Assembly: GCA_041389005.1 (NCBI GenBank)
Contig: JAWKSR010000002.1
Location: 1,482-65,481, forward strand
DNA: 64,000 nucleotides
Reading direction: 5' to 3'
Source of the DNA: Minisyncoccota bacterium
GTDB taxonomy: Bacteria; Patescibacteriota; Minisyncoccia; Phycocordibacterales; UBA918
This document shows positions 1 through 64,000 of the stretch, one piece after another. How positions within the stretch are numbered: position 1 is the first letter of the stretch; each line of letters begins with the position of its first letter. The translations under genes and the position numbers were made by a program. Below the pieces are notes generated by a model. It was not told the DNA's origin. It saw only the letters and a list, made by a program, of their open reading frames with translations, and ran no database searches.

Positions 1-362
1 ATAGAGTCAAGGTCAGTGCCAAGCAAGTCAGCTTCAATGGCAGCTAAATCGTCAGATGGACTTTGTGCTTCAAGAACGGAGACTTCAGCTTCAGCGGTGG
101 TAGACTCAGGCTCGTTATTCTCTTCTGCTGTTGGTCGGGTAGCGGTTACTGCAGGGGCTGGTTCGATATCTTCAAGTAATAACTTACCCCACCATAGTAA
201 TCCGCCAAGTATGATCAAGAGTACGACAATTAACAGTGCGAGTAGTACAGAAGAAAAGGAAAACTGCTTAACAGAAGCCTCCGTTTCAATCGTTTCATTC
301 TCTGGCAGTTTCATTTCAAAACTACTGGGGTCATAGATTCGGTTGTTGGTTGGTTCTGGCAT
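1..362 (-). CDS. membrane-anchored hypothetical protein (N-terminal part; continues past window start)
   Basis: ATG at 362-360 on the minus strand, with the frame open to position 1 (no stop inside the window, so absent from the ORF track). Translates MPEPTNNRIYDPSSFEMKLPENETIE.... One TM helix VLLALLIVVLLIILGGLLWW, then an acidic Ala/Glu-rich tail. Confidence 0.5.
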   Translation of the reverse strand, partial: MPEPTNNRIYDPSSFEMKLPENETIETEASVKQFSFSSVLLALLIVVLLIILGGLLWWGKLLLEDIEPAPAVTATRPTAEENNEPESTTAEAEVSVLEAQSPSDDLAAIEADLLGTDLDS

Positions 363-364
363 GT

Positions 365-982
365 CTAAGAACTAGTTTCGTTAGTGGTGCTGGCAGTACT
401 GGTGGCAGTTTGTGGAGTACTACTTGAGGTACTTTCTGTGCTACTAGCTGTTTCAGCTGTGTCTGGCCGGGTTAAAGGAGTGGTAGGATCCTTAAGGATC
501 ATTAGATTAGTGATCGTTCGTTCGTAGCTTCTTTTTAGATTGACTTGAGCAGAGTAGAAATACCAACTCGCTTCCTCCCAAGCAGTTTTTGGATCGGCGG
601 CAGTGACCGCCTCATACATACGTTGATCAATGCCCTCTAAAGCACTAGTTACCCGTGTGAGCTCGTTTCGTTCATTAGCAAGTCCTTCGGCGACACCGGT
701 AGCAGTCTGTTCGTACTCTGCTCCAGACGCAGCGAGCTTACGAGCGCGACGTTCCATCCGGTCAATAATGTCATACAGACGCGTGGTAGCCGCTTCTATT
801 TTATTGGACACATTGGCAGCGAGGTTGAAAATGCGTTGCTGCTCTGCAGGTGAAAGTGTGCTTACTGAGTTCTCAGAACTTGTGTTGGCAGTTGTGGTTT
901 GTGCATAGACAACTAAACTGGGACTGCTCATAAGCAGACCAACCCACACAAACTGAGTCACTATAAAAACAACGTACCGCAT
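365..982 (-). CDS. secreted hypothetical protein (signal peptide, coiled-coil, Ser/Thr-rich C-terminus)
   Basis: ORF 365..1009; likely start at the internal Met, MRYVVFIVTQFVWVGLLMSSPSLVVYAQ (signal-peptide-like). No recognisable family. Confidence 0.55.
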   Translation of the reverse strand: MRYVVFIVTQFVWVGLLMSSPSLVVYAQTTTANTSSENSVSTLSPAEQQRIFNLAANVSNKIEAATTRLYDIIDRMERRARKLAASGAEYEQTATGVAEGLANERNELTRVTSALEGIDQRMYEAVTAADPKTAWEEASWYFYSAQVNLKRSYERTITNLMILKDPTTPLTRPDTAETASSTESTSSSTPQTATSTASTTNETSS

Positions 983-1073
983 ACTGTTATGACACCAGTA
1001 TACTATCATTCTGTCCCTGCCCTATGTGCAGTTGGTGATGAGATAACAAAAATCCCGCTTGGCGGGATTTTTA

Positions 1074-1595
1074 TTACTGACTTTTTTCAGTGTACATCTG
1101 CCGGCTTTTTTCGAAGGCTTCCATAGCTTCCGCTTTGCCGTGCCAGGGACCAACTGAGACTTCCTTGTTCTGCACTTTCTTGTATGTCTCAAAGAAGTGT
1201 GACATTTCTTTCTCAAAGTGCGGATTGAGATCAGTCAGTTCTTGAATATGGTCAAATCTCGGGTCATCAACCGGTACCGCCACAATCTTATCGTCTCGCT
1301 CACCGCCATCGATCATTTCCATGATGCCAACAGGACGGGCTTTTACGAGGATTCCCGGTGCTAACGGATAGGTAGTTACTACCACTACATCCAGGGCGTC
1401 GCCGTCATCAAAAAGAGTCTGTGGAACAAAACCGTAATCAAACGGGTAGTCCTGGGCAGTATGCATGACCCGGTCAAGCGCAATCATGCCGGTGTCTTTG
1501 TCGATCTCATACTTATTTTTAGAACCACGAGGGATTTCGATGATGACGTTCATTTCCTCTTTGGTTCCTGGATTAATATCATGAAGTAGATTCAT
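1074..1595 (-). CDS. ppa: inorganic pyrophosphatase (family I)
   Basis: 173 aa. Typical family I sequence: VIIEIPRGSKNKYEIDKDTG ... DGDALDVVV ... DDKIVAVP. Confidence 0.9.
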   Translation of the reverse strand: MNLLHDINPGTKEEMNVIIEIPRGSKNKYEIDKDTGMIALDRVMHTAQDYPFDYGFVPQTLFDDGDALDVVVVTTYPLAPGILVKARPVGIMEMIDGGERDDKIVAVPVDDPRFDHIQELTDLNPHFEKEMSHFFETYKKVQNKEVSVGPWHGKAEAMEAFEKSRQMYTEKSQ

Positions 1596-1619
1596 AGTTA
1601 TGTGATTATTGTGTACTAA

Positions 1620-3014
1620 TTATGCCTTAGCTTCATCTTCTTTAGCTTCCTCATTTACCAGTGCCTCAGCTTCTTCAGGAGTATCAATCTCTTCCTCTTC
1701 ATCGAAGTCTTTAGCGTCACGGTCTTCAGTTGCTTCGTCTTCTAGTACTACTTCCTCTTTGGCAGTAGTAGCGTCTTCACCTTCAAGGGTAGCTACCTCC
1801 TCACCTTCTGCGGTCGTTGGTGCCACTTCCACTTCTTCGCCTGCAGCTTCAGCCAACTCTTCGCCGCCCGCTGAAACGATGTCAATTTTCCAGCCAGTGA
1901 GTTTGGCAGCCAAACGTACGTTTTGTCCGCCGCGACCGATTGCTAATGATTGCTGGTCTGGTGCTACTTCTACTACAGCGTGACCGCGTTCTTCAGTTTC
2001 TTCGTTTGGTTCAGCTTCGATGCGTACTTCGAGTACTTGTGCCGGTGATAGGGCATCTTCGATGAATTCCACTGGGTCATCACTCCACTCAATGATGTCT
2101 ATTTTTTCACCACCAAGTTCGCTCATCACGGTTGAGACTCGTACACCACGCTGTCCAACTAGTGACCCTACTGGATCAAGATGTTCGTCAGTAGCAAAAA
2201 CTGCGATCTTTGAACGGCTACCAGCTTCACGCGCAATGGCACGCACTTCAACACTACCGTTTTGGAGCTCCGGTGCTTCAACGGTAAAGAGTGCTTCTAA
2301 AAAGTCAGGGTGTGAACGAGAGAGTTTAAGGAAAATACCACGAGCGGTCTCATCCACTTTAAGGAGAATAGCGCGAATGCGTTCTCCAGGACGAAAGCGT
2401 TCTCCAGGAATTTGCTCATCGTAGGGCACAACAGCGGTCACCCGACCGAGGTCAACGTAAAGATTGCCACGTTCAAAGCGTTGTACATGTCCCATGACTA
2501 TGTCTCCTTCTTTTTGTCCAAATTCATCAAGGGCAGCATCTTTTTCTGCCTCACGGATTTTTTGGATGATTACTTGTTTAGCAGTCTGAGCAGCGATGCG
2601 ACCGAAGTCGTCTTTGGCTTCCAGTGGGAATACCAACTCATCACCGAGTTCCACGTCTTTTTTAATGAGACGAGCACTGTCAATCATGATGTGCTTTTCT
2701 TCATCAAAGCGCACTTTACGTTCTTCTTCAGGAATATCTTCCGCTGGAGTCGGCTCCTCGGCTGCTTCTTCCGCCTCAAGTTCTTCCTCGCTTTTAATCA
2801 TGCTTTCATCCACCACGATCTTCACTTGTTCAAATGAGGTGGTACCGGTGTTGATATCAAACTTGGTGCGGACGATTTGCCCACGCTTACCAAATTCTTT
2901 TTTGTACGCAGTTGCGAGCGCCTGCTCGATAGCATCAAGCATACGCTCTTTTGGGATACCGCGTTCTTCTTCCATCTCCCCCAAAACTGAGTTAATGACC
3001 TTTAAATCAAACAT
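1620..3014 (-). CDS. nusA: transcription termination/antitermination factor NusA with acidic C-terminal tail
   Basis: 464 aa. NusA N-terminal, S1 and KH regions (GDIVMGHVQRFERGNLYVDLG; LDPVGSLVGQRGVRV; LAIGRGGQNVRLAAKLTGWKIDI). Glu/Asp/Ala-rich C-terminus. Confidence 0.92.
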   Translation of the reverse strand: MFDLKVINSVLGEMEEERGIPKERMLDAIEQALATAYKKEFGKRGQIVRTKFDINTGTTSFEQVKIVVDESMIKSEEELEAEEAAEEPTPAEDIPEEERKVRFDEEKHIMIDSARLIKKDVELGDELVFPLEAKDDFGRIAAQTAKQVIIQKIREAEKDAALDEFGQKEGDIVMGHVQRFERGNLYVDLGRVTAVVPYDEQIPGERFRPGERIRAILLKVDETARGIFLKLSRSHPDFLEALFTVEAPELQNGSVEVRAIAREAGSRSKIAVFATDEHLDPVGSLVGQRGVRVSTVMSELGGEKIDIIEWSDDPVEFIEDALSPAQVLEVRIEAEPNEETEERGHAVVEVAPDQQSLAIGRGGQNVRLAAKLTGWKIDIVSAGGEELAEAAGEEVEVAPTTAEGEEVATLEGEDATTAKEEVVLEDEATEDRDAKDFDEEEEIDTPEEAEALVNEEAKEDEAKA

Positions 3015-3090
3015 ATTCTATTGTGTATTTAATTGTTTTAACGAAAATGAAAGCCCGACCGGGAGGTCGAGCGTTTCAGTCAATGGCACT

Positions 3091-3119
3091 ACTATACGCG
3101 CTGACTCTTTTTCTGTCAA
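3091..3119 (-). promoter_or_regulatory. sigma70-type promoter for nusA (TTGACA-17-TATAGT)
   Basis: Minus strand reads TTGACA gaaaaagagtcagcgcg TATAGT. The -35 is at 3119-3114 and the -10 at 3096-3091, about 75 nt upstream of the nusA ATG. Confidence 0.6.
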
Positions 3120-3155
3120 ATAGGTTGGAAAATAAGGATAAAATACTGAGTTTGA

Positions 3156-3184
3156 TTGACTTTAGGTATAAAATATGGTATTAT
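3156..3184 (+). promoter_or_regulatory. sigma70-type promoter (TTGACT-17-TATTAT)
   Basis: TTGACT at 3156-3161, 17-nt spacer, TATTAT at 3179-3184. Divergent from the nusA promoter. Confidence 0.5.
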
Positions 3185-3250
3185 TAACAAGTTAAATGAG
3201 CACTGTGTTTGAGTGCTCAAAACCCCGAAAAGAGTAAGGAGTATCGGGAC

Positions 3251-3427
3251 ATGTACATCAAAAAAAATACGAGCAAAAAAGCTCGTTTCTTCTCATATCT
3301 CTTCAGTGTAGCTATGTCAGCAACAGTGATTGGTGGCTTGTTCGCCTACACATCACTGACGACTGAGCAAAGCGACACTATCGGTGATTTCCTCAAGAAA
3401 TTACCGGCAATTGAATCGAGAAACTGA
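3251..3427 (+). CDS. small membrane protein (58 aa)
   Basis: AAGGAG about 9 nt upstream of the ATG at 3251. MYIKKNTSKKARFFSYLFSVAMSATVIGGLFAY: one TM helix. Confidence 0.45.
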   Translation: MYIKKNTSKKARFFSYLFSVAMSATVIGGLFAYTSLTTEQSDTIGDFLKKLPAIESRN

Positions 3428-3663
3428 GATCGTGCCCGTATCGGGTATGACCGAAGTAGAGCTCGTTGCGGCTTGAGGATGACCTGTTATGGCTGGCGTG
3501 CGGGTAATGCTTTGAAGCCCGCAATCAGTCATACGAGGGTCAGTACTAGGTTGCCCAGTCGATTCTCAATCGGGTTGAAGATCCGCTTTGTGAAACACCA
3601 TTGAGATGGTCGTTCGGCAGGGTGAAGAGAAGAAAAATCGCTGTCAGTATTCGTTTATGTGTG

Positions 3664-3939
3664 ATGGGGGAACCGGAACGCATTCTGAATAAGACAGCCT
3701 GGCAGAAAGCAGTCCAAGTCGCCACTACGGCGATGGAAGACTACTTTGAAGATGAACCGGTTACGTGTGCGCATAGTTATCATGCGACGTACGTGACGGC
3801 CTTCGCAGCGCTTGCCTGGTTTGCTACGCTTACGCGTGACAATCAGGTGGATGACCACATCTTCTTCTACTGGAAACACGAATCTATCACACCAGTGGTT
3901 GGTGTCCCTGAAAGTCCGCGGCGGAGTTTCTCTTTATGA
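3664..3939 (+). CDS. hypothetical protein (91 aa)
   Basis: ORF 3601..3939 with an internal ATG at 3664 (MGEPERILNKTAWQKAV...). No family recognised. Followed by the terminator at 3966-3996. The 230 nt upstream (3430-3660) has no clean ORF. Confidence 0.3.
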   Translation: MGEPERILNKTAWQKAVQVATTAMEDYFEDEPVTCAHSYHATYVTAFAALAWFATLTRDNQVDDHIFFYWKHESITPVVGVPESPRRSFSL

Positions 3940-3965
3940 GCTTACGTTTGGTGTCGACCGATTCG

Positions 3966-3996
3966 AAAAACCGGAAAGCATGCTCCGGTTTTTTAT
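3966..3996 (+). terminator. rho-independent terminator
   Basis: aaaaaCCGGAaagcatgcTCCGGtttttt. Confidence 0.7.
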
Positions 3997-4092
3997 TTTC
4001 TGTGAAAGCAAACCACGGTTACTCCAAGAAGTGCGAGTGCTACAATATAGGCAACACGCACGTTCTTTGGTGGGCACGTTGTTTTACATAGT

Positions 4093-5840
4093 ATGCGAAT
4101 TCAAGACGCACAACTCAAACGTTTTATTACAGATTCTGGTCTGGTGTCTAAAAAGACCTCACTGCCGCTGAAAGTAGCCAAAGATGAAGAGCGCTCTCTC
4201 GGTATTCTGGTTAGCTGGTGGGTACATGACCGAAGACGATTTGCGGCGGGTGGAGTCCTACGTACTCGGCATCCCTTTATTGCATGTCTCGTTGAAAAGA
4301 ACAGAAAATAGACTTTGAAATTCTGTCGATGATTCCTGAGCCGGTAGCGCGCAACCACAACATCATCGCATTTAAAAAGAATAGCGACTCACTCGAAGTG
4401 GCGATGCTCGATACAGCAGACCTGCCATCAAACTTTGTTAAGGAAAAAGGTAGGACTGAAAAATCCCTCCCGCGTCTGACAGACACCGAATCCATGAAGG
4501 AGCGCTTTTGCAGTATCAAAAGACGCTTAAAGATGAGTTTGGCGACATCATCATGAACGAAGCTTCTTCACTGACCGTGGTCAATGAGGATGGTAGAAGA
4601 GGTCTCGGAGAGGATTTGAAAAAAATGGCAGAGGACCTGCCGGTGGTTCGTATAATTGATACCTTGTTGCGTCACGCTATTATTCAAGGCGCCTCAGATA
4701 TCCATATTGAACCGATGGAAAAGGAAGTGTTAGTCCGTTATCGCATTGACGGTATCTTGCATGACGCGATGACACTCCCCCAAGCACGCTGCGGGTACAA
4801 TTGTGGCGCGCCTGAAAGTATTGGCGAATCTTAAACTGGATGAAAAACGTTTGCCACAAGATGGACGCTTTAAGATGGAAATGGATGGACAGAAAGTGTC
4901 CTTCCGTGTCTCGGTGTTGCCGATTTACTTCGGTGAAAAGGTAGTAATGCGTTTGTTGCGCGAAAACCGCTCTGGTTTCAACCTGGAAGGAATTGGTTTC
5001 CATGGGGACACCTTGGAGCGTGTGCATGACGCCATGAAGCAGACCACTGGCATCATTTTAGTTACTGGTCCAACAGGTTCGGGTAAGACTACGACGCTTT
5101 ATACTATCCTGGATCTTCTTAATACTCCTGAGGTGAATATTTCCACCATTGAAGATCCGATCGAGTACCAAATGCCGCGGATCAATCAGACGCAGGTGAA
5201 ACCAGACATCGGCTTTACGTTTGCAACGGGACTACGCTCACTGATGCGTCAGGACCCGGACATTATTATGGTTGGAGAGATTCGTGATCATGAGACCGCG
5301 AACCTCGCAATTAACGCTGCCCTTACCGGACACTTGGTGCTCGCTACCGTGCACACCAACTCTGCCGCTGGTACGGTCGCGCGTTTGGTTGATATGGGAG
5401 TGGAGTCATTTTTGTTGGTATCCACGCTGCGGGTGGCAGTTGGTCAACGTCTAATCCGCCGGTTAACTGACGATAAAGAAGCGTACACACTGAGCGCTTC
5501 GGAAAAAGCAGAGCTTGGTAAACACGCAGATTTAGACCGCGTGCTTGCCACTATGAAAGACGAGGGGATTGTCAAAAAAGATGCTACTTGGAACTCAATT
5601 CCATTTTATCGTCCGAAAGACCCTGATAATGAAGATTCTTACAAAGGGCGAATGGGCATTCATGAAGTCCTGCCGGTATCCGAGACCATCAAAGACATGG
5701 TTATCAAACACGCTACGGCTGATGAGGTGGCAGACATCGCTCGTCAGGAGGGAATGCTTACCATGCTTGAAGATGGTATTTACAAAGCGGCACGCGGCGT
5801 GACCAGTATCGAAGAGGTGCTACGCGTTATCAATGAATGA
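4093..5840 (+). CDS. pilB: type IV pilus assembly ATPase PilB/GspE; N-terminal third broken by several frameshifts
   Basis: ORF 4803..5840 is an intact GspE ATPase core (Walker A GPTGSGKTTT, Asp box, Walker B IIMVGEIRD, His box ATVHTN). Pieces 4093..4311, 4329..4556 and 4508..4834 carry T2SSE_N-like sequence (IPEPVARNHNIIAFKK..LEVAMLD; DLPVVRIIDTLLRHAIIQGASDIHIEP). They join only with at least 5 single-base frame changes. Confidence 0.85.
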
Positions 5841-5869
5841 TTCACCCGACAAAATTTTTTGTGTTAGTT

Positions 5870-6133
5870 ATGCAGTATGTATATGTATTGAAGAGTTTGA
5901 AAGACGATACACTTTATACAGGCTGTTCTAGTGATTTGCAGCAGCGTATTAAGCTGCATAACGCAGGGCGTGTGGCTACGACCAACAAGAAGTTTCCCTA
6001 TGAGCTTTTGTATTATGAAGCTTACAAGAATAAAGCCGATGCCTTTACTAGAGAAAAGTATCTAAAAACCGGTTGGGGTCGAAATTATATTAAAAAAGTT
6101 CTCAGTAATACTCTGCGAACACAAAAAAATTAG
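5870..6133 (+). CDS. GIY-YIG nuclease superfamily protein (small, UPF0213/YhbQ-like)
   Basis: MQYVYVLKSLKDDTLYTGCSSDLQQRIKLHNAG...YYEAY....A..REKYLK: GIY-YIG motif pattern. 87 aa from the internal ATG at 5870. Confidence 0.75.
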   Translation: MQYVYVLKSLKDDTLYTGCSSDLQQRIKLHNAGRVATTNKKFPYELLYYEAYKNKADAFTREKYLKTGWGRNYIKKVLSNTLRTQKN

Positions 6134-6141
6134 TCGGGATC

Positions 6142-7368
6142 ATGGCAAAGTTTACGTATACAGGACAAGCCGGTGATGGCAGCAAGGTCACAAAAACGGT
6201 CGAAGCAGACGACCGGTACGCAGTCTATGAGATTGCGCGCCAGGAAGGTCATACCGTTACTACTATTAGTGAAGCGGGGTCTTTCTCACTAAAAAAGCTG
6301 ATCAACACGGAGACCATCGAGTATTACATCAGTCGTATCAAAGAAGATGATTTGGTGATGATGACACGCAATCTCAGTTCGATGTTGGTAGCTGGCCTGC
6401 CCCTCTCTCGATCGTTGTCGGTTATTGAACGACAAAGTAAGAATCCGCGCTTGAAGGGTGTTATCAAAGATGTACGTGAACGAATTGAAAAAGGTGATCA
6501 GTTCAACGAGTCTTTAGGAGCGTACCCAAAAGTCTGTAATGATCTTTATGTAGCGATGGTGCGTGCCGGAGAGGAGAGTGGTGGGCTGGCTGATACCTTG
6601 AAAGTTCTCAGTACGCAGATGGAGCGCGCCTCGAGTCTGCGTAAGAAAATAAAGGGCGCCATGATCTATCCTTCCATCGTACTGATCATCATGGTTATCA
6701 TTGGGGTGCTGATGATGATCTACGTCATGCCATCCATTACGGGCACGTTTAAAAAACTAGAGGTTGATCTTCCGGCTACTACGCAGTTCTTGATTGCGGC
6801 GAGTGATTTCATGGTCGCGCATACGGTCTTGGTCTTGGTTGGTATGGTGGCGATAATCGTGGGATTCATCTATTTCTTACGTACCAAACTGGGAAAGATT
6901 ATATTTCACTGGCTCATCATTCGTTTGCCGGTGATTGGCACCATGGTGAAAGAAACCAACGCCGCTCGTACAGCCCGTACACTCTCATCACTACTATCAG
7001 CTGGTGTTGATGTCATCCGTGCGCTCAATATCACTGAGGATGTCGTTCAAAATGTGTACTACAAACCAATCATCAAGCAAGCTGCTAATAAAGTTGAGCA
7101 GGGAACGGCATTATCGGAAGTCTTTATTGAGCACGACAAACTGTACCCAACTTTTGTGGGAGAGATGATTTTGGTGGGTGAAGAAACCGGTAACATCTCA
7201 GCCATGTTAGAGCAGCTGGCGGTTTTTTACGAAAATGAAGTTGAGCATAAGACCAAAGACCTATCCACTATCATCGAACCAATGCTGATGGTGGTCATCG
7301 GCGGCACGGTCGGTTTTTTTGCCTTGGCAATGATCGCACCGATCTACTCGATCTCCGACAGTATCTAA
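6142..7368 (+). CDS. pilC: type IV pilus/type II secretion platform protein PilC/GspF
   Basis: 408 aa. Two T2SSF repeats, three TM segments, typical motifs (MLVAGLPLSRSL; LSSLLSAGVDVIRAL). Confidence 0.9.
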   Translation: MAKFTYTGQAGDGSKVTKTVEADDRYAVYEIARQEGHTVTTISEAGSFSLKKLINTETIEYYISRIKEDDLVMMTRNLSSMLVAGLPLSRSLSVIERQSKNPRLKGVIKDVRERIEKGDQFNESLGAYPKVCNDLYVAMVRAGEESGGLADTLKVLSTQMERASSLRKKIKGAMIYPSIVLIIMVIIGVLMMIYVMPSITGTFKKLEVDLPATTQFLIAASDFMVAHTVLVLVGMVAIIVGFIYFLRTKLGKIIFHWLIIRLPVIGTMVKETNAARTARTLSSLLSAGVDVIRALNITEDVVQNVYYKPIIKQAANKVEQGTALSEVFIEHDKLYPTFVGEMILVGEETGNISAMLEQLAVFYENEVEHKTKDLSTIIEPMLMVVIGGTVGFFALAMIAPIYSISDSI

Positions 7369-7378
7369 ACTATGCACA

Positions 7379-10264
7379 ATGGTATGGTCTCACCCACAAT
7401 TGACACTTGAAACACAACGCGGTTTTTCTTTTATTGAAGTGATTGTAGCGTCGGCACTCTTATTGTTGATCTTTTCCGGACTCTTAGCGGGTATTCAACT
7501 CATGATGGAGTTGATTGGACATTCCAAAGCTGAAGCTGGTGCCCGGTCACTGGCAGTAGCAAAAATGGAATATATTCGCTCATTTGAATACGATGAAGTA
7601 GGCACGATCAGTGGTATTCCGAGTGGTCCCATCCCGCAAAATAGCACCACTACACTCAACGGAGTAACATACAACGAGCGAGTCCTTATTCAATACGTTG
7701 ACCGGGAAGAAGATGGTTTTGCGGGAGCGGATAGCAACGGTATCACCGAAGATAGTAAACGGATCAAGATCGAATATACGTGGAATGTGCGTGGTAAAGC
7801 TGACTCATTGATTATTGTGAGCGATATTGTGCCTCGTGGCATAGAGTCAACTGCTGGCGGCGGTACGCTCCTTATAAATGTATTTGATGCCAGTGTACAA
7901 CCAGTCGCGGGAGCTTCAGTTCATGTCTATAACGATTCCGTTGCGACTGACACTATCGATGTGATCGTTACCACCAATGCTAATGGTATTGCCAATTTCC
8001 CTGGCGCTCCAGCCCGAGGAGGCTATCAAATCACCGTTACTAAAGCCGGGTACTCTACCGACCAGACCTATAGTGCCTCGAGTACCAATTCCAGTCCAAA
8101 TCCCCCGCATGTGTCAGTGTCTGCGGGAGTGGTGTCCACTGTCTATTTCTCGATTGATGTGCTCTCAGACCTCACGCTGCGAGCAATTAGTACACCGGTC
8201 AAAGGGGTATTCTCCGATAGTTTCTCTTCTGATGCGCAACTCGCAAGCACTTCGAATACCCGAGTCAGTGGTGGCAGTTTGATACTGACTGATAGTGGCG
8301 GTGTCTATAATGCCACTGGTACTGCGTTTGCTACCACTACTACACCAAGCACACTCGATAGTTGGGAATCTTTGGACTTTAATGGTACTACCAGCACGAG
8401 CACTGCCTATCGCGTTCGCCTCTATAGTACTGCTGTTGTCGGCTCGTCAACGGTGTATACCTTGCTGCCCGACACCGAACTATCCGGTAACACAGTTGGA
8501 TTCATCGCTGGCCCGGTAGATATCACATCAATCGATGCCAGCACGTATGACTCACTGGCCCTTGGTGTTACCTTAACCACAACTGATAGCAGTGAGACAC
8601 CAGAGCTGTATGATTGGAAACTCACTCACATCGAAACTGAGACACCAATCAGTGGAGTAACTTTTGATGTGGCAGGCGATAAGTCTATTGGTACTCACAG
8701 TGGACAGCCTGTTCTAAAGTATCAGACTACTGCAACGACAGATGGTAGCGGTGAAGTCACACTGTCGGACATGGAGTGGGACGCGTATACTATTGCTCTT
8801 GATGGGGCAGTTGAAGGGTATGACATTTATGAGACGTACGCCCCACTTCCATATGCCCTCAGTCCCGGTGTCAGTGACACGTTGACCTTGGTACTTGAAC
8901 CACACGCAGCGTACTCATTACGTACTACGGTGGTCGATACTGACGGTGTGGCGGTTGGTGGTGCTCAGGTCCATCTCTACAATGGATCGTATGACCAAAC
9001 GCAGGAGACCTCTATCTACGGGCAGACCTACTTTACTGGCATGGGGTCTTCAACTGATTATAGTCTTGATGTGACTGCTGTTGGGTACGATCCCGACACC
9101 CAAACCAACGTGTCCATCACTGGCACTACCGAGATTCAGGTGGTATTAGCGGACGAGGGAACCAGTGGAGAAGTAGAGAGCGGGGGAGCCTCATCTACTC
9201 CAAGTACATTTTTGGCAGGATACACGTCACGTATTCCACTGACCATTGATGGCTCATCCCTGTTTGGTAACGTCAATGATTTCCCTGTCTACGTTGATCT
9301 TGCTGACCTGCCGGGGGGCTTCTTTGCCAGTGTACAAAGTAATGGTGCTGACGTGCGAATAACCAAAGCAGATGGACTGACGGAAGTGCCGTTTGAATTA
9401 GTAAACATCGACACGGGCGGACAGACCGGTGAGCTTCATTTCAAGGCAGATTCACTAACAATCTCCACGACCACTACTCATTATATTTACTACGGTCACG
9501 CCACCGCTACGGCATACAGTAGTAGCGACACATATGGTCGAAACAATGTCTGGAGTAATAGCTATCGAGCTGTGTATCACTTTGAGGAAGGTCAATCAGG
9601 TACTGGCAATATAAATGAGTATGTAGATGCAACCGGCAATGGGTACGATGGCGACGATTATGTGACTGCGACCGGCAAAAGCGGCATGATGGGAAGCGGT
9701 CAGCAATTTAATGACAACTATGATGATTACCTTGAATTACCACGCCAAGTACTAAACGGCGCTACCAACCTCACCACTTCTCTGTGGTTCCGATCAAATA
9801 ATGACACTATACATTCACTTATCAGTGCGGCACGTAGTGGAGAAGGTAATGAATATCTATGGTGGTTGCGTGGAGATGAGAATGAGGTGGAGATATTCTC
9901 ACACGGTAATCCTCGTGAAGAATATGATATTGCTGATATTTATGATAACTCGTGGCGTCATCTGGTAGCGGTACTTGACGATAGTGCAAATCTCGCTCGA
10001 GTGTATCTCAATGGTAGTGAAGACAACCAAAGTCCGCGCTCTGCCAACGTGTATACACTCAATGTGGCTTCGGGCGGGTTGATCATTGGACAGGACCAAG
10101 ATAGTGTCGGCGGCGGATTCGATGATGGTCAGGAACTCGATGGGTACATTGATGAATTACGGGTCAGCTGGGTCGTGCGTAGCGCTGGATGGATTGCTAA
10201 CGAATATGCCAACCAAAATAGTCCAACGGGCTTCTATTCGATTGGTAGTATAGAGACTGAATAG
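7379..10264 (+). CDS. giant prepilin-leader protein (961 aa) with CarboxypepD_reg-like, DUF2341-like and LamG/ConA-like domains
   Basis: Class III signal QRG|FSFIEVIVASALLLLIF (Gly at -1, Glu at +5). Carboxypeptidase-regulatory-like repeats (VHVYNDS...NANGIANFPG..GGYQITVTKAGY; VHLYNGSYDQ). IPLTIDGS...FPVYVDL...ADVRITKADG..VPFELVN resembles DUF2341. C-terminal LamG-like region (LDGYIDELRVS). Confidence 0.75.
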   Translation: MVWSHPQLTLETQRGFSFIEVIVASALLLLIFSGLLAGIQLMMELIGHSKAEAGARSLAVAKMEYIRSFEYDEVGTISGIPSGPIPQNSTTTLNGVTYNERVLIQYVDREEDGFAGADSNGITEDSKRIKIEYTWNVRGKADSLIIVSDIVPRGIESTAGGGTLLINVFDASVQPVAGASVHVYNDSVATDTIDVIVTTNANGIANFPGAPARGGYQITVTKAGYSTDQTYSASSTNSSPNPPHVSVSAGVVSTVYFSIDVLSDLTLRAISTPVKGVFSDSFSSDAQLASTSNTRVSGGSLILTDSGGVYNATGTAFATTTTPSTLDSWESLDFNGTTSTSTAYRVRLYSTAVVGSSTVYTLLPDTELSGNTVGFIAGPVDITSIDASTYDSLALGVTLTTTDSSETPELYDWKLTHIETETPISGVTFDVAGDKSIGTHSGQPVLKYQTTATTDGSGEVTLSDMEWDAYTIALDGAVEGYDIYETYAPLPYALSPGVSDTLTLVLEPHAAYSLRTTVVDTDGVAVGGAQVHLYNGSYDQTQETSIYGQTYFTGMGSSTDYSLDVTAVGYDPDTQTNVSITGTTEIQVVLADEGTSGEVESGGASSTPSTFLAGYTSRIPLTIDGSSLFGNVNDFPVYVDLADLPGGFFASVQSNGADVRITKADGLTEVPFELVNIDTGGQTGELHFKADSLTISTTTTHYIYYGHATATAYSSSDTYGRNNVWSNSYRAVYHFEEGQSGTGNINEYVDATGNGYDGDDYVTATGKSGMMGSGQQFNDNYDDYLELPRQVLNGATNLTTSLWFRSNNDTIHSLISAARSGEGNEYLWWLRGDENEVEIFSHGNPREEYDIADIYDNSWRHLVAVLDDSANLARVYLNGSEDNQSPRSANVYTLNVASGGLIIGQDQDSVGGGFDDGQELDGYIDELRVSWVVRSAGWIANEYANQNSPTGFYSIGSIETE

Positions 10265-10265
10265 T

Positions 10266-10892
10266 ATGAAAAAGAATCGTATTCCTCAGCAGTCCCTCAG
10301 TACCGGCATGACGTTTGTCGAGATGATCGTTGTACTGGCTTTGTTTGCAATCTTGAGTGTGGTCATCCTTAATACCATCGCTTCTTTCTATCGTTACAAC
10401 GCGTATACAATCGCGCAATCTTACCAGGTCAACTTTGCACGCCGCGGCGTGGAGACTTTAGTACGTGACATTCGAGAAATGACCTACGCTGACGATGGGG
10501 CGTTTCCGCTGGTGAGCAAAGAGGCTCATCGTATCATGTTCTACAGTGACATTGACCGTGATGAGAGTGTCGAATTGGTGGAATACAACTTGGCTTCAAC
10601 TACGTTATATAAATATGTATACGATGCGGTCGGCTCACCACCGGCGTATAGTACCTCCACGCCCGATGAGACCTATGTGCTATCTGAATATGTGAACAAT
10701 CTTGAGCAGGGTCAGAATACTTTCGAGTACTATGATGATAGCGGTGCTTTAGCGACTTCTTCGGTGAGCGTAGCAGATATCCGTTACATTGATGTTGCAC
10801 TCATTATTAATATTGACCCTATCCGCGATCCTGGTGAGTTCCTCCTCCGTTCAAGTGCCTCACTCCGTAACCTTAAAGAATATGACATCTAA
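10266..10892 (+). CDS. pseudopilin (prepilin-type N-terminal cleavage/methylation motif)
   Basis: LSTG|MTFVEMIVVLALFAILSVVIL: Gly at -1, Glu at +5, hydrophobic helix. Confidence 0.75.
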   Translation: MKKNRIPQQSLSTGMTFVEMIVVLALFAILSVVILNTIASFYRYNAYTIAQSYQVNFARRGVETLVRDIREMTYADDGAFPLVSKEAHRIMFYSDIDRDESVELVEYNLASTTLYKYVYDAVGSPPAYSTSTPDETYVLSEYVNNLEQGQNTFEYYDDSGALATSSVSVADIRYIDVALIINIDPIRDPGEFLLRSSASLRNLKEYDI

Positions 10893-12306
10893 ACGATTAC
10901 ATAATTCGCACGCCGGATACCTTGTGGTACTTCTCATGATTTTTGGAGCCGTCTTCTTTTTGATCTTTACTGCTTTCATGGGTTTTGTGATCAATCAGAA
11001 GCAAGTGCAAGATATCAAACGTAATGAAGAACAGGCGCTCTCGATTGCCGAAGCGGGGCTCAACTACTACAAATGGTATTTGGCACATAATCCCAATGAC
11101 GTTACCAACGGCACCACGACGCCTGGTCCGTATGTAATCCCGTACGCTGACCCAGAAAGTGATGACATCGGAGAGTTTTCACTAGCCATTAGTAGTTCGA
11201 CTGCCTGTGGCGATATTATTGCGATTGATATTGAATCAACCGGTTCTACCTATGAAGACCCCGACCGCGATCGTACGATTTACGCCCGGTATGCTAAACC
11301 AACAGTGGCAGAATATTCATACGTGATCAATTCCAACGTGTGGGCGGGTGACGATCGTACGATCATTGGTCCGTATCACTCAAACGGGATAGTGCGCATG
11401 GATGGCACCAATAACTCAACCGTCTCAAGTGGACAAGAAGACTGGGTCTGCGATGACTCAATTCCCTGTGATCCGTATAGCGCCGGGACTACCCTTGATG
11501 GAGTGTATGGAGATGGACCAAATTATGACTTATGGGAAACAGGTGTAGCACCGGTCAGTTTTGCCGGTATTACTGTGGACCTAGCCAATATGAAAACCAA
11601 AGCGCAGGCAGATGGACGGCACTTTGATGATTCCGGTGACTACGGATACTTGATTGATTTTAATAGCAATGACACATTTAACATTTATCGGGTTACGGGC
11701 ACGCAAAGTTATCAGGGATATACAACAGAAGACGGCTGGGAATATGAACGTCACGTGATTACCAATACTTCAGAAGTGGCCGGTAGTCCGTTCTCTATTC
11801 CGTCTGAGTGCTCTCTGATTTTTGTCGAAGATAAAGTGTGGCTTCGTGGAGAAGTGAGTACTAAAGTGACGTTAGCGGCAGCCGATGTTGATACTATCGG
11901 GGTTGATCCACAGATCATTATTGACGGTAACATCACCTATACTGGCGCCAATGCAGGATTATTAGCTATCGCAGAAGAAGACGTGCTCGTAGGTGTTGAT
12001 GTACCAAATGATATGGAAATAAATGGTATTTTCATTGCCCAGAATGGTCGGTTTGGACGTAATCATTATGATTTGAGCCTACCAGCCTCTCTGGACGCCT
12101 ATCGCTACCGTAACTCCCTTACCATCAACGGTACAATTGTCTCTAATGGTCGGGTTGGTACCAAGTGGACTTCGGGTGGTTCTTGGAGTTCTGGTTTTAA
12201 TACCCGATACAACTCATACGACCGTGATATGGTTACCGACCCGCCACCATTAACGCCAGAGGTGTCCGACACCTACCAATTCATCGAGTGGCGTGAAGAA
12301 GACTAG
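10882..12306 (+). CDS. membrane-anchored pilus-associated protein (PilX-N-like anchor, no Glu+5)
   Basis: The ATG at 10882 overlaps the upstream stop (ATGACATCTAA). N-terminal helix YLVVLLMIFGAVFFLIFTAFMGFV, then a ~440-aa extracellular region. Position downstream of the pseudopilins. Confidence 0.55.
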   Translation: MTSKRLHNSHAGYLVVLLMIFGAVFFLIFTAFMGFVINQKQVQDIKRNEEQALSIAEAGLNYYKWYLAHNPNDVTNGTTTPGPYVIPYADPESDDIGEFSLAISSSTACGDIIAIDIESTGSTYEDPDRDRTIYARYAKPTVAEYSYVINSNVWAGDDRTIIGPYHSNGIVRMDGTNNSTVSSGQEDWVCDDSIPCDPYSAGTTLDGVYGDGPNYDLWETGVAPVSFAGITVDLANMKTKAQADGRHFDDSGDYGYLIDFNSNDTFNIYRVTGTQSYQGYTTEDGWEYERHVITNTSEVAGSPFSIPSECSLIFVEDKVWLRGEVSTKVTLAAADVDTIGVDPQIIIDGNITYTGANAGLLAIAEEDVLVGVDVPNDMEINGIFIAQNGRFGRNHYDLSLPASLDAYRYRNSLTINGTIVSNGRVGTKWTSGGSWSSGFNTRYNSYDRDMVTDPPPLTPEVSDTYQFIEWREED

Positions 12307-12321
12307 TGTCTTCTTCACGCC
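12290..12321 (+). other. perfect 14-bp stem / 4-nt loop hairpin enclosing the stop codon
   Basis: GGCGTGAAGAAGAC tagt GTCTTCTTCACGCC. The TAG stop (12304-12306) lies in the loop. No U-tract follows. Confidence 0.8.
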
Positions 12322-12583
12322 GGTCCGAGCGGGAGCGAGGAATTCCCGATGCCGGCTAGGCAAGGGAATAGGTGGGTGAGCAGTGACTCAATGTCACTGC
12401 GCAAGAGGTTACCTAGTATTTCTTGAGGTAACGAAAAGAAATACTGATAACCTAAACAGTTTCGGTACGGAGGAAATCTAATACCAACTGACCTCCATCT
12501 TACTCATGTCTTCTCCACGCTAATTTGATTATCGTTTGTCAATCAAACCAATATGCAAACCTAAGTGGTACAATAAGCCCATT

Positions 12584-13378
12584 ATGGCAAAACGACATCA
12601 ACCACTCATTATTGGTAATTGGAAAATGAACCCAGCCACGCTGGGACGAGCGCAGCGACTTTTTTTGGATATTAGAAAAGGCTTAGGACGCCGGCGCAGT
12701 AGTGTCGATGTAGTTGTAGCTCCGCCGTTTCCATTTATTTCTGAGATGGAACGTCTGTCTCCCAGTCAGCGCATTGAGTTATGTGCCCAAGACATGTTCT
12801 TTGAGAACACCGGTGCGTACACAGGAGAAGTCTCATTACCAATGCTTAAGAGTGTTGGAGTGAGCTACGTGATTGTGGGTCACTCAGAGCGTCGAGCGCG
12901 GGGGGAGACTGATGAAGACGTCTACAGAGACGTGCAGCTTATGCTGGAGCATAACACGACGGCAGTGATCTGTGTTGGAGAGAAAGAGCGCGATAAACAC
13001 GGCAACTATTTTAGTGTGGTTGAGGCGCAGTTGCGCGCCGCTCTGCGAGATGTGCCAGATAATAAACTTAACAAGATCGTCATTGCCTACGAGCCGGTAT
13101 GGGCAATTGGTACCGGTAACACCGCCACTCCTGAAGATGCGCGGGAGATGAAACTCTTCATTCAAAAATTATTAGCCGACCGCTTTAATCGTTCCGCTCT
13201 TAATAAAGTTCGTATCCTGTACGGTGGTTCAGTCAAGAAAAATAACGCCGCTGCATTGTTAGAACAGGGCGACGTTGACGGTTTTCTTATCGGCGGCGCG
13301 AGTCTCAAAGCTTCAGAATTTACACACATTATCAATAGTGCTGAAGATCATGTCAAAAACCAAACTCCCGAGTGTTAA
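12584..13378 (+). CDS. tpiA: triosephosphate isomerase
   Basis: LIIGNWKMN ... VIVGHSERR ... IAYEPVWAIGTG ... YGGSV. Confidence 0.92.
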   Translation: MAKRHQPLIIGNWKMNPATLGRAQRLFLDIRKGLGRRRSSVDVVVAPPFPFISEMERLSPSQRIELCAQDMFFENTGAYTGEVSLPMLKSVGVSYVIVGHSERRARGETDEDVYRDVQLMLEHNTTAVICVGEKERDKHGNYFSVVEAQLRAALRDVPDNKLNKIVIAYEPVWAIGTGNTATPEDAREMKLFIQKLLADRFNRSALNKVRILYGGSVKKNNAAALLEQGDVDGFLIGGASLKASEFTHIINSAEDHVKNQTPEC

Positions 13379-14486
13379 AGACATTAAAGATCTCAAAGGT
13401 ACACGAGTGTTACTGCGCGCATCTCTTAATGTGCCGATTGAAGACGGAGCCGTTACTAATCAGTTTCGCATCATGCGGGCACTTCCGACCATCAACTACT
13501 TACGTCAAGCGGGGGCTCAAGTGGTGGTTATAGCGCATATTGGACGTAAACCAGAAGAGTCTCTCATGCCAGTCTATGAGGTCTTCAAGACCCTACTTAA
13601 AGCCAAATGGTGCCCAGCCATAGTGGGTGAAGAAGCGCAAAAGGCAGTGACTGATCTTAAAGATGGCGACGTATTATTACTGGAAAATGTGCGTAGTGAC
13701 GAACGAGAAAAAGCTAACGATCCAGCGTTTGCAAAAGAATTGGCAAGTTACGCAGATATATACATAAATGATGCGTTTGCCGCTTCGCACCGAACCCACG
13801 CTTCGCTGGTGGGAGTGTCGGAGCATCTGCCGAGTTATTTTGGTTTTAATTTTCTCCATGAGTATGAAGAGCTCCAAAAAGCAGCTGATCCTAAGGAACC
13901 GTCACTCTTTATCCTGGGTGGGGCTAAGTTTGATACCAAAATGCCTTTGGTAGAGAAGTACGCCAATACCTACACCAATGTCTTTATTGGCGGCGCATTA
14001 GCTAACGACATGTTTAAAGCAGCGGGACATCCAGTCGGTAAATCACTGGTGTCTGACGTTGATTTGCGTGACAGTGCTATTGTGAACCATCTCAATATTT
14101 TGACACCCACTGATGTAACCGTTACTGGTGATAATGGTGTACGCGTGACTACGCCTGATGACGTTGCTTCGCATGAAATCATTTATGATGCTGGTCCAAA
14201 AACTATTGAGATGCTGATGCCATATATACAAGAAGCCAAAAGTATTTTATGGAATGGACCCCTCGGTAACTACGAAAAGGGTTTTAACACGGAGACCGAA
14301 GCACTCGCTAAAGCCATCGCAGCTGCACCTGGTTACGCAGTTGTGGGTGGGGGCGATACGATTGCTGCTATTGAGTTGTTATGTATTCAAGAACAGTTTG
14401 GCTTTCTTTCTACCGCCGGTGGAGCGATGTTGACGTTCCTCGAGCACGGCACGCTCCCAGCCATCACAGCAGTAGTTGGCGAATAA
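13350..14486 (+). CDS. pgk: phosphoglycerate kinase
   Basis: Internal ATG at 13350 overlaps the tpiA end. RVLLRASLNVP ... NQFRI ... LLLENVR ... INDAFAASHR ... GGGDT. Confidence 0.92.
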   Translation: MSKTKLPSVKDIKDLKGTRVLLRASLNVPIEDGAVTNQFRIMRALPTINYLRQAGAQVVVIAHIGRKPEESLMPVYEVFKTLLKAKWCPAIVGEEAQKAVTDLKDGDVLLLENVRSDEREKANDPAFAKELASYADIYINDAFAASHRTHASLVGVSEHLPSYFGFNFLHEYEELQKAADPKEPSLFILGGAKFDTKMPLVEKYANTYTNVFIGGALANDMFKAAGHPVGKSLVSDVDLRDSAIVNHLNILTPTDVTVTGDNGVRVTTPDDVASHEIIYDAGPKTIEMLMPYIQEAKSILWNGPLGNYEKGFNTETEALAKAIAAAPGYAVVGGGDTIAAIELLCIQEQFGFLSTAGGAMLTFLEHGTLPAITAVVGE

Positions 14487-14526
14487 CCTTTTCGACTGTC
14501 TTTTGTAAGGTAGACCATTTTACGCC

Positions 14527-14997
14527 ATGGAATACACTCACTCCCTTGTATATTTAAGAAAAGATAAACAGATGTGTTTAGCGCAGAAAAAACGAGGCTT
14601 TGGTGCTGGGTACTGGAACGGATACGGGGGAAAAATTGAAATGGACGAGACACCTAAACAGTCAGCTGTACGAGAGGTGCGAGAAGAAAGTAGTGTCACT
14701 GTAAACAAACAAAATCTTTCGCACGTTGCCAACCTAAAATTTTATTTTGTTGATGGCGCAGAAGTAAACGTAGCAGCGTATATAGCCACAAAGTGGGAAG
14801 GAGAACCATGGGAAACTGAAGAAATGACGCCAAGATGGTTTTCTATTTCAGACCTTCCCTACGAAGCCATGTGGGAATCAGACTGTGAATGGTTGCCAAA
14901 AATCTTGTCCGGCAAAAAGGTGGTAGGGGAGGTATATTTTGAGGCAGATGACACGACCGTAGCGTCTTGTGACGTGAAAGTTGTTGAGACGCTTTAA
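14527..14997 (+). CDS. Nudix hydrolase (MutT/8-oxo-dGTPase-like)
   Basis: Nudix box GGKIEMDETPKQSAVREVREESSV (GX5EX7REUXEEXGU). Confidence 0.85.
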   Translation: MEYTHSLVYLRKDKQMCLAQKKRGFGAGYWNGYGGKIEMDETPKQSAVREVREESSVTVNKQNLSHVANLKFYFVDGAEVNVAAYIATKWEGEPWETEEMTPRWFSISDLPYEAMWESDCEWLPKILSGKKVVGEVYFEADDTTVASCDVKVVETL

Positions 14998-15401
14998 TCT
15001 TCCAAGGCAGCTTGGATCTGAGTAGCAATGACAGCTAGTTCATCATCGTTGGCTTCTTCACCTGGTCCCATATATTCCGCGAGAGAACGATCGGTGTGTA
15101 GCATCGGATATATCTTGATGTGCACGTGTGGCACTTCAAATCCTTCAACTACGAGACATGTGCGCTTTGCATCAAGCGCAGTATCGGATGCTTTAGCAAT
15201 TTTTTTAGCGGTCTTGAAAAGATGGATATAAGTATCATCATCGAGATCAAAGGCGTAATCTATTTCGTGCTTTGGTATGACCAAGGACTGCCCTTTTACT
15301 ACTGGGAATTTGTCTAAGATAGCTACACAGTGCTCATCTTCGTAAATAAAGTGGGCTGGAATTTCGCGGGCTATGATTTTGGAAAAGATAGAAGTCGCCA
15401 T
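14994..15401 (-). CDS. HIT-family nucleotide hydrolase (variant triad HVHIK)
   Basis: IFSKIIAREIPA..IYEDE.CVAILD ... VPHVHIKIYP. The third His of the HxHxH motif is replaced by Lys. Confidence 0.8.
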   Translation of the reverse strand: MATSIFSKIIAREIPAHFIYEDEHCVAILDKFPVVKGQSLVIPKHEIDYAFDLDDDTYIHLFKTAKKIAKASDTALDAKRTCLVVEGFEVPHVHIKIYPMLHTDRSLAEYMGPGEEANDDELAVIATQIQAALED

Positions 15402-15449
15402 GATTGTAAATTATGATTTGCTAGTGAGGGAATGATATCATGTTTTGAT

Positions 15450-17139
15450 ATGACCGCTTTCCGCCTTGCTCCCGCGACCGAACGTCAGCTTCACGCCAGT
15501 TCGCTGGCAAACCAACTCCTTGCTAATCGCGGCTTTACCACAGCAGACGAAGTTGCCGCTTTTCTTACTCCCGATTACGATCGCGACCGGCACGACCCAC
15601 TTCTGATGCCGGGTATGGAGGCGGCGGTAGAGCGCATTCAAACAGCGCTAAGTAAGGGAGAACGTATTGCTGTGTATGCTGACTATGATTGTGATGGTAT
15701 TCCTGGAGCGGTAGTGCTGACAGATTTTCTAAAAGCAGTGGGACATACGAACTATGTAACCTACATACCACACCGTCACTTTGAAGGCTTTGGTCTCAAT
15801 AGCGAGGCAGTAGAGAAGCTGCATAAAGATACTGTGACGCTCATCATTACCATCGACTGCGGTGTGAGTGATCACAGCGCAGCAGAGCGGGCAAGTGAGT
15901 TAGGGGTTGATGTCATTATTACTGATCACCACGAACCAAAAGAAACTTTGCCGACAGCAGTAGCAGTCGTGAATCCAAAATTGCCGGGCGAGTATCCCTT
16001 TAAGGAACTCTGTGGTGCTGGGGTAGTGTTTAAGCTGGTCGAAGCATTGATTGCGACTGGTGACTATACGCTCAGTGCAGACCAAGCTAAGTGGTTCTTA
16101 GATATGGTTGGTCTCGCTACCATCAATGATATGGTGCCACTCCATGGCGAAAATAGAGTGTTTGCGCATTATGGACTGACAGTCCTGCGCAAGTCTCGTC
16201 GTCCGGGGTTGCAGCATCTCTTACGAACTGCTCGCGCTAAGCAAGCGTTTCTTACCGAAGACGATGTCGGGTTTACCATTGGTCCACGTGTTAATGCCGC
16301 GTCACGCATGGACACACCGGAAGATGCCTTTACCATGCTGGCAACTCAAGATGAAAGTGAGGCAGGGACAGTCGTGGCGCATCTTGAGAATCTCAACAAT
16401 GAACGCAAAGGTTTGGTAGCTGCTATAACGAAAGAACTCCACAAACGAATCAAAGCCTTTGAAGATATACCACCGGTAATCGTGATGGGTAATCCCAAAT
16501 GGCGTCCGGCGCTCGTTGGACTGGCCGCCACTAAGTTAGCGGAAGAGTACCATCGCCCAGTCTTTTTGTGGGGACGAGATGGTAATGGAGTGGTCAAAGG
16601 TTCGTGCCGCTCTGAAGGAGTAACCAGCATAGTTTCGCTTATGGAAGCGGTACACGAGCAATTTAGTGAATATGGAGGGCATCACTTTTCTGGTGGTTTC
16701 TCAGTGAAAGAAGATGCCTTATTTACGTTTGCTGATGCACTTACTGACGCATTCCAGCGACTTGGGAATGAGCTCCAACATCCCGAAGTACCACTGGTTG
16801 ATGCGGAATTGACACTCAAGGACGTCACTGATGGGTTAGTTAAAGAGCTACGCCTGTTAGCTCCCTACGGAGTTGGTAATCCTAAGCCGTTGTTTTTATT
16901 CTCAGCAGTGACACCCGCGGCGGTTAATCAGTTTGGTAAGAGTAAAGAGCATCTTAAACTTGTCTTTGATAGGGAAGGGGGTGCACTGGAGGCGATCGCT
17001 TTTTTTGCCTCACCACTGTCATACAAAGTAGAGCCAAAAGTGGGTGAGTCGCTTTCTTCTCGCTCACGTGGAAGAATCATTTTTTATGGGTCGCCGGCAG
17101 ATTCGGTTACGCATCGTTGATATTGTTCCGGCAGGTTAA
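15450..17139 (+). CDS. recJ: single-stranded-DNA exonuclease RecJ (C-terminal frame break near 17045-17055)
   Basis: DHH motifs (VYADYDCDGI; IITDHH) and DHHA1 (GGHHFSGGFSV). The last ~30 aa read properly (LLAHVEESFFMGRRQIRLRIVDIVPAG*) only after a 1-nt shift, giving a stop at 17137-17139. Confidence 0.85.
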
Positions 17140-17149
17140 GATAGAAATT

Positions 17150-17937
17150 ATGGAAAAATCATTTGTTTCACTGATGGTGCATCGCGAGGGAATCCGGGTC
17201 CAGGCGGATACGGAGCAATTGTGGTAGTTGGTGATACGGTGCGAGAACTCGGTGGCAGTAAAGACCCTACCACTAACAATGAAATGGAACTCCAAGCCGT
17301 TGTCACTGCCCTTGAAAGCCTCAGGGCTCAATCTAGTGAAGTGACTATCTACACTGATTCACAGTACGTGGTCAGTGGTGCTACGGGGTGGATATTTAGT
17401 TGGATGAAAAATGGCTGGCAAACAAAAGCTAAAGAGGCAGTACAAAACAAAGCACTCTGGCAAGCACTCTGGGGTTTACAGAAAACTCTCACCATCACGT
17501 GGCAGAAGATTCCCGGACACGTTGATTTACCAGGCAACGAGCGAGCCGATGTCATTGCTTCTGCGTATGCTACTGGTACCCAGCCAGAATTATTTGCTGG
17601 CGCGGTAGCGGACTATGGCGTTGATATACACAATGTTACGTATGATGAGAAAAAAGCTGAAGAGCGTTCAGACAAACGAGCGCGTTCGCGTGCTAAAGCG
17701 TATTCGTATATTAGTTTGGTAGATGGGGTGGTAGAAACACATGTTACGTGGGCGGAATGTGAAGCGCACGTGAAAGGTAAGCAAGAATGTCCGATTCAAA
17801 AAGCTCTCGATGCTGAAGAAGAGCAAGCAATTATAAAAGAATTTTCTACTCGTAATACCCTTGACGGACTAGGGCGTCACCTAGTACACTCGCTCGGTAC
17901 CCAATTGGGAAGACGATTTGTAAGGAGGTTATATTGA
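17150..17937 (+). CDS. rnhA: ribonuclease HI with C-terminal hybrid-binding-domain-like extension (frame break in A5 run 17154-17158)
   Basis: MEK(I)ICFTDGASRGNPGPGGYGAIVV needs one extra A after the ATG at 17150. The tracked ORF (17221..) lacks the catalytic FTDGAS Asp. Also ELQAVVTALE; IYTDSQYV; HVDLPGNERADVIA. The C-terminal YSYISLVDG....TWAECEAHVKG...KALDAEEEQAIIKEF resembles the RNase H1/viroplasmin HBD. Confidence 0.8.
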
Positions 17938-18131
17938 CGGAAGTTAATCACGTTGAGCGACTGCGCTCAAATCATCAAGAACTCAATGCGCAAATTGATG
18001 TGCTGAACGGCTGCCCTGGTGTGAAGAGTGAGGAGGTGGTGCTCTCAAACGCGCTAAACTCCGTCTCAGAGACAGGATTGCGTGGTTTGAAACACAAGCC
18101 GCTCGAAAGTGAGCTTTGCTACAATGCCGGT

Positions 18132-19678
18132 ATGGGAGATCCCCGTACCGGTGTTTCTGTATTTTATAGTTTAGCTAGTAGTTTTGCGTTCGGTATATTT
18201 CTGCGTTCGTTTTTCTCACTCGGATTAGTGGAAGTGGTGTGGCTTATGCTACTAGCGGTGGCTATTGCTTTGCTCTGGCGCCAGGCAGATGTATCTGATC
18301 TGCGTATCTGGCTCCTCTACGGAGCGGTAATTTTTGTGGGATCAGCAGCTGGCATACTCCGACTAGAAATTGCTAGTTGGTCTGAAGTACTACCACAGTA
18401 TGAAACTCGCTTGGGTGAGGCATTTGCAGTGACGGGTACGATTGTACGTGAACCAGATGAGCGGGAGCAACTGACACATTTGTATGTAAAAGTCGAGGAC
18501 GAATTACTTCTGGTCACCACTGACCGCTTTCAGCAATTCTCCTATGGTGATGTAGTTACGGTGAGTGGCACACTTGAGAAACCGGAAGCGTTTATGACAG
18601 ACCTTGGGCGTACGTTTAACTACCCCGGGTACTTACGGGCGCGTGGTGTGAACTACGTATTGCCTTTTAGTGATGTGGAGGTGATAGAACAAGGCGCTGG
18701 CAATATTATCCTGACCAAACTGTTTGCTTTCAAACGCACCTTCATGGACGCGCTTGAACAGGTGGTTGAAGAGCCGATGGTAGGTCTGGGTGAAGGGTTA
18801 CTACTTGGCGTGAAGCGAGCTTTGGGCTCAGAGCTTGAGACGGTATTCCGACAAACTGGCATCATTCACATTGTCGTCCTCTCAGGCTATAACGTCATGC
18901 TGGTCGTGGCGTTTGTCATGTATCTCCTCGGTTCGCTCCTGCCACGCCGTTGGCAAGTTGGGTTTGGTATTGTCGCTATCACGCTCTTCGCTCTTTTAGT
19001 GGGACTGGGTGCTACCGTGGTGCGTGCTAGTTTGATGGCGGGCATTCTCCTGGTACTCAGTCTCACTGGACGCACCTACTTTGTCATTCGAGCCCTCGTA
19101 TTGGCGGGAGTCATTATGCTCATCGTGAACCCTTATTTACTTGCCTTTGATGTGGGATTTCAGTTGTCATTTATGGCGACACTGGGACTCATCCTCCTAG
19201 CGCCAGCTATTATCGCGCGGATCACCTGGCTGCCGGATTGGTTTGGTGCTCGTGAGTTTCTCGCTGCTACCGTTGCAACGCAAATCTTCGTAGCGCCAAT
19301 TCTTCTCTATCAAATTGGTGAGTTTTCTCTTATTGCGGTGATTGTTAATGTCCTGGTGCTCCGATGGTGCCGGTAGCGATGTTGCTCACGTTTATCACCG
19401 GTCTTATTGGCATGTTAGCTCCAGCGATGGCGATGTATGTTGGTGTGCTAGCAGACCTTTCTTTGCGGTACATCATTGTTGTGGCTACGCAGTTTGCGAC
19501 AGTCCCGTATGCTTCAGTGGCGGTGCCGCCATTGCCATTTTTCACCGTACCGTTGGCGTATGGACTGGGCTTTGCCTACTGGTGGTATCGCAGTAGTCGG
19601 AGCATAGAGAGTGACGATGTCCTCGCTGGTTGGACGATTGTCAGTGAGTCAGATATAAAAACAGCGGGACGCTCTTAA
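18132..19678 (+). CDS. comEC: ComEC/Rec2 DNA-uptake channel (DUF4131 + competence TM domain, no MBL domain); frame break at 19359-19363
   Basis: Polytopic: GLLLGVKRALGSELETVFRQTGIIHIVVLSGYNV. ORFs 17934..19376 and 19364..19678 join after a 1-nt change at ctCCgatg. The start is uncertain (ATG 18132 chosen; the ORF opens at 17934). Confidence 0.8.
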
Positions 19679-19697
19679 GAGCGTCCCGCTGTTTTTC
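19657..19697. terminator. bidirectional rho-independent terminator (comEC / sod)
   Basis: aaaaACAGCGGGACGCTCttaaGAGCGTCCCGCTGTtttt. A 14-bp perfect stem, with the comEC stop in the loop. Confidence 0.85.
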
Positions 19698-19704
19698 CGG
19701 CAGA

Positions 19705-20265
19705 CTACACCCGTGCCGCTACCACCTCCCAGTTGAGGTTATTAAAGAAGGCGTCAATATACTTGCCTTTATCACTAGGCACGTAATCACGCATGTATGA
19801 GTGCTCCCACATATCAAGTGCTAACACCACATCCACATCAGCCAATTGTCCGAGATGTTGTTCATCTACCCACGTGCACACCAACGTGTTCTCCGGTCGA
19901 TCGATGTAGCACATAGCCCAGCCGACCCCGCGGGTCTTAGCAATCGCCTTCATGCGGTCAACAAATGCTTCAAGTGAACCAAACTGCGTGTTAATCATCT
20001 CCGCCAATTTGCCTTCCGGAAGCTCTGTCGCACCACCTTCCAATTGAGCAAAGTAGTACTCGTGATTTTTCATACCACCAAACTCAAAGCCGAGGCGGCG
20101 CTGCATCTCTGCTGCGGCATAGGCATTGTCAACACTGGCGATCTCATCGCGGATTAGGTTCACATGTTTTACATACCCGGCGTAGAGTCCCAGGTGGCTG
20201 TCGATGGTTTCGCGAGAAATACCATTAAGTTCAGGAATATTAAAGGTTTTTTCTTCGTACTGCAT
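19705..20265 (-). CDS. Fe/Mn superoxide dismutase
   Basis: 186 aa. SHLGLYAGYV..; NHEYYF; DMWEHSYMRDY (metal-ligand motif D-x-W-E-H). Confidence 0.9.
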   Translation of the reverse strand: MQYEEKTFNIPELNGISRETIDSHLGLYAGYVKHVNLIRDEIASVDNAYAAAEMQRRLGFEFGGMKNHEYYFAQLEGGATELPEGKLAEMINTQFGSLEAFVDRMKAIAKTRGVGWAMCYIDRPENTLVCTWVDEQHLGQLADVDVVLALDMWEHSYMRDYVPSDKGKYIDAFFNNLNWEVVAARV

Positions 20266-20316
20266 GGTGATGATTGCTATAGCCTATAAGGTAGACCGAT
20301 TGTACCATGAGAGACT

Positions 20317-21183
20317 ATGGAGCGTCAGATTAAAAGTCGACTCGTTACGGTTTTTATTTTACTTGCTGCGGCGTTATGGAGTTGGGCTCCAACGACTGTG
20401 CTTGAGCCAGCGTGCCATGCTGGACAGCTATGTGTCGCATTTCTTGATGTCGGACAGGGGGATGCTATTTTCATTCAATCACCTACGGGCACGCAGATGC
20501 TCATCGATGGCGGGCGTGGCAGTGCGGTACTGCGTGAACTCGGAGCGGTTATGTCAGCCCGGGATCGCACTATAGACTATATTGTTGCCACGCATCCTGA
20601 TGCTGATCATGTGGGTGGACTCCATGATGTGTTGGAGCGCTATGCCATTGAGCACGTTATTCGCACTGAAAACGAGAGTGATACACCAGTCTGGCACGCG
20701 GTGGAGGAGGCGATACGCGAAGAGGGCGCTCGGGTTACGTACGCTCGGCGTGGACAGCGTATTGACCTTGGAGCTGGCGCGGTAGCAGAAGTATTCTTTC
20801 CCGAAGGTGACATGAGTGAAAGTGAAAGCAACACTGCTTCAATCATTCTTAAACTTACGTATGGGGAACACAGTTGGCTTTTAACCGGCGATGCCCCCAA
20901 AGGTATAGAGGAATATTTGGTACTAACAGAGGGCCAGCACCTCAAGAGCACAGCGCTTAAGGTGGGACATCACGGTTCACGCACCTCTACCTCCGAACTA
21001 TTTCTTGATGAAGTCGAACCTCAGTATGCAGTAATCTCATCTGGGAAAGATAATCAGTATGGTCACCCGCATGTTGAAGTGACCGATCTTTTATTTAACA
21101 AACACATCGAGACCTACAGTACCGCAGAAGTTGGTAGAGTCACCTTTTGGTCGGATGGCACTGAGCTTTTGGTAAAAAAGTAA
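20317..21183 (+). CDS. stand-alone ComEC-type metallo-beta-lactamase domain protein with N-terminal signal/anchor
   Basis: LCVAFLDVGQGDAIFIQSP; ATHPDADHVGG (HxHxDH variant); LKVGHHGSRTS; NQYGHP. N-terminal hydrophobic LVTVFILLAAALWSWA. Confidence 0.8.
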   Translation: MERQIKSRLVTVFILLAAALWSWAPTTVLEPACHAGQLCVAFLDVGQGDAIFIQSPTGTQMLIDGGRGSAVLRELGAVMSARDRTIDYIVATHPDADHVGGLHDVLERYAIEHVIRTENESDTPVWHAVEEAIREEGARVTYARRGQRIDLGAGAVAEVFFPEGDMSESESNTASIILKLTYGEHSWLLTGDAPKGIEEYLVLTEGQHLKSTALKVGHHGSRTSTSELFLDEVEPQYAVISSGKDNQYGHPHVEVTDLLFNKHIETYSTAEVGRVTFWSDGTELLVKK

Positions 21184-21207
21184 AACCGCGGTTGCCCGCG
21201 GTTTTTT
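21182..21207. terminator. bidirectional rho-independent terminator
   Basis: aaaACCGCGGttgcCCGCGGTttttt, between the convergent MBL gene and rpmB. Confidence 0.8.
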
Positions 21208-21208
21208 A

Positions 21209-21451
21209 TTAAATGAGTTTTGCTTCTTTGAGAGTTTTGTAGGCTCCGTTCTTAGCGATGGTGCGTAGGGCTTTGGTAGAGATATTCACCGTCACGTGCT
21301 TGTCGAGTTCTGGCACGTAGATGCGTCGCTTTTGGAGATTTGGTTGACGGCGGGTTTTACCACACGGGTTAAACTGCGTCGCACGAGTGCGGTTACTATA
21401 GCGACCTCCAATCTGGGTCTTTTTTCCGGTTACTTGACATTGCTTTGCCAT
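21209..21451 (-). CDS. rpmB: 50S ribosomal protein L28
   Basis: MAKQCQVTGKKTQIGGRYSNRTRATQFNP....RRQPNLQKRRIYVPELDKHV. Confidence 0.85.
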   Translation of the reverse strand: MAKQCQVTGKKTQIGGRYSNRTRATQFNPCGKTRRQPNLQKRRIYVPELDKHVTVNISTKALRTIAKNGAYKTLKEAKLI

Positions 21452-21545
21452 ACGCAGATAAAATTTAGGTGCCGGCATGATACCACAGCGTCTATAAAAC
21501 GCAACCGATTTTCTTTGTCCTTATAAATGCGGTACCATAACGACT

Positions 21546-22204
21546 ATGGAACAAGTATTCATCATTGGTGCCCTGATTATTTCTATTATTTTGCATGAAA
21601 TGGCACACGGCTACGCCGCATATTGGCTAGGTGATCCGACCGCCAAACTACAAGGGCGATTGTCACCGAACCCGTTGGTGCATATCGATCCCTTAGGATC
21701 ACTAATTGTGCCAGGATTTCTCTTCTTTAGTGGCGCCAACATTCTCTTCGGCTGGGCAAAGCCAGTCCCGTACAACCCATACAACCTAAGCGATCAGCGC
21801 TACGGCGAAGCTAAAGTAGCTGCCGCCGGACCACTGATGAACATTCTCATTGCCCTTATTTTGGGGTACTGATTCGTCTAGTGGACCTGCTAGCGCTTAG
21901 CACTGCTTTTGTGGAACTTTCTGCCTATATCATCTTCATTAATATCTTACTTGCGCTCTTTAACATGTTACCAATCCCACCGCTTGATGGTTCGAAGATT
22001 CTGAGCGCGCTGTTGCCGTGGCACGCTCAGCAACAATACAACCGCCTAATGCAAATGGTGCAGGGCTACGGTATCTTTGTGTTTTTCTTGATCATCTTTA
22101 TTGTGGTGCAGGTACTATGGGCACCACTCTTTTCCGCGGTACTCAGCCTCGCCAGTACTTTTGCTGGACTCAGTCCAATTGAGTTTTATTCACTGTTACG
22201 TTAG
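21546..22204 (+). CDS. site-2 protease (M50) family membrane metalloprotease; frame break near G4 run 21863-21866
   Basis: HEMAHG (HExxH) in ORF 21546..21872. NMLPIPPLDGSKIL (NxxPxxxLDG) in ORF 21881..22204. The halves join with a 1-nt change. Confidence 0.75.
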
Positions 22205-22316
22205 ACTGGATACAGTTGTAGTCACCCTGAAGACTCAGCGCGCAGGAATAGAGTCTTCAGATTCCGAAAAACTTCTCCCCTTTCTGCGCGCACCGGGCTC
22301 AAGGTCCGGTTTTTTC

Positions 22317-22360
22317 TTGCATAAATACATATATATAGTATTCTGTGCGGGCTATTAGTT
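22317..22360 (+). promoter_or_regulatory. candidate promoter upstream of rpsL (TTGCAT ... TATAGT/TATTCT)
   Basis: TTGCAT at 22317-22322. AT-rich -10 candidates: TATAGT at 22334 (spacer too short, 11 nt) and TATTCT at 22339 (spacer 16). Preceded by the hairpin ctgaagactc...gagtcttcag and a terminator-like accgg..ccggtttttt. Confidence 0.35.
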
Positions 22361-22774
22361 ATGGCAACAATCAATCAATTAGCACGAAAAAAGCGCCGCG
22401 ACCCAGTCAAGAAAAGCAAGACTGGTGCGCTGCAAGCTGGCTTCAATAAGATCAAGAACGCACCTAATGAATACAACTCGCCGTTTAAGCGAGGGGTGTG
22501 TACTCGTGTGACAACCAAGACACCACGTAAGCCGAACTCTGCGATTCGTAAAATCGCTCGTGTTCGTTTGAGCAATGGTCAGGAAATCACCGCGTACATC
22601 CCAGGTATTGGACACACGCTTCAAGAACACTCAGTGGTTTTGGTACGTGGGGGTCGCGTGAAAGATATCGGTGTGCAATACACTGTGGTACGTGGTAAGT
22701 ACGATGCCGTTGGTGTTGATGCTCGCCGCCGTGGGCGAAGTCGCTACGGAGCCAAGAAACCAAAAGGAGAGTAG
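22361..22774 (+). CDS. rpsL: 30S ribosomal protein S12
   Basis: [13 protein letters not shown]....[45 protein letters not shown]. Confidence 0.97.
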
Positions 22775-22911
22775 TGAACTCCCTTAATTACAAATAGTTT
22801 ATATTCGCTACAGATTATCGAGTGGTGTCTGTTAAAGACAGAGGACCATTATGCGAAGAATGAAAGAATGATTTGTCATACTTTCTCTTCGTTACACTAA
22901 GTAACAACATT

Positions 22912-23385
22912 ATGAGACGACCAATAAAGAAACGCCCAACCGTAAATCCCGACATTAAGTACGGTGATGTGACTGTTGAGCGCCTCATCAACTACATCAT
23001 GCTTCGTGGTCAGAAGGAGACTGCGCGCAAGATTGTGTACGCTGCTTTTGAGGACATTAAAAATGCCAAAGAAGGTGGTGGCGAGCCAGTTGAAGTATTT
23101 AAGACTGCGCTCCAGAACGCTGGTCCAATGATGGAAGTGCGTTCCCGCCGTGTTGGTGGTGCAAACTACCAGGTACCACGTGAAGTGCGACCAGAGCGCC
23201 GCGAAGCACTGGCGCTACGTTGGATTATTGCTGCAGCACGCAAGCAAAAAGGTATTCCAATGTTCAAAGCCCTGGCAAACGAACTCATGCTCGCCGCTAA
23301 AGAAGAAGGTGATGCAGTAAAGAAGAAGGAGGATACGCATAAGATGGCTGAGGCTAACCGTGCCTTTGCCCACTTCGCCTGGTAA
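22912..23385 (+). CDS. rpsG: 30S ribosomal protein S7
   Basis: MRRPIKKRP...D.KYGD..V.RLINYIM.RGQK..A.KIVY.AF; ends ANRAFAHFAW. Confidence 0.96.
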   Translation: MRRPIKKRPTVNPDIKYGDVTVERLINYIMLRGQKETARKIVYAAFEDIKNAKEGGGEPVEVFKTALQNAGPMMEVRSRRVGGANYQVPREVRPERREALALRWIIAAARKQKGIPMFKALANELMLAAKEEGDAVKKKEDTHKMAEANRAFAHFAW

Positions 23386-23390
23386 TTCTA

Positions 23391-23492
23391 AAACGAGCGC
23401 ATTACGGCGTTGAGTTGCAGTCAAATTGTATTCACTCGGCTTAAGCCGCATTCATACAATTTGCTTTACTCGCCTTGTATTGCATCTCGTTT
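23391..23492 (+). other. ~100-nt imperfect extended hairpin after rpsG
   Basis: aaacgagcgcattacggcg...caaattgtat tcac tCGGCTTAAGCCG cattc atacaatttg ...cgccttgtattgcatctcgttt. Apex palindrome at 23437-23448, followed by the terminator at 23508-23534. Confidence 0.6.
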
Positions 23493-23507
23493 AAGAATCA
23501 CCTACAG

Positions 23508-23534
23508 AAAAACGACCCGCCTGGGTCGTTTTTC
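23508..23534 (+). terminator. rho-independent terminator after rpsG
   Basis: aaaaACGACCCgcctGGGTCGTtttt. Confidence 0.85.
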
Positions 23535-23663
23535 TGTGTCACAGTTTTCTTAAAGAGTAGACAACGAATCACATTTATTATATTTTTCATCTGTCTGTAG
23601 AAAACAGATAGTTCCTTTCAACAATCCAAAATCGACCTGTACAAGGCAGAGAAAGAGGATGGA

Positions 23664-24889
23664 ATGACTAATCCACTTGAAATACTGCCGGAATCATATG
23701 TCGGCGCGATGCGTCAGACTGGAGCGACACTTGGACACCCTCGTGCGTTGCTAAACGTCGGTCAAGGAACCTTCATGAACTGGTGAAAGGTCTACGCTCT
23801 TGTGAATCCTCCCTGAAGCGCAATATCGGATACCTTCAGCAGAAACTCGAAATCTTTGACCGCAAATCACCGGAGGTTTTTGCTGAGGAAGCACACTTTT
23901 CTGTCGGCGTGACCGCGCTGAACGCAGGTTTGTATCCTGAGTCGAAAATTAGACTCGGTGACGCGGCTTTCGACTACGGACACTCCACCTTCGTTAGGTG
24001 TGGATCGTGCAAACACCAGTCGAGTAGGGGACGTAATGAAGTGTAAGGTTCTGGGAACATTCGATTCGGAACAAGGCGCTTCCTATGACTCCCCCTGTCT
24101 TCTTCGCCAGATGTCTATTCCTGAGATCGCAGCACTGAGCCGTCGGTTCAAAAGCGGATTCAGACCCTCAAAGATCATCGAAACATCGTCAGGAAACAGA
24201 TCTCCAGAACGCGTGAGTTACTGAACGACAGTGAAAAACTGCCGATCCTGCCGGATAGCCTTTGGGGATAGAAGAATCAAGTTGCGGTACGGCGATCGCG
24301 TGCGGTGTATGTATTCACCCCATGTTGCCGCAAACGTGATTGCAATCGCTGGCAGCCGGCGACGATTCTATTTTCTGGCAACGGCTTCAATGTCTTCTGT
24401 TTTGATTATCCGATCATGACTGGAAGAACTGCTCGCCGCGGCGTCGAAAGTGGCGGGTCAAGTGGCCGAAGCACGTCTGGTTTTATGGAAGCTCTAAATA
24501 CATTGTACTCCTGGAATGGGAGTATCCAGAAGTTGCGCGAGATGTATCGAGCGAATCCCGAGGATCCCTTCCTGGAGACTTGGAAAAGGCGTTTCAAAGG
24601 TGATTTTACACCTTATGAGCACTTCAGTGATCAATACCTTGAACTTTCGATGGCGCGTCTCGTGACCGAGCTTTTCAAGGGTAAGGAAATCGATCCACTC
24701 GACTACGATCAACGTCTCATGGGTGCGGACGAGGCTGCGGAAATACTCGGCTTTGATCAAATCCCAGATTCTCCTGGAGATGTCATTCAGTACTATCGCC
24801 GTCTTTTAAAAGATGGTCACCCTGAACTACATCGTGCCAAGGACACTCTGCTTCTGCGTATTTATGGGTCAAGTAGCGTTTCTGAGTAA
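23664..24889 (+). pseudogene. multiply frame-broken hypothetical gene with J-domain-like C-terminus (HPE instead of HPD)
   Basis: RBS aagaGGAtGG, then ATG at 23664. The reading frame hops through ORFs 23783..24046, 23958..24224 and 24305..24889. C-terminal EILGFDQIPDSPGDVIQYYRRLLKDGHPELH resembles helix I-II of a DnaJ J-domain. Confidence 0.35.
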
Positions 24890-24909
24890 AACCGGAATTA
24901 GCGAAATAT

Positions 24910-24944
24910 ACCGTCTGCCCTTCGGGGCGGGCGGTTTCTTTTTG
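24910..24944 (+). terminator. rho-independent terminator
   Basis: ACCGTCTGCCCttcgGGGCGGGCGGTttctttttg. Confidence 0.65.
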
Positions 24945-24987
24945 CAACGAGTTTTCTGTACAAGAATCCTGAGTTAGATACAAGATT

Positions 24988-26008
24988 TTAACTTGGTCTA
25001 CGACCTAAACGGCGGGCGAGTTTGTAGATGATAAAGAGGATTAAGATTAGGAGGGTGAGTTGTACAAAGGCTGGGTGGGCAAGATAGAGCGAGAAGGAGG
25101 AAAAAGGCAAAGCGTAAAGAGTTTATTAAAGGCGGCTTTCAGGACGGTGGCTATGGTGTCTACGACACCTATGGTTCTATCACCGTTGCGTTCCACGTTC
25201 CCAAAGCCACGTTCATCGTACGCACTGGTACTACTCGAGGAAGAGGCTGTCGTGTCTGATGGTGCAGGACTGGCGTTTACTTCTTCATGTGCGGTGTTGC
25301 GAGTGGCACGGTAGGTGTCGACCCGATTTTTGGTGGTGTTGATGACTTCGGTCACTTCACCTAAAAAAGTATCAGCTCGACTATCGGTAAGATAGCGCTC
25401 TAGACCACTCCTATCGGTGTCATGGTCATTGGTAGAGCCCGTGTTGTTGCTGGCGTTTGTCTCTGAGTCTGTTTCTGCATTGTCCTCAGTCTCTTCAGTG
25501 TCTGCTGGCGCTTCGTTGTACGTGAGTGGTTCATCATCCTCATCATCTGGCAGGTAATCGCCGTCATCATTGGTATCGTTTAGGTTACCGATACCATCAC
25601 CATCAGTGTCGTAGTCGATAAAAATAGTGTCAGTCACTTCGGTGATAGCGACCGTAACGGTGCGAGTCGATGAGCCAACTGGTTCAAGGCAGGTACGACT
25701 AAGCACGGCTTTCACCGTAGAAGTACCATAGCTTGGTTCCCAGTCTGCCCAGCTTTCGATGATGCGGTTGTTTAGGGCTTCGATGTTTGTGCGTTCCAGC
25801 CGTGTATCGTTTACATAAAATTCAATCGTACCAGTGAGGTCACTGCCGGTGTTATTTCCGAATGGCAGCGTAGATACGTACCGAGTGTATCTGCAAACAC
25901 TGCTGAGGTGTCATACCAAAGACCCTGCACGAAGCCGGCATTCTCTTGTGCGTACAAAGCAACGGGACTAATGATATAGAAGAGGAGTAGTAGACTACAT
26001 ACTCGCAT
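24988..26008 (-). CDS. secreted acidic protein with thrombospondin-type-3-like Ca-binding Asp repeats and probable C-terminal TM anchor (about 2 frame breaks)
   Basis: Signal peptide MRVCSLLLLFYIISPVALYAQE (ORF 25811..26008). DYDTDGDGIGNLNDTNDDGDYLPDDEDD (ORF 25047..25715). After a shift near 25120 the alternative frame gives LTLLILILFIIYKLARRLGRRPS*, with a stop at 24988. Confidence 0.5.
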
Positions 26009-26130
26009 ATACCACCAGTATACCCTTTGTTTTGGTCATAAAAACACGTTTGTCACTTTCATCCCTACAGACACGTCTAAAACGGCGTATAGTATAGATA
26101 CGATTATTCGTTGTAATAAACACATATTAT

Positions 26131-26520
26131 ATGGAAACCTCAATGTTTCTAACCCAGGCGTTTGGACTCTTCTACGTCATTGGAGCCCTCGCGCTTTTGA
26201 TGCATAAGAACTTTATGCGTGACCTCGCACAGTCAATTCTTGTCAAAAGAGAGATGATTATCTTTGGCGGCTTTCTCACCCTTATCGTTGGTATTCCGCT
26301 AGTGTTGGTGCATAACGTGTGGGAAGGCGAGCCCTACGTCATCATTGTCACCATTTCCTGTTGGCTTACTTTCCTGAAGGGAGTTATTCGGGTGTGGTTC
26401 CCTGACTTTGTTAGTCAGATGGGCACGCAATTAGTTGCTCAAGCGACTGCAATCCGAGCGGTATCATTCATCATGTTGTTGGTGGGTGTATATCTCTGTT
26501 ACGTTGGATTCGGGATGTAG
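26131..26520 (+). CDS. small integral membrane protein (4 TM)
   Basis: 129 aa with four hydrophobic segments. No family recognised. Confidence 0.6.
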   Translation: METSMFLTQAFGLFYVIGALALLMHKNFMRDLAQSILVKREMIIFGGFLTLIVGIPLVLVHNVWEGEPYVIIVTISCWLTFLKGVIRVWFPDFVSQMGTQLVAQATAIRAVSFIMLLVGVYLCYVGFGM

Positions 26521-26532
26521 AAGCGGGGCATG

Positions 26533-26573
26533 AAAATAACGCGAGGGTGCAGAGCAACCTCGCGTTATTTTTT
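26533..26573 (+). terminator. rho-independent terminator
   Basis: aaaATAACGCGAGGgtgcagagcaaCCTCGCGTTATttttt. Confidence 0.8.
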
Positions 26574-26591
26574 GTATACTTACCTCACGTT

Positions 26592-27203
26592 ATGAAAAAT
26601 CTTTGCACTTCCGCCTGGCAACATAGTCTTGGTACCGCACTTCTACTAGCGTTTGTCGGTGCTTGCTACCACTATGTACAAGCTGACTCCCTTAATGTCT
26701 ATGCTGTCAATCGAATCATCGCTGACGTAGCTCTGCTACTCATCGGTTACTCGATTGCTGTTGGAGCATTGGTGAAATGGTGGGGTATTGGCACTACGAC
26801 CATTGCCTACCGCCGCGAATATGGAGTGCTCGGTTTTGCGTTGGCACTACTTCACGGTGTGCTTACTTTTGCATTGCCACGCTTTAGTCTCACCGGACTG
26901 CTGTTGCCGGAGAACATTGTCGGTTTTGGTGCGGCGGTCATTTCACTAACTCTTCTCACTATTATGACGGCGGTCTCTGTGGCGTGGATCAAAAATACCA
27001 TTGGTATGCTTTGGTGGCGCCGCACGCTTTCTATTGGTATTTACGCGTATGGTTTTGGACTTTTACACGCTGTTATAAAAAGTGTTGATGTGTGGTCGTA
27101 TGCATCCTGGCATCAGGCAGGTTTACCGCCGCTGAGTCTATTTGTATGTGGCGCCGCCAGTGCCATGTTTTTCGTGTGGTGGTTTGCTCGTTTTGTGCGT
27201 TAA
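26592..27203 (+). CDS. polytopic membrane protein (possibly ferric-reductase-like/MsrQ-like TM domain)
   Basis: ATG at 26592, after the terminator. Six predicted TM segments with conserved-looking His residues (LALLHGVLTF; FGLLHAVIK). Family assignment is tentative. Confidence 0.5.
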   Translation: MKNLCTSAWQHSLGTALLLAFVGACYHYVQADSLNVYAVNRIIADVALLLIGYSIAVGALVKWWGIGTTTIAYRREYGVLGFALALLHGVLTFALPRFSLTGLLLPENIVGFGAAVISLTLLTIMTAVSVAWIKNTIGMLWWRRTLSIGIYAYGFGLLHAVIKSVDVWSYASWHQAGLPPLSLFVCGAASAMFFVWWFARFVR

Positions 27204-27230
27204 ACGTACGGCCTCGTAAAGTTTCCAGAT

Positions 27231-28376
27231 ATGAAAAAGGTGATTGAAACGAAAAAACAGTTCTCACTCAAAGATGAATTATTTAATGAGACAAAAGTTA
27301 AGCGCTTAGCTCGTGAAATAAAAAAAGCCCATCCAGCTTTTAATGCCAATCTTTTTGTACGTGACGTTGTTGATGCTTTTCCGGGGCAAGAGCTTATGCA
27401 ACGTCTGCGTCACATTACCGCCATGCTACGGCGGCATCTTCCGAGAGAATACCCAAAAGCGCTGGCGGTCATTTTAAAAGCTCTGCCAGAACCACTCGAT
27501 CCCAAGAAAACCGATAACGATTTTGGGGACTTCATCTACGGACCGTACTCATATTTTGTCGCAACGTATGGGTGTACTGAAAAGCATGTAGAGAAATCAC
27601 TCAAAGCTCTCGCTGAAATAACCAAACGCTTCTCAGCGGAAGGAGCCCTACGAGATTTTCTTAATGCCTTTCCTAAGGAGACCCTCGTTGCGGTTACCGC
27701 TTGGTCTCAGGATGCTAATTATCACGTGCGTCGCCTCGCCAGTGAGGGGACTCGTCCCAATTTGCCGTGGGCGAAAAAGATTACGGTCTCACACCGAAAA
27801 TTTTTGCCTCTTCTTGATCGCTTGCACAGCGACCCGACTCGGTATGTCACCCGCTCGGTAGCCAACCACCTCAATGACATTGCCAAGTTTGATCCCGAGA
27901 CAGTATTGAAGTTGCTTAAAAAATGGCAGAGGACTGACAAGCAAGAGAGTAAAGAGCTCGCCTTTATCACGAAACACGCTTTGCGCACCCTTATCAAAGA
28001 TGGTCATCCTAAAGCACTCGCGTTACTCGGGTACGAGGAGTGTGATGTGACGGCAAAACAGTTTCGGTTGGCGAATAAAACAGTCACCATTGGTGAGGCG
28101 TTAGCATTTTCGTTCACCCTTCGCTCAACCAGCACAAAAACGCAGTCGCTCATGGTTGATTATCGTATTCACTTCCATAAAGCCAATGGCTCATTGGCAC
28201 CAAAGGTGTTTAAGATCAGCAGCGTTGATCTACAGCCCGGAGAATCAAAGACCTTTTCAAAAAACCATCCTCTCAAACCCATGTCTACTCGAGCGCTCTA
28301 TCCTGGTGAACATAAACTCGAATTGCAAGTCAACGGCAAAAGCCTCGGCACCAAGACCTTCACGCTTAGTAGCTAG
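27231..28376 (+). CDS. DNA alkylation repair protein, AlkC-like HEAT-like-repeat glycosylase with C-terminal Ig-like domain
   Basis: N-terminal FSLKDELFNETKVKRLAREIKKAHPAFNANLF....ELMQRLRHITAMLRRHLP matches my recollection of AlkC family N-termini. RRLASEGTRPNLPWA. C-terminal beta-rich ~90 aa. Confidence 0.55.
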   Translation: MKKVIETKKQFSLKDELFNETKVKRLAREIKKAHPAFNANLFVRDVVDAFPGQELMQRLRHITAMLRRHLPREYPKALAVILKALPEPLDPKKTDNDFGDFIYGPYSYFVATYGCTEKHVEKSLKALAEITKRFSAEGALRDFLNAFPKETLVAVTAWSQDANYHVRRLASEGTRPNLPWAKKITVSHRKFLPLLDRLHSDPTRYVTRSVANHLNDIAKFDPETVLKLLKKWQRTDKQESKELAFITKHALRTLIKDGHPKALALLGYEECDVTAKQFRLANKTVTIGEALAFSFTLRSTSTKTQSLMVDYRIHFHKANGSLAPKVFKISSVDLQPGESKTFSKNHPLKPMSTRALYPGEHKLELQVNGKSLGTKTFTLSS

Positions 28377-28797
28377 TTTGGTGGGTTTTCTTAAGGTCTT
28401 TGAGTCCAGCTCTAATGAGTTTGGCGAGAACCTCTTGGTCAATCTTGGACAGGTTTTTTAAATACAGGCATGATTTACCAAGTTTATGCGGACCGAGTTT
28501 TTCGAGTAGTTTCGAATAGTCTTTATAGCCCGGCATGATGTAGATCGTGGGACCACTTTTACGCATCGAAAATCCGATTGCCATAAATTGTCCCTCATCT
28601 CCATTACTCCGGTGGTAGGTGTAGCTGCCAAATCCAATAATACTCGCACCCCACATGACAGGCTTCATACCAGTCACGTCTTTAAATAATTTTAGGAGTA
28701 CCTTGGCGTCTTTTTGTACGCGTGGATCAAGGGTTTGTATATAGGCACTGACACTACGGTTATTCTTGGTAGTTTTAAGTTTGATGGCTTTTGACAT
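28366..28797 (-). CDS. DUF1801 (YdhG-like) domain protein
   Basis: VSAYIQTLDPRVQKDAKVLLKLFKDVTGMKPVMWGASIIGFGSYTY....G......GFS.RKSGPTIYI. Confidence 0.7.
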   Translation of the reverse strand: MSKAIKLKTTKNNRSVSAYIQTLDPRVQKDAKVLLKLFKDVTGMKPVMWGASIIGFGSYTYHRSNGDEGQFMAIGFSMRKSGPTIYIMPGYKDYSKLLEKLGPHKLGKSCLYLKNLSKIDQEVLAKLIRAGLKDLKKTHQTSY

Positions 28798-28827
28798 ACA
28801 TATAGTATATCGTTATCTCAAGTAGTT

Positions 28828-29463
28828 ATGACTATTTCAGAAATATACAAAAAGTACAAAATCAACCAAGGGCTACAGGGGCATATGTATAGAGTGGCTG
28901 CCGTTGCTTATTTTATCTGCAAAGCTTACCAAGAAGACATCGACACACGTTCTGTTGTTTCTGCTTGTCTTCTGCATGACATGGGGAACTTATTAAAATT
29001 TAAATTTGATGTAGCCCCGGAACTCTGTGAACCAGAAGGAGTTGAATATTGGCAAAAAGTACAAACTGAACTGAAAGAAAAGTATGGATCAAATGTCCAT
29101 GAAGCGACTTTGGCTATGGTGAGGGAGATTTCCCACGAAAAGAAAATTGTTGAGGTTGTGAACGAGGCATCGTTTGATGAGATTATTACTGTTGCAAATG
29201 AAGGCTCTGTTGAAGCTCAATTACTCGAGTATGCTGATATGCGTGTTGGACTTCACGGAGTTGTATCTCTGGATTCTCGATTCAACGATATAAAAGAACG
29301 GTATTGTCCCTGGCGTTTTTCAGAAGCTGAGCTTGAAACGCGCAGAAAAGCTGCAAAACAGATAGAAAATGAACTGCTTGCAAGCACCATCCTTAGTCCC
29401 GAAGCTATTTCTGATGTGACAATTCGCGAACCCATGAACGAATTGTCTAATTGGGAGTTGTAA
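28828..29463 (+). CDS. HD-domain phosphohydrolase
   Basis: GHMYRVAAVAYF... ACLLHDMGN (H...HD motif). Confidence 0.7.
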   Translation: MTISEIYKKYKINQGLQGHMYRVAAVAYFICKAYQEDIDTRSVVSACLLHDMGNLLKFKFDVAPELCEPEGVEYWQKVQTELKEKYGSNVHEATLAMVREISHEKKIVEVVNEASFDEIITVANEGSVEAQLLEYADMRVGLHGVVSLDSRFNDIKERYCPWRFSEAELETRRKAAKQIENELLASTILSPEAISDVTIREPMNELSNWEL

Positions 29464-29513
29464 TGATTTGGTTTTTAGTTACCTTGAATAGGAAGAAAGG
29501 AGGTGATTCTTTG

Positions 29514-29591
29514 ATGACATATTTTGTCGATAAATACGGCATTGTGCATACATCACGTGAAGCATGTGTGCTTGCCAATCAAACATATTAA
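29514..29591 (+). CDS. candidate micro-protein (25 aa) with a consensus-like Shine-Dalgarno
   Basis: gaAAGGAGGTGAttctttgATG. MTYFVDKYGIVHTSREACVLANQTY*. Hairpin 29624-29644 lies downstream. Confidence 0.3.
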   Translation: MTYFVDKYGIVHTSREACVLANQTY

Positions 29592-29623
29592 ACCTCATAT
29601 ATTATGTTCTTTTAGTATGAAAT

Positions 29624-29644
29624 GAGCCGACCTTTGGTCGGCTC
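29624..29644. terminator. hairpin / probable bidirectional terminator
   Basis: GAGCCGACCtttGGTCGGCTC, between the micro-ORF (+) and the TVP38 gene end (-). Confidence 0.55.
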
Positions 29645-29650
29645 TCTGTG

Positions 29651-31732
29651 CTATTCAGCTTTGAAGCGGCGCAAGAGTCGTGATAGTACGATTGAGAAGA
29701 TAAAGATCCCGACCGAAAGAGCAAGGTACTTAGGGTCAAGGGCGCTGTAGGTCAGACCGTCCATTTTTAATTGTTCGAGATTAATCGCGGCACCAAGTGC
29801 CACAAAGGTTGTGAGTCCCGGTAAGATACCGATAAATGTTGCCAGAGCGTAAGACGCCCATCGTACCCCAAGTACACCAGAGCCGTAGTTACAGAGATCA
29901 AATGGCACATAGAAAAGACGCATAAAGAGCACTGATTCAAACGGACGACTGCGAAGCCACTCAATCCAATTACCCAAGACCGAGTCTTCAAGTCGCAGGT
30001 CTTTACCAAAGAACCGCCCAATCCAATAGGCAAGATTGGCGGAAAGGTTTTCACCAATCAAGGTATAGATGATTCCCCACCAAAATCCAAACAATACACC
30101 CGAGAGGGCAGTGAGTAACGTAGCTGGGAAGAGAATGAGTGGACGAATGGTATAGGCAAGCATGTACACAAACGGTCCCCACATTGAGGTGGTGAAGAAG
30201 TCGATAAGCTGCAAGAGGACATCAGTGTATGAGAGGTGGTTAATGAGGCGGTAGTGCTGGAATTGGTAAATCAGTGTGACCCAGAAAACAGCGGCAATTA
30301 GTTTTGGTAGGTGTTTCTTTATGAGACGCACAACGTCTTGTTTGAGATCAGTGAGTTGCTGAGCCAGGAAGCGGTCGCCAGCTTTTGGATAAGCTGTCCG
30401 TAGGTTGGGTACGCATAGATAAGTTGCTGAAGTTTCCACATGGAAATCTTTTGGTCAATCGCCAGGGTAGCCAAACTAATGAGCTCACCAGCGTGAGTGC
30501 CAAAGACAGTTGCTCCTAACACTGCTCCGTTAAGACGCCGGACGGTAAACACCACCACCCCTTCAGTGGCTTCATCAGTAACCGCTCGATCTGCTTCAGT
30601 GTATGGGACTTCAAGGCGCATCACCTCGCTATTGTGATAGCGCTGACACGCCTCCTGGTAGTTCATACCAACAGACGCAATTTCTGGGTCTGTATAGGTA
30701 ACCTTAGGAACGGCTTTTTTATTATTGACTCGTAACACTCCCCACGAAGCGACAAAACGCACGACTTGTCGAGCGGCATCACTGGCGGTGTGGGTGAACT
30801 TAAGGGTTTTGTGAAACGTCACCGACCGCAAACACATAACGATTGGCAGTGCGGTACTGACTGTCTATTTTGACACCACGTTTGTCGTACGAAATACCTG
30901 CTTCTTCCAGTCCTTCTGGTAGATTGGGCACTCGTCCGATAGCAACCAGTACTTTGTCGAAGGTAACGGTCTCGTGCTTTACCACTTCACTGCCTCGTTT
31001 GACAGCAAAGACGCTTGTCGTCCATCAACGTGTTCAATATGCGCGCAATGCAAAATGGTAATACCAAGCGCTTCAAAGGAAGCCTCAATCTTCGGCGCCA
31101 CCACGCTATCTTCGCGAGCGGCAAGACTCTCATCAATGGTAGCAATAGTGACCTGGGAGCCAAGGAGTGCCAACGCCTGACCCATCTCCATGCCAATCGG
31201 TCCGCCGCCGATGACTAAGGTGCGTTCTGGTACTCGATCAAGATCAAAAGATTTTGGTTGGTAAGAGTGTCCTGGGCTTTAAGCCCTGGTATCTCAATGA
31301 GACGTGGAGAGGAACCAGTAGCAATAACTGCTCGGCGATAACGATAGGTAGTACCAGCGACCGCAATGGCACAAGGAGCAATAAAGCGCGCTTCTCCCGA
31401 AACAACAGTAATACCAAGCGCTTCAAACTGCTCAGCTGTTTCTTCTGCTAATATCGCGTTTACTTTTGTCGGACGTAAGAAAAAGCATCTGCTCGATAGG
31501 CGTTGGTCAGTAGGAGTCGTGCCTGCAATGGTCACAGCTTGGTGGTATGCCTGGCATGATGGAGAAGTGCTTTACTTGGTACACAACCAGAGTTGGTACA
31601 CTCACCACCCATGTGTTCACGTTCAACAAGCAGTACCGATTTACCCACCTTGGCAAAGCCAACTGCCGCCGTAAGTCCGCCGGAGCCTGCCCCAATAACA
31701 ACCACATCATACGTTTTTTGCGCTCGTTCCAT
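29651..31732 (-). pseudogene. fusion of class I pyridine-nucleotide-disulfide oxidoreductase (N-terminal) and TVP38/TMEM64 (DedA-like) membrane domain (C-terminal); oxidoreductase part has at least 5 frame breaks
   Basis: 31732: MERAQKTYDVVVIGAGSGGLTAAVGFAKVGKSVLLVEREHMGGECTNSGCVPSKALL (GxGxxG plus redox CxxxxC). Fragments 31215..31535, 30979..31191, 30800..30985 and 30319..30837 carry NAD-binding and dimerisation-domain sequence. 29651..30439 is an intact TVP38 domain (VLFGFWWGIIYTLIGENLSANLAYWIGRFFG), in frame with the end of the dimerisation domain. Confidence 0.7.
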
Positions 31733-31794
31733 TACTCACTCTTATTTATGTAGGTAGTGTAGCATTTTCGGTTAACGATAGTGTGCGTAACAAT

Positions 31795-31830
31795 AAAAAG
31801 CCGGACGCGCAGCGTCCGGCTTTTTGTTTT
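31795..31830. terminator. bidirectional rho-independent terminator
   Basis: aaaaaGCCGGACGCgcaGCGTCCGGCttttt. Confidence 0.85.
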
Positions 31831-32012
31831 TAGGCTGCCACCAACACTATGAAGAAGAGGAACGTGCCAATGAGTGGTATCAGCGTCACTGCCGCCACTA
31901 CCATGCGGTCTGAGAGCACAGACTCAAGAGAGTCAACGTAGGTTTCTAGGTCCTGATACGCTTCGCGAAGCAGCGATACGTACGAACGTACGTATGATTG
32001 AATATATTGCAT
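31830..32012 (-). CDS. small tail-anchored membrane protein (60 aa)
   Basis: RBS taGGTGGtgggctATG. MQYIQSYVRSYVSLLREAYQDLETYV...VVAAVTLIPLIGTFLFFIVLVAA. Confidence 0.45.
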   Translation of the reverse strand: MQYIQSYVRSYVSLLREAYQDLETYVDSLESVLSDRMVVAAVTLIPLIGTFLFFIVLVAA

Positions 32013-32093
32013 AGCCCACCACCTAACTAATAAGTAAAAGCGCTCTTTTATTACCACACATTAAAAAATAAGTCAAATAATACAAAGAGTTAG

Positions 32094-32307
32094 GTGACAA
32101 AAAGAAAAGGGTAGGGTATAGTGTGCGCACTTTGCCTACGGGTGAGAGAGTGCGGGGCACTCTCGCAAGACTTTGCTTGGTAGTTTCAGGAATACATGGA
32201 CTGAAATAACGGCAAAGTATACAGAGCCTGTAAGGCTTTTTCTCTCTACGCCAGGTAGGTCATATAGGGAGATATACATAATTATTTATTTAAAATTATT
32301 TGATTTT
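32094..32307 (+). promoter_or_regulatory. fusA promoter (GTGACA-17-TATAGT) plus 185-nt structured leader
   Basis: -35 at 32094-32099, -10 at 32117-32122. The leader contains hairpins gagagtgcggggcactctc and agagcctgtaaggcttttt. No SD before the ATG. Confidence 0.55.
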
Positions 32308-34477
32308 ATGGCACGAGCATTTCCAATTGAAAAGCTACGAAACTTCGGTATCGTTGCCCACGTTGATGCGGGTAAGACAACTACTTCAGAGCGTGTTCTT
32401 TTCTATACCGGTATGAGCCACAAAATCGGTGAGGTACACGATGGTGAGACCGTAACCGACTGGATGGAGCAAGAACGCGAACGTGGTATTACCATTACCG
32501 CCGCAGCGATTTCTTGTAACTGGGAAAAGACTATGGAGACCGATCGTACCAACAAAGATCTCCAACACACCTTCAATATCATCGACACACCAGGACACAT
32601 CGACTTTACCGCTGAGGTAAAGCGGTCTATGCGTGTGCTTGATGGTGCGGTAGTGGTATTTGACGGCGCCGCTGGTGTAGAACCACAAACTGAGACCAAC
32701 TGGGGGTATGCTGACGAAGCCAACGTGCCGCGTATCTGTTTTATCAACAAAATGGATAAATTAGGTGCTGACTATAATGCCTCTATTAAGTCTATTCATG
32801 ACCGATTGTCTCCGAAAGCAGTCCGTATTCAGCTCCCTATCGGTGCGGAAGATTCTCTCTCTGGTGTAGTTGACCTGATTACCATGAAGGCGTATCGCTT
32901 TGGCGGTCAGATGGGTATGGATGTAACTGAGGAAGAGATTCCGGACGACCTGAAAGCTGAGGCAGAGAAGTGGCGTGGTGAGATGATCGAAAAGATTGTT
33001 GAACATGACGACGCCATGATGGAAGCCTATCTTGGTGGAGAAGAACCAAGCAATGAAGATCTTAAAAAGGTTTTGCGTAAGGCGGTAATCGCCAACGAGA
33101 TTTTCCCAATCATGACGGGTTCTGCTCTGAAGAATATTGGTGTGCAACTGGTGCTTGATGCGGTAGTAGATTACCTTCCGGCTCCAACTGATCTGCCACC
33201 AGTAACTGGTACTGATCCAAAACTGAAACAGAAATCACCCGCAATCCAAGCGATGAGGATCCATTTGCAGCGTTGGCGTTTAAGCTCCAGGATGACAAAT
33301 TTGTTGGTCAGTTGGCTTTCTTCCGAGTGTACTAGGGACAGTAAAAGCAGGGTCTTATATTCTCAACTCTTCGACTGGAAATAAAGAGCGTGTAGGACGT
33401 ATTGTACGTTTGATGGCTGACAAGCGTGATGAAGTAGAGGAAGTGTACGCTGGTGAAATTGCTGCTGCAGTGGGTATTAAAGAAGTTAAAACTTCGCATA
33501 CCCTTTGTGACGAATCATCTCCAATTGTACTTGAGCAGATTACCTTCCCAGAACCGGTGGTGGCAGTACGAGTAGAACCAAAAACCAAGAACGACCAAGA
33601 AAAGATGGGTATTGCCCTCAAACGCCTTTCTGACGAAGACCCAACGTTCAAGGTATCTACTGATGATGAGACACTCGAGACCATTATTGCTGGTATGGGT
33701 GAACTCCATCTCGATATTATTGTTGATCGTATGAAGCGTGAATTTGGGGTGGAAGCCAACATCGGTCAACCACAAGTAGCCTACCGAGAGACCATTCAAG
33801 GTGAAGCGGAAGCTGAACATAAGTACGTTAAGCAGTCTGGTGGTCGCGGTCAGTATGGTCACGTTAAATTGCGCATCAAACCACTGGTACCACTGGCAGA
33901 AGGTGAAGAGCCAGCTAAGAACGTTACTCGTGAAGATCACTTTGAATTTGTGGACAGCATCAAAGGAGGGGTTGTACCAAATGAGTATATTCCGGCTGTT
34001 CGTAAAGGTGCTAAGGAAGCTATGGAACGTGGTTTTGTGGCTGGTTACAAGATGGAAGATGTTTCAGTCGAGCTATTCGATGGTTCATACCACGATGTGG
34101 ACTCTTCAGAGATTGCTTTCAAACTTGCTGCTATCAACGCCTTTAAAGAAGCAGCTGCAAAAGCTAATCCGGTTATCCTCGAACCAGTGATGAAAGTAGA
34201 AGTCCGTACGCCTGACGAGTACATGGGAGACATCCAAGGAAACATTTCTTCTAAGCGTGGGCAAATCGAAGCGACCGAAGAAATTGGCGGTAAGACCATT
34301 GTAAATGCCAAAGTCCCACTATCTGAGATGTTTGGTTACACCAACTCGCTCCGCTCAATGACGCAGGGTCGTGCCAGCATGACCATGGAATTTGATCACT
34401 ACGCAGTGGTTCCACCAAATGTCGCAGAAGACATTAAGAAAGCGAGGGGTGTAAAAGCCACTGGCACAGAAGGTTAG
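32308..34477 (+). CDS. fusA: elongation factor G (two single-base frame breaks at 33219-33222 and 33333-33334)
   Basis: [35 protein letters not shown]; DTPGHIDF; NKMDK. The middle reads TDPK(T)[36 protein letters not shown](S)[12 protein letters not shown] only after restoring one base at each site. Confidence 0.95.
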
Positions 34478-34480
34478 AGT

Positions 34481-34506
34481 AAAAAACATCCGAAAGGATG
34501 TTTTTT
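34481..34506 (+). terminator. rho-independent terminator after fusA
   Basis: aaaaaaCATCCgaaaGGATGtttttt. Confidence 0.85.
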
Positions 34507-34508
34507 AC

Positions 34509-34537
34509 TTGAGTGTATTCACAAAACTATATATAGT
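34509..34537 (+). promoter_or_regulatory. sigma70-type promoter (TTGAGT-17-TATAGT) opening the fusA-tuf island
   Basis: -35 at 34509-34514, -10 at 34532-34537. GGAGG at 34557-34561 lies 5 nt before the ATG at 34567. Confidence 0.55.
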
Positions 34538-34566
34538 GTTTACAGACTCAAGCAATGGAGGTTGGT

Positions 34567-35097
34567 ATGGAGCCACAGAAACTTCTTAAGGCGTTTGTCT
34601 CTGAGAGACCGTACTTTTCGCTTAGTGATTGTGGTAAACGAGCCAGCTTTTACTACACAAAACATAATAGACTACCCAATAACGGGGAAAGTACGGTCAT
34701 CGAATTGGTTGACGAAGAAAAAGGTTTTATGATGAGGGGAGAAACTATAGTCCGCTACCCTCTTTTGCAGAAGCGAACAAAAAAATTTGCTGACCAACTT
34801 CTTCAGACGTTACTTCCTTTTGGAGTGATGGTATATTTGTGTGAGCCAAGAACAGTCGGCTTGGAGTGGGACATGCGTCCCTTGATGGCGGATCTCTTTG
34901 ACGATGAGCTACGAGTACAAATCATGTACAATCAACTGTCGTACATGATTTGCGGTCTTATGTGCACGGCCAGTGCCATGCGCCTCAGTCATCGATTAAT
35001 GAACCAGGAGGGACTCGACAGAGCCGAGAAGTTAACTCCAGCTCGACTAGCTGAATACACGGCACATGGCATATTTGAGCCATCCTATATACAGTAA
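34567..35097 (+). CDS. hypothetical protein (176 aa)
   Basis: SD-led ORF, MEPQKLLKAFVSERPYFSLSDCGKRASFYY.... No family recognised. Hairpin AGCCGGGGAacccTCCCCGGCT at 35101-35122. Confidence 0.5.
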   Translation: MEPQKLLKAFVSERPYFSLSDCGKRASFYYTKHNRLPNNGESTVIELVDEEKGFMMRGETIVRYPLLQKRTKKFADQLLQTLLPFGVMVYLCEPRTVGLEWDMRPLMADLFDDELRVQIMYNQLSYMICGLMCTASAMRLSHRLMNQEGLDRAEKLTPARLAEYTAHGIFEPSYIQ

Positions 35098-35173
35098 CCA
35101 AGCCGGGGAACCCTCCCCGGCTTTAATGTTTATTGCGCTTAGAGATATGTTTATTCATGCTATTCTGACTATA

Positions 35174-36271
35174 ATGACCGCCAAGGAAAAACTCACAGAG
35201 GTACTCCAAAAAGCTGACATTACCATCAACGGGTCACGACCAACGGATATTCAAGTGCACGATGAACGGGTCTATGACCGAGTCTTGAGTGGCGGCACGC
35301 TCGCCATTGGAGAATCTTTTATGGACGGTTGGTGGGACGTAGAAGATCTGGCTGAGGTGGTGAATCGTGTACACACCACCAAACTCTATCAGGAAATCGT
35401 GTCGTTTGATGCATGGTGGCTGTTACTCAAAAGTTTCTTAGGAAATCTACAAAGCCGTGCCCGAGCATTTCAGGTTGGACGCGAACACTATGACATCGGT
35501 AATGATCTCTACCAGGCAATGCTCGATGATCGCATGGTGTATACCAGTGGCGTATGGGCTGGAGTCGAAACACTCGAAGCCGCCCAAGAGCAGAAGTTGC
35601 AGATGGTGTGTGAGAAACTAGGACTCAAATCCGGGGATCGAGTGCTCGATATTGGATGTGGGTGGGGAAGTTTTATGAAATATGCAGCTGAAAAGTATGA
35701 TGTGACGTGTGTAGGGCTGACTGTCTCAGTTGGACAAACTGAATTGGGACAGAAAATGTGTGAGAGACTGCCCGTAGAATTTGTTGTTAAAGACTACCGT
35801 GATTATACTGACGTGAAGAAGTTTGACCACATTGCCTCAATCGAGATGATAGAAGCAGTAGGAGCAAAAAACTTTCGTACCTACTTTAAAAAAGCTCATG
35901 AGTTCTTAAAACCGGGCGGACGATTTGTCATACAAGCAATTGGTGATTTAGACAAGAAGCCAGTGCCGAGTGTGTGGCTCGATACCTATATTTTTCCAAA
36001 CGGTATTCTCCCATCTTTGAGTCAGCTAGAAGATGCCAGTCGGTATTTATTTCGAACTGAACATGTAGAAAATATCGGACCAGACTATGATCCTACGCTG
36101 ATGGAGTGGTGGCGGCGTTTTCACCACGCGTACCCGCGATTAAAAGCCAACAATCCAAAATATAACCAACGCTTCTATAAAATGTGGAAGTTCTATCTAC
36201 AAGGCTGTGCCGGGCTGTTCCGTTCTCGGGTTGGGCAAAACTGGCAAATCGTCTACTCCCGAATTGATTGA
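35174..36271 (+). CDS. cfa: cyclopropane-fatty-acyl-phospholipid synthase family SAM methyltransferase
   Basis: HYDIGNDLYQAMLD..M.YTSG.W; SAM motif VLDIGCGWGSFMKYAAEKY; IEMIEAVG..N...YF; FR.W.FYL..CAG.F. Confidence 0.85.
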   Translation: MTAKEKLTEVLQKADITINGSRPTDIQVHDERVYDRVLSGGTLAIGESFMDGWWDVEDLAEVVNRVHTTKLYQEIVSFDAWWLLLKSFLGNLQSRARAFQVGREHYDIGNDLYQAMLDDRMVYTSGVWAGVETLEAAQEQKLQMVCEKLGLKSGDRVLDIGCGWGSFMKYAAEKYDVTCVGLTVSVGQTELGQKMCERLPVEFVVKDYRDYTDVKKFDHIASIEMIEAVGAKNFRTYFKKAHEFLKPGGRFVIQAIGDLDKKPVPSVWLDTYIFPNGILPSLSQLEDASRYLFRTEHVENIGPDYDPTLMEWWRRFHHAYPRLKANNPKYNQRFYKMWKFYLQGCAGLFRSRVGQNWQIVYSRID

Positions 36272-36310
36272 CCTCTTAATCAGTTGTCTCAAGTCAATAT
36301 CTATAAAAAG

Positions 36311-36355
36311 AAAAAACCCCGAGTTGATAAGACCAGGGGTCTTTTCACTCGGGGC
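36311..36355. terminator. bidirectional terminator-like hairpin (cfa / BTLCP)
   Basis: aaaaaaCCCCGAGttgataagaccaggggtcttttcaCTCGGGG. Confidence 0.55.
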
Positions 36356-36370
36356 TCAGCTTGTTTTGCC

Positions 36371-36985
36371 TTACTGGGACGCCAGCTGATGATTATCAGC
36401 GATAAGCTCCCAAGCACCCGGATTCTTGGGCGATTGCCGCTTCAAGAACTGATATGGCGTGTTGCGCCAGTCCTTGATCACATCGGTCAGGTTGTCGAGA
36501 ACCAGATCGCCGCGGTCAGTGCGAACCGTAAGTACGGCGTGCCCTTCACCATTAGATTGCTTGACCACGGTGAGTAGCAACGCCGACATTGGTAAGCCGA
36601 GATTGTGGAGGAATTCTCGCTTGAGAATTACATACTCCTCACAGTCTCCAGCTCGCCTGCGCCATGCTTCACCTGCATTTTGCCAGTAATCTTCAACGCC
36701 GTGGGCCTCTCGGTCAGTGACTGGTGTCACCCCCCGGTTGACCTGGGTGTTAATCCAAATCAACTGGTTGCGCAACTCTGCTGTCAGCGGAAGCCGCTCC
36801 AAAGACTGAAGCGTCAGCTGACAATCTGCCGGATTCCGCCGGCAGTATTTGTAGTGCCCATCCGGAGATGTGGTGTGCCGTTCGGCGACCATCACCCCCG
36901 TTGGTTCAGCTGCTGACCCCAAGACAGGAGTAGCAACCATGATGATGCTCAGCATAAAGCCGAGGGTTGTAAAGAACTTGGTCAT
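36371..36985 (-). CDS. secreted bacterial transglutaminase-like cysteine proteinase (BTLCP, Peptidase C93/DUF920; LapG family)
   Basis: Signal peptide MTKFFTTLGFMLSIIMVATPVLGSAAEP. Cys-His-Asp contexts RRAGDCEEYVILKREFL, NGEGHAVLTV and DLVLDNL. RBS GGGAGG. Own promoter. Confidence 0.8.
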   Translation of the reverse strand: MTKFFTTLGFMLSIIMVATPVLGSAAEPTGVMVAERHTTSPDGHYKYCRRNPADCQLTLQSLERLPLTAELRNQLIWINTQVNRGVTPVTDREAHGVEDYWQNAGEAWRRRAGDCEEYVILKREFLHNLGLPMSALLLTVVKQSNGEGHAVLTVRTDRGDLVLDNLTDVIKDWRNTPYQFLKRQSPKNPGAWELIADNHQLASQ

Positions 36986-37018
36986 GATTGACCTCCCATT
37001 TTGTTTACACTACCCACT

Positions 37019-37047
37019 ATCTTACCATATAAAATGTAAAAAGTCAA
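37019..37047 (-). promoter_or_regulatory. sigma70-type promoter for the BTLCP gene (TTGACT-17-TAAGAT)
   Basis: Minus strand: TTGACT ttttacattttatatgg TAAGAT. -35 at 37047-37042, -10 at 37024-37019. Confidence 0.5.
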
Positions 37048-37154
37048 TATACACCTGGAAATGTCAACAGAATCACGGCATATCCACTTTTTGGGTGTTT
37101 GCGATCCCTTTCGTGCGCAAACAGTTGCTACTATATGATGTATAAACGTTTTGT

Positions 37155-37997
37155 ATGCAATCGATGGATTACGCGCCTCAAGCGACAAGTGCTCCTATTT
37201 CTCAATCTAAAGCGACAGCAACTATGCCTTCGGTGCGTTTCATGGTTAATGATGCTTGGAAGTATGCGAAAGCAAACTGGGCACTTGCAATTTGGTTTGT
37301 AGGAGTCAGCTTATTGTCTTTAGTGTTGTTTGTGTTTACTTCTACATTTATTTTCTCGGTGCTTTTTACACTTAATCTCACAGGTCTCTGGCTGATGTTG
37401 CCGTTATCTATAGTCTTCACATTAGCAGCAGTAGTGCTTTCTGTTTTAAACGTTGGAGCAGTCCTGTATGCAGTCACGTCAGTATCGCAGATTAGTTACT
37501 GGCAGGGTTTCACTTTAGCGTGGACTAATAAGTGGTCGCTGATTGCTATGTACGTGTTGATTGCAGTTGCAACTGTTGGTGGCTTTATGGCCTTGGTTGT
37601 TCCTGTTGTTGCCGTGGGCGTATACCTTAGTATCGCACCTATTGTATGTGCTCGCGAGAGTTGTAGTCCAGTTGCTTCTTTAAATCGAAGTTGGCAACTA
37701 GTGAGCGGTCACTGGTGGAAATTTTTTGTTAGATTGTTTTATGTTGGTCTCGGGGTTGCTTTTGTTGATTTTATACTCAGTTATATTGCGGAAATGACTG
37801 GCGTCATAGGCGGGCTGGTTCAAATGCTTGTGAGTGCGTTTATTCTTGTTTTCGTGTTGCGAATATTGGTTGTATGGTACGAATTCTTCTTACATAAAGG
37901 CTCAGCCTATACGTCACAGCATAATTGGTGGCTGCTTAGCGTGTTGTTACTTGGCGTTTTGGGCATTTTGCTTTTAGCAGTCTTATATCTCGTGTAA
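37155..37997 (+). CDS. polytopic membrane protein (6-7 TM), hypothetical
   Basis: 280 aa, almost entirely hydrophobic helices. A SWQLVSGHWWKFFVRLFYVGLG segment is reminiscent of DUF975/GDPD-membrane-type domains (tentative). Confidence 0.6.
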   Translation: MQSMDYAPQATSAPISQSKATATMPSVRFMVNDAWKYAKANWALAIWFVGVSLLSLVLFVFTSTFIFSVLFTLNLTGLWLMLPLSIVFTLAAVVLSVLNVGAVLYAVTSVSQISYWQGFTLAWTNKWSLIAMYVLIAVATVGGFMALVVPVVAVGVYLSIAPIVCARESCSPVASLNRSWQLVSGHWWKFFVRLFYVGLGVAFVDFILSYIAEMTGVIGGLVQMLVSAFILVFVLRILVVWYEFFLHKGSAYTSQHNWWLLSVLLLGVLGILLLAVLYLV

Positions 37998-38109
37998 GTT
38001 AATATACGTCTGAATACTACGTCTGTGCACACCCTTGTGTAGTTTGAGCACAACCACCCGCTATAATAAATCAATAGTTTAATAGCCATTTAATACACCC
38101 TCAGCCGGG

Positions 38110-41100
38110 GTGTATCCTATGTTCACCACCCATTCTTTTTGGTCACGTTTTATTGTATTGATACTGGTAATACAGTTGGCACTTCCCCTTCCTGTAGTGG
38201 CGGGCATTAGTGGGTCAAATGATAATGCGGGGGCTGGTCCTGGCGAATCAGATAAATCTGCTGAAGGTGGTGTTGGACAAGGTAGTGGCGGTGGGTCCTC
38301 TTCTGGTTCGGGTAACAATGGTGGTGGCTCTTCCTCTGGCGGTGATCCTGCAGCCGGTGGCGATCCCAGTGCTGGCGGTGATCCTGCAGCCGGTGGCGAT
38401 CCCGCTGGTACCAACACCGGTGGCTTTGACCAAAGTGGTAATATCAGCGCCGGTGGTGGCTTTAATGCCGACGGTAGCATTAGTGACCCCGCTACTGGAG
38501 AAGAAGCAGTGTCTGCCGCTGAAGTAGCTCAAGCCAGTGGTTTAGGTATTGGTATTGACCCGGCCGCTACTGTGGAGGGAATCAATAACGGTACTTTGGG
38601 TAATGGACAAGTGGTTGATAAACAAGGACAAACCCGTGATATTGCAAAAGAACAGGCAATCAGCGACCGGGTTGGCAACGCCTTTGGTGAAGCAAATGAT
38701 CCAGATGTTGAGGCACAGTCCCGAGCTGGTGGATTGGCTGCGAGTGATATCTCAAAGGCTCTTGGCTCCCGTTCACAAGTTTCTGTTACCGGGAGTATGC
38801 TTGATCCAACCCCAGTTGCTAGACAAGGTTTCACGCATACTGGCTTTGTGTCCAACATAACGGATACTTACGATGGCATAACTAACACAAACACCTTATC
38901 TACCTCTCTTAACCCCACGCCAATTTCCGAACAGAAACAATCATCACTTTCACACACTGGTTTTGCTGCGAGTCTTGGTCCGGCCGCACGCTCAGTGAGT
39001 ACTGACACAGTTTCACCGACTAGTCCAAGCTTAGGTATTGGAGCTTTTTCGTTGGAGCCTAACGTGGCTTTAGGCTACGATCGAAACTTCGGTACTTTTT
39101 CCGGAGTAACACGTACTGCTAACGAGTTTGGTCTTGATACAGTTTCGCGCTCAACCCCGGCGGAAATTGCACGAGCTAATCCGACAGCTGCTCTTGCGAA
39201 CGAAAATTTTGCGAATCGTACTACAGAAATTGAGCAAGAGATCGAAGGTTTAAAGGCAAGTATTGCTGCACAGCAGCAAGGTATGATTGACGCTTTGTCA
39301 GTGGATGAAACAGCTACAATTTCCCAGGTAGACACCATTTCCTTACAGGCTGATGAAATGACTCTAGAAGCGCTCGAAGCTGAGTTGGCTGCTCGGCAGA
39401 GTCTTGATCCAACCGCCATGACTGAGGCGACGGCACTAGGTGCGATAGCGGCAAGCGGTCAAACTACAGCAGCAAATGCTCGTGCTCGGGATCAGAGTGT
39501 GCCTGGCGCAGCGCGTGAAGCAGCGCTTGACGCTGCAGATATGGAGGCTTTAGGTCAGCAAATGGAGGCAATAAAAGCGGATGCTGATCTGGCACAGGAA
39601 ATTGCAACGCTCTCAAGAGAGATGGCTCAGAATAATACAGCAAACACAGTAGCTATTGGTTTTGACTACGGTTCAATACGTGGACTGGACCCAACTCCAG
39701 TAGCTGAGATGTCTTTTGATCCAGTCAATAATCCGGGTCTTGGTATTAGTACCCAGGCTGCATTCGGGTATCCAGACACACCTGCCTCCCAGACTGCCAA
39801 CCCTGGTTCCATTTCACGCAACAATCCAACTGTCGATGCACCGACTCCATCAGCACGAGCGTATGCAGAGACTGTGAATACCCTTGAAGGACTTGGTCTT
39901 TCAACGCCAACCGCGCAATCTGTTGCCACCGGTCTTGGCATTGCTGCCCGTTCTGTGCCTGGAGTTGACACACTTTCAAATGCACTTGATGCGGTTGAAT
40001 TGGCTGACAGAGCGCGCCAAGCACGCGAGGCAGCTGCCGCCGCCACCGATCCAACAGTGGCACAGAACAACACTGTTGCTGCTGACGTCTACGGAGCGAT
40101 GGCAACTCAAGCAACCAAAAATGCAGTTGTGAGCGGCGTTATCGACTTAGGTATAACTGTCGCCGCCCCGGCACTGTCACCAAATAATTTTGCACCATCA
40201 GTACGTACTGGTCGGTCGATTAGCGCGCCTGCCAACAACAATTTCGCTTCTGGGGCAGTGGCTACGGATATTGGCAGAACTGCTCAACAGTCAGTCAGTG
40301 ACACTGTGGCAACCGCCAATCGAACTAATTCACCGAACACTAGTGCTACTCCCTCTGGAGTGCGGGCAGCCAATGATAATGTAAGTCCGACCGGGTCTCG
40401 ATCGGTTACTGCAGACGATACGGTAAGTGTTAACGTAAGCCGTGATCCGGTTACGGGCAGTGTCACTGGAGTTTCTGTCGGTATTTCTCGAGGAACAGTT
40501 TCAAGTGCGGCTGCACGTTCGACTGATAATATAGCAGGAACAGTTGGTCGTAGTGCCGATGACGCTCTGGGAGCTGCAGGAACGGCTGCACGTTCAGCAG
40601 ATGACGCAGCTGGCACAGTCGGTCGTAGTGCTGACGATGCGGCAGGTACCGGTGGACGAGTTGGCGAAGACACATCGGGAACAGTCGGGCGTACGGCTGA
40701 TGATACTAGCACCAATGTTGCTCGAGCTAATCAGCAACCGGCTGACCCTGGAGTGAATTTAGGCAATAGTTCCGCTAACGTCCGTGGCGCTACACCCGCT
40801 TCTACGGTGACAAACCAACAAGCACGTGGTGTTGTCGCTGCTTTAAATAGTCGTAATCCTGTCTCAAATCCTACTACTGCGCGCGCCAAGACAGTAGCTG
40901 CTTTAGCAGTAGCAATTAATTTGGCACAAGTAGCTATCCCGTCAGTAGTGCCAACCGCTAGCAAAATAGCCGGAGGAATTACTGAAGTCGCAGTTCGCAC
41001 GGCTGATGATATTTCAGTGTCGTCAGTTCGAGTTGGTGACTTGAGCACAAACATCTCGCGTAATACTGCTAATACAGGAGTAACTGCTAGTCAGGTTTCA

Positions 41101-44097
41101 AGAATTGGTGTTAGTTCGGTTGATGAGACCGCCACTGCAGTAGCGCTCGGCGCCATCGGCACGGTTAATGTTTCAAATCAAATTTCAGTTGCCAATCCAA
41201 ACACCGCTGTCAACAGCCCGTCTGCTTCCGCTTTAGGTGATTTTGATTCTGTAAATCCAACCGGATCGGCAGGAACGCCTGATCGAGCTGTTGGGAGCAC
41301 AGATACTCCAGCTGCTGGTGGGGATGTAAATACAACAGCGAATCCGACTTCACAAAACCCAGGCACTAATCTTGGACGTACCATCGGTTCGACTGTCGGT
41401 GGTTTTGTCAGTGATGCTAGTACGGTAGCGTTACAAACACTCGGTGAGTTTTTTGGAGTACGACCAGCACAGTCTGGTATTAGAGTTGATGGTCAAGTTC
41501 TCACCAACGCTCAGTACGTAGGACTGGGGTACGCTCGTATCGGTACCGAAGATGTAAAAAGTACAGCCCGCACCCTGGCTGGAGAATTGCAAGCGTCAAT
41601 CAGAAACACCTTTGTCAGTAATTATAACCGTGGTGGTTTGCAGGCAGGCTTAGATAGTCTTTCAGTCCGTGATAAGCAAGCAGTAGGAGGAATTATCAAT
41701 ACTGCTGCTAATCGTATTAATCCTGGACGAACTGACTACGATTCTTTCAAAGAAGTATATGAAGCAACGAGTCAATATAGTACGTACAATCCTGGTGAGA
41801 CAGGACCAGGCACCGCTGCGTACCGACAAAATACTGCAGCGCTTGATGCTCTTGCGGAAGCGTTCTTGGATGGAACAGTTGCCCGAATGTATGGCGTCAA
41901 CGTGGCAGTACCATTCCCAACTGCCACTCACTATCACGCTAGTTATGTAAGTCCTGGCTGGAAAAATGATCTCAATCAAGTTTCCCCGGGTTCTTATGGA
42001 CTTCACTTCTTTTATACCACGGTAGGTACGCCACACGGCATTCCGTATAGTCGAGTTGCTTCTCGAGATATAACTGGACCAGTTGCAGTACCGACTACTG
42101 GTAGTCTAATCGCCGCAACTGACGCAGCGCAACACACGAATCCGACACCGCAGCAACAAAATGTGATCCAAAAAGTAAATATTGTACAGCGTCCTTCCTT
42201 GCAGCAATTAGGAAACCCGGATGACGCTCGACCACAGGGAAGCCGAGTGGTTCAACGGGGTCAGACTACGCCAGTAGCACCAAATGATATAACCGCTCTT
42301 AAGGAACGAGCAAGCCAATTACAAGATAGGGTAAATTCTTTAAGAGACACTACGCCACAACAACGTGTGTCTACTCCAGCACAAACCACCTCAGCGCCAA
42401 CACAGACCAATGTCCAAACAACTCCAGGTGTAACGACTCAGGCACCACGGCAGGTAGTGAATGTCTTTATCTCCGGTCTGTTAGGTGATGGAGTTATGCG
42501 TGGAGTGATTTCTTTGGTAAAACAACGTGGATTGGATAATATTGTTCATATTAAAGACAGTAACGTCTCTCAGCGAACAGTGACCGAACAGCTTAAAGCG
42601 CTAGGACCGGACACCGTGGTCAATATCTTTGGTCATTCCCGTGGAGTGTTCCGTGGTATAGAGGTGGCACGGGAATTACAGGCAGCGGGGATGACGGTAG
42701 AAAACTTCTTTGCTTTCGATGGGCATTGGACTGGACTATCAGCTTCCAAAGTGTCACCAAATGTTGCAAATTTTGTTGATTTCCGTCCGGCAGTGGGTTC
42801 GTGGGCAGATCGGTATGGAGCGGACGCCTTTATTGATAAGTCTGCCAACACTGCCACCAACTACCAATCAGTTCGGGTTGGTGGGTTATTGGGAGCAGCT
42901 GGTCAAATCGGCGTAATAGAGGGGTTACTAGGGCCTGTTAGTATTCCCCTCAAGGTTGCAGGTAGTCACGTGGCGGGTGTGTTTAACCCGAGTCTACTAG
43001 ATAGAACAGCAAATACATTTAACCAAGCGCCTTCTCCACAAGTAGTGGAAACAACTCGTCCAGGTGTCACGCAAGAAGCTCCAGCTACCTCACAAACTAA
43101 TAGTCTGTATGATCAGTTACAGCGTGGTATTCAAAACGGCTCACTCACTCTGACAACTACCGGAGCAGACGTAACGGTTGCGACCAAGCCTGGTCAAACA
43201 ACCAATCTTAGTATCCAGGCACCAAATGGTACTCGTTCGGTATTATCTGGTAGTCTTGCTATTACGGTAAATGAAGCTGGTAGCATCAGTATCAAAGGGA
43301 CAACAGGGGACACTAATCTTTCACTCCAAGTCAAAGACCGTGTTATTAGTGGCAAACTCAACATCTCGGTTCAACCTGACGGTAGTGCCGTGGTTGGTAC
43401 ACTAGATAATCAACTAAATGTTGATGGACGCAGTGCCAATGTTAGTGTAAACATTTCAGCATCGGGCGTCTTAGAAGCAATTGGAAATGGTTTTGTTGGT
43501 CAGACCGTCGCTGCTCTTGTGAATGGATTGGTCGGGGGCGCTGGCACCACTGCTCAACAAATCAGCGATATTTTGGGCGAAGTGAGTAAAACAGGTCAAG
43601 GTATTTACTCTGATGCAGTTAGTGGTCAACTATCTGAGACTGCTCCAGCTACTACTGCATCACTTCCAGAACTGACAGATCGTGCTGGTGTAGAGACGCA
43701 AAACGTCAATCCAAGTAATCAAACAACTGGATTTAATCCAACTCCAAGCGATTACTATGCTGGAGCTATTCCTGGCTTGCCTGAGTTAGGGGCGGTACCT
43801 GGGTATGCCCCAGGCACCACCTATGGTGTTACGGCCACTAAAAATGCTCAGCCAGTACAAGGAATTATCACCCACCATGCTTTGGGCACTGCTGAAAGCG
43901 TTGCGGCTTATGGGCAAAAACGTGATGCTAAGCGTGGAGGAGTGTTTGGGTACCATGTTGTGATTGGTGCAAAAAAGATGGGAGTGTCAGCATTGTACAG
44001 GCAGCTCCTCTCGATCAACGTACTAACCATTACTCCAACAAAAGTGCTGCCAGAAATAAAGATGGTGTTCTTGGTCCGCTTAATAGCGTGGGAGTAA
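38110..44097 (+). CDS. giant envelope protein, part 1 of 3 (1,995 aa): N-terminal anchor, Gly-rich PAAG repeats, long Ala/Thr/Ser-rich region, SleB/CwlJ-like cell-wall hydrolase, GxSxG alpha/beta-hydrolase, start of Amidase_2
   Basis: Anchor FWSRFIVLILVIQLALPLPVVAG. SleB-like (about 41680-42020): GGIINTAANRIN...ATHYHASYVSPGW...GLHFFY. GHSRG at 42631-42645. Amidase_2 begins at 43861 (GIITHHALGT...GYHVVIG). Confidence 0.8.
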   Translation: MYPMFTTHSFWSRFIVLILVIQLALPLPVVAGISGSNDNAGAGPGESDKSAEGGVGQGSGGGSSSGSGNNGGGSSSGGDPAAGGDPSAGGDPAAGGDPAGTNTGGFDQSGNISAGGGFNADGSISDPATGEEAVSAAEVAQASGLGIGIDPAATVEGINNGTLGNGQVVDKQGQTRDIAKEQAISDRVGNAFGEANDPDVEAQSRAGGLAASDISKALGSRSQVSVTGSMLDPTPVARQGFTHTGFVSNITDTYDGITNTNTLSTSLNPTPISEQKQSSLSHTGFAASLGPAARSVSTDTVSPTSPSLGIGAFSLEPNVALGYDRNFGTFSGVTRTANEFGLDTVSRSTPAEIARANPTAALANENFANRTTEIEQEIEGLKASIAAQQQGMIDALSVDETATISQVDTISLQADEMTLEALEAELAARQSLDPTAMTEATALGAIAASGQTTAANARARDQSVPGAAREAALDAADMEALGQQMEAIKADADLAQEIATLSREMAQNNTANTVAIGFDYGSIRGLDPTPVAEMSFDPVNNPGLGISTQAAFGYPDTPASQTANPGSISRNNPTVDAPTPSARAYAETVNTLEGLGLSTPTAQSVATGLGIAARSVPGVDTLSNALDAVELADRARQAREAAAAATDPTVAQNNTVAADVYGAMATQATKNAVVSGVIDLGITVAAPALSPNNFAPSVRTGRSISAPANNNFASGAVATDIGRTAQQSVSDTVATANRTNSPNTSATPSGVRAANDNVSPTGSRSVTADDTVSVNVSRDPVTGSVTGVSVGISRGTVSSAAARSTDNIAGTVGRSADDALGAAGTAARSADDAAGTVGRSADDAAGTGGRVGEDTSGTVGRTADDTSTNVARANQQPADPGVNLGNSSANVRGATPASTVTNQQARGVVAALNSRNPVSNPTTARAKTVAALAVAINLAQVAIPSVVPTASKIAGGITEVAVRTADDISVSSVRVGDLSTNISRNTANTGVTASQVSRIGVSSVDETATAVALGAIGTVNVSNQISVANPNTAVNSPSASALGDFDSVNPTGSAGTPDRAVGSTDTPAAGGDVNTTANPTSQNPGTNLGRTIGSTVGGFVSDASTVALQTLGEFFGVRPAQSGIRVDGQVLTNAQYVGLGYARIGTEDVKSTARTLAGELQASIRNTFVSNYNRGGLQAGLDSLSVRDKQAVGGIINTAANRINPGRTDYDSFKEVYEATSQYSTYNPGETGPGTAAYRQNTAALDALAEAFLDGTVARMYGVNVAVPFPTATHYHASYVSPGWKNDLNQVSPGSYGLHFFYTTVGTPHGIPYSRVASRDITGPVAVPTTGSLIAATDAAQHTNPTPQQQNVIQKVNIVQRPSLQQLGNPDDARPQGSRVVQRGQTTPVAPNDITALKERASQLQDRVNSLRDTTPQQRVSTPAQTTSAPTQTNVQTTPGVTTQAPRQVVNVFISGLLGDGVMRGVISLVKQRGLDNIVHIKDSNVSQRTVTEQLKALGPDTVVNIFGHSRGVFRGIEVARELQAAGMTVENFFAFDGHWTGLSASKVSPNVANFVDFRPAVGSWADRYGADAFIDKSANTATNYQSVRVGGLLGAAGQIGVIEGLLGPVSIPLKVAGSHVAGVFNPSLLDRTANTFNQAPSPQVVETTRPGVTQEAPATSQTNSLYDQLQRGIQNGSLTLTTTGADVTVATKPGQTTNLSIQAPNGTRSVLSGSLAITVNEAGSISIKGTTGDTNLSLQVKDRVISGKLNISVQPDGSAVVGTLDNQLNVDGRSANVSVNISASGVLEAIGNGFVGQTVAALVNGLVGGAGTTAQQISDILGEVSKTGQGIYSDAVSGQLSETAPATTASLPELTDRAGVETQNVNPSNQTTGFNPTPSDYYAGAIPGLPELGAVPGYAPGTTYGVTATKNAQPVQGIITHHALGTAESVAAYGQKRDAKRGGVFGYHVVIGAKKMGVSALYRQLLSINVLTITPTKVLPEIKMVFLVRLIAWE
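38338..38409 (+). repeat. coding tandem repeat, 4 x 18 nt (GGDP[A/S]AG)
   Basis: ggcggtgatcctgcagccggtggcgatccc occurs twice. Encodes GGDPAAGGDPSAGGDPAAGGDPAG, with PAAG at 38347-38358 and 38383-38394. Confidence 0.9.
40534..40710 (+). repeat. coding tandem repeat, about 5 x 33 nt (AGTVGRSADDA-like)
   Basis: AGTVGRSADDALGAAGTAARSADDAAGTVGRSADDAAGTGGRVGEDTSGTVGRTADDTS. Confidence 0.85.
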
Positions 44098-45614
44098 GTA
44101 TCGCCATAGAACTTGTATCGCGAGGTGAGTTTAATCGCAATACTTCGTTGCGAGGTCAGTACGGAAATTACAATAATTATGTGAATTCTTCACTGACCAA
44201 CCCACCGCAAGCAGCGGTCGAAGCGGGTGTGGCAGTGATACGGGCCTTAGCAGACCACTTCGATATTAACGTTACTCCAACTACTGTGAGACCGCATTTC
44301 AAAGGTCCTAACGAAGGAGTTGCTCTGGCGCAAGCAGTACTGGACTCATATCGACCTGGCGTTCAAACTTCACCAGCTAACCGTTCCCTCGGAACTATTA
44401 GTACTCAACCAACCACAGAACAGACAGAACAGACAGAACAGACAGGACTAGTGTCAGATACCGCTACTACATTTAATGAAGCGGTTGTCGAACTAGGAGT
44501 CCGTACCGCAAATATCGCTGCCAAATTAAATGAAGCAAATCTCACCGCTACTGAACGCGTAGCCCTTTCTAGTGAACTTGATGCTTTGAATAATGTAGCC
44601 GATAGTCTCGACCGAGCGCAAAGAGAACTAAGTAGCGGCAACACGCAACAAGCTACTGAAGCTATTACGCGCGCTCAAAACCAACTTGATCAAAATATCA
44701 ACAATGATGAACAGAACACCGGTTTGGCTATTGGGTTAGGTGCAATCGGAATAGCGCTGGCGTTGTCTTTGTTGGGAAGTTTGTTTGGTGGACGATTGTC
44801 TAATCAGCAGAACATTGACCCAGATGACCCAGATGCAGATGGCGGTGGTGGACGTTCTGGCACGAGTGACCCATTTGGTGGAGCCTTTTCACCGCAACGT
44901 GAATTCAGTTATCGCACCGCAACTATCTTTGGGGTTATTCCAGTGCTTGCGCTATTGACCACTCTTGTTCAGCAAGCGCTTCAACAATCAGACGATGATC
45001 TTCCTGCAGGAAGTATCCAACAAAATCAAGAAATCACTGTTGCTACCAATCTTGCTTATGACCCAGACACCAATTCGACAAATAATCCAGGAGCACAAAA
45101 CACAAATAACCCTGGAGGAAATAGTAAGACTGGTGGCTGGCTGAGTAAGCTTGGTATCGTAAAGACGCCGTACGCGACTTCCACCGCGTATATACAAAAT
45201 ACGGAAGTGGTGGAGGTTGGTATTGTAAAAGACATACAGACTGGGGAAATTGTGATTAGTCGTGATGTTGGAGAAGGATATCTCAATTATTTTGGGACAG
45301 ATGATTCGCTTATTACAAGTACTACAAGTTTGTATGCAATTGCCAACCATATTGTGCTCAATGAGTATAATGAAGTCGTTTACTCAGATGGTGTATATGC
45401 TCCTGTTACTATAGATGGAATTCAGTATATGCTTCCAGGTGATCCAGAGTATGTTTATGTTGTTACATATACGGATAATGGAGTGCCTGTCCAGATTGAA
45501 AATAATGCTGGAGTTGTTGAAGAGAGTTTCTTAGAAAACGCACTTCTGATAAAGTGTTTACTGATGATGGAGAATTTACACAATATGAAATCATACAGAT
45601 TACCCGTTCACTAA
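44088..45614 (+). CDS. giant envelope protein, part 2 of 3: rest of the Amidase_2 (N-acetylmuramoyl-L-alanine amidase/PGRP) domain, coiled coil, two TM helices
   Basis: Adding one A to the A6 run at 43971-43976 gives GYHVVIGAKKDGSVSIVQAAPLDQRTNHYSN....NSVGVSIAIELV, a continuous Amidase_2 pattern. TM helices at about 44721-44790 and 44917-44975. TEQ x3 repeat at 44415-44444. Confidence 0.75.
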   Translation: MGVSIAIELVSRGEFNRNTSLRGQYGNYNNYVNSSLTNPPQAAVEAGVAVIRALADHFDINVTPTTVRPHFKGPNEGVALAQAVLDSYRPGVQTSPANRSLGTISTQPTTEQTEQTEQTGLVSDTATTFNEAVVELGVRTANIAAKLNEANLTATERVALSSELDALNNVADSLDRAQRELSSGNTQQATEAITRAQNQLDQNINNDEQNTGLAIGLGAIGIALALSLLGSLFGGRLSNQQNIDPDDPDADGGGGRSGTSDPFGGAFSPQREFSYRTATIFGVIPVLALLTTLVQQALQQSDDDLPAGSIQQNQEITVATNLAYDPDTNSTNNPGAQNTNNPGGNSKTGGWLSKLGIVKTPYATSTAYIQNTEVVEVGIVKDIQTGEIVISRDVGEGYLNYFGTDDSLITSTTSLYAIANHIVLNEYNEVVYSDGVYAPVTIDGIQYMLPGDPEYVYVVTYTDNGVPVQIENNAGVVEESFLENALLIKCLLMMENLHNMKSYRLPVH

Positions 45615-46672
45615 CTGACCCGAACGCAAACATACCTCGTGATGAATTTTATACGTATGCTATTTATTTAACCGATGGATCGGTACGCCGGGTGACCGTA
45701 CCGGAGTTTACATCTATTGCGTTCCTAGAAACCCGGTTTGCCTCAGTTGGGTATCAAGGAAACGTCCTCCAGCTTATCGCTTTAGCTGAAGACGTCGCAC
45801 CGACTGAAGCAGAACAAAGTTTTGTCGATGTGATCTTAGATATCGTTGGTGTTTCCGCGACCACATTAGCGAACATCTTTGACTTTGGCAGAGATGATAC
45901 TCCTGCCGAAACGTATACTGATTTATCAGATAGTACACCAACCAATGACGGATTGATCGATATGGACGATATTAAAAGTGCCATTGTGTACTTTGGCGTT
46001 GATGCGAATTGTCCGAACGCACCAGGACTTGATCAATCGTATCTCTACGAGATCATTATTGCCAAAGAGGCCCTTTATGATAGTCAGAGAGACGTTGCGT
46101 TGCGAGTAGCACGTTGTGGAGCTGGTGATAAATGGTCGTATGTAAACGCGATTGCCAGCCACCTTGAGTCCCAGCCAGCGTTTGGAAACATAGACCGTAC
46201 AGTGCTCTACGATATGATTCTCTTTGGAGATTTGCGCAATTTGGCTCTAATTGAACCTGAAGTGAGTGAAGATACAGAATTCTTTAGTGAACCAGATGAT
46301 TCTTCAGAAGAACACACGGCAGCGGTGGTAGAGATTCCAAACCGTACCAACACTGTTGAATTTGAGGCCCGAGTAACCAATAACACTGGTGCGATTACAA
46401 CTGATTGGACTACTGGCAATCTCACAGTCAATCAGTCTGATGCTCTCAGTTTCCGCTGGGAAGCTGGTGACTATGAGCGATGTTTACCATTCTTGCAAGA
46501 TAATGGTGGGTATGCCTTCTCTTATAACGATGGCGCGATGACACGTGGAAACACGGAAGTGGTTGGATATACTGTACCGACGCAAAGTGGCACCTATTAT
46601 ATAGAGTGTGCTGGGCAAAATAATGGTGAATTCGGTGTTGACGTAAAAGCCATCGACATTGCCATACAATAG
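45554..46672 (+). CDS. giant envelope protein, part 3 of 3: C-terminal extracellular region ending in an Ig-like beta-sandwich
   Basis: Overlaps part 2. The frames join with a 1-nt change around the A4 run at 45535-45538 (..VVEESFLE/KRTSDKVFTDDGEFTQYEIIQ). C-terminal FEARVTNNTGAITTDW..LTVNQSDALSFRWEAGDYERC....GTYYIECAG. Confidence 0.65.
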   Translation: MFTDDGEFTQYEIIQITRSLTDPNANIPRDEFYTYAIYLTDGSVRRVTVPEFTSIAFLETRFASVGYQGNVLQLIALAEDVAPTEAEQSFVDVILDIVGVSATTLANIFDFGRDDTPAETYTDLSDSTPTNDGLIDMDDIKSAIVYFGVDANCPNAPGLDQSYLYEIIIAKEALYDSQRDVALRVARCGAGDKWSYVNAIASHLESQPAFGNIDRTVLYDMILFGDLRNLALIEPEVSEDTEFFSEPDDSSEEHTAAVVEIPNRTNTVEFEARVTNNTGAITTDWTTGNLTVNQSDALSFRWEAGDYERCLPFLQDNGGYAFSYNDGAMTRGNTEVVGYTVPTQSGTYYIECAGQNNGEFGVDVKAIDIAIQ

Positions 46673-46683
46673 TGATACAGAGT

Positions 46684-46900
46684 CTTGCATTCTACGGCTC
46701 TATCGGGTACTATTGCGCCACCGTACGCGGCTTCGGCTGTGCTCGGAGTATTCATACAATGCTCTTTCACAGGACGTGTACTAAGTGGTAGCGGACAGTG
46801 TTCTCGCGCCGTTACCCCTCAGTGCTCGTACCCTGCTTTTTCTATATGATAAAGCGGCTGTGTGCGGAATTATTATTTACTAACGTAAATCAAGTTATTT
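46684..46900 (+). promoter_or_regulatory. tuf promoter (TTGCAT-17-TACTAT) plus 188-nt leader
   Basis: -35 at 46684-46689, -10 at 46707-46712. The leader starts tGCGCC..., contains ggcUUCGgcu and a ctgcttttt element. No SD. Confidence 0.6.
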
Positions 46901-48088
46901 ATGGCAGATTTCGATCGAAGTAAGCCGCACATTAACGTAGGTACCATTGGTCACGTAGACCATGGTAAAACTACCCTTACTGCTGCGATTCTTACTTCTC
47001 TTAAAGCTAAAGGTGATGGCTACGATGCCAACGTTAAGGCAGTAGAAGACATTGATAAGGCGCCAGAAGAAAAGGCGCGCGGTATTACTATCTCGCTTTC
47101 TCACTCAGAGTACGAGACTCCAAACCGCCACTACGCACATATCGATGCTCCTGGTCACGCTGACTACATCAAAAACATGATTACTGGTGCTGCTCAGATG
47201 GACGGCGCGGTACTTGTGGTAGCAGCGACTGATGGTGCGATGCCTCAAACTCGTGAGCACGTGCTACTTGCTAAGCAGGTAGGTGTTCCTAAGATCATCG
47301 TGTTCCTTAACAAGTGTGACATGGTTGATGATGAGGAAATGCTCATGCTCGTAGAAGAAGAACTTCGTGAGCTTCTTACCTCAAATGGATTTGATGGTGA
47401 AAATGCACCAATCATCAAAGGTTCAGGTCTTAAGGCGCTTGAAGGTGATGCTGATTATCAAGCAAAGATCATCGAATTGGTTGATGCTATGGACAGCTAC
47501 TTCCCAACTCCAGAACGAGAACTCGATAAACCATTCCTTATGCCGATCGAGGACATCTTCTCTATTGAAGGTCGCGGTACGGTAGTAACTGGTCGTGTAG
47601 AACGCGGTCAGGTGAAGGTGGGTGAAGAAGTTGAGATTGTTGGTATCAAAGACACTACCACTACTACAGTGACTGGTGTTGAGATGTTCAACAAGCAGCT
47701 TGACCAAGCACAAGCTGGAGACAACGCTGGTATCCTCCTTCGTGGTACCAAGAAAGAAGACGTACACCGTGGTCAGGTATTGGCTGCAAAAGGTTCAGTA
47801 ACTCCACACACTGAGTTTGAAGCTGAAGTGTACGTTCTCTCTAAGGAGGAAGGAGGTCGTCACACCCCATTCTTTTCTGGGTACAAGCCACAGTTCTACG
47901 TACGTACTACTGACGTAACCGGTGACGTAACACTCGCTGAAGGTACTGAAATGGTGATGCCAGGAGACACTGCAACATTCAAGGTGAAATTGGTAGCACC
48001 AGTAGCGCTTGAAGAACAGCAAAACTTTGCTATTCGTGAGGGTGGTAAAACCGTTGGTGCTGGTGTGGTAACCAAGATCGTCGCCTAA
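46901..48088 (+). CDS. tuf: elongation factor Tu
   Basis: [23 protein letters not shown]; DAPGHADY; NKCD; intact 395 aa. Confidence 0.98.
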
Positions 48089-48246
48089 GGCACTGAGACT
48101 TACCCCATCTACGTCGTTGAAACATCAGTTTTGTCGGCACGGTAGCAACCTACCGCTTCTTCCAAAACTTCGTTTCGCCTCGTATCTGGGGCAATCTCAG
48201 CACCTTAGTACTGAGATTGTGAAAACCAATCTTAAAAACAAACATT
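48089..48246 (+). promoter_or_regulatory. structured tuf-rpsJ spacer (S10-leader-like long hairpin with an alternative 3' hairpin)
   Basis: gcactgagacttaccccatctacg (48090-) pairs with cgtatctggggcaatctcagcac (-48204), including G-U pairs, with inner stems. An alternative stem aatctcag/ctgagatt (48193-48219) shares the 3' arm. Confidence 0.5.
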
Positions 48247-48615
48247 ATGGCAACAACAGAAAAAAAGACAGCGAAAAAGGCTTCTAAAAAAGATGCGCCA
48301 GCTGGAGAAATCCAGAAACTCCGCATCCGTGTTCGTGCTTACGAACACAAGATTCTTGATACTTCTACCAAACAGATTATGGACACTGCTCAGCGTTTTG
48401 ACGCTAAAGTAGTTGGTCCAATTCCGTTACCGACTGAGATCAAGAAGTACACAGTAAACCGTTCAACGTTCGTCCACAAAGACGCGCGAGAACAATTTGA
48501 GATGCGCATGCACAAGCGTGTGATCGACATCCTAAACCCGAGCGGTAAGGTGATCGAAGCTCTCACCAATCTTTCGTTGCCATCAGGCGTCAACATTGAC
48601 GTCAAGATGATGTAA
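48247..48615 (+). CDS. rpsJ: 30S ribosomal protein S10 (about 20-aa Lys-rich N-terminal extension)
   Basis: KLRIRVRAYEHKILD....I......F.AKVVGPIPLPT....YTVNRS.FVHKDAREQFEMR.HKR.IDI. Confidence 0.95.
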   Translation: MATTEKKTAKKASKKDAPAGEIQKLRIRVRAYEHKILDTSTKQIMDTAQRFDAKVVGPIPLPTEIKKYTVNRSTFVHKDAREQFEMRMHKRVIDILNPSGKVIEALTNLSLPSGVNIDVKMM

Positions 48616-48628
48616 CTAAGTTGCCAAC

Positions 48629-48659
48629 AAAAAAATCACTGCAATGCAGTGATTTTTTT
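48629..48659 (+). terminator. rho-independent terminator after rpsJ
   Basis: aaaaaaaTCACTGCaaTGCAGTGAttttttt. Confidence 0.85.
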
Positions 48660-48677
48660 GTTGTGTGCAATTTAGTT

Positions 48678-48753
48678 ACCCAGCCTCATTTTGGGCGAAG
48701 CGCGTGCTGAATAAGGTAATAGCGAGAGCCCGTAACAAAAAATGGGGCTGGGT
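48678..48753 (+). repeat. structured ~76-nt element, copy A (nested three-stem hairpin)
   Basis: aCCCAGCCTCATTTTgGGCgaagcgcgtgctgaataaggtaatagcgagaGCCcgtaacAAAAATGGGGCTGGGt. About 70% identical to 58344-58421, with compensatory changes in the outer stem. Confidence 0.7.
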
Positions 48754-48830
48754 GATTTATAAGAGATGTGCTGCCAACAAAAAGCCCGTAGCTACGCTGC
48801 GGTATTTTTGTATCCAGTACTCACCAAAAG

Positions 48831-48860
48831 AAACGCCAGGCATCAAAGCCTGGCGTTTCT
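48831..48860 (+). terminator. rho-independent terminator about 80 nt downstream of element copy A
   Basis: aaaCGCCAGGCatcaaaGCCTGGCGtttctc. Confidence 0.7.
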
Positions 48861-48957
48861 CTAAAATACTATGGGTGGTATTTCGGTTTCTCAAGTGAAA
48901 TGTGGACGTCATGCCACACTCACTATATATGACGATTGAAAACCACTTTTCTTTCAA

Positions 48958-49004
48958 AGAAAAAAGCCTGGCGACGGGAAACGTTGGAGTTCACGTCGTC
49001 AGGC
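48958..49004 (-). terminator. rho-independent terminator (minus strand)
   Basis: Minus strand: GCCTGACGACGtgaactccaacgtttcCCGTCGCCAGGCtttttt. Confidence 0.7.
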
Positions 49005-49266
49005 TTCCAAAATTCCACAGATGTCTTTTTCAGACCGAGAAGCGTTGAGCTTCTCTTATAATCCTACTCAGACCCATCTGGACTTGGTTTGGTCGCTCGT
49101 CTCGTAGCCTAGCGTACCTTGGTGTCGGGAAAAAGGTGAAACTCGAAGGCGCTTCTCACACCTCCATTATCGACAGTGACCAAACGAGTGATCATTCGTA
49201 TCTCCATTTCCCGAGCTGAAGCTGTACAATACAGAGAAACGCGCTCGTTCCGTTTCCCCTATATGC

Positions 49267-49296
49267 ACCATACACCCAACACCACCTTTTTTGCAA
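49267..49296 (-). promoter_or_regulatory. candidate minus-strand promoter (TTGCAA-18-TATGGT) of an orphan ~300-nt unit
   Basis: -35 at 49296-49291, -10 at 49272-49267. Divergent from the rplC promoter. No ORF of 60 aa or more between it and the terminator at 48958-49004. Confidence 0.35.
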
Positions 49297-49316
49297 GCAT
49301 GTTCCTGGTACTAACC

Positions 49317-49515
49317 TTGCAAAACGTGGATAAATCCGTATACTAACGCCAGTTTTCTAAGACCTACGTTCGGTGATATCTGGCTTGCCAGATTGAGAAC
49401 CAATGGGCACAAAACCGCGATTTTTGATTGCGAGCTTGTGCTCGCGACCGAAAAGCGCGGTTTTGCATTTTCGGGTCTAATAGAAAACAGATTATTAGAC
49501 TAGTTCAGAAAATAA
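49317..49515 (+). promoter_or_regulatory. rplC promoter (TTGCAA-16-TATACT) plus 171-nt structured leader
   Basis: -35 at 49317-49322, -10 at 49339-49344. Leader stems: gttttctaagacc/gggtctaatagaaaac, atctggcttgccagat, caaaaccgcg/cgcggttttg (perfect 10 bp), gcgagcttgtgctcgc. Confidence 0.6.
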
Positions 49516-50145
49516 ATGAAGTTTATTTTAGGAACCAAAGATGGCATGACTCAAGTCTTCGATGCCGAAGGCGTGTGTCACCCAGCGACTGTACTTAAAG
49601 TCGATCCAATGACTATCACTGCCCTCAAGGGTAGCGAAAAGGACGGCTATGATGCGGTACAGGTTGCCGCCGGTGAGCAGAAAGAACACCGACTCGGCAA
49701 GGCAGAGCTTGGTCACCAGGGTGGTGCGAAGAAACTGGTAAAAGAGTTTCGGGTTCGTCAAAACCATGGCGAGTCCCTCGAGGGATTTGAAGTGGGACAA
49801 ACCATAGACGCAGGCACCTTTGAGCCAGGGGACACCGTTATCGTGAGCGCTACCTCTAAGGGTAAGGGCTTCCAAGGTGTTGTTAAGCGCCACGGTTTTG
49901 CTGGTGGTCGTGCTTCACACGGTCAGAAGCATTCACATCGTGAACCAGGTTCAATCGGTTCAACCGGATTTGGGCGTGTTATCAAAGGATTGCGCATGGC
50001 AGGACGTATGGGAGGTGATCGGATTACGGTCAAAAATCTCACCGTTCTCCAGGTGAACAAAGATGAAAATGTATTGCTTATCAAGGGAGCTATCCCCGGT
50101 CGGCGCGGTACAGTAGTAGAAGTAAGAGGCGTAGAAGCGAAATAG
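49516..50145 (+). CDS. rplC: 50S ribosomal protein L3
   Basis: ILGTKDGMTQVFD..G....ATVLKV; GKGFQGVVKRHGF.GG.ASHG....HR.PGSIG. Confidence 0.96.
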   Translation: MKFILGTKDGMTQVFDAEGVCHPATVLKVDPMTITALKGSEKDGYDAVQVAAGEQKEHRLGKAELGHQGGAKKLVKEFRVRQNHGESLEGFEVGQTIDAGTFEPGDTVIVSATSKGKGFQGVVKRHGFAGGRASHGQKHSHREPGSIGSTGFGRVIKGLRMAGRMGGDRITVKNLTVLQVNKDENVLLIKGAIPGRRGTVVEVRGVEAK

Positions 50146-50148
50146 CCT

Positions 50149-50817
50149 ATGAAAGCACAAGTATTTAAAACCGATGGCTCAAAAGCTGGTGATGTAACAC
50201 TGCCTGAGAGTCTGTTCAGTGTGAAATGGAATCCAGACTTGGTCCATGAGGTGGTAGTGGCTATGCAGAGCAATGCTCGCGCTGGTACCGCCCACACAAA
50301 GGATCGTAGCGAAGTATCTGGTGGTGGTAAGAAACCATGGCGCCAGAAGGGAACTGGTCGAGCGCGACACGGTTCTCGCCGCAGTCCAATTTGGACTGGT
50401 GGAGGTGTGACCTTTGGCCCACGCAATGAGAAGGACTACACCAAGAAGATTAACCAAAAAGCAAAGACTAAGGCGTTTGCCAGTACACTTTCAAAGAAAC
50501 ATGCTGATGGAGAAGTAATCTTCTTAGAAGGTCTTGCGTTTGATGTCCCAAAAACAGCAGAAGCCAAGAAAATTGTGATGGCACTGGCTAAAGGAGCACA
50601 AAAGGATGACCTTGCAACCAAGCAGAAAAATACTGCGTTGATGGTTCTTCCTGAACGTAATGAAGTAGTTGAGAAGAGTTTCCGCAATTTCGGGAACATG
50701 TTGGTAGCCCAAGCTAAAGACATCAACCCAGTTGATCTTCTTACCTACAAATACGTAGTAGTCGCTGATCCTAAGTCAGCACTTGCGGTACTCGAAAAAC
50801 GAGTTACCAAAGCTTAG
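50149..50817 (+). CDS. rplD: 50S ribosomal protein L4
   Basis: VSGGGKKPWRQKGTGRARHGS.RSP.W.GGGV.FGP. Confidence 0.95.
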   Translation: MKAQVFKTDGSKAGDVTLPESLFSVKWNPDLVHEVVVAMQSNARAGTAHTKDRSEVSGGGKKPWRQKGTGRARHGSRRSPIWTGGGVTFGPRNEKDYTKKINQKAKTKAFASTLSKKHADGEVIFLEGLAFDVPKTAEAKKIVMALAKGAQKDDLATKQKNTALMVLPERNEVVEKSFRNFGNMLVAQAKDINPVDLLTYKYVVVADPKSALAVLEKRVTKA

Positions 50818-50835
50818 TAATGTAATGTAAGTAAC

Positions 50836-51207
50836 ATGGCACTTTTTAGTCGAAACAAAGACAAAAAAGAGAGTACTGATGCGGCCAAAAAGCCTGCTGT
50901 TAAAAGCACCGCTTTACCAACTGACCGTAACCTCGCGTCTGTAATCATCAAGCCACGTATCACTGAAAAAGCAGTTGGTATGGGTGAGCGCAACGTCTAC
51001 ACGTTTGTTGTACGACGGGACGCTACCAAGCATGATGTACGTGATGCGGTTAAAGCTCTCTTTAATGTGACGCCGGTAAAGGTAAATATCGTCAACAAAA
51101 CCCCTCGCCAATACATGAAGCGAGCGCGAGGTCGGGTTGTGAGTGAGAAAGGATTGAAAAAAGCGTACGTCTATCTCAAAGATGGCGACACGATCAACTT
51201 GGTCTAA
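50836..51207 (+). CDS. rplW: 50S ribosomal protein L23 (N-terminal extension)
   Basis: VIIKPRITEKA......NVYTFVV...A.K.DV..AVKALFNV.P.KVN. Confidence 0.92.
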   Translation: MALFSRNKDKKESTDAAKKPAVKSTALPTDRNLASVIIKPRITEKAVGMGERNVYTFVVRRDATKHDVRDAVKALFNVTPVKVNIVNKTPRQYMKRARGRVVSEKGLKKAYVYLKDGDTINLV

Positions 51208-51255
51208 ATTACACGTATAGGTATGTCTATGAACATACCTGCAAAGTAAGCAAAC

Positions 51256-52116
51256 ATGAAAAAATTAAAACCAACCTCAGCCGGTCGCCGTGGCATGACG
51301 GTCATTGAGTACAAGAAAAAACTCACGTCAACTGCCAGTCGTCCTAAAAAAGCCTTAACCAAAGGCAAAAAAGCTACTGGTGGGCGCAACAGCCAAGGTC
51401 GCATCACCAACTGGTATCGCGGCGCTGGTAATAAGCGAAAGTATCGTGATATCGACTTCAAGTTCGATAAGAAGGATATCAAAGCCACAGTAGAATCAGT
51501 TGAGTACGATCCGTACCGGTCTGCCTTTATTGCTTTAGTTCTCTACGCTGATGGAGAGCGACGATATGTCGTTGCTACCAAAGATATGAAAGCAGGAGAC
51601 ACATTTATTGTGTCGGAAAAAGCTAAAGCCAAACGTGGTAACCGATTACCGCTTGGCAAAATGCCGCTCGGTACTGTTGTATGCGGTATTGAAATGAAAC
51701 CAGGCGCCGGCGCTCGGATTGCTCGCAGTGCTGGTAATAGCGCTGAAGTAGTCGCTCATGATGGTGGCTACACACAACTGAAGATGCCATCAACGGAAAT
51801 TCGCCGTGTACTCTCAACCTGCTGGGCAACCGTAGGGGAAGTATCGAACGAAGAACACCGTTTGGTAAATATCGGTAAAGCTGGTCGCGCTCGTCACATG
51901 GGCTTACGCCCTAAGACACGTGGTTCTGCTCGTAACGCGGTTGATCACCCTCATGGTGGTGGTGAAGGTCGCTCTCCACGAGGACACCGCCGGCAGCGTA
52001 CCAAGCAAGGACGTCCAACTGGTAAAGGTCAAAAGACCCGCAAACCAAAGAAATACTCAAACAAGTTTATTGTTCAGAAACGAAAGCCAGGTAAACTCAT
52101 GCGAGGTAATAAATAG
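51256..52116 (+). CDS. rplB: 50S ribosomal protein L2
   Basis: KPTSAGRR; GGRN..GRIT..YRGAG.KR.YR.IDF; ARSAG..A......GY..LKMPS.E.R; NAVDHPHGGGEGR. Confidence 0.97.
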   Translation: MKKLKPTSAGRRGMTVIEYKKKLTSTASRPKKALTKGKKATGGRNSQGRITNWYRGAGNKRKYRDIDFKFDKKDIKATVESVEYDPYRSAFIALVLYADGERRYVVATKDMKAGDTFIVSEKAKAKRGNRLPLGKMPLGTVVCGIEMKPGAGARIARSAGNSAEVVAHDGGYTQLKMPSTEIRRVLSTCWATVGEVSNEEHRLVNIGKAGRARHMGLRPKTRGSARNAVDHPHGGGEGRSPRGHRRQRTKQGRPTGKGQKTRKPKKYSNKFIVQKRKPGKLMRGNK

Positions 52117-52123
52117 TCCACAT

Positions 52124-52155
52124 AAAAACAGTGCTACACGCGTAGCGCTGTTTTT
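52124..52155 (+). terminator. rho-independent terminator after rplB
   Basis: aaaaACAGTGCTACacgcGTAGCGCTGTtttt. Confidence 0.8.
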
Positions 52156-52301
52156 ATATGGAGAAAGCAAACCGTTTTGCTTTCGTGCTATTTATTAAGA
52201 CGTAGTCATATCGCAAGCGCCTTCCCTAGCGCTTGTGATAGACGAGTCCGGGTAGGAGGTTTTTATGAACGTAGTGAATTAGAAACCTGACGCATACGTA
52301 A

Positions 52302-52333
52302 GAAAAAACCATCCTGACAGGCGGTCAGGATGG
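52302..52333 (-). terminator. rho-independent terminator (minus strand) for the antisense small gene
   Basis: Minus strand: CCATCCTGACCgcctGTCAGGATGGtttttt. Confidence 0.75.
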
Positions 52334-52371
52334 AGTCATTATGTTTGCTGCTGCATTTGTTAACCTTGAGG

Positions 52372-52557
52372 CTATTTCTCTGCAATGCCTCGACTGACCA
52401 GCATCTTCCGTGTTTCAAGCGCCCGCTGCGCGTTCGCGTCACCGTTTTTTGCTCGTTTTTTTACTTCCTCAATGGGGTGATGCGATGTTTTTGGATCCGG
52501 ATACGAGATGTGTCCACGCCACATCTCTTCCGGTTCCGGTGTGTACATGCCTGCCAT
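52372..52557 (-). CDS. small hypothetical protein (61 aa) encoded antisense between rplB and rpsS
   Basis: ggaaGGAGGttcatATG (5-nt spacing). MAGMYTPEPEEMWRGHISYPDPKTSHHPIEEVKKRAKNGDANAQRALETRKMLVSRGIAEK. Own terminator. Candidate extended -10 (tgGTATAAG) upstream. Confidence 0.5.
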   Translation of the reverse strand: MAGMYTPEPEEMWRGHISYPDPKTSHHPIEEVKKRAKNGDANAQRALETRKMLVSRGIAEK

Positions 52558-52623
52558 ATGAACCTCCTTCCGGCTAATGGTCACCAGTGTTTCTTATACC
52601 ACGCGAGTGATACTTCTGTCTCG

Positions 52624-52803
52624 TTGACATTTCACACTGTTTCCCGTACTATAGCGCCGTTCTAACCTCGTTACCACATACCCCTGGCAGGGTGTTTGGC
52701 AACAACAGGAAGTAGCTAAGAAAACCGTTATTTTCTTGGCATCCATATTTCCTTTCATACCGTAGCAGCTAGCGCTGCCGGTTTTATTCGTTATTGAGTC
52801 AAA
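52624..52803 (+). promoter_or_regulatory. rpsS promoter (TTGACA-17-TACTAT) plus 151-nt leader
   Basis: -35 at 52624-52629, -10 at 52647-52652. The leader starts aGCGCC..., with hairpins cccctggcagggtg and gcagctagcgctgc followed by cggtttta. Confidence 0.65.
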
Positions 52804-53133
52804 ATGGCACGATCACTATACAAAGGTCCCTACGTTGACGAGAAACTTCTGAAAAAAATTGCTGACAAGAAGCCAGCAGAGGCAGGAGTTATCAAGACGT
52901 GGGCGCGCGATTCACTGATCTCTCCAGAAATGGTGGGCTTCACATTTGGAGTGCACAACGGAAAGGATCACATCGAGGTGACCCCAACTGAAGAAATGGT
53001 AGGGCACCGACTCGGTGAATTTTCACCAACTAAGAAATTCTGGCGTCACGGCGGTAAGATGCAGAAGGAACTTGATCAGAAAAAGAAGGAAGCAGAAATT
53101 GCAGCTGCTAAAGCTGCTAAGACTGCTGCATAA
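52804..53133 (+). CDS. rpsS: 30S ribosomal protein S19 (Lys/Ala-rich C-terminal extension)
   Basis: [19 protein letters not shown]...........IKTWAR.S.I.PEMVG.TF.VHNGK.....[14 protein letters not shown]. Confidence 0.95.
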
Positions 53134-53147
53134 TCCGACTAGATATT

Positions 53148-53465
53148 ATGAAAGCAGTATTAAAAAACTACCGCCAATCACCACGCAAAGTTCGTCTTAT
53201 TGCGGACTTAGTACGTGGCAAAAAGGTTAAAGATGCCCTGGCAACCCTGGAGTTTGTTGATAAACGAGCAGCTGGTCCATTTGCCAAGGTGATTAACTCT
53301 GCCGCAGCCAACGCTGCTCAAGCGGGAAAAAACACAGACAACCTAAAAATCACCAAAGTGACTGTCGATAAGGGAGTCACGTACAAGCGCTTTATGCCGC
53401 GAGCTCGTGGTAGCGCTTCACCAATTAATCGACGCAACAGCCACATTACGGTGGAACTTGGTTAA
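53148..53465 (+). CDS. rplV: 50S ribosomal protein L22
   Basis: MKAVLKNYRQSPRKVRLIADLVRGKKV.DAL..L.F......A.....V..SA.ANA; ITVEL. Confidence 0.94.
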   Translation: MKAVLKNYRQSPRKVRLIADLVRGKKVKDALATLEFVDKRAAGPFAKVINSAAANAAQAGKNTDNLKITKVTVDKGVTYKRFMPRARGSASPINRRNSHITVELG

Positions 53466-53476
53466 TCTATCTATCT

Positions 53477-54184
53477 ATGACACACGTTGCACATCCATTC
53501 ATACAACGTCTGGGCATCAACCGTGATTGGCGCAGTCGTTGGTTCGCAGCGGAACCAAAGAAGTTCCGAGAATATTTGCGTACTGACGCGGCCATTCGAA
53601 AGCTCTTGGAAAAGAAGCTGAAAGGCATGTCTGTAGACGCTATTGAAATCGAGCGTGATGACAAGGCGCTCAAAGTTATTATCAAATCTTCACGCCCTGG
53701 TCTGGTTATTGGTCGCAGTGGTGAGGGAGCTACCCAACTCAAAAAAGACGTTGATATGCTTCTGCGCACCCTGAAGTTATCGGAAAAGCCAGAGATCAAG
53801 ATTGATATTGAAGAAGTTCGTTCCCCAGAGACATCTGCCGCAATCGTTGGTCAGATGGCAGCTGAGGGACTCGAAAAGCGTATGCCGTTTCGTCGCGTTC
53901 TCAAGCAAACTGCTGAGAAAGTGATGGCAAATCGCGACGTTCAAGGTGTTCGCATTATTATGTCAGGACGTCTTGGCGGCGCTGATATGGCACGTAAAGA
54001 AGAAATCAAAAAAGGTCGAATTCCATTGCAAACCCTTCGCGCTGACATTGACTTTGCTCGCGTTAAAGCAATCCTCCCGTACGGTACTATCGGTATCAAG
54101 GTATGGATTTATCGTGGAGAAGTCTTTGCTGACCGAAAATCTAACACTGCGGAAACAAAAGCGCCGAGTCGCCGTTCCCGCTAA
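53477..54184 (+). CDS. rpsC: 30S ribosomal protein S3
   Basis: HP...RLGI...W.S.WF; KH domain RPGLVIGRSGEG; GRLGGADMAR.E....GRIPLQTLRADIDF. Confidence 0.96.
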   Translation: MTHVAHPFIQRLGINRDWRSRWFAAEPKKFREYLRTDAAIRKLLEKKLKGMSVDAIEIERDDKALKVIIKSSRPGLVIGRSGEGATQLKKDVDMLLRTLKLSEKPEIKIDIEEVRSPETSAAIVGQMAAEGLEKRMPFRRVLKQTAEKVMANRDVQGVRIIMSGRLGGADMARKEEIKKGRIPLQTLRADIDFARVKAILPYGTIGIKVWIYRGEVFADRKSNTAETKAPSRRSR

Positions 54185-54194
54185 GAAATGAACT

Positions 54195-54629
54195 ATGTTA
54201 TTTCCTAAAAAAGTTAAGCACCGTAAGTGGCAGATTGGTCGCAAAAGCGAAGAGAAGCGAAACCGACCAGAAACTCGAGGTGTTACCGTAGCATTTGGTT
54301 CATACGGACTTAAGGCTACCAGTGCTGCCCGCGTGAAAAGCAATCAGATCGAGGCGGCACGGCGCGTAATCTCACGTACACTTGGTAAGACAGGTAAGAC
54401 ATGGATTCGTATTTTCCCAGATAAGCCGATTACCAAAAAAGCTGCAGAAGTACCGATGGGTAAAGGAAAGGGTGACCCAGATCACTTTGTGTTTGAGGTC
54501 GCACCTGGTCGAGTGTTATTCGAAGTCGATGGAGTTTCAGAAGAGGTAGCTCGTGAAGCGTTGCGTAAAGCAACTGCCAAGCTCCCACTCACCGGTCGTT
54601 TTGTGACCCGTGAAGAAACTCGAGCATAA
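54195..54629 (+). CDS. rplP: 50S ribosomal protein L16
   Basis: [14 protein letters not shown]; [11 protein letters not shown]; [25 protein letters not shown]. Confidence 0.96.
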
Positions 54630-54643
54630 TCTAATCTCATACT

Positions 54644-54850
54644 ATGGAATCAATGAAAGATATCAAAAAAATGAGTGATAAAGATTTGGTGGAATTGGTT
54701 GAAAAGAAACGTGAGGACGTACGTTCACATCGTTTCAACATGTCAGACCGCAACACCAAAGCGGCTCGAAACGACCGCACTGTTATTGCGCGAGCGTTAA
54801 CTGAACTCAATACCCGCACTAAAGCGGAATCTGTAACCGAACAAAAGTAA
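54644..54850 (+). CDS. rpmC: 50S ribosomal protein L29
   Basis: 68 aa. K.MSDKDLVELVEKKREDVRSHRF. Position between rplP and rpsQ. Confidence 0.88.
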   Translation: MESMKDIKKMSDKDLVELVEKKREDVRSHRFNMSDRNTKAARNDRTVIARALTELNTRTKAESVTEQK

Positions 54851-54854
54851 CACT

Positions 54855-55115
54855 ATGGCAACTGAAAATAAAAACGAACAAACTACCAAGGGTCGCGTAC
54901 TCTCCGGTACCGTCGTGGCTGCCAAGATGCAGGACACTTGTACGGTTGCGGTAGAACGCTATGTAAAGCACCCGAAGTACAAAAAATACCAACGCCGTAC
55001 TAAGAAATATCTGGTGCATGATGCAGGTAACACTGCAACAGTTGGTGATAAGGTCGACATAATGGAAACTCGTCCCGTCAGCAAGCGCAAGCGCTTTGCG
55101 TTGGTAAGTAAGTAA
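54855..55115 (+). CDS. rpsQ: 30S ribosomal protein S17
   Basis: GRVLSGTVVAAKMQDTCTVAVERYVKHPKYKKY.RRTKKY.VHD. Confidence 0.94.
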   Translation: MATENKNEQTTKGRVLSGTVVAAKMQDTCTVAVERYVKHPKYKKYQRRTKKYLVHDAGNTATVGDKVDIMETRPVSKRKRFALVSK

Positions 55116-55121
55116 ACGCGT

Positions 55122-55493
55122 ATGATTCAACCACAAACAATTGTGAAGATCACAGACAACTCAGGCGGTAAGATTGGACGCGTCTTCAAAGTTCTCGGCG
55201 GTTCTAAGAAGCGCTATGCAGAACTTGGTGAAATGGTTGTGCTCTCAGTTCAGACTGCAGAACCACGCAAACAAGCCAAAAAGAAAGACGTTGTCTACGG
55301 TGTCGTTGTGCGTCAGCGTAAACCATTTCGTCGAGCGGACGGTTCATACGTAAGCTTCGATGATAACGCCGTTGTCTTAGTCGACAAAGAAAAGAAGGAG
55401 CCACGTGCGAACCGCGTTTTCGGACCGATTCCACGTGAGCTTGCTGAAGCTGGTTATCAGAAAATTGTCTCTCTTGCACCTGAGGTGGTGTAG
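55122..55493 (+). CDS. rplN: 50S ribosomal protein L14
   Basis: MIQPQT..KI.DNSG.K......VLGGSKKRYA.LG...V.SV; R.DGSY..FD.NA.VL. Confidence 0.96.
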   Translation: MIQPQTIVKITDNSGGKIGRVFKVLGGSKKRYAELGEMVVLSVQTAEPRKQAKKKDVVYGVVVRQRKPFRRADGSYVSFDDNAVVLVDKEKKEPRANRVFGPIPRELAEAGYQKIVSLAPEVV

Positions 55494-55514
55494 TGAGCTA
55501 AATACATATTGCGT

Positions 55515-55814
55515 ATGAAAATCAAAAAAGGAGACAATGTCATGGTAATTGCCGGCAAAGACAAAGGAAAGACCGGAACAGTCCTTGAAGCGATGCCTAA
55601 GACAGACCAGGTCTTGATTGAAGGTATCAATGTCAAAACTAAACACCAAAAAAACCGACGCCTCCACACTCGTGGTCAGGTAATTGAAAAGCCAGCACCA
55701 TTGCATGTTTCAAACGTGGCAGTGGTAGAAGGTAAAAAGCCGGTTCGCGTTGGCTACAAGGTCGAAGATGGTAAGAAGGTTCGCGTCTCTAAAAAGACCG
55801 GCAAAGAGATCTAA
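55515..55814 (+). CDS. rplX: 50S ribosomal protein L24
   Basis: [24 protein letters not shown] (KOW motif). Confidence 0.93.
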
Positions 55815-55833
55815 GAGTAATCACATATTCACT

Positions 55834-56382
55834 ATGGAAACAATGAAAACAAAACTAGCGAACGTGTTTGATTCACTCAAAAGCACCTTCGACTATGGAA
55901 ATGTCATGCAGGCACCACGAATTGAAAAAGTCGTAGTATCGACTGGCACAGGAAAAATTGACGACAAGCAAAAGATCGCTTTGATCCAAGATCGTTTGGC
56001 ACGTATTACGGGGCAGAAAGTGTCTCCACGACCAGCCAAGCAGTCTATCGCGTCGTTCAAACTACGTGAGGGCGATATCATTGGGTATCAGGTGACCTTG
56101 CGTGGTGATCGCATGCATAATTTCCTCGATAAGCTCATCCATGTAGCGTTGCCACAAACACGCGACTTCCGTGGTATCAAAACCACTGCAATTGATGAGA
56201 TGGGGAATATTACACTCGGTATCAAGGAACACACTATTTTCCCTGAAACCGCTGATGAAGAACTCAAAGACGTCTTCTCACTGGCAATCACCATCGTGAC
56301 AACCGCTAAGACTAAAGAGGAAGCAGAAGCGTTGCTACGACATGTGGGGCTTCCCCTTCAAAAAGAAGAAAAAGACGCATAA
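55834..56382 (+). CDS. rplE: 50S ribosomal protein L5
   Basis: NVMQAPRIEKVVVSTG; SIASFKLREGD.IGY.VTLRGDRM..FLDKL; RDFRG. Confidence 0.95.
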   Translation: METMKTKLANVFDSLKSTFDYGNVMQAPRIEKVVVSTGTGKIDDKQKIALIQDRLARITGQKVSPRPAKQSIASFKLREGDIIGYQVTLRGDRMHNFLDKLIHVALPQTRDFRGIKTTAIDEMGNITLGIKEHTIFPETADEELKDVFSLAITIVTTAKTKEEAEALLRHVGLPLQKEEKDA

Positions 56383-56402
56383 GTCAAGACTTTATTTAAA
56401 AA

Positions 56403-56446
56403 GTTACAAAAAATCACCGCCTTTGGGCTGGTGATTTTTTGTAACT
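56403..56446 (+). terminator. rho-independent terminator after rplE (long A/T-flanked stem)
   Basis: GTTACAAAAAATCACCgcctttgggctGGTGATTTTTTGTAAC. Confidence 0.8.
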
Positions 56447-56498
56447 AACGTGACCTCGATAGTGGAATAGGAAGTTTCACCTGTGCTAAACTCAAAAC

Positions 56499-56978
56499 AT
56501 GTTTGTGCTTAAAGGCAAGAATACCTATTCAGAAGAAATTTTAAATCCTGTTTTATTTTATGGAGGAGAGCTTGGTTATTGTTTTTCAAATTTTTCAGCC
56601 TTCAATGTTGTGTGGAAAAATCGCACATGGCAGACTTCAGAGCACGCTTTTCAAGCGGCTGGCTTTGACGACGTAAGCATTGTTGAAGAAATTGCTAATG
56701 CTAACTCAGCACATGACGCTCTTAAACTAGCAATAAAATATAGTGATAGACTCCGTCCAACTTGGGAGAATGAAAAGAGATCAATTATGAAAGACATTTG
56801 TAGGAAGAAATTACATCAACATGAATATATAAAGAAAACATTACTCCAGACCAAGAATCACCGGTTGGTAGAAGATTCACCAAAGGATGGTTACTGGGGA
56901 TGTGGAGCCAATGGGCTGGGTAAAAATTGGCTTGGCAAAATCTGGATGGAATTAAGATCAGAATTAACTGAAGAGTAG
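56499..56978 (+). CDS. NADAR (YbiA/DUF1768) domain protein
   Basis: FYGGELGYCFSNFSAFNVVWKNRTWQTSEHAFQAAGF....; EDSP.D.YWG.G..G.G.N.LG..LM..R. Confidence 0.8.
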   Translation: MFVLKGKNTYSEEILNPVLFYGGELGYCFSNFSAFNVVWKNRTWQTSEHAFQAAGFDDVSIVEEIANANSAHDALKLAIKYSDRLRPTWENEKRSIMKDICRKKLHQHEYIKKTLLQTKNHRLVEDSPKDGYWGCGANGLGKNWLGKIWMELRSELTEE

Positions 56979-56980
56979 GG

Positions 56981-57199
56981 TTGTATTTTCTCTATTTTCG
57001 CGTATAGTGGGCGGCACCATAAACGTTGCTTGAGAGTAGATGGGAGTGGCGTTTGTGAAGGCGAATCGAAAGATTCTGCCGGATTTATCAGGGGCAAGTC
57101 AGTACATCTAGCTGATACTGCCTACTGCACACAATCATATATCTTAAATAAAACAGCTTTGCTGTTTTGTGTGATGTGTGCCAACTAACTAAACCCACA
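56981..57199 (+). promoter_or_regulatory. rpsN promoter (TTGTAT-16-TATAGT) plus ~190-nt leader
   Basis: -35 at 56981-56986, -10 at 57003-57008. The leader ends with the hairpin aaaacagctttgctgtttt (about 57150-57170) just before the GTG start. Confidence 0.55.
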
Positions 57200-57385
57200 G
57201 TGGCTCGAACATCAATCAAAGTACGCGCAGCGCGTACTCCAAAGTACAAGAGTCGGGTGGTCCGTCGCTGCAGCCAGTGCGGACGTAAGCAAGGATACAT
57301 GCGAGATTTCGATCTCTGTCGTATCTGCTTCCGCGAGGCAGCTCACGAGGGACACATCCCGGGTATTAAAAAATCATCATGGTAA
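57200..57385 (+). CDS. rpsN: 30S ribosomal protein S14, type Z (61 aa, zinc-ribbon)
   Basis: GTG start. (M)[55 protein letters not shown], with CxxC...CxxC. Confidence 0.9.
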
Positions 57386-57771
57386 GCGATTCAGTTGGTG
57401 ACTTCATCATTCAGCTTAAAAATGCTGGAATGGTAGGCAAGACAACTGTCTCACTACCATATTCAAAGCTTCGCCATGCGATTGCAGAGAAGCTAGCTGT
57501 AGCAGGATATGTTGCAGGTGTTGAAGTTAAAGGTAAGGACATCAAGAAGAATCTTGAGGTCACCCTTAAATATGATAATGGCACTCACACGATTAACGGT
57601 GTAAAGCGCGTGAGCAAACCAGGTCGACGTCTCTACGCTAAGGTAGGGGAAATTTATCCAGTTAAATTTGGGAAGGGTCACATTATCCTCTCTACGCCAG
57701 CCGGCATCCTCACGGGTGAGGAAGCACGTCAGGCAAATGTAGGAGGTGAGCAGCTCTTCACTATCTGGTAA
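57379..57771 (+). CDS. rpsH: 30S ribosomal protein S8
   Basis: D.VGDFI.QLKNA; SKPGRR.Y; ILSTP.G.LTG.EAR...VGGE.L..IW. Confidence 0.95.
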
Positions 57772-57774
57772 GTT

Positions 57775-58308
57775 ATGAGTCGACTCGGAAAACAACCAAT
57801 CAGCATCCCTAGTGGAGTTGAGGTTACATACACAGATGGTTCTTTGACCGTTAAGGGACCAAAAGGAACGCTTGTGCGAGACATGAAAGCTGATGTTACG
57901 GTAACCGTAGCAGACGGCGCCATCACGCTCGTACCAGCGAAGGAAACAAAAGAAGCCCAGGCACTCTGGGGTACGTATGCATCCCACGTTACAAACATGA
58001 TTCATGGTGTAACTGAAGGCTACGAAAAAATCCTCGAAATCGAGGGGGTAGGATACCGGGCTGAGATCAAAGGCACGAGCATTGTGCTCAATGTCGGATT
58101 CTCACACCCTGTAGAACTACCGTTCCCAGAAGGAATCACCGCAGAGGTCGAAAAAAACGTCATCAAAATCAATGGTATCGATAAAGAAGCGGTTGGTCAG
58201 TACGCTGCCAACGTTCGCAAAGTGAAGAAACCAGAGCCATACAAGGGCAAAGGTATTCGGTATCAGGGCGAGTATATTATTCGTAAGCAAGGCAAGAAAG
58301 CCGTTTAA
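57775..58308 (+). CDS. rplF: 50S ribosomal protein L6
   Basis: MSRLGKQPI.IP.GV.V......LTVKGPKGTL; GVGYRAE; PEPYKGKGIRY.GE. Confidence 0.95.
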   Translation: MSRLGKQPISIPSGVEVTYTDGSLTVKGPKGTLVRDMKADVTVTVADGAITLVPAKETKEAQALWGTYASHVTNMIHGVTEGYEKILEIEGVGYRAEIKGTSIVLNVGFSHPVELPFPEGITAEVEKNVIKINGIDKEAVGQYAANVRKVKKPEPYKGKGIRYQGEYIIRKQGKKAV

Positions 58309-58343
58309 AGTAAGGAGCGGTAACGCGACTATATTTTAAACGG

Positions 58344-58421
58344 TCCAGCTCCCATTTCGGGCGAAGCGCGCCGCCGAATAGGCAATCATAGCGCAAGCCT
58401 GTAACAAGAAATGGGGCTGGG
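58344..58421 (+). repeat. structured ~78-nt element, copy B, inserted in the rplF-rplR spacer
   Basis: tCCAGCTCCCATTTcGGGCgaagcgcgccgccgaataggcaatcatagcgcaaGCCTgtaacaagAAATGGGGCTGGg. Same architecture as 48678-48753. Ends 16 nt before the rplR ATG. Confidence 0.7.
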
Positions 58422-58437
58422 CGGGAAAATATCTAAC

Positions 58438-58788
58438 ATGAACAAAACACAAGCAAAAACACAAAAGCGTGTCAGTCGCCATAAGCGCATTCGCGCCAAG
58501 GCAATTGGTACCGCCGTTAAGCCTCGCTTGGCAGTCTTCAAAAGCAATACTGCCGTATATGCTCAGCTTATTGATGACAGTACGCACACAACACTAGCAG
58601 CCGCTGATACCCGCAAACTAAAGGGTGACAGCCTCACCGCACGCGCGAGTGAGCTTGGCAGTGTTATTGCTAAAAAAGCTAAGGACGCTGGTATCGAAGC
58701 AGTGGTCTTTGACCGCGGTGGATTCAAGTACCAAGGTTCTATCGCTGCTTTAGCTGATAGTGCTCGATCTGGAGGACTTACATTCTAG
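58438..58788 (+). CDS. rplR: 50S ribosomal protein L18
   Basis: R.RRH.RIRAK..GT...PRLAVFKSN...YAQLIDD....TLAAA; AVVFDRGGFKY.G...ALAD.AR..GL.F. Confidence 0.94.
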   Translation: MNKTQAKTQKRVSRHKRIRAKAIGTAVKPRLAVFKSNTAVYAQLIDDSTHTTLAAADTRKLKGDSLTARASELGSVIAKKAKDAGIEAVVFDRGGFKYQGSIAALADSARSGGLTF

Positions 58789-58810
58789 TTAATCAATTAT
58801 TGTTATTACT

Positions 58811-59485
58811 ATGTCAGAAACAAAACAGGAAGCTACAACTGAGGAAGCGGTAAAAGACACCGCCTCTACAGAGACAGCTGCTACCGAGGTAGCTGCTACC
58901 GATGCACCTGCTGACACAGCCAACGACACACCAAAAAAGGCAGACGAAAAAGCTGCTCCTGGTGATCGTGGTCGTGGACGCGGTGCAAAAGGGCGTAACG
59001 AACGCCGCAACCCGCGCCGTCCCCGCCGCAACAACCGCCGTGATGACCGAGCGCGTCAAGAATACGATCAAAAGATCATTGGTATTCGCCGCGTGACTCG
59101 TGTGATGGCAGGTGGTCGCCGGTTCTCATTCTCCGTCTCAATGGTGATTGGAGACAAGAAGGGTAAAGTGGGCGTTGGAGTTGGTAAAGCATCTGATACC
59201 CAGCTTGCAATCGAGAAAGCAATGCGCAACGCCAAGAAGAATCTCATCGTAGTACCGATGAATAAAGATCATCAAATCACTCACGATGTGCACGTTAAAT
59301 ATGCTTCCAGTGAAGTGATGATTATTCCAGCAGCTGGTCGCGGTTTGGTGGCCGGCTCTTCAGTCCGTACCGTCCTTGAACTGGCTGGTGTGAAAGACGT
59401 GACTGCGAAACTACTCTCTCGCAGTAAGAACAAACTTAATAATGCTCGCGCCACTATCGAAGCGCTTAAGCAACTTAAAGGATAG
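58811..59485 (+). CDS. rpsE: 30S ribosomal protein S5 (about 75-aa acidic/Arg-rich N-terminal extension)
   Basis: IGIRRVTRVMAGGRRFSFSV.MVIGD..G.VGVG.GKA..V..AI.KA; IIPA..G.G..AG...R.VLELAG..DV..K. Confidence 0.94.
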   Translation: MSETKQEATTEEAVKDTASTETAATEVAATDAPADTANDTPKKADEKAAPGDRGRGRGAKGRNERRNPRRPRRNNRRDDRARQEYDQKIIGIRRVTRVMAGGRRFSFSVSMVIGDKKGKVGVGVGKASDTQLAIEKAMRNAKKNLIVVPMNKDHQITHDVHVKYASSEVMIIPAAGRGLVAGSSVRTVLELAGVKDVTAKLLSRSKNKLNNARATIEALKQLKG

Positions 59486-59488
59486 CCT

Positions 59489-59938
59489 ATGCAGTTACAC
59501 GAACTAAAACCAAGTACTCCACGCAAGAGCGCTAAGCGTATCGGTCGTGGCGGTAAACGAGGTAAGACCTCGGGACGTGGACATAAAGGGCAGAAAGCTC
59601 GTACTGGTAACAGTACCCGTCCAGAAATGCGAGAAATAATCAAAAAACTACCGAAACTACGTGGTCACGGTGTAAATCGGGCACAAACGGTAAACGCTGA
59701 TAAGCAACTACCAGTAGCGATCAATGTGTCAGCGCTAGAAACTGCTTTTGAAGCGGGTGCTGAAGTGTCTCCAAAGACACTAGTAGCAGCGGGTGTAGTA
59801 CGTTCTCACCGCAAGCAAGCACCGAAGGTAAAGATTCTCGGCAACGGTGACCTCACCAAGAAACTTTCAGTGACTGGATGCGCGGTATCCAAGACAGCAA
59901 AAGAGAAAATTGAAAAAGCAGGTGGAAGCGTGGCATAA
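59489..59938 (+). CDS. rplO: 50S ribosomal protein L15 (directly follows rpsE; no rpmD)
   Basis: MQLHELKP.....K.RIGRG...GKTSGRGHKGQKAR.G. Confidence 0.94.
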   Translation: MQLHELKPSTPRKSAKRIGRGGKRGKTSGRGHKGQKARTGNSTRPEMREIIKKLPKLRGHGVNRAQTVNADKQLPVAINVSALETAFEAGAEVSPKTLVAAGVVRSHRKQAPKVKILGNGDLTKKLSVTGCAVSKTAKEKIEKAGGSVA

Positions 59939-59955
59939 GCTATAATAAGAGTCTT

Positions 59956-61227
59956 ATGAACACATTCTTTCACAAACTCAAGATTATCTTCACCGACCAA
60001 ACTATTCGTAACCGTGTCCTCTTTGTCCTTGGTGCACTCTTCGTGTTCCGGGCTTTGGCTGCGATTCCGATTCCTGGTATTGATCACATTGTCTTGGAAC
60101 AATTCTTTGAGAACAATCAGTTCCTCGGATTACTCAACATCTTTTCCGGTGGCGGACTAGCAAACCTCTCGATTGTGATGCTCGGTGTCGGACCTTTCAT
60201 TACCGCATCTATTATCATGCAGTTGATGACGGTCATGAGTCCACGACTGAAGAGTCTGTACTCTGAGGAAGGTGATGCTGGACGCATTCGTTTCACTCAA
60301 TACTCACGTATGCTGACCTTGCCATTGGCAGTCCTACAGGGATTTGGTTTCCTTACGTTGCTCCAGAATCAAGGAGTGATTACTGGACTCACGAGCTTTG
60401 AGTTTATGGTCAACGTCATCTTAGTGGTCGCTGGCTCAGTACTCTTGATGTGGATCGGTGAGCTGGTCACTGAGTATGGTATTGGAAATGGTATCTCCAT
60501 CATTATCTTTGGCGGTATCGTGGCTGGACTACCAGCGACTGCCAGTCAATTGGCGTTTGGTTTTACCACCACACAGTTGCCACTCTACGTAGGGTTTGGT
60601 TTGGTGGCACTACTGGTCATTTACGCAGTGGTGGTAATGACTGAGGCAGAACGACCTGTACCGATTACCTACGCTAAGCAAAGCCGTGGGGGCAAGACTT
60701 ACGGAGGGACACAGAGTTACCTACCGCTCCGTCTGAATCAGGCTGGTGTGATCCCAATTATCTTTGCACTCTCAATCCTGCTTTTCCCACAAATGGTGCT
60801 CAATATTCTTGCGAGCTTCCACGTTGGTGGAGTGCAGGAGTTGTCTAACGCTCTCTTGGTCTTCTTCAATAACCAAGTGCTCTACGCGGCTGCTTACTTC
60901 CTCTTAGTATTCCTCTTCACCTTCTTCTATACGGCGGTGACATTTGACCCCGAGGCTATCTCTAAGAACCTACAACGCAATGGTGCGTTCATTCCTGGTA
61001 TTCGTCCCGGTGGACATACCGCTGAATACCTTGGCAATGTCATCACTCGTCTTACGTTGATTGGTGCATCATTCCTTGGTCTGGTGGCTGTGTTGCCACT
61101 TGGTATGCAGGTTGCAACCGGTATTACCGCGCTCGCAATTGGAGGAACAGCACTGTTGATTGTGGTTAATGTGGTGCTTGATCTTATTCGCCGACTCGAC
61201 TCCCAAGTATCACTTCGAGAATACTAA
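59956..61227 (+). CDS. secY: preprotein translocase subunit SecY
   Basis: 423 aa, 10 TM. IPIPGID; IF.GG.L...SI..LG..P.ITASII.QL; GEL.TE.GIGNG.S.II. Confidence 0.96.
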   Translation: MNTFFHKLKIIFTDQTIRNRVLFVLGALFVFRALAAIPIPGIDHIVLEQFFENNQFLGLLNIFSGGGLANLSIVMLGVGPFITASIIMQLMTVMSPRLKSLYSEEGDAGRIRFTQYSRMLTLPLAVLQGFGFLTLLQNQGVITGLTSFEFMVNVILVVAGSVLLMWIGELVTEYGIGNGISIIIFGGIVAGLPATASQLAFGFTTTQLPLYVGFGLVALLVIYAVVVMTEAERPVPITYAKQSRGGKTYGGTQSYLPLRLNQAGVIPIIFALSILLFPQMVLNILASFHVGGVQELSNALLVFFNNQVLYAAAYFLLVFLFTFFYTAVTFDPEAISKNLQRNGAFIPGIRPGGHTAEYLGNVITRLTLIGASFLGLVAVLPLGMQVATGITALAIGGTALLIVVNVVLDLIRRLDSQVSLREY

Positions 61228-61268
61228 TCATTGTCGCAAAATCACTACGTCTACTCCGTTAGACTGCG

Positions 61269-61316
61269 AAAAAATCCCCATCACTGAACAGCTTAGTTCA
61301 CCTCGGGGATTTTTTC
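61269..61316. terminator. bidirectional terminator-like hairpin (secY / cmk-like)
   Basis: aaAAAATCCCCatcactgaacagcttagttcacctcGGGGATTTTttc. Confidence 0.6.
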
Positions 61317-61333
61317 TTGCCTGCTTTGTATTT

Positions 61334-62024
61334 TTATACGATGATTGAGAAAACTGCTGTTCTGACAAAGCAGATTAGGTACATTCGAGGTTTTAGTATT
61401 GGTTTTGTAGGAGTAGCCAAGGGAACTGACTCACGAACTTGTTCCCAGCCATCAGTCTGCAGCCACTTACGATAGTGGTCAAAGACCGTGAGCGCCACTG
61501 TTTGGGGACTGTGTCGCGAGGTGTCGATGACGAGGTCAAAGTGTTCAAGGTCATATGGATCAACACCATAGGCTTTCTGGTAGCGTTTACGCTCATTGGC
61601 AACGCGCTCACGTACATCTTTTTGCACCGATGCAATGGTGCTATCTCCATCTTCTTCGACTGAGCGAGAGGCGTTACTAATCCGGTCTTTGAAGATGCGA
61701 GCGGCTGAGACTTCCAGATCAAGCTCCAAGTACACTTTAAATGACTCTGGAATCCAGTAGAAGCCGAGTCGTGAGTCGATGACAATCTCACGCTCATCAC
61801 GCAGTTTACGTAATTCTTCATCTATCTCATCATCAAAAAGAGTGGTCCATCGCGGCTTTTTTATTGAATTCTGCTAGGGATAGACCGTGTTTTTTCGCGA
61901 CTTTCCGCACTAAATTACCGGAAGAATAGCGAGTGTAGCCCAAAAGCTCTGCTACTTTATCAGCAGTTGAAGATTTGCCGCTGCCTGGCTTGCCAGAGAG
62001 GGTAATGATGGTTGGTCGCGCCAT
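61334..62024 (-). CDS. cytidylate-kinase-family / AAA NMP kinase (about 2 frame breaks near 61735-61835)
   Basis: MARPTIITLSGKPGSGKSSTADKVAELLGY.RYSSG (P-loop), then ...REIVIDSRLGFYWIPESFKVYLELDLEVSAARI... in another frame. Confidence 0.65.
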
Positions 62025-62089
62025 GCTAGTAGCATAGCACAACACATTTTAGTTGCGTATCTTACACAAATTGTTACCCTATAATCCTC

Positions 62090-62688
62090 ATGGAAACTGA
62101 CTCCATTTCTGGCCATCTCATACTCTTTATGGCACCAAGTGGGAGTGGCAAGGGTAGCCTCGAGCGTGAGCTGTTTAAGGTGTACCCAGAAATTGTCTTT
62201 CCCGTCTCCTGTACCACCCGACCGCCACGACCAGGTGAGATAGAAGGCAAAGATTATTATTTTGTTAGCCGAGAGGACTTCGAGACTCGAGTGGCTCGAG
62301 AGGAATTTGTCGAGTGGGCAGAATTTGGCGGTCATCTTTACGGCACGCTTAAGAGCGAGATTGAGACACCGCTGCAAGAAGGAAAAATTGTACTCAATGA
62401 AATCGAGCGCCAAGGTGTTGAGCAATTTATAAAAATCATCCCCGCACAACATCGGACTATCATTTATATCGAGGCAGGGGAATGGGAGGAATTAAAAAGC
62501 GGGTACTCAGTCGAGCTCCAATGACTGATGAGGAGTTGTCGCTACGTCATGCCCGTTATAAGGAAGAGATTACTATGAAACCGTATGCAGACATTGTGAT
62601 AGAAAACCACCAAGGTGAATTTGATAACGCGGCACAAGAACTCATTGCTACCGTTGGTAAGATTATTAATAACCTACACAACAGATAA
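62090..62688 (+). CDS. gmk: guanylate kinase (frame break in A5 run 62494-62498)
   Basis: LILFMAPSGSGKGSL; VSCTTRPPRPGE.EGKDYYFVSREDFE; EWAEF.G.LYGT. The C-terminal part (62482..62688) joins if one A is added. Confidence 0.88.
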
Positions 62689-62690
62689 AC

Positions 62691-63284
62691 ATGCAACCAC
62701 ACACTATCGTCTTTATTGGTCCACAAGGGAGTGGCAAAAGGAACGCAAGTACGCAATATCACGGGTTATTTAGAGTCTTTGGGTACTGGTCCTGTAGTCA
62801 ACATTGAAACAGGGAAAGCCTTTCAGAGCCTGGCTGGAAACGGGTAGCTACACCGCGCTCGCGTCAAAGAACTTTTGGCGGATGGGCAGATGATACCGAA
62901 TTTCATCGCCAAAGCTTTTATTGTTAAGTTTCTGATTAAAAACCTCACTCCAGAAACACATCTCACCATGGATGGCTTCCACAATGTGACCCAGGTACAG
63001 TTTCTTGATGATTTGATGGCATTCTACAAACGAGGCACACTCTCAGTCGTATATCTGGACGCTCCAATTGAGTTGGTCAAAGAGCGTCTTTTGTACGGGG
63101 TAGAAATGACGATGTGCCTGAGCTCATTGATGAGCGTCTGCGACTTTACCAAAAGGACACCGCGCCTGTAGTCGAAGTGTACAAAGCCCGCGATGACGTA
63201 AACTTCATACATATTGATGCCATCAAGTCCATTGAGGCGATTCAGCAGGATATTACAGCTGGACTTGAACGTATTGCCGGGTAG
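62691..63284 (+). CDS. adk: adenylate kinase (at least 4 frame breaks)
   Basis: MQPHTIVFIGPQGSGK(G)TQ; LLADGQMIPNFIAKAFI; MDGFPRNVTQVQFLD (after a shift); RLRLYQKDTAPVVEVY. Short-lid type. Confidence 0.8.
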
Positions 63285-63406
63285 CGTATGGTTACAGGAA
63301 CGTGTCCCGTTAGGAATTATTTACTGAGTCTGACAGACAGTGGTTTACTTTTATTCCAGGTAGCGTACTATGCGCGTTACAGGTTACACAATAATTCTCT
63401 AATGGG

Positions 63407-64000
63407 ATGGCAATTACCACAAAAACTCCTGAAGATATTAAACTACTCCGTAAAGGAGGGCAGCTTTTGGGTATGATTCTTGATGAGCTTGAGAAAGAGG
63501 TGGTACCCGGTAACACTACACTAGACGTAGACGATCGGGCGATGGAACTTCTTGAAGAACATGACCTTGAACCGATGACACTTGGTTACCATCCAAGCTT
63601 TGCTCCGCGTCCCTACCCAGCGGCTACCTGTGTTTCAATAAATGATGAAGTGGTACATGGAATCCCCAACGAAGACCCGCGCTCCTTTCAAGACGGCGAT
63701 GTAGTGAGTATTGACCTCGTGATTGGCTACCAAGGCATGGTGCTTGATTCAGCCCGCACAGTGGGTTGTGGCACGCTTGATCAAGAAGCCGTTGAACTCA
63801 TTGCTGTTACGCAGCAGGCACTTAAAGCCGCTATCAAGGCAGCACAGCCCGGCGCTCGTGTAAAAGCCATTGGCGCCGCAGTGGAAGCCACAGTGCCGGA
63901 TGGCTACGGGATTGTGGAGACACTCTGCGGTCATGGTGTTGGATACGAACTTCACGAGGAGCCGTATGTGCCGAATTTTGTTATGAAAGGAGAGAGTCCA
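63407..64000 (+). CDS. map: methionine aminopeptidase type I (N-terminal ~198 aa; runs off the window end)
   Basis: ATG at 63407, frame open to 64000 (no stop, so absent from the ORF track). CVSINDEVVHGIP; GDVVSIDL; DSARTV; HGVGYELHEEP. Confidence 0.9.
   Translation, partial: MAITTKTPEDIKLLRKGGQLLGMILDELEKEVVPGNTTLDVDDRAMELLEEHDLEPMTLGYHPSFAPRPYPAATCVSINDEVVHGIPNEDPRSFQDGDVVSIDLVIGYQGMVLDSARTVGCGTLDQEAVELIAVTQQALKAAIKAAQPGARVKAIGAAVEATVPDGYGIVETLCGHGVGYELHEEPYVPNFVMKGESP

Follow-up and report, generated by a model that had tools for sequence, protein, structure and literature searches.

The str/S10/spc-type block of ribosomal-protein genes is usually unbroken in bacteria. In the 64,000-nt stretch of a Minisyncoccota bacterium genome analysed here (hereafter, the window), which is of Patescibacteria (Paceibacteria, Kaiserbacteria-like) affiliation within the candidate phyla radiation, the block is divided into six separate units, rpsL-rpsG, fusA, tuf-rpsJ, rplC-rplB, rpsS-rplE and rpsN-secY, between which there are terminators and 0.7 to 12 kb of DNA that is either unrelated or non-coding. 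This raises the question of how the cluster came to be divided and of what the long leaders at its restarts do. We consider it probable that the window holds module-specific cis-regulatory RNA leaders, terminators and promoters in a cluster segmented at fixed joints. In the proposed arrangement each module would end at an intrinsic terminator, in five of them transcription would begin anew at a sigma-70-type promoter and run first through a long folded 5′ leader, and each leader would most likely be a feedback sensor for a ribosomal protein encoded in its own module.

Results

Units and signals in the window

The split into at least six units, described in a first-pass annotation of this DNA, was borne out, and gene order and coordinates match that description (Table 1). 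At the restart of 5 of the 6 units there is a promoter-like pair, followed by 145-185 nt of leader.

Table 1. Features of the segmented ribosomal-protein cluster (positions in the window; z, folding z-score of the leader against dinucleotide shuffles)
Feature	Positions	Strand	Remarks
Unit 1	22317-23536	+	promoter-like TTGCAT region at 22317, short 5′ UTR, rpsL, rpsG, terminator
rpsL	22361-22774	+	
rpsG	22912-23385	+	
Terminator after rpsG	about 23508-23536	+	hairpin and U-run
Island 1 (8.6 kb)	23537-32093		unknown ORFs and accessory genes
fusA promoter-like pair	32094-32122	+	GTGACA-17-TATAGT; same promoter block in related locus L013
fusA leader	32123-32307	+	z = -4.2
fusA (EF-G) and terminator	32308-34507	+	fusA 32308-34477
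Terminator after fusA	34482-34507	+	hairpin and U-run
Island 2 (12.2 kb)	34508-46683		own promoter at 34509, UTR about 12 nt
tuf promoter-like pair	46684-46712	+	TTGCAT-17-TACTAT; in relatives conserved as CTTGCAAAA...GTACTAT
tuf-rpsJ leader	46713-46900	+	multi-helix RNA; z = -5.2
tuf-rpsJ unit	46901-48663	+	tuf 46901-48088, rpsJ 48247-48615, terminator
Terminator after rpsJ	48622-48663	+	hairpin and U-run
Non-coding spacer rpsJ/rplC	48664-49316	+	chain of strong hairpins
rplC promoter-like pair	49317-49344	+	TTGCAA-16-TATACT; conserved in >20 relatives
rplC-rplD-rplW-rplB leader	49345-49515	+	z = -6.2
rplC, rplD, rplW, rplB and terminator	49516-52162	+	genes 49516-52116
Terminator after rplB	52117-52162	+	hairpin and U-run
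rplB/rpsS spacer	52163-52623		mini-element and antisense ORF
rpsS promoter-like pair	52624-52652	+	TTGACA-17-TACTAT; position conserved in relatives
rpsS-to-rplE leader	52653-52803	+	z = -3.8
rpsS to rplE and terminator	52804-56446	+	rpsS start 52804, rplE end 56382
Terminator after rplE	56402-56446	+	hairpin and U-run
NADAR-domain gene	56499-56978	+	Pfam E = 2.6e-30
rpsN promoter-like pair	56981-57008	+	TTGTAT-16-TATAGT; block CACGTATAGTAGGC conserved in relatives
rpsN leader	57009-57199	+	z = -4.1; long hairpin 57127-57180 after S8-like site
S8-binding-site mimic	57091-57124	+	helix/asymmetric loop/helix in rpsN leader
rpsN-secY unit	57200-61227	+	rpsN (GTG start 57200), rpsH, rplF, spacer, rplR, rpsE, rplO, secY

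Island 1 encodes a DUF1801 protein, an HD-domain protein, a VTT/DedA-like membrane protein and, on the minus strand, a fragmented pyridine-nucleotide disulphide oxidoreductase, while island 2 encodes a cyclopropane-fatty-acid synthase, a BTLCP peptidase (minus strand), a membrane protein and a giant surface protein that is read as three ORFs (38110-46672). The rplB/rpsS spacer contains a conserved mini-element on the plus strand (52225-52300: hairpin, GGAGG, 8-codon ORF) and, on the minus strand, an ORF of 61-70 aa (52372-52584) with a GGAGG ribosome-binding site and its own terminator (52333-52309). The closest relative, L002, has a NADAR-domain gene at the same position as the window. The stretch 48616-49316 folds with z = -11.6 and includes, at 48677-48755, an 80-nt repeated hairpin element, of which a second copy (58343-58424) lies in the 129-nt spacer between rplF and rplR. 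The rpsL-rpsG spacer (137 nt) and the tuf-rpsJ spacer (158 nt; 48193-48220) each contain a hairpin, and rpmD is absent from the rpsN-secY unit. The assembly contains frameshifts, with many frameshifted genes in the window, among them fusA (two 1-nt deletions, near 33222 and 33345), so that single-base details of this copy may be wrong.

The predicted restart promoters are of sigma-70 type, with the local consensus TTGCAA-17-TATAST. The first-pass annotation had placed pairs close to TTGACA-17-TATAGT at five positions; pairs are found at all five and are conserved in relatives, but sites in a generic sigma-70 scan were not above shuffles (16 found, with 23.6 and 21.4 expected), and support for the promoters therefore comes from conservation at the same position in relatives. 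Ordinary genes here have a UTR of about 10-20 nt directly after the -10 box, hence the long leaders are a special property of these modules. As for the translation starts, the genes after the leaders do lack a Shine-Dalgarno (SD) sequence, as had been noted, but the trait is genome-wide rather than leader-specific, being seen at about 43 of the 45 starts inspected in the window.

The same five joints in related loci

We considered spacers of at least 500 nt in 80 related loci. They were found at the same five junctions only, precisely rpsG/fusA (7 of 10 loci), fusA/tuf (16 of 24), rpsJ/rplC (29 of 45), rplB/rpsS (42 of 65) and rplE/rpsN (29 of 45), and at none of 17 other junctions in these loci; in 12 further loci rpsJ was absent from the examined sequence upstream of rplC (at least 3 kb). 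Spacer content varies among relatives, and most spacer ORFs are singletons. In some relatives the junction measures only 140-310 nt and the leader is still there (for example in L012, whose rplC leader is in alignment A1).

Because some relatives' junctions consist of a terminator, a promoter and a leader with no cargo, the comparison suggests that segmentation came first and that islands accumulated later, rather than that islands broke an operon. The terminator-promoter joints may be the sole sites in the block which tolerate foreign DNA without uncoupling co-translated genes, and variable cargo (surface proteins, accessory enzymes, small repeats) would for that reason have accumulated there. 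The reverse order, in which mobile or horizontally acquired islands broke a continuous ancestral operon and promoters and leaders were recruited later to rescue the severed genes, seems to us rather unlikely. It draws on the accessory and surface-protein genes, the tandem gene families and the small repeated hairpin elements of the spacers, and on the contiguous cluster of the outgroup Paceibacteria. However, the same five breakpoints occur with different cargo in many independent lineages, the cargo-free joints of several relatives already have promoter and leader, the core of the rplC leader is older than any shared cargo, being present at 50-60% protein identity, and there was no integrase, transposase or tRNA target among the spacer ORFs inspected.

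Stability and conservation of the leaders

Counted from the -10 hexamer, the leader lengths given earlier (185, 188, 171, 151 and about 190 nt) are correct, and all five leaders are more stable than dinucleotide shuffles (z from -3.8 to -6.2). The first-pass annotation had read the leaders as autoregulatory or attenuator elements, and had set in advance the lack of conservation and covariation in relatives as the finding that would speak against this. In the comparison, the tuf, rplC, rpsS and rpsN leaders are conserved and covary, and only the fusA leader is weakly conserved, so that the reading survived and is supported. No Rfam family matches any of the leaders, and no similarity was found between different leaders.

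A copy of the S8-binding site in the rpsN leader

By comparison of sequences and predicted pairing, the rpsN leader is shown to reproduce faithfully the helix-loop-helix to which S8 binds in 16S helix 21. It consists of a lower helix (GGGGC/GCCU), a core (AAGUC...GAUACU) and an upper helix (CAGU/GCUG). The core matches E. coli 16S nt 595-599 and 639-644 at every position, and the exact strings AAGUCAG and CUGAUACUG are shared with nt 595-601 and 637-645. In an alignment of 15 sequences 90% of cells are paired, with compensatory changes in 8 of 12 pairs, whereas none of 500 shuffles was as good and slid controls were 33-45% paired. The pair equivalent to 596-644 is A-U, C-G or G-C across sequences. 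A covariance model of the site gave one match only in the window (E = 1e-11; the next, E = 2.9) and matched the homologous site alone in 14 relatives (1.2 Mb). Among relatives, S8-like sites were found only in this closer subgroup of 14; none was found in more distant relatives with the rplE/rpsN gap. Since the leader reproduces the S8-binding site, it gives direct support for autoregulation: excess free S8, encoded two genes downstream of the leader, would bind the copy and reduce the expression of rpsN-rpsH and of the genes after them.

The rplC leader

Here an invariant AAGACCUAYGU (from 49359), the P1 hairpin (49368-49400) and an invariant CCAAUGG (49400-49406) are followed by a long covarying hairpin (49407-49470), by UUUUGCAUUUU, and by GGUCU and UUAUUAGAC segments for which alternative pairings are possible. 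Of 75 relatives, 47 have CCAAUGG in the 260 nt before rplC, with about 1 expected by chance, and the hairpin that precedes it forms, from differing sequences, in almost every one of the 46 that were folded; the aligned leader is 92% paired, with compensatory changes in 11 of 22 pairs.

In distant relatives, base pairing is possible between CCAAUGG and the top of a terminator hairpin, and the terminator fold and the CCAAUGG-paired fold differ by 0-7 kcal/mol. This terminator with a competing helix supports attenuation: the CCAAUGG pairing would be the antiterminator helix, and a protein occupying the box would release the terminator, with attenuation of transcription as the result. Within the subgroup to which the window belongs, the long hairpin is followed by an interrupted U-run and is therefore not a canonical terminator, and there is competition between a long-range AAGACC:GGUCUU helix and a GGUCUAAUA:UAUUAGAC hairpin that adjoins the rplC start region. 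For the latter reason, translational control is suggested as well as, or instead of, attenuation. By analogy, L4 is the candidate regulator, and L3, L23 and L2 are further possible ones.

The tuf, rpsS and fusA leaders

In the tuf leader, a closing helix (CCGY/GCGG) encloses three hairpins, including a GGAGYA/UGCUCU hairpin; a long covarying hairpin has a UGUUCUCG loop, and AAGCAGCUGUGUGCGG is conserved. The alignment is 91% paired, with compensatory changes in 16 of 26 pairs. The rpsS leader begins with a CGUUCYAACCUC box, followed by a hairpin (52670-52703) whose CUGGCA loop is invariant while the stems differ in all 12 sequences, by a hairpin with a CCGUUA loop (about 52718-52737) and by a terminal hairpin with a U-run (52762-52786). 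From these patterns we infer that the tuf and rpsS leaders are RNAs as constrained as the others and cis-regulatory. Neither they nor the rplC leader contain convincing rRNA mimicry, the 8-11-mers shared with E. coli rRNA being at chance level. In the fusA leader, only a hairpin with a U-run (32223-32249) and a UAGGGAG box (32262-32268) recur in relatives.

That at least one leader senses a signal other than a ribosomal protein we regard as unlikely, with the 185-nt multi-helix tuf-rpsJ leader as the main candidate; a small molecule (guanine nucleotide or alarmone), a tRNA, EF-Tu, or S10/NusE as a transcription factor are possible signals. This leader has riboswitch-like complexity, invariant junction and loop nucleotides (UGCUCUUUCAC, GUUCUCGCG and AAGCAGCUGUGUGCGG) and no detected similarity to ribosomal RNA, and its first gene encodes a GTPase translation factor and not a ribosomal protein. 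On the other hand, no Rfam riboswitch or T-box model matches it, it occurs in a single clade only, which is the usual case for ribosomal-protein leaders, and feedback by S10 would be its simplest reading because rpsJ is co-transcribed.

Discussion

The leaders could instead be general expression devices, namely 5′-end protection, processing sites, or ribosome landing platforms which replace the SD sequence in highly expressed operons. The near absence of SD sequences from the window would fit such a role, as would the AU-rich UUAUUA-type boxes that are conserved 15-30 nt ahead of the start codons of tuf and rplC, the hairpin and U-run elements near several starts and the unusual stability of all leaders. 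But ordinary genes equally lack SD sequences and have their short UTRs with no leader, the S8 site is copied nucleotide for nucleotide in the rpsN leader, and every leader is marked by an invariant single-stranded motif and a fold of its own, with no similarity found to the others, which fits specific ligands and not a generic device; a purely general role is thus distinctly unlikely. As for the split being an artefact, of chimeric or erroneous assembly or of full co-transcription with "promoters" as chance matches, the frameshifted genes and the generic promoter scan could be cited for it, but it is extremely improbable, as dozens of genomes, assembled independently in different studies, show the same architecture and the -35/-10 boxes keep their position across relatives while the flanking spacer DNA does not.

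Feedback by module-specific leaders has known counterparts. Two mechanisms are established in E. coli, feedback by S8 through mimicry of helix 21 and attenuation by L4 (PMC3616713, PMC10931766). The S8 operator of the E. coli spc operon, which acts in translational feedback, likewise lies within the S8-encoding mRNA, with the same layout of helix, asymmetric internal loop and helix (PMC3616713, PMC10931766); it shares the rRNA-identical core (A595 A596 G597 U598 C599 / G639 A640 U641 A642 C643 U644), and the flanking helices are free to covary in both. It overlaps the rplE start, whereas the site predicted here is in a 5′ leader, 45-80 nt before the rpsN start, and the regulated unit starts at rpsN, with rplN-rplX-rplE in another unit. 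Reports of the E. coli-type site are limited to Gammaproteobacteria, and the candidate described here is in Patescibacteria.

The E. coli S10-operon leader, through which L4 mediates attenuation and translational repression, is also a long structured 5′ UTR before an L4-encoding operon, with a terminator-type hairpin inside and separate start-region structures, as in the rplC leader. In this case, however, the operon begins at rplC, with rpsJ in the preceding unit together with tuf, and the rplC leader, whose conserved part is a hairpin and the CCAAUGG box, has no recognisable similarity to it. The L4 leader candidate of Archaeoglobi (PMC7247131) has the same downstream set, rplC-rplD-rplW-rplB, and the same structured-leader idea, but its motif is archaeal, and no Rfam family, including those of that study, matches the rplC leader. 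Among the candidates listed by Eckert and Weinberg (2020), none comes from the candidate phyla radiation and none belongs to rpsN/rpsH or tuf (PMC7247131). [quoted passage not shown]

Asgard and other Archaea have uS10 apart from uL3-uL4-uL23-uL2, and often this module apart from uS19-uL22 onward (PMC10833476); these joints are the rpsJ/rplC and rplB/rpsS joints of the present clade. As this is a bacterium with contiguous outgroups, the resemblance is convergent, and the rpsG/fusA, fusA/tuf and rplE/rpsN breaks and the promoter-plus-leader design are specific to this clade.

On the sequence evidence, the leaders are new ribosomal-protein leader candidates in a cluster that is segmented clade-wide, and the five-joint split, with a promoter and a folded leader at each restart, very likely points to new feedback switches for ribosome production.

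Layout of the split cluster

The ribosomal-protein block is the most syntenic gene block in bacteria. The first-pass annotation described it as split into separate units in the window, and ORF translation together with the reading of the spacers bore this layout out; the units are listed in the table with their leaders and the smaller elements. Intrinsic terminators are predicted after rpsJ, rplB and rplE, as perfect or near-perfect inverted repeats with T-runs, and likewise, as a hairpin plus a U-run, directly after fusA and rpsG. The genes of the islands look accessory; they encode DUF1801, HD and VTT/DedA proteins, a broken oxidoreductase, a cyclopropane-fatty-acid (CFA) synthase, a BTLCP peptidase and a giant surface protein.

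As judged from its proteins, the window identifies the genome as a patescibacterial one, in the Paceibacteria (Parcubacteria) and near Kaiserbacteria. Among one-genome-per-species representatives the nearest rplB is 83% identical, the matches being labelled Nomurabacteria, Kaiserbacteria or Paceibacterota; an identical rplB is recorded only on one 1.6-kb metagenome scaffold. Loss of rpmD (L30) is typical of the candidate phyla radiation, and the gene is absent at the rpsE-rplO junction. No RNA gene was found in the whole window by an Rfam scan at the gathering threshold.

Units, leaders and other elements of the split cluster, in window positions
Feature	Position	Strand	Remarks
Unit 1, rpsL-rpsG			then predicted terminator and 8.6-kb island
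rpsL-rpsG spacer	22775-22911		137 nt, one hairpin
Unit 2, fusA			then predicted terminator and 12.2-kb island
fusA leader	32123-32307	+	
SD-like UAGGGAG(G) box	32262-32268		in the fusA leader
fusA stretch read in three frames	33215-33350		near 33222 an A-run is short by one A; near 33345 TA stands for TCA
Unit 3, tuf-rpsJ			then predicted terminator and 0.9 kb without credible gene
tuf leader	46713-46900	+	
tuf-rpsJ spacer	48089-48246		158 nt, one hairpin (48193-48220)
Spacer after rpsJ	48616-49316		chain of strong hairpins, MFE -249 kcal/mol, z = -11.6 versus shuffles
Long-hairpin element, copy 1	48677-48755		rpsJ/rplC spacer
Second rpsJ-terminator copy, diverged	48772-48811		within the spacer after rpsJ
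Unit 4, rplC-rplD-rplW-rplB			then predicted terminator and 0.7 kb holding an antisense small ORF
rplC leader	49345-49515	+	
Mini-element	52225-52300	+	
Antisense ORF	52372-52584	-	61-70 aa
Unit 5, rpsS to rplE			then predicted terminator and NADAR gene (Pfam E = 2.6e-30)
rpsS leader	52653-52803	+	
Unit 6, rpsN to secY			
rpsN leader	57009-57199	+	
S8-like element	57091-57124		in the rpsN leader
rpsN start	57200		GTG; same strand as the S8-like element
rpsH start	57379		same strand as the S8-like element
Long-hairpin element, copy 2	58343-58424		rplF/rplR
rpsE-rplO junction	59486-59488		rpmD absent
Ordinary genes with very short UTRs	34555, 28797, 28828		examples
Other genes split into adjacent ORFs	4508-5840, 17934-21183, 21546-22204, 30319-31535, 38110-46672		

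Fixed joints in related genomes

We considered 80 related loci, taken with 10-kb flanks around rplB (designated by L and a number), onto which 27 window proteins were mapped. Spacers of at least 500 nt were present at rpsG/fusA in 7 of 10 loci, at fusA/tuf in 16 of 24, at rpsJ/rplC in 29 of 45, at rplB/rpsS in 42 of 65 and at rplE/rpsN in 29 of 45. At each of 17 other junctions in these 80 loci there was no such spacer. In 12 further loci no rpsJ occurs in the available sequence upstream of rplC (at least 3 kb), and the junctions are tight in the more distant Paceibacteria L062, L066, L069, L070, L074 and L080. Some relatives have joints of just 140-310 nt that still hold a promoter and a leader (e.g. 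L012), from which we infer that the regulated joints came first and the cargo later.

Such a segmented cluster is unusual for bacteria. The joints rpsJ/rplC and rplB/rpsS are the separations between uS10, uL3-uL4-uL23-uL2 and uS19-onward of the Archaea (PMC10833476). The fixed joints, two of them matching archaeal ones, point to natural modules, namely L3-L4-L23-L2, S19 to L5, and S14-S8 onward.

Promoters, leaders and translation starts

All five proposed -35/-10 pairs are present at their assigned positions. In a generic promoter scan such pairs were not enriched over shuffles; we consider them credible because the TTGCAA and TATAST boxes hold their position in relatives while the DNA further upstream cannot be aligned. 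The five leaders fold with z = -3.8 to -6.2 versus dinucleotide shuffles. In a repeat search over 46.6-60 kb the leaders showed no similarity to one another, and the idea that they are copies of one repeat or promoter cassette was rejected.

The first-pass annotation had also pointed to start codons without a Shine-Dalgarno (SD) sequence. These are indeed seen at the leader genes, but they are not special to them, since SD sequences are nearly absent from the 45 starts inspected over the whole window. In ordinary genes only 10-20 nt separate a TATAGT or TATACT -10 box from the start, so that the UTRs are very short. What is special is therefore the long leaders and not the starts, because ordinary genes are SD-less too and yet have short UTRs. 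Another cue must direct the initiation of translation in this organism, perhaps AU-rich unstructured starts.

An S8-site mimic in the rpsN leader

The rpsN leader contains the element GGGGC-AAGUCAGU-(loop)-GCUGAUACU-GCCU, to be compared with UUGUU-AAGUCAGA...UCUGAUACU-GGCAA in helix 21 of E. coli 16S rRNA, where AAGUCAG is at nt 595 and CUGAUACUG at nt 637. In E. coli, this region of helix 21 is the S8-binding site (PMC10931766). The conserved core that contacts S8 (5′ A-A-G-U-C and 3′ G-A-U-A-C-U, as helix, asymmetric internal loop and helix) is present in the window element, which has in common with helix 21 a lower helix, an unpaired A, A-U and G-C pairs, two bulged bases, a U-A pair and an upper helix.

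Upstream of rpsN, GUC and GA(U/G)AC are invariant in 15 sequences, and the equivalent of the 596-644 pair varies (A-U, C-G or G-C). The flanking helices are kept by compensatory change: with the structure imposed on the alignment of the element (A2), 90% of the cells are paired and 8 of 12 pairs are compensatory, none of 500 shuffles being as good and slid controls being 33-45% paired. A covariance model of the element gave a sole window match, the site itself (E = 1e-11; next best 2.9), and in 14 relatives (1.2 Mb) it matched the homologous site only. Run on E. coli 16S rRNA, this model did not retrieve helix 21, whose apical part is much longer and whose flanks differ, so the mimicry claim rests on the direct comparison of the cores. 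A structural pattern search found no S8-like site in more distant relatives.

The S8-like site is carried by an mRNA that codes for S8, with no terminator between rpsN and rpsH. It does not overlap a translation start as the E. coli site does at rplE: in the window it ends 76 nt before the rpsN GTG, and in six relatives the distance from its beginning to the rpsN start is 44-52 nt. Placed in the 5′ leader, 45-80 nt off the start, the candidate site agrees with the structural definition of an S8 operator and departs from the positional one.

The rplC leader

In alignment A1, which runs from the region where transcription starts as far as the AUG, twenty close sequences have the following elements in order: AAGACCUAYGU (invariant), a first hairpin (P1), ACCAAUGGGCA (also invariant), a long hairpin (followed in the window by UUUUGCAUUUU), a GGUCUU segment and a UUAUUAG box. 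Pairing amounts to 92% in the long hairpin together with the outer pairs of P1, and 11 of 22 pairs are compensatory. The CCAAUGG box, which is the invariant motif after P1, is present no more than 260 nt before rplC in 47 of 75 relatives, the most divergent of these having 50% identity in the rplC protein; about one occurrence is expected by chance. In nearly all of 46 folded sequences it is preceded by a hairpin, built from unrelated sequences, and the closing G-U...A-C of this hairpin is changed to G-A...U-C in two loci.

Downstream of the box, distant relatives have a clear GC hairpin with a U-run; the top of this hairpin bears CYAUUG, the complement of CAAUGG. The terminator fold and the CCAAUGG:CYAUUG fold differ by 0-7 kcal/mol, and as modelled these distant leaders have the classic terminator-versus-competing-helix design. 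In the subgroup of the window the CYAUUG partner is absent and CCAAUGG is still invariant; since the box is kept where its pairing partner is missing, this argues for its recognition by a trans-acting factor. In the MFE fold of this subgroup, AAGACC:GGUCU closes the whole domain and excludes a GGUCUAAUA:UAUUAGAC hairpin beside the start region.

The transcript that begins with this leader (rplC-rplD-rplW-rplB) encodes L4, and by analogy L4 would be the prior candidate regulator, because it controls the S10 leader of E. coli. No homology to the enterobacterial S10-operon leader was found, there being no Rfam match at either gathering or E-value thresholds. CCAAUGG occurs once in E. coli 23S rRNA (nt 2703), in a different structural context.

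The tuf, rpsS and fusA leaders

The tuf-rpsJ leader has UGCUCUUUCAC, GUUCUCGCG and AAGCAGCUGUGUGCGG common to 19 sequences, for which RNAalifold gave a helix CCGY/GCGG that closes the structure, a hairpin GGAGYA/UGCUCU and a second hairpin that is long and irregular. Pairing was 91%, 16 of 26 pairs were compensatory, and no shuffle out of 500 did as well. Folded by itself, the window copy forms a multi-helix junction (z = -5.2). This junction of about 170 nt, with invariant junction and loop nucleotides, is conserved over a clade of Paceibacteria at the family level. As its ligand, S10 is the default candidate. We also considered that the leader could be, instead of a ribosomal-protein operator, a new class of sensor RNA, riboswitch-like or factor-binding, by which the synthesis of EF-Tu and S10 is coupled to a signal of growth, for instance tRNA charging, free EF-Tu, an alarmone or a guanine nucleotide; we regard this as improbable. 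If it were true, the five joints would be nodes that tune translation factors and large- and small-subunit modules independently in an ultra-small bacterium.

In the rpsS leader, CGUUCCAAACCUC is kept in 12 sequences and is followed by a hairpin whose stem differs in each and whose loop is CUGGCA (one variant); a second hairpin, with a CCGUUA loop, lies downstream. For this leader single-sequence folds were used, RNAalifold being unsuitable because bulges shift the register. In more distant relatives the stretch from promoter to AUG has just a short GC hairpin and a U-run. The rpsS loops fall in 9-mers common to the window copy and E. coli 23S rRNA (CCCUGGCAG, nt 31-39, and AACCGUUAU, nt 94-102), a match that we treat as only a lead to possible rRNA mimicry.

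Conservation of the fusA leader is weak, the recurring elements being a GGGAG(G) box and, close behind the promoter, a hairpin with a U-run. The box, as an SD-like UAGGGAG(G), is conserved in L002, L003, L013, L015 and L023, at 35-60 nt before the start codon of fusA. It is too distant for a normal ribosome-binding site, and the genome otherwise lacks such sites.

Comparison with known families and with rRNA

No leader matched any of 4227 Rfam families, either at the gathering threshold over the whole 64-kb window or in permissive scans of each leader, which gave weak hairpin-like matches to microRNAs and small RNAs alone, far below threshold. Mimicry of rRNA was also searched by k-mers, using E. 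coli 16S and 23S; the related loci contain no 23S rRNA. Every leader has 8-11-mers in common with the E. coli rRNAs at about the chance rate, and k-mers as such were rejected as a sign of mimicry; the exception is the two-part S8 match. Those other long matches of the rpsS and tuf leaders that were compared with the leaders of relatives fall on non-conserved positions.

Content of the spacers

Most of the 533 spacer ORFs collected from relatives are singletons, so the content of the joints is variable. Recurrent items are a tandem secreted-protein family, an antisense gene of 105 aa at rplB/rpsS and a few shared accessory genes; NADAR, BTLCP peptidase and CFA synthase occupy the same joints in close relatives. 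A search with the 533 ORFs found no gene remnants in the two non-coding spacers, and no protein remnant was found in the spacer after rpsJ.

Several smaller elements were also observed. The secreted-protein family fills the rpsJ/rplC and rplB/rpsS spacers of L004, L005, L020-L024 and L027 in up to seven tandem copies, with N-termini resembling ...YNFMSAQWSAPT..APINVG.... A long-hairpin element of about 80 nt has two window copies, 81% identical, and a third in L004 (5822-5898), inverted on the opposite strand and abutting the rplC leader of that locus; in appearance it is either a miniature inverted-repeat-type element or an RNA motif. The conserved mini-element of the rplB/rpsS spacer combines a hairpin with a strong GGAGG, which is rare in this genome, an ATG and an ORF of 8 codons; this ORF reads M-S-V-S-E-L-E-T-stop in relatives and has a 1-nt deletion in the window. 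The mini-element is found also in L017, L012, L024 and L065, in different ribosomal-cluster spacers in different genomes, and could be a leader peptide or a small RNA. The antisense ORF has a good SD sequence (one of only two among the 45 starts inspected), its own terminator and no Pfam match. The antisense gene that is conserved at this joint in relatives is a different one, of about 105 aa (MPKPRGNEHTTLTETA...). As for the single hairpins of the rpsL-rpsG and tuf-rpsJ spacers, the former spacer is the S7 operator in E. coli.

Assembly quality

Two 1-nt deletions put a stretch of fusA in three frames, the protein being otherwise 87-89% identical to that of L002. Because fusA is essential, assembly error is the likelier cause, and given the many frameshifts the assembly probably carries sequencing errors. 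Other genes (pilB-like ATPase, comEC-like, site-2 protease-like, pyridine-nucleotide oxidoreductase, giant surface protein) are split into adjacent ORFs, which is consistent with either an error-prone assembly or gene decay.

Discussion

Good descriptions of feedback RNAs of ribosomal proteins come mainly from E. coli and a small number of other groups. We file the leaders described here as putative new variants of ribosomal-protein autoregulatory leaders, a known type of system; their functions, like the promoters and terminators, are predicted by comparison. A survey of ribosomal leaders in 2020 included none from the candidate phyla radiation and none for rpsN/rpsH or tuf (PMC7247131), and a literature search found no paper on ribosomal leaders of Patescibacteria or on this fragmentation of the cluster. 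[quoted passage not shown] The rpsN leader would thus offer a candidate S8 operator, differently placed, in a very distant uncultured phylum, and the tuf, rplC and rpsS leaders are three further well-constrained leader candidates.

Phylogenomics and binning of such genomes assume one compact syntenic block of 16 proteins on a single contig, and our results are a practical warning for them. The most syntenic block of bacteria can be cut at a few fixed joints, and these joints gather variable surface-protein and accessory genes, which bears on the diversification of the reduced genomes of the candidate phyla radiation.

Follow-up and report, generated by a model that had tools for sequence, protein, structure and literature searches.

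A Peptidase_C93 protease, a membrane protein and a giant exoprotein: a predicted three-gene envelope module of Patescibacteria

Patescibacteria live in attachment to other microbes; their ways of breaching or remodelling cell walls are poorly understood. In the window, by which we mean the whole 64,000-nt stretch of Minisyncoccota DNA analysed here (GCA_041389005.1, JAWKSR010000002.1:1482-65481), the gene for a BTLCP (Peptidase_C93) cysteine protease lies close to the gene for a giant protein with putative wall-cleaving domains, and the question is whether the protease acts on its giant neighbour. If it does, Patescibacteria would have in this giant wall hydrolase, controlled by a protease, a concrete part of their wall-breaching machinery, and BTLCPs would be paired with large surface proteins outside diderms, type I secretion and c-di-GMP control as well. 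Among the papers listed by a search of one literature library, none joined BTLCPs with Patescibacteria, Saccharibacteria or CPR.

Both genes belong to a block that splits fusA (32173-34477) from tuf (46901-48088). By Pfam profile search the two genes are set apart by 12,423 nt, in agreement with the 12.4 kb given in a first-pass annotation of this DNA. The block comprises the following features:

34567..35097, plus strand: hyp176, a 176-aa hypothetical protein (NCBI start) without a hydrophobic segment
35066..36271, plus strand: Cfa, cyclopropane-fatty-acyl-phospholipid synthase (PF02353, 1.7e-76)
36371..36985, minus strand: BTLCP / Peptidase_C93 cysteine protease, 204 aa (PF06035, 1.4e-55)
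37019..37047, minus strand: sigma-70-type promoter, extended -10 (TTGACT-17-TG-TAAGAT), in front of the BTLCP gene (sequence scan)
37155..37997, plus strand: polytopic YciC/UPF0259-like membrane protein, 280 aa, with about 5-6 TM segments (hydropathy)
38119..46672, plus strand: giant exoprotein gene, 2,851 aa once 1-nt deletions after 43976 and 45538 are repaired

The hypothetical gene from 34567, the Cfa-type methyltransferase, the divergent secreted protease with its three Cys/His/Asp contexts and the 280-aa polytopic membrane protein had all been named in the first-pass annotation, and all were recovered. It had also credited the block with its own promoters; promoter-like matches were however not enriched (22, compared to 16.8 +/- 4.3 in shuffled sequence).

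On profile, alignment and model evidence, the protease is a true Peptidase_C93 member with an intact Cys-His-Asp triad, a D-C-E-E motif and a LapG fold. It scored 187.9 bits against PF06035 (cut-off 27), with 159 of 162 profile positions covered, and has a predicted signal peptide at aa 1-~25. The triad is Cys115/His149/Asp164, accompanied by the acidic motif D114-C-E116-E117, and the motifs GDCEEY, GEGHAVL and LVLDN, starting at aa 113, 146 and 161, respectively, align with GDCEDY, HMVL and LVLD of LapG (phmmer against LapG 4U65_E, 1.1e-9). Residues C115, H149, D164, D114 and E116 are invariant across a 50-sequence alignment of BTLCP homologues. Furthermore, when an AF2 model of the protein (pLDDT 87.8, pTM 0.80) was compared with the PDB by Foldseek, the top six matches were LapG structures (E 2.7e-8 to 5.8e-7, prob 1.00, TM 0.50-0.59). 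Profile, triad and structural model thus all upheld the family assignment that had been made at first reading.

A LapG orthologue was also considered and rejected, as the protein scored 48.4 bits against the NCBIfam equivalog NF045674, the cut-off of which is 320. Its neighbour-joining (NJ) distance is 0.72 to LapG and 0.36 to an alphaproteobacterial type, and its nearest sequences form the alphaproteobacterial PAS_5-PilZ-BTLCP orthogroup, at 48-53% identity along almost the entire length. Members of this orthogroup (Rhomboid-PAS_5-PilZ-BTLCP) have the same size and the same architecture of signal peptide plus BTLCP, but lie in a different genomic context in all three cases examined, with neither a giant hydrolase nor a YciC-like neighbour. 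Recruitment of the gene from this orthogroup would be the best explanation of its origin.

Synteny of the BTLCP and giant genes in related genomes had been set beforehand as a test of the proposal, and it was found: protease, membrane protein and giant lie close together in two further Patescibacteria MAGs (loci L005 and L008), at a chromosomal site other than that of the window. The window has the order BTLCP (-), membrane protein (+), giant (+) between fusA and tuf, an arrangement repeated in two independent assemblies (98.8% and 99.8% identical; L003 and L004). The order at L005/L015 is giant (+), two genes, UPF0259 membrane protein (-), Peptidase_C93 (+) and ClpB, and at L008 it is giant C-terminus, membrane protein (-), BTLCP (+) and ClpB. 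At every trio locus the membrane-protein and BTLCP genes are divergent and head-to-head, whereas the orientation of the giant gene and its distance to the pair vary. Alignment of the intergenic regions placed the BTLCP promoter at the same position in three loci, with TTGAC and TATG.TA..AT invariant. The membrane protein is homologous to those of L005 and L008 (blastp 2e-9); it scored 15.6 bits against PF06790 (UPF0259/YciC; cut-off 31.4) and 21.2 against NF002774 (cut-off 227), and precomputed PF06790 matches include proteins near-identical to it as well as the L005 homologue. The protease of L005 is a probable lipoprotein and that of L008 has an N-terminal signal or anchor segment; neither grouped with the window BTLCP in a crude NJ tree. 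Within the available sequence, up to 10 kb per side, the pair was not seen near more distant members of the giant family. The trio is known from three genomes (the window, L005 and L008), which amount effectively to two independent arrangements, because L005 and L008 are related and share the ClpB-side location. Judged by these gene orders, BTLCP, membrane protein and giant are a real conserved three-gene module (36371-46672, 10.3 kb) of a small Patescibacteria clade.

The giant gene had been described as encoding ~2,850 aa. This size was confirmed, at 2,851 aa after repair, but a single intact reading frame was not: as assembled, the gene is spread over three ORFs, each in a different frame (38110-44097, 44088-45614 and 45554-46672), which NCBI annotates as three proteins. 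Inserting a base after position 43976 and another after 45538 yields a single 2,851-aa ORF. The three ORFs are, by homology, one giant gene, because an intact 3,329-aa orthologue, P0128, is colinear through both frameshift sites (47% identity over 441 aa, 41% over 228 and 38% over 191) and because the Amidase_2 domain emerges only once the frameshift that it spans has been repaired. Should the frameshifts be genuine, the module in this assembly would be in decay. Along the repaired gene we distinguish:

38119..38205, plus strand: predicted Sec signal peptide, aa 1-29 (...PLPVVAG/ISG, slash marking the cut; hydropathy and family-wide AXA-type sites)
38206..38418, plus strand: Gly/Ser-rich low-complexity linker with two PAAG motifs
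41503..42042, plus strand: SleB-like (Hydrolase_2) cell-wall hydrolase domain, aa 1129-1308 (weak PF07486; 38% identity to P0128)
42451..43038, plus strand: alpha/beta-hydrolase-like domain (Thioesterase PF00975, 26.0 against a cut-off of 26.4)
42631-42645, plus strand: GHSRG nucleophile elbow, aa 1505-1509 (counterpart GWSKG in P0128)
43846..44297, plus strand: Amidase_2 (N-acetylmuramoyl-L-alanine amidase) domain, aa 1910-2060, split by the first frameshift
44715..44981, plus strand: putative TM hairpin, aa 2200-2227 and 2266-2288 (Kyte-Doolittle scan)
45351..46669, plus strand: conserved C-terminal domain, ~440 aa, family-defining, split by the second frameshift

The N-terminal ~1,100 aa are low-complexity or uncharacterised. 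As for the lytic cargo that had been ascribed to the protein, Amidase_2 was borne out solely after the 1-nt repair (PF01510, 8.3e-10, 39.5 bits against a cut-off of 26), with the 41% identity to P0128 running across the frameshift and a PHROG endolysin match of 3.5e-5, whereas the GxSxG hydrolase stayed just below its cut-off and the SleB-like domain was weak (17.7-18.4 bits, cut-off 27). PF07486 is nevertheless matched by three of four giant family members (best 1.8e-6); the window domain has a weak PHROG endolysin match, and no SleB structure turned up when the PDB was searched by profile. The C-terminal domain, 47% identical to that of P0128, has four invariant Cys and the motifs CLPFL[NQ]DNG and YRIECGGQ in a 13-member alignment; a Pfam search gave no convincing family, and its AF2 model was unusable (pLDDT 56). 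The giants make up a widespread Patescibacteria family of exoproteins, in which the lytic domains are exchangeable and the C-terminal domain is conserved. Modular phage endolysins and bacterial autolysins (SleB/CwlJ, Amidase_2/PGRP, LysB-like esterases) have the same catalytic domain types, here joined in one polypeptide, but the present protein differs in its ~2,850 aa, its predicted Sec export and membrane tether, its family-specific C-terminal domain, and in being chromosomal and conserved across Patescibacteria.

The N-terminal hydrophobic segment of the giant, taken for an anchor at first reading, is probably a cleavable Sec signal peptide: signal-peptidase-type sites of AXA type, followed by GGPGP, occur family-wide (AYA/VE, SLA/ME and VFA/QS), and the window protein has VAG/IS. 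The TM hairpin, which has a counterpart in P0128 (aa 2673-2787), would be a likelier tether than the N-terminal segment.

These properties are consistent with an envelope module in which an exported BTLCP processes the giant wall hydrolase and the membrane protein assists, a proposal that we hold tentatively and rate slightly short of an even chance. That the BTLCP may act on the giant is suggested, though not proven, by the conservation of the trio side by side. The BTLCP would be Sec-secreted and work on the outer face of the membrane, where it would process the giant for maturation, activation or shedding; the YciC-like protein would position or control the protease; and the giant would be Sec-exported and held in the membrane by its TM hairpin, with the peptidoglycan-cleaving domains attached. 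BTLCPs cleave large surface proteins (PMC3032545, PMC6890996, PMC13090378), and the module is this known theme in a new form, with the enzyme-substrate link and the cut site being what we infer. Not every BTLCP has an adhesin as its target: HvyA of Caulobacter crescentus acts on capsulation, which it restricts (PMC4241560). The protease here could also have another target. Like the window protease, HvyA is a secreted alphaproteobacterial-type BTLCP; its target belongs to the envelope and is no T1SS adhesin, and it requires its triad (PMC4241560); it is however embedded in a capsule export locus, whereas no polysaccharide genes are present here.

A more specific mechanism had been proposed in the first-pass annotation, namely a LapG/LapA-like gate in which the BTLCP cuts a PAAG di-alanine behind an N-terminal anchor, the lytic giant being released or activated by the cut. 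Both PAAG copies are present (nt 38347-38358 and 38383-38394, at aa 77-80 and 89-92 of the repaired protein), cleavage by LapG at PAAG is validated for FrhA of V. cholerae (PMC6890996), [T/A/P]AAG is valid across classes (PMC13090378), and the D-C-E-E residues of the protease match a calcium site. Furthermore, both BTLCP-linked giants have such a motif within the first 130 aa (at 77 and 89 in the window protein; AAAG at 124 in P0128), whereas the BTLCP-less giant P0149 has no [TAP]AA[GV]-type motif in 2,042 aa. However, the motifs number four against 2.2 expected (p = 0.17), the probability of at least one in aa 30-150 at the local composition is 0.18, and both PAAG copies lie within a single recent 36-nt tandem duplication. 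Conservation of PAAG in orthologues did not hold up either: motif positions are non-homologous, a BTLCP-less relative, L013, has AAAG at 113, and the N-terminal motif occurs in 2/2 BTLCP-linked and 1/5 BTLCP-less proteins (Fisher p ~0.14). The motif sits in a Gly/Ser stretch directly behind the signal peptide, with no folded retention module ahead of it, and a TM hairpin at aa 2200-2288 would keep the giant held despite an N-terminal cut. With the protease also far below the LapG equivalog cut-off, we consider release by this route very unlikely. The LapG-LapD-LapA systems (Pseudomonas; V. cholerae LapG/FrhA/CraA; Desulfovibrio DvhG/DvhA) do resemble the module in having a secreted, probably Ca-dependent Cys-His-Asp protease of BTLCP fold beside a very large surface protein with [T/A/P]AAG-type motifs near its N-terminus. 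They differ in their LapD/c-di-GMP receptor, which is absent from the block, the flanking ORFs scanned and the L005 locus, in their ABC, MFP and TolC genes and RTX, which are absent from the ORFs scanned, and in a folded N-terminal retention module, which the giant lacks. In line with the earlier reading, a non-exhaustive scan of the larger ORFs between 7.4 and 48 kb found no T1SS, LapD, GGDEF/EAL or RTX. The candidate substrate here would instead be Sec-exported and hairpin-tethered, with peptidoglycan hydrolases in place of adhesin repeats, a YciC-like protein is the conserved partner, and the organism is presumably monoderm.

It is somewhat unlikely that BTLCP and YciC-like protein form a two-gene unit acting on another envelope target, much as HvyA does with the capsule in Caulobacter, the giant being adjacent through a shared island or co-regulation. 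The head-to-head pair is the strictly conserved part of the arrangement, BTLCP targets are lineage-specific (PMC4241560), and the nearest relatives of the protease have PAS_5-PilZ surroundings that include no gene for a large substrate; against this, every occurrence of the pair seen so far is beside this giant family, the two chromosomal sites being unrelated, and the loci lack capsule or polysaccharide genes. That the genes have no functional link at all, and were gathered by horizontal transfer into a decaying mosaic where the str region is prone to rearrangement, we regard as quite improbable. The str operon is split twice, since rpsL and rpsG sit ~9 kb upstream of fusA in addition to the block between fusA and tuf; eight single-base frameshifts fall within 30.3-45.6 kb (four in an oxidoreductase gene, two in fusA and two in the giant gene); and the BTLCP, with its alphaproteobacterial closest relatives, looks foreign to Patescibacteria. 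But L005 and L008 have the trio too, with the intact 3,329-aa ORF at another locus, neither the BTLCP nor the membrane-protein gene is broken, and the promoter of the BTLCP gene has been conserved. The fold of the protease is transglutaminase-like and transamidation has been discussed for the family (PMC4241560), and a Gly/Pro-rich mature N-terminus is common to the giant and its paralogues, so that the BTLCP might instead cross-link the giant, or its Gly-rich N-terminus, to the wall or another protein; this is extremely improbable, as the BTLCPs with a defined activity (LapG, DvhG and V. cholerae LapG) are proteases (PMC3032545, PMC6890996, PMC13090378) and none of the present findings is specific to a cross-linker.

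Returning to processing of the giant by the BTLCP, one elaboration, in our view unlikely, is that BTLCP and YciC-like protein would together be the monoderm counterpart of LapG/LapD, independent of c-di-GMP: a protease positioned at the membrane would act as a switch, shedding or activating the membrane-tethered giant with its several peptidoglycan-degrading enzymes. The cell would then use the giant to open the wall of its host or to remodel its own during episymbiosis, and a small secreted neighbour protein would take a control role in sister lineages.

The two remaining genes, hyp176 and Cfa, are by comparison of loci passengers of the block, outside the conserved module. No family match was found for hyp176 in Pfam, NCBIfam or PHROGs, nor a homologue at loci L005-L021, and Cfa was not found at L005 or L008. 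Cfa itself passes the NCBIfam equivalog NF008686 (466.9 bits, cut-off 400), in keeping with its first description; the alignment begins at residue 38, and the true start is probably near 35174.

The block lying between fusA and tuf in the window, reported in the first-pass annotation, was confirmed: Pfam identifies both genes, and 12,423 nt lie between them. The str operon is broken on either side of fusA, towards rpsL/rpsG as well as towards tuf. The ~8.9 kb from rpsG to fusA is taken up by unrelated genes, namely DUF1801, DedA/VTT, a protein with an HD domain and hypotheticals. Promoter-like sites across the block numbered 22, against 16.8 +/- 4.3 expected; there was no enrichment to bear out the proposal that the block has its own promoters. 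No tRNA genes were found within the window. The genes of this region are:

22361-22774, rpsL
22873-23385, rpsG
32173-34477, fusA (Pfam)
34567-35097, hypothetical protein of 176 aa (hyp176), no family match
35066-36271, Cfa (PF02353, 1.7e-76; NCBIfam equivalog, 466.9 bits against a cut-off of 400)
36371-36985, minus strand, the Peptidase_C93 protease BTLCP (PF06035, 1.4e-55)
37155-37997, polytopic membrane protein of 280 aa with weak YciC/UPF0259 similarity (YciC-like)
46901-48088, tuf (Pfam)

Elsewhere in the window, at 7379-10264, a predicted surface protein of 961 aa carries Pentaxin/LamG-like, CarboxypepD_reg, SpaA and DUF2341 domains.

Under table 11 the giant gene of the block falls into three ORFs, each in its own frame (38110-44097, 44088-45614 and 45554-46672), and it is deposited at NCBI as three proteins (locus tags of the window from R3B69_01250 onward). 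An alternative genetic code was rejected as the cause, since the breaks are frame changes rather than in-frame stops. Adding one base after 43976, in an A-run, and one after 45538 gave an ORF of 2,851 aa from the ATG at 38119. That the repaired ORF is the true gene is shown by two results. Amidase_2 (PF01510, 39.5 bits against a cut-off of 26) spans the first repair and is visible only across it. A search of 1.84 billion representatives gave a single multi-domain homologue, P0128, an intact orthologue of 3,329 aa that is colinear with the repaired ORF through both breaks (identity of 47% over 441 aa, 41% over 228 aa and 38% over 191 aa). The giant gene annotated at first pass is a single gene after repair, but the frameshifts that leave it as three ORFs in this assembly had been overlooked. 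A word-indexed protein search with the full-length giant as query returned zero matches, candidates probably being swamped by low complexity.

In total, eight single-base frameshifts were found, all within 30319-45538 of the window. Two 1-nt frameshifts are in fusA (~33262 and ~33335) and four in the gene of a pyridine-nucleotide-disulfide oxidoreductase (30319-31732, minus strand), the giant gene having the other two; the ribosomal-protein genes at 48-60 kb appear unbroken. The eight frameshifts represent either assembly errors or real decay. A misassembled chimera was excluded, because the junctions that join BTLCP, membrane protein and giant recur gap-free in L003 and L004, independent short-contig assemblies of other samples, at 98.8% and 99.8% identity to the window, respectively.

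The predicted adjacency of protease and giant in relatives was recovered in two other Patescibacteria MAGs. In L005 (the P0128 contig, identical to L015, which is from Hainich groundwater), a UPF0259/DUF7847 membrane protein gene on the minus strand lies 2.5 kb downstream of the giant, head-to-head with a Peptidase_C93 gene that is followed by clpB. In L008, a 5.3-kb contig of a MAG labelled Saccharibacteria, the C-terminus of a giant is followed by the membrane protein (minus), BTLCP (plus) and clpB (minus). The membrane protein of the window is homologous to its counterparts in L005 and L008 (blastp 2e-9). The trio is therefore found at two chromosomal sites that are unrelated to each other, one at fusA/tuf and one at clpB. 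The pair of membrane-protein and BTLCP genes is divergent in every locus, its orientation to the giant is inverted between the two sites, and all three loci share a conserved TTGAC-17-TGnTAnnAT promoter 5' of the BTLCP gene. BTLCP, the YciC-like protein and the giant peptidoglycan hydrolase constitute a real, conserved module, seen in effectively two independent arrangements, and this module is not a LapG system. hyp176 and Cfa were rejected as members because both are missing from L005 and L008. Cfa of the window is an E. coli-type cyclopropane-fatty-acyl-phospholipid synthase that is not kept beside the module in relatives; the lineage is thought to be reliant on host lipids, and Cfa is unexpected there.

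The BTLCP motifs GDCEEY, GEGHAVL and LVLDN were found where annotated, starting at aa 113, 146 and 161, and the C115/H149/D164 triad together with D114 and E116 is invariant in 50 homologues. The protein aligns to LapG structures (4U65_E, 1.1e-9), which are also the best PDB matches of its AF2 model (pLDDT 87.8). With its PF06035 match, invariant triad and LapG-like model, the protease is a bona fide BTLCP, as proposed. However, it is not a LapG orthologue: the NCBIfam LapG equivalog has a cut-off of 320 bits, and the protein scored 48.4. After LapG, a Foldseek search with the model (m552275851909) gave a weak match to CPR-C4 (7OB6/7PJO, E ~1e-3, TM ~0.33), a different family of cysteine proteases that was described from the Candidate Phyla Radiation. 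The nearest relatives are Hyphomicrobiales proteins at 48% identity, and the conserved chromosomal context Rhomboid-PAS_5-PilZ-BTLCP was present in each of the three contexts read. The window BTLCP shares 40% identity with those of L005 and L008, compared to 48-53% between these BTLCPs and the alphaproteobacterial group, and it falls apart from the L005 and L008 proteins in a crude NJ tree; the three stem either from a single acquisition and fast evolution thereafter or from two acquisitions. BTLCP functions vary in the literature: Ca-dependent cleavage of T1SS adhesins at [T/A/P]AAG is shown for LapG, DvhG and V. cholerae LapG (PMC3032545, PMC6890996, PMC13090378), whereas HvyA, a Caulobacter BTLCP, restricts capsulation (PMC4241560). 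Among the papers listed in the library searched, none joined BTLCP terms with those for Patescibacteria, Saccharibacteria or CPR.

The repaired giant is organized as follows:

aa 1-29, hydrophobic N-terminus, ending ...PLPVVAG/ISG
aa 30-100, Gly/Ser-rich stretch
the next ~1,000 residues, without recognisable family
aa 1129-1308, SleB-like domain (PF07486, 17.7-18.4 bits against a cut-off of 27)
aa 1505-1509, GHSRG of a GxSxG alpha/beta-hydrolase-like domain (Thioesterase, 26.0 against 26.4)
aa 1910-2060, Amidase_2 (PF01510)
between Amidase_2 and the hydrophobic pair, coiled-coil-like stretch
aa 2200-2227 and 2266-2288, two hydrophobic segments
window 45351-46669, C-terminal domain of 440 aa with four invariant Cys, outside any Pfam model

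Of the annotated hydrolase cargo, Amidase_2 passed its cut-off after repair, and the SleB-like and Thioesterase matches stayed below theirs. PF07486 was matched by three of four homologous SleB-like domains (best 1.8e-6); a PDB search with the SleB-like domain profile gave spurious spidroin matches only, and phmmer with aa 1100-1952 against PDB gave no match. P0128 matches the giant in its signal peptide, in its TM hairpin and in its C-terminal domain. Because N-termini family-wide carry signal-peptidase-type sites (AYA/VE, SLA/ME, VFA/QS) followed by GGPGP, the N-terminus is probably a cleavable signal peptide rather than the anchor first assumed; the putative TM hairpin (aa 2200-2288) had been missed.

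PAAG is present at nt 38347-38358 and 38383-38394, as annotated, and both copies belong to one 36-nt tandem duplication: within window 38335-38406 a 32-nt stretch recurs without mismatch 36 nt further on, and the duplication, also present in L003, encodes GGDPAAGGDPSA twice, making the second PAAG. [TAP]AA[GV] occurs four times in the repaired giant against 2.2 expected (p = 0.17), and the probability of at least one in aa 30-150 under local composition is 0.18. PAAG was not conserved in position in orthologues: P0128 has AAAG at 124, a non-homologous position where the window has QASG. Of the five BTLCP-less relatives whose N-terminus is complete, L013 alone has AAAG (at 113). The difference between BTLCP-linked (2/2) and BTLCP-less (1/5) members is not significant (Fisher p ~0.14). 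Furthermore, if the signal peptide is cleaved off and the TM hairpin lies downstream, cutting at PAAG would strip only a Gly-rich tail of ~50-60 residues and leave the protein unreleased. With motif counts at chance level, mismatched positions and a cut that would not release the protein, a LapG-style mechanism is unsupported rather than refuted, and PAAG cleavage has resemblance as its sole support. The first observation holds for the most part, and the interpretation in part: the conserved module with BTLCP and giant hydrolase stands, whereas the LapG system does not and PAAG-mediated release is unsupported.

The C-terminal domain (~440 aa) defines a Patescibacteria-wide family of giant exoproteins (L005-L021), with the motifs CLPFL[NQ]DNG and YRIECGGQ and 4 invariant Cys. 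Relatives were found by profile scan of genome contigs, in which a 2-sequence alignment yielded no confirmed relative and a 3-sequence alignment succeeded. When 13 C-terminal domains were scanned with Pfam, just weak DUF3876 and PPC matches came up, and the AF2 model (3-sequence MSA, pLDDT 56.5) was left out of fold search. The lytic cargo is swappable across the family (SleB-like, M15-like with TSGGQ..RHDxGNAxDG, M23-like, Amidase_2 and GxSxG hydrolase). No BTLCP or YciC-like gene was found in the available sequence (<=10 kb per side) near members with 30-41% C-terminal-domain identity, including P0149 on L007, UBA918, UBA6201 and a Nomurabacteria MAG, among others; presence of the trio in some loci and absence in distant members would be the pattern expected of a functional module. 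Comparison of six BTLCP-less neighbourhoods (L007, L009, L010, L011, L013 and L014) showed a usual site of Mur ligase, giant, convergent secreted protein of ~200 aa, SpoU methylase, holA-like and polA. The small secreted neighbour is present throughout these loci and is itself conserved, in two homology groups (L007/L009/L010/L011/L014, E 1e-6 to 1e-37; L011_169/L013, E 3e-9), and no homologue was detected in BTLCP-linked loci. Such a neighbour may serve in these loci as another kind of partner, for control or inhibition. The giant locus of L005 holds additional paralogous pieces (12944-15417 and 3-2759): a 628-aa protein repeats the giant's signal peptide and GGPGP N-terminus, and the end of the C-terminal domain (its last ~110 aa) recurs in an upstream partial ORF of 918 aa.

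Follow-up and report, generated by a model that had tools for sequence, protein, structure and literature searches.

Introduction

Hardly anything is known of how the Patescibacteria (CPR) control gene expression at the RNA level. The locus described here, a spacer downstream of rpsJ, raises the question of whether a small hairpin that occurs twice among the ribosomal-protein genes of one such bacterium is (i) an RNA that acts within the transcripts that carry it; (ii) a mobile DNA element; or (iii) both. A covariation-supported motif tied to ribosomal-protein transcripts would offer a handle on how minimal cells process and balance their most abundant mRNAs. If the element were instead a mobile hairpin, it would be an unusual one: low-copy, strand-specific and targeted to ribosomal-protein operons. 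In any case, its significance is limited by its rarity, as each core-pattern scan, one of 185,579 species genomes and the other of 241 million metagenome records, yielded a single extra copy. Throughout the text, "the window" refers to the whole stretch of DNA that was analysed (64,000 nucleotides).

Two copies of one hairpin in the window

The two copies reported in the initial annotation are both present, on the + strand, and their predicted parts are as follows (P1 to P4 are the helices, from the foot of the hairpin to its tip):

48678-48753, + strand: copy A (sequence; fold -36.6 kcal/mol, z -5.0; 82 bits with covariance model R1)
48678-48692 / 48739-48753: copy A, P1
48693-48696 / 48728-48731: copy A, P2 (GGGC/GCCC)
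48697-48699 / 48726-48727: copy A, loop between P2 and P3 (GAA/GA)
48700-48703 / 48722-48725: copy A, P3
48706-48717: copy A, P4 with apical loop
48732-48738: copy A, bulge GUAACAA
58344-58421, + strand: copy B (sequence; fold -36.7 kcal/mol, z -4.4; 85 bits with covariance model R1)
58345-58358 / 58408-58420: copy B, P1, with one bulged U
58359-58362 / 58397-58400: copy B, P2 (GGGC/GCCU), followed by the P2-P3 loop (GAA/AA)
58366-58369 / 58391-58394: copy B, P3
58373-58383: copy B, P4 (GCC-GAAUA-GGC)
58401-58407: copy B, bulge GUAACAA

The similarity of the two copies, originally put at about 70% identity, is real and in fact higher: global alignment gives 77.5% identity and a score of 39, against -12.8 +/- 4.6 for 1000 shuffles, which places it 11 SD over the shuffle mean. 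The blocks GGGCGAAGCGCG and AATGGGGCTGGG, which had been described as common to both copies, each occur without mismatch at exactly two sites in the whole window. One and the same nested hairpin is predicted for A and B, as first proposed; none of 200 shuffles reaches their fold energy, and their reverse complements fold more poorly than the + strands. When the whole window was scanned with the covariance model, filters off, A and B were the sole matches, with no copy in the ~50 kb that lie beyond the ribosomal-protein cluster. According to self-BLAST, the hairpin element is the window's only interspersed repeat family, besides two palindromes (48625-48663 and 19657-19696) of 39-40 nt that are perfect or near-perfect.

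The compensatory changes first claimed between A and B come down to one truly compensatory pair, innermost in P1, where U-A is exchanged for C-G. In the outer stem, A and B have the same 3' strand, and their 5' strands are set apart by C/U transitions and an additional base; the remaining stem differences, including that of P2 (GCCC versus GCCT), are one-sided G-C/G-U changes.

Surroundings of the two copies

The features that flank the two copies are the following:

48247-48615, + strand: rpsJ, encoding S10 (Pfam PF00338, 114 bits); stop codon 63 nt 5' of copy A
48625-48663, no strand assigned: near-perfect palindrome of 39 nt that carries A and U tracts and separates rpsJ from copy A (self-BLAST 97%; sequence)
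48786-48812, + strand: terminator-like hairpin CCGUAGC-UAC-GCUGCGG, followed by UAUUUUUG (consensus scan)
48831-48860, no strand assigned: second hairpin, ACGCCAGGC...GCCUGGCGU, with A and U runs on both sides (sequence)
57775-58308, + strand: rplF, encoding L6; stop codon 36 nt 5' of copy B
58438-58788, + strand: rplR, encoding L18 (Pfam PF00861, 127 bits)

The palindrome at 48625-48663 has the features of a bidirectional terminator-like hairpin. Together with the hairpin at 48831-48860, which gives a weak match to the terminator part of Thr_leader on the minus strand (Rfam, E <= 10), it had been taken to bound a mini-unit of about 180 nt. Both flanking hairpins exist, but the proposed unit does not stand, because a closer terminator-like hairpin at 48786-48812 (stem 48786-48802, then a U tract) begins 32 nt 3' of copy A. 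Nor does the idea of an independent RNA of about 180 nt hold: the consensus scan found no promoter-like site between the rpsJ hairpin and copy A, copy B lies 16 nt before rplR, and four of the six copies now known (see below) are placed past a stop codon, at the end of a transcription unit.

The next ribosomal-protein gene, rplC (encoding L3; PF00297), lies 760 nt downstream of copy A and is preceded by a promoter-like site (TTGCAA-16-TATACT, 49317-49344), after which comes a leader 83% identical to that of a relative. Since rplC thus has its own promoter-like site and a conserved leader, rpsJ would be the last gene of the upstream unit and copy A is assigned to the 3' end of a transcription unit. 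Given the strong terminator-like palindrome on its 5' side, copy A would then be transcribed by read-through only.

Copy B sits inside a polycistronic spacer. The L6 protein encoded upstream of it is 100% identical to the annotated 50S ribosomal protein L6 of a Candidatus Paceibacterota MAG. The ATG of rplR follows 16 nt downstream, with no obvious Shine-Dalgarno sequence, and copy B shows neither a terminator nor a sequestered Shine-Dalgarno sequence.

Other features of the rpsJ-rplC spacer deserve a mention in their own right. The noncoding stretch just 5' of rplC (49315-49475) aligns over 160 nt, at 83% identity, with positions 56-214 of locus L010, which belongs to a relative with 76% L6 identity. 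Two hairpins also lie in this stretch, a small one that shows compensatory changes and a long one with UUGCAUUUU next to it on the 3' side; the stretch has no Rfam match and is a candidate attenuator-type leader of the L3-L4 operon. The ~450 nt from the hairpins after copy A to the rplC promoter (48860-49315) contain no ORF with a Pfam match. They do contain a further hairpin, GCCUGGCGACG...CGUCGUCAGGC, at about 48967-49006, and the word GCCUGGCG recurs there from the 48831-48860 hairpin.

Members of the family in other genomes

Further members exist in other genomes. Four more copies were obtained as follows: (i) an exact-core pattern scan of the species genomes returned eight matches, of which one was real, located 10 nt past the rplL stop codon of another Paceibacterota MAG (L006); (ii) of 37 matches to a relaxed pattern in the JGI metagenomes, again one was real, located between rplJ and rplL, 12 nt past the rplJ stop codon (L029); (iii) covariance model R1, built from A, B, L006 and L029, detected a divergent second copy in L006 (L006#2, 26.7 bits), which follows a non-ribosomal gene encoding a DUF1360 membrane protein; and (iv) the same model detected a copy 25 nt past rplL (63.7 bits) in L056, a relative of L029 fetched via its L10 protein. 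The family therefore has six members: A, B and four from other Paceibacterota assemblies (at least three assemblies).

A second model, built from all six members, found no further copy in ~190 kb of Paceibacterota sequence. Two IMG/VR pattern scans and blastn gave no match in the phage, plasmid and IMG/VR collections. The rplL 3'UTR of locus L062, which has the 3' flank GGUGGAAAAG in common with L006, was not counted as a member (z -1.2, no covariance-model match).

A scaffold gap (100 N) begins 20 nt 3' of the L006 element. On the same contig (L063, 6811-13546), the start of a 23S rRNA gene lies 2.5 kb 3' of the element; an ORF encoding a LAGLIDADG endonuclease (10945-11526) lies within its span and, hence, the gene is probably interrupted by an intron.

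Conserved architecture and covariation

The whole element is predicted to form one long irregular helix of ~28-30 stacked pairs, non-canonical ones included, that is, a single unbranched hairpin in which no pseudoknot was found. From foot to tip, the following parts can be distinguished: (i) P1, of 13-15 bp (at least 10-15 bp across the six members), whose middle is free in sequence and whose foot is usually CC(C)NGC/GCN(N)GGG; (ii) P2 (GGGC/GCCY), stacked directly on P1, with the 7-nt GUAACAA bulge on the 3' strand of their junction; (iii) an internal loop, GA(A)/GA, that provides a tandem sheared G.A context; (iv) P3 (GCGC/GCGN); (v) a purine-rich asymmetric loop with a G on the 5' side and 3-8 nt, usually ending in AUA, on the 3' side; and (vi) P4 (GCC/GGC), capped by a GAAUA pentaloop.

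Across the six members the stems covary. In alignment A5, which holds these n=6 sequences and was fitted to the model, canonical pairs make up 96.7% of the pair cells; sliding the 3' partners by 1-3 columns lowers this share to 31-49%. Double-sided changes affect 14 of the 21 pairs, against 2-5 after sliding. Not one of 500 shuffles attained the paired fraction, the double-change counts or the covariation score of the real alignment. P2 illustrates these changes well, being GGGC/GCCC in most members, AGGU/ACCU in L056 and GGUU/AACC in L006#2; P3 likewise passes from GCGC/GCGC to GUAC/GUGC in L056. For the most divergent member, energy minimisation alone recovers P1, P2, the GA/GA loop and P3.

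The unpaired core is near-invariant, although the L10 proteins of L006 and of the L029 clade are only ~51% identical; departures from it include the bulge, which is GUAUCAA in L056 and is also altered in L006#2. Six G.U cells would become A.C on the opposite strand. These observations establish that the helices and specific unpaired nucleotides are under selection, at the level of either RNA or single-stranded DNA.

Genomic context and sporadic distribution

All six copies are in the sense orientation relative to the upstream gene. The four copies that were found without any context bias (A, B, L006 and L029) all abut ribosomal-protein genes (rpsJ, rplF/rplR, rplL and rplJ/rplL, respectively) and, with the L056 copy after rplL, five of the six do so. 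As the window is rich in ribosomal-protein genes, the context of A and B weighs little; L006 and L029, in turn, come from genome-wide and metagenome-wide scans, and both lie at rplJ/rplL. Two positions recur: the 3' end of a transcription unit, past a stop codon (A, L006, L056 and L006#2), and the spacer between two cistrons (B and L029). The 3' flanks of P1 are UGAUUUAUAAG in A, GCGGGAAAAU in B, CAGCUAAAAC in L029, GUGGCGACAA in L056 and the above-mentioned GGUGGAAAAG in L006. No U tract follows the element in any copy and, in consequence, the elements are not terminators themselves. A long hairpin stands ~45 nt downstream of the L056 copy.

The distribution of the element among close relatives is sporadic. 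Thirteen related loci were fetched via L6 and L10 homologues for a check of the orthologous spacers, and a copy was present in L056 only; the same spacers are devoid of it in L009-L012, L052-L054, L057-L062, L065 and L066. The element is thus not essential. Between the L6 and L18 genes, the closest relatives fetched (76-84% L6 identity) have ~15 nt or unrelated hairpins. Within the L029/L056 clade, L057-L062 have no copy, and the site itself shifts, from after rplJ in L029 to after rplL in L056, between genomes whose L10 proteins are 74% identical. A relative 66% identical to L006 has neither of the two L006 copies. As regards the sequences, copy A is closer to L029 (84% identity) than to copy B (77%), and copy B has states in common with L006. 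Sporadic presence, shifting sites and the closeness of A to L029 rather than to B indicate that the element has moved or been exchanged among operons and lineages while retaining its core.

Comparison with known RNA and DNA families

A search of the whole window against Rfam 15 at gathering thresholds gave 0 matches, and none of the classical ribosomal-protein leaders of Rfam was detected in the window. With the threshold relaxed to E <= 10 over 48600-49520 and 58300-58450, the element stayed uncovered and only noise on the neighbouring terminators appeared; 11 related loci, searched at gathering thresholds, matched LSU rRNA only. The element is absent from the catalogued RNA families: it is new as a family, albeit of a familiar kind, namely a structured extragenic hairpin module.

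The REP, BIME and REPIN sequences of proteobacteria, which come with RAYT transposases, are in several respects similar to it. Like them, the element is an imperfect palindromic hairpin that occupies transcribed spacers outside genes, past stop codons or between two cistrons, and is multi-copy and patchy among relatives; REPs, moreover, can stabilise the upstream mRNA. Unlike REPs, it is approximately twice as long, has conserved internal loops and a 7-nt bulge, occurs at very low copy number and in a single orientation, lies beside ribosomal-protein genes in five of six cases, and keeps its core across ~50% L10 identity. REP/REPIN sequences are imperfect palindromes of 20-40 nt with a 5' GTAG foot, or inverted doublets of these, that occur in many copies in both orientations and flank a cognate RAYT gene; here the P1 foot has no GTAG (the sole GUA is in the internal bulge), the two halves are unequal by a 7-nt insertion, and there are two copies per 64 kb on one strand. 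A MITE would have conserved terminal inverted repeats, whereas here conservation is internal and the middle of P1 is free to vary; besides, the flanks of A, B, L029 and L056 show no target-site duplication or direct repeat. Integron attC sites were discarded by eye, as the R'/R'' core sites (GTTRRRY/RYYYAAC) are absent from the foot of the stem. A tblastn search found no Y1 transposase in the window. In L056, the palindromes that flank a RAYT-like gene (TTACCAAGGCG/CGCCTTGGTAA) differ from the element, with no covariance-model match adjacent to that gene.

The RNA classes that were considered can be dealt with as follows: (i) for an intrinsic terminator, the U tract after P1 is lacking and the terminator scan passes over the element; (ii) for an autoregulatory ribosomal-protein leader, four of six copies stand at the 3' ends of transcription units; (iii) for a riboswitch, the element lies mostly in 3'UTRs and has no alternative pairing with the terminator downstream of copy A; and (iv) for hammerhead, twister, pistol, hatchet and hairpin ribozymes, neither inspection by eye nor Rfam shows the respective core.

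Mimicry of rRNA at the sequence level was rejected as well. Local alignments with the E. coli rrn operon and with the L006 genome's own 23S stay within the shuffle range. The sole shared word, CGUAACAAG (16S h44, 1496-1504), is replaced by GUAUCAA in L056. The comparison also took in 5S helix II/III, the 23S word CCGAAUAGG and the L10/L11 region.

The P2-P3 loop resembles a kink-turn (Kt-7, GGC-GAA-GA / GGA-GCC) in that the canonical copies read GGGC-GAA-G... / ...GA-GCCC, with the same C-stem, GAA and G.A at 1b.1n. However, their 2b is C, not A, and the loop is 3x2, not 5x2, while in L056 and L006#2 the loop is symmetric (2x2, GA/GA) and lacks the bulge. The motif is an ordinary loop of tandem sheared G.A pairs.

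Two further classes offer parallels. In phage T7, RNase III hairpins whose internal loops are conserved recur between cistrons as a family, and the rplL-rpoB spacer of E. coli contains an RNase III site. Like these, the element is a repeated irregular hairpin of ~2.5 turns with conserved internal loops, located between cistrons or in 3'UTRs, where RNase III hairpins leave a protective 3' hairpin. The length of its predicted helix is compatible with the ~20 bp or more of an RNase III site, and two of its copies lie after rplL, as does this classic cellular site. On the other hand, there is no sequence similarity, and the conserved apical pentaloop and bulge are foreign to RNase III substrates. 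The second parallel is with the L10 leader, the spc/S8 site and the S10/L4 leader, which are also structured RNAs with G.A-rich loops in ribosomal-protein operons. In contrast to them, the element matches no Rfam family, shows no rRNA mimicry in its sequence, presents one motif in four operon contexts and is usually downstream rather than in a 5'UTR. For such a downstream position there is a precedent in the L17DE motif of Rfam, a structured element 3' of a ribosomal-protein gene (rplQ).

What the element may be

The proposal of the initial annotation, a functional RNA or a structured mobile mini-element, survives on each of the points it named: homologues exist, the stems covary, no Rfam family matches, and the defining features of REPs and MITEs are lacking. 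The A-B compensation cited for it is weak when taken alone.

Our tentative preference, held with less than even confidence, is that the element acts in cis, as a processing or stability module which a protein recognises in the untranslated spacers of ribosomal-protein mRNAs. The module would be co-transcribed within these mRNAs, just past a stop codon, in the 3'UTR before a terminator or in an intercistronic spacer. Its invariant unpaired nucleotides may be what an RNA-binding protein or a double-strand-specific RNase recognises, and its long helix may serve as a processing site and exonuclease barrier that sets or protects mRNA ends. In this way, the stability or stoichiometry of highly expressed ribosomal-protein cistrons would be tuned by a dispensable module that has been duplicated and relocated between operons and lineages. 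This reading, in which transcription, protein binding and the role in processing or stability are inferred, is favoured by (i) the strand bias, the restriction to ribosomal-protein transcripts and the very low copy number; (ii) a window that has neither another repeat family nor a transposase; and (iii) a form and placement that resemble RNase III processing hairpins and REP-type stabilisers. Several facts sit less well with it. Read-through is needed for copy A, and the module is missing from the same spacers of close relatives. The change of site between L029 and L056 and the likeness of A to L029 suit a mobile element equally well. A generic RNase III site needs neither a conserved apical loop nor a bulge. 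Finally, the family has six members and its covariation was counted on a model-fitted alignment.

A selfish, non-autonomous mobile DNA hairpin of REP, REPIN, MITE or IS200/IS605-derived type is the strongest alternative, although we consider it rather unlikely. A trans-acting enzyme would recognise the conserved core and the bulge on single-stranded DNA. The exposed non-template strand of very highly transcribed, replication-co-oriented operons would be favoured for insertion or retention, which would account for the ribosomal-protein bias and for the sense orientation; any RNA effect would be secondary. Such mobility would explain the sporadic presence and differing positions among close relatives, the two genomes with two copies each, and subtypes that cross genome boundaries (A nearer to L029 than to B; states shared by B and L006). 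It is also in keeping with the RAYT-like Y1 transposase genes and other repeated perfect hairpins of related Paceibacterota, with the pile of hairpins in the inter-operon spacer of copy A, and with the scaffold gap that starts so close to the L006 copy. Against it stand the low copy number (two in 64 kb, none of them in the ~50 kb outside the ribosomal-protein cluster), the single orientation and the flanks, in which no target-site duplication was seen. The window has no Y1 transposase, the palindromes of the L056 RAYT-like gene are unrelated, and phage, plasmid and IMG/VR searches gave no match. Besides, a freely varying P1 middle with conserved internal loops is the reverse of terminal inverted repeats. 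The RNA module and the mobile hairpin are in any case compatible, because REPs are both mobile and stabilising.

An autogenous feedback site, bound by L10(L12)4, S8, L18 or another ribosomal protein or complex, is improbable. From the 3'UTR or spacer, it would act on mRNA stability or on how the following cistron is translated. Ribosomal-protein binding sites typically have tandem G.A and purine-rich asymmetric loops. This reading would account for the five copies by ribosomal-protein genes, three of them at rplJ/rplL and one directly 5' of rplR. It does not account for a single motif in four operon contexts, nor for several copies at operon ends with no downstream cistron to control; rRNA alignment scores fall within the shuffle distribution, CGUAACAAG is lost in L056, and no ribosomal-protein leader of Rfam matches.

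Slightly less credit still is given to a broader proposal, in which the element would represent a new, horizontally mobile class of regulatory RNA specific to CPR ribosomal-protein operons. It could be a new small RNA that cleaves itself or serves in processing, or else a place where an RNA-binding factor peculiar to CPR docks. If true, this class would coordinate ribosomal-protein mRNA levels in organisms devoid of most classical ribosomal-protein leaders.

It is very improbable that the element is a trans-acting sRNA, independently transcribed or 3'UTR-derived, with GUAACAA as its seed. This heptamer is conserved and single-stranded, and a terminator-like hairpin follows copy A at 32 nt and a long one follows the L056 copy at ~45 nt; against this, no promoter-like site was found 5' of copy A, B and L029 are intercistronic with no terminator, the seed is altered in L056 and L006#2, and its complement TTGTTAC is not enriched in the window (8 observed versus 11 expected).

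Least likely of all is a catalytic or ligand-sensing RNA, that is, a new operon-punctuating self-cleaving ribozyme or a riboswitch aptamer, since the compactness of the element, its strongly conserved junction and bulge nucleotides inside covarying helices and its intercistronic placement, in which it resembles many small ribozymes, are set against the lack of any Rfam ribozyme or riboswitch match even at E <= 10, a single unbranched hairpin in which no pseudoknot was found, core nucleotides that differ in L056 and L006#2 and, for a riboswitch, the wrong position in 3'UTRs with no downstream gene or expression platform.

Other repeats and insertions in the ribosomal-protein clusters

Some additional features of the window and of the related loci were recorded. 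A RAYT-like Y1 transposase gene lies in a syntenic position 5' of rplJ in L056 (337-999, minus strand) and in L061 (80-742, minus strand); its score with NF047646 is 52 bits, under the cutoff of 80. Around the L056 gene, the TTACCAAGGCG-N-CGCCTTGGTAA palindrome occurs in three copies (108-130, 276-324 and 1028-1050), and a similar palindrome, CCAAGGCG...CGCCTTGG, lies between rplJ and rplL in L029. In L009, a 66-nt nearly perfect hairpin, AAAATAACCGAGGTCCGACCTT..GAGCGAAGCGAC..AAGGTCGGACCTCGGTTATTTT, has two copies within 3.5 kb (14930-14990 and 18368-18428); its loop has GCGAAGC, a word also found in the canonical element and in the rplL 3'UTR of L062.

Foreign genes were also observed. In the window, a foreign NADAR-domain gene (56499-56978) interrupts the cluster between rplE and rpsH, where L009 has a response regulator and a PAS histidine kinase (7431-9123). 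Between rplB and rpsS, the window has a foreign, unassigned ORF of 111 aa (52330-52665), and DUF2103-like genes are present in L009 and L010 (L010 3050-4443). Finally, the region 5' of tuf-rpsJ in the window contains a single ORF of 1995 aa (38110-44097), followed by overlapping ORFs of 508 aa and 372 aa.
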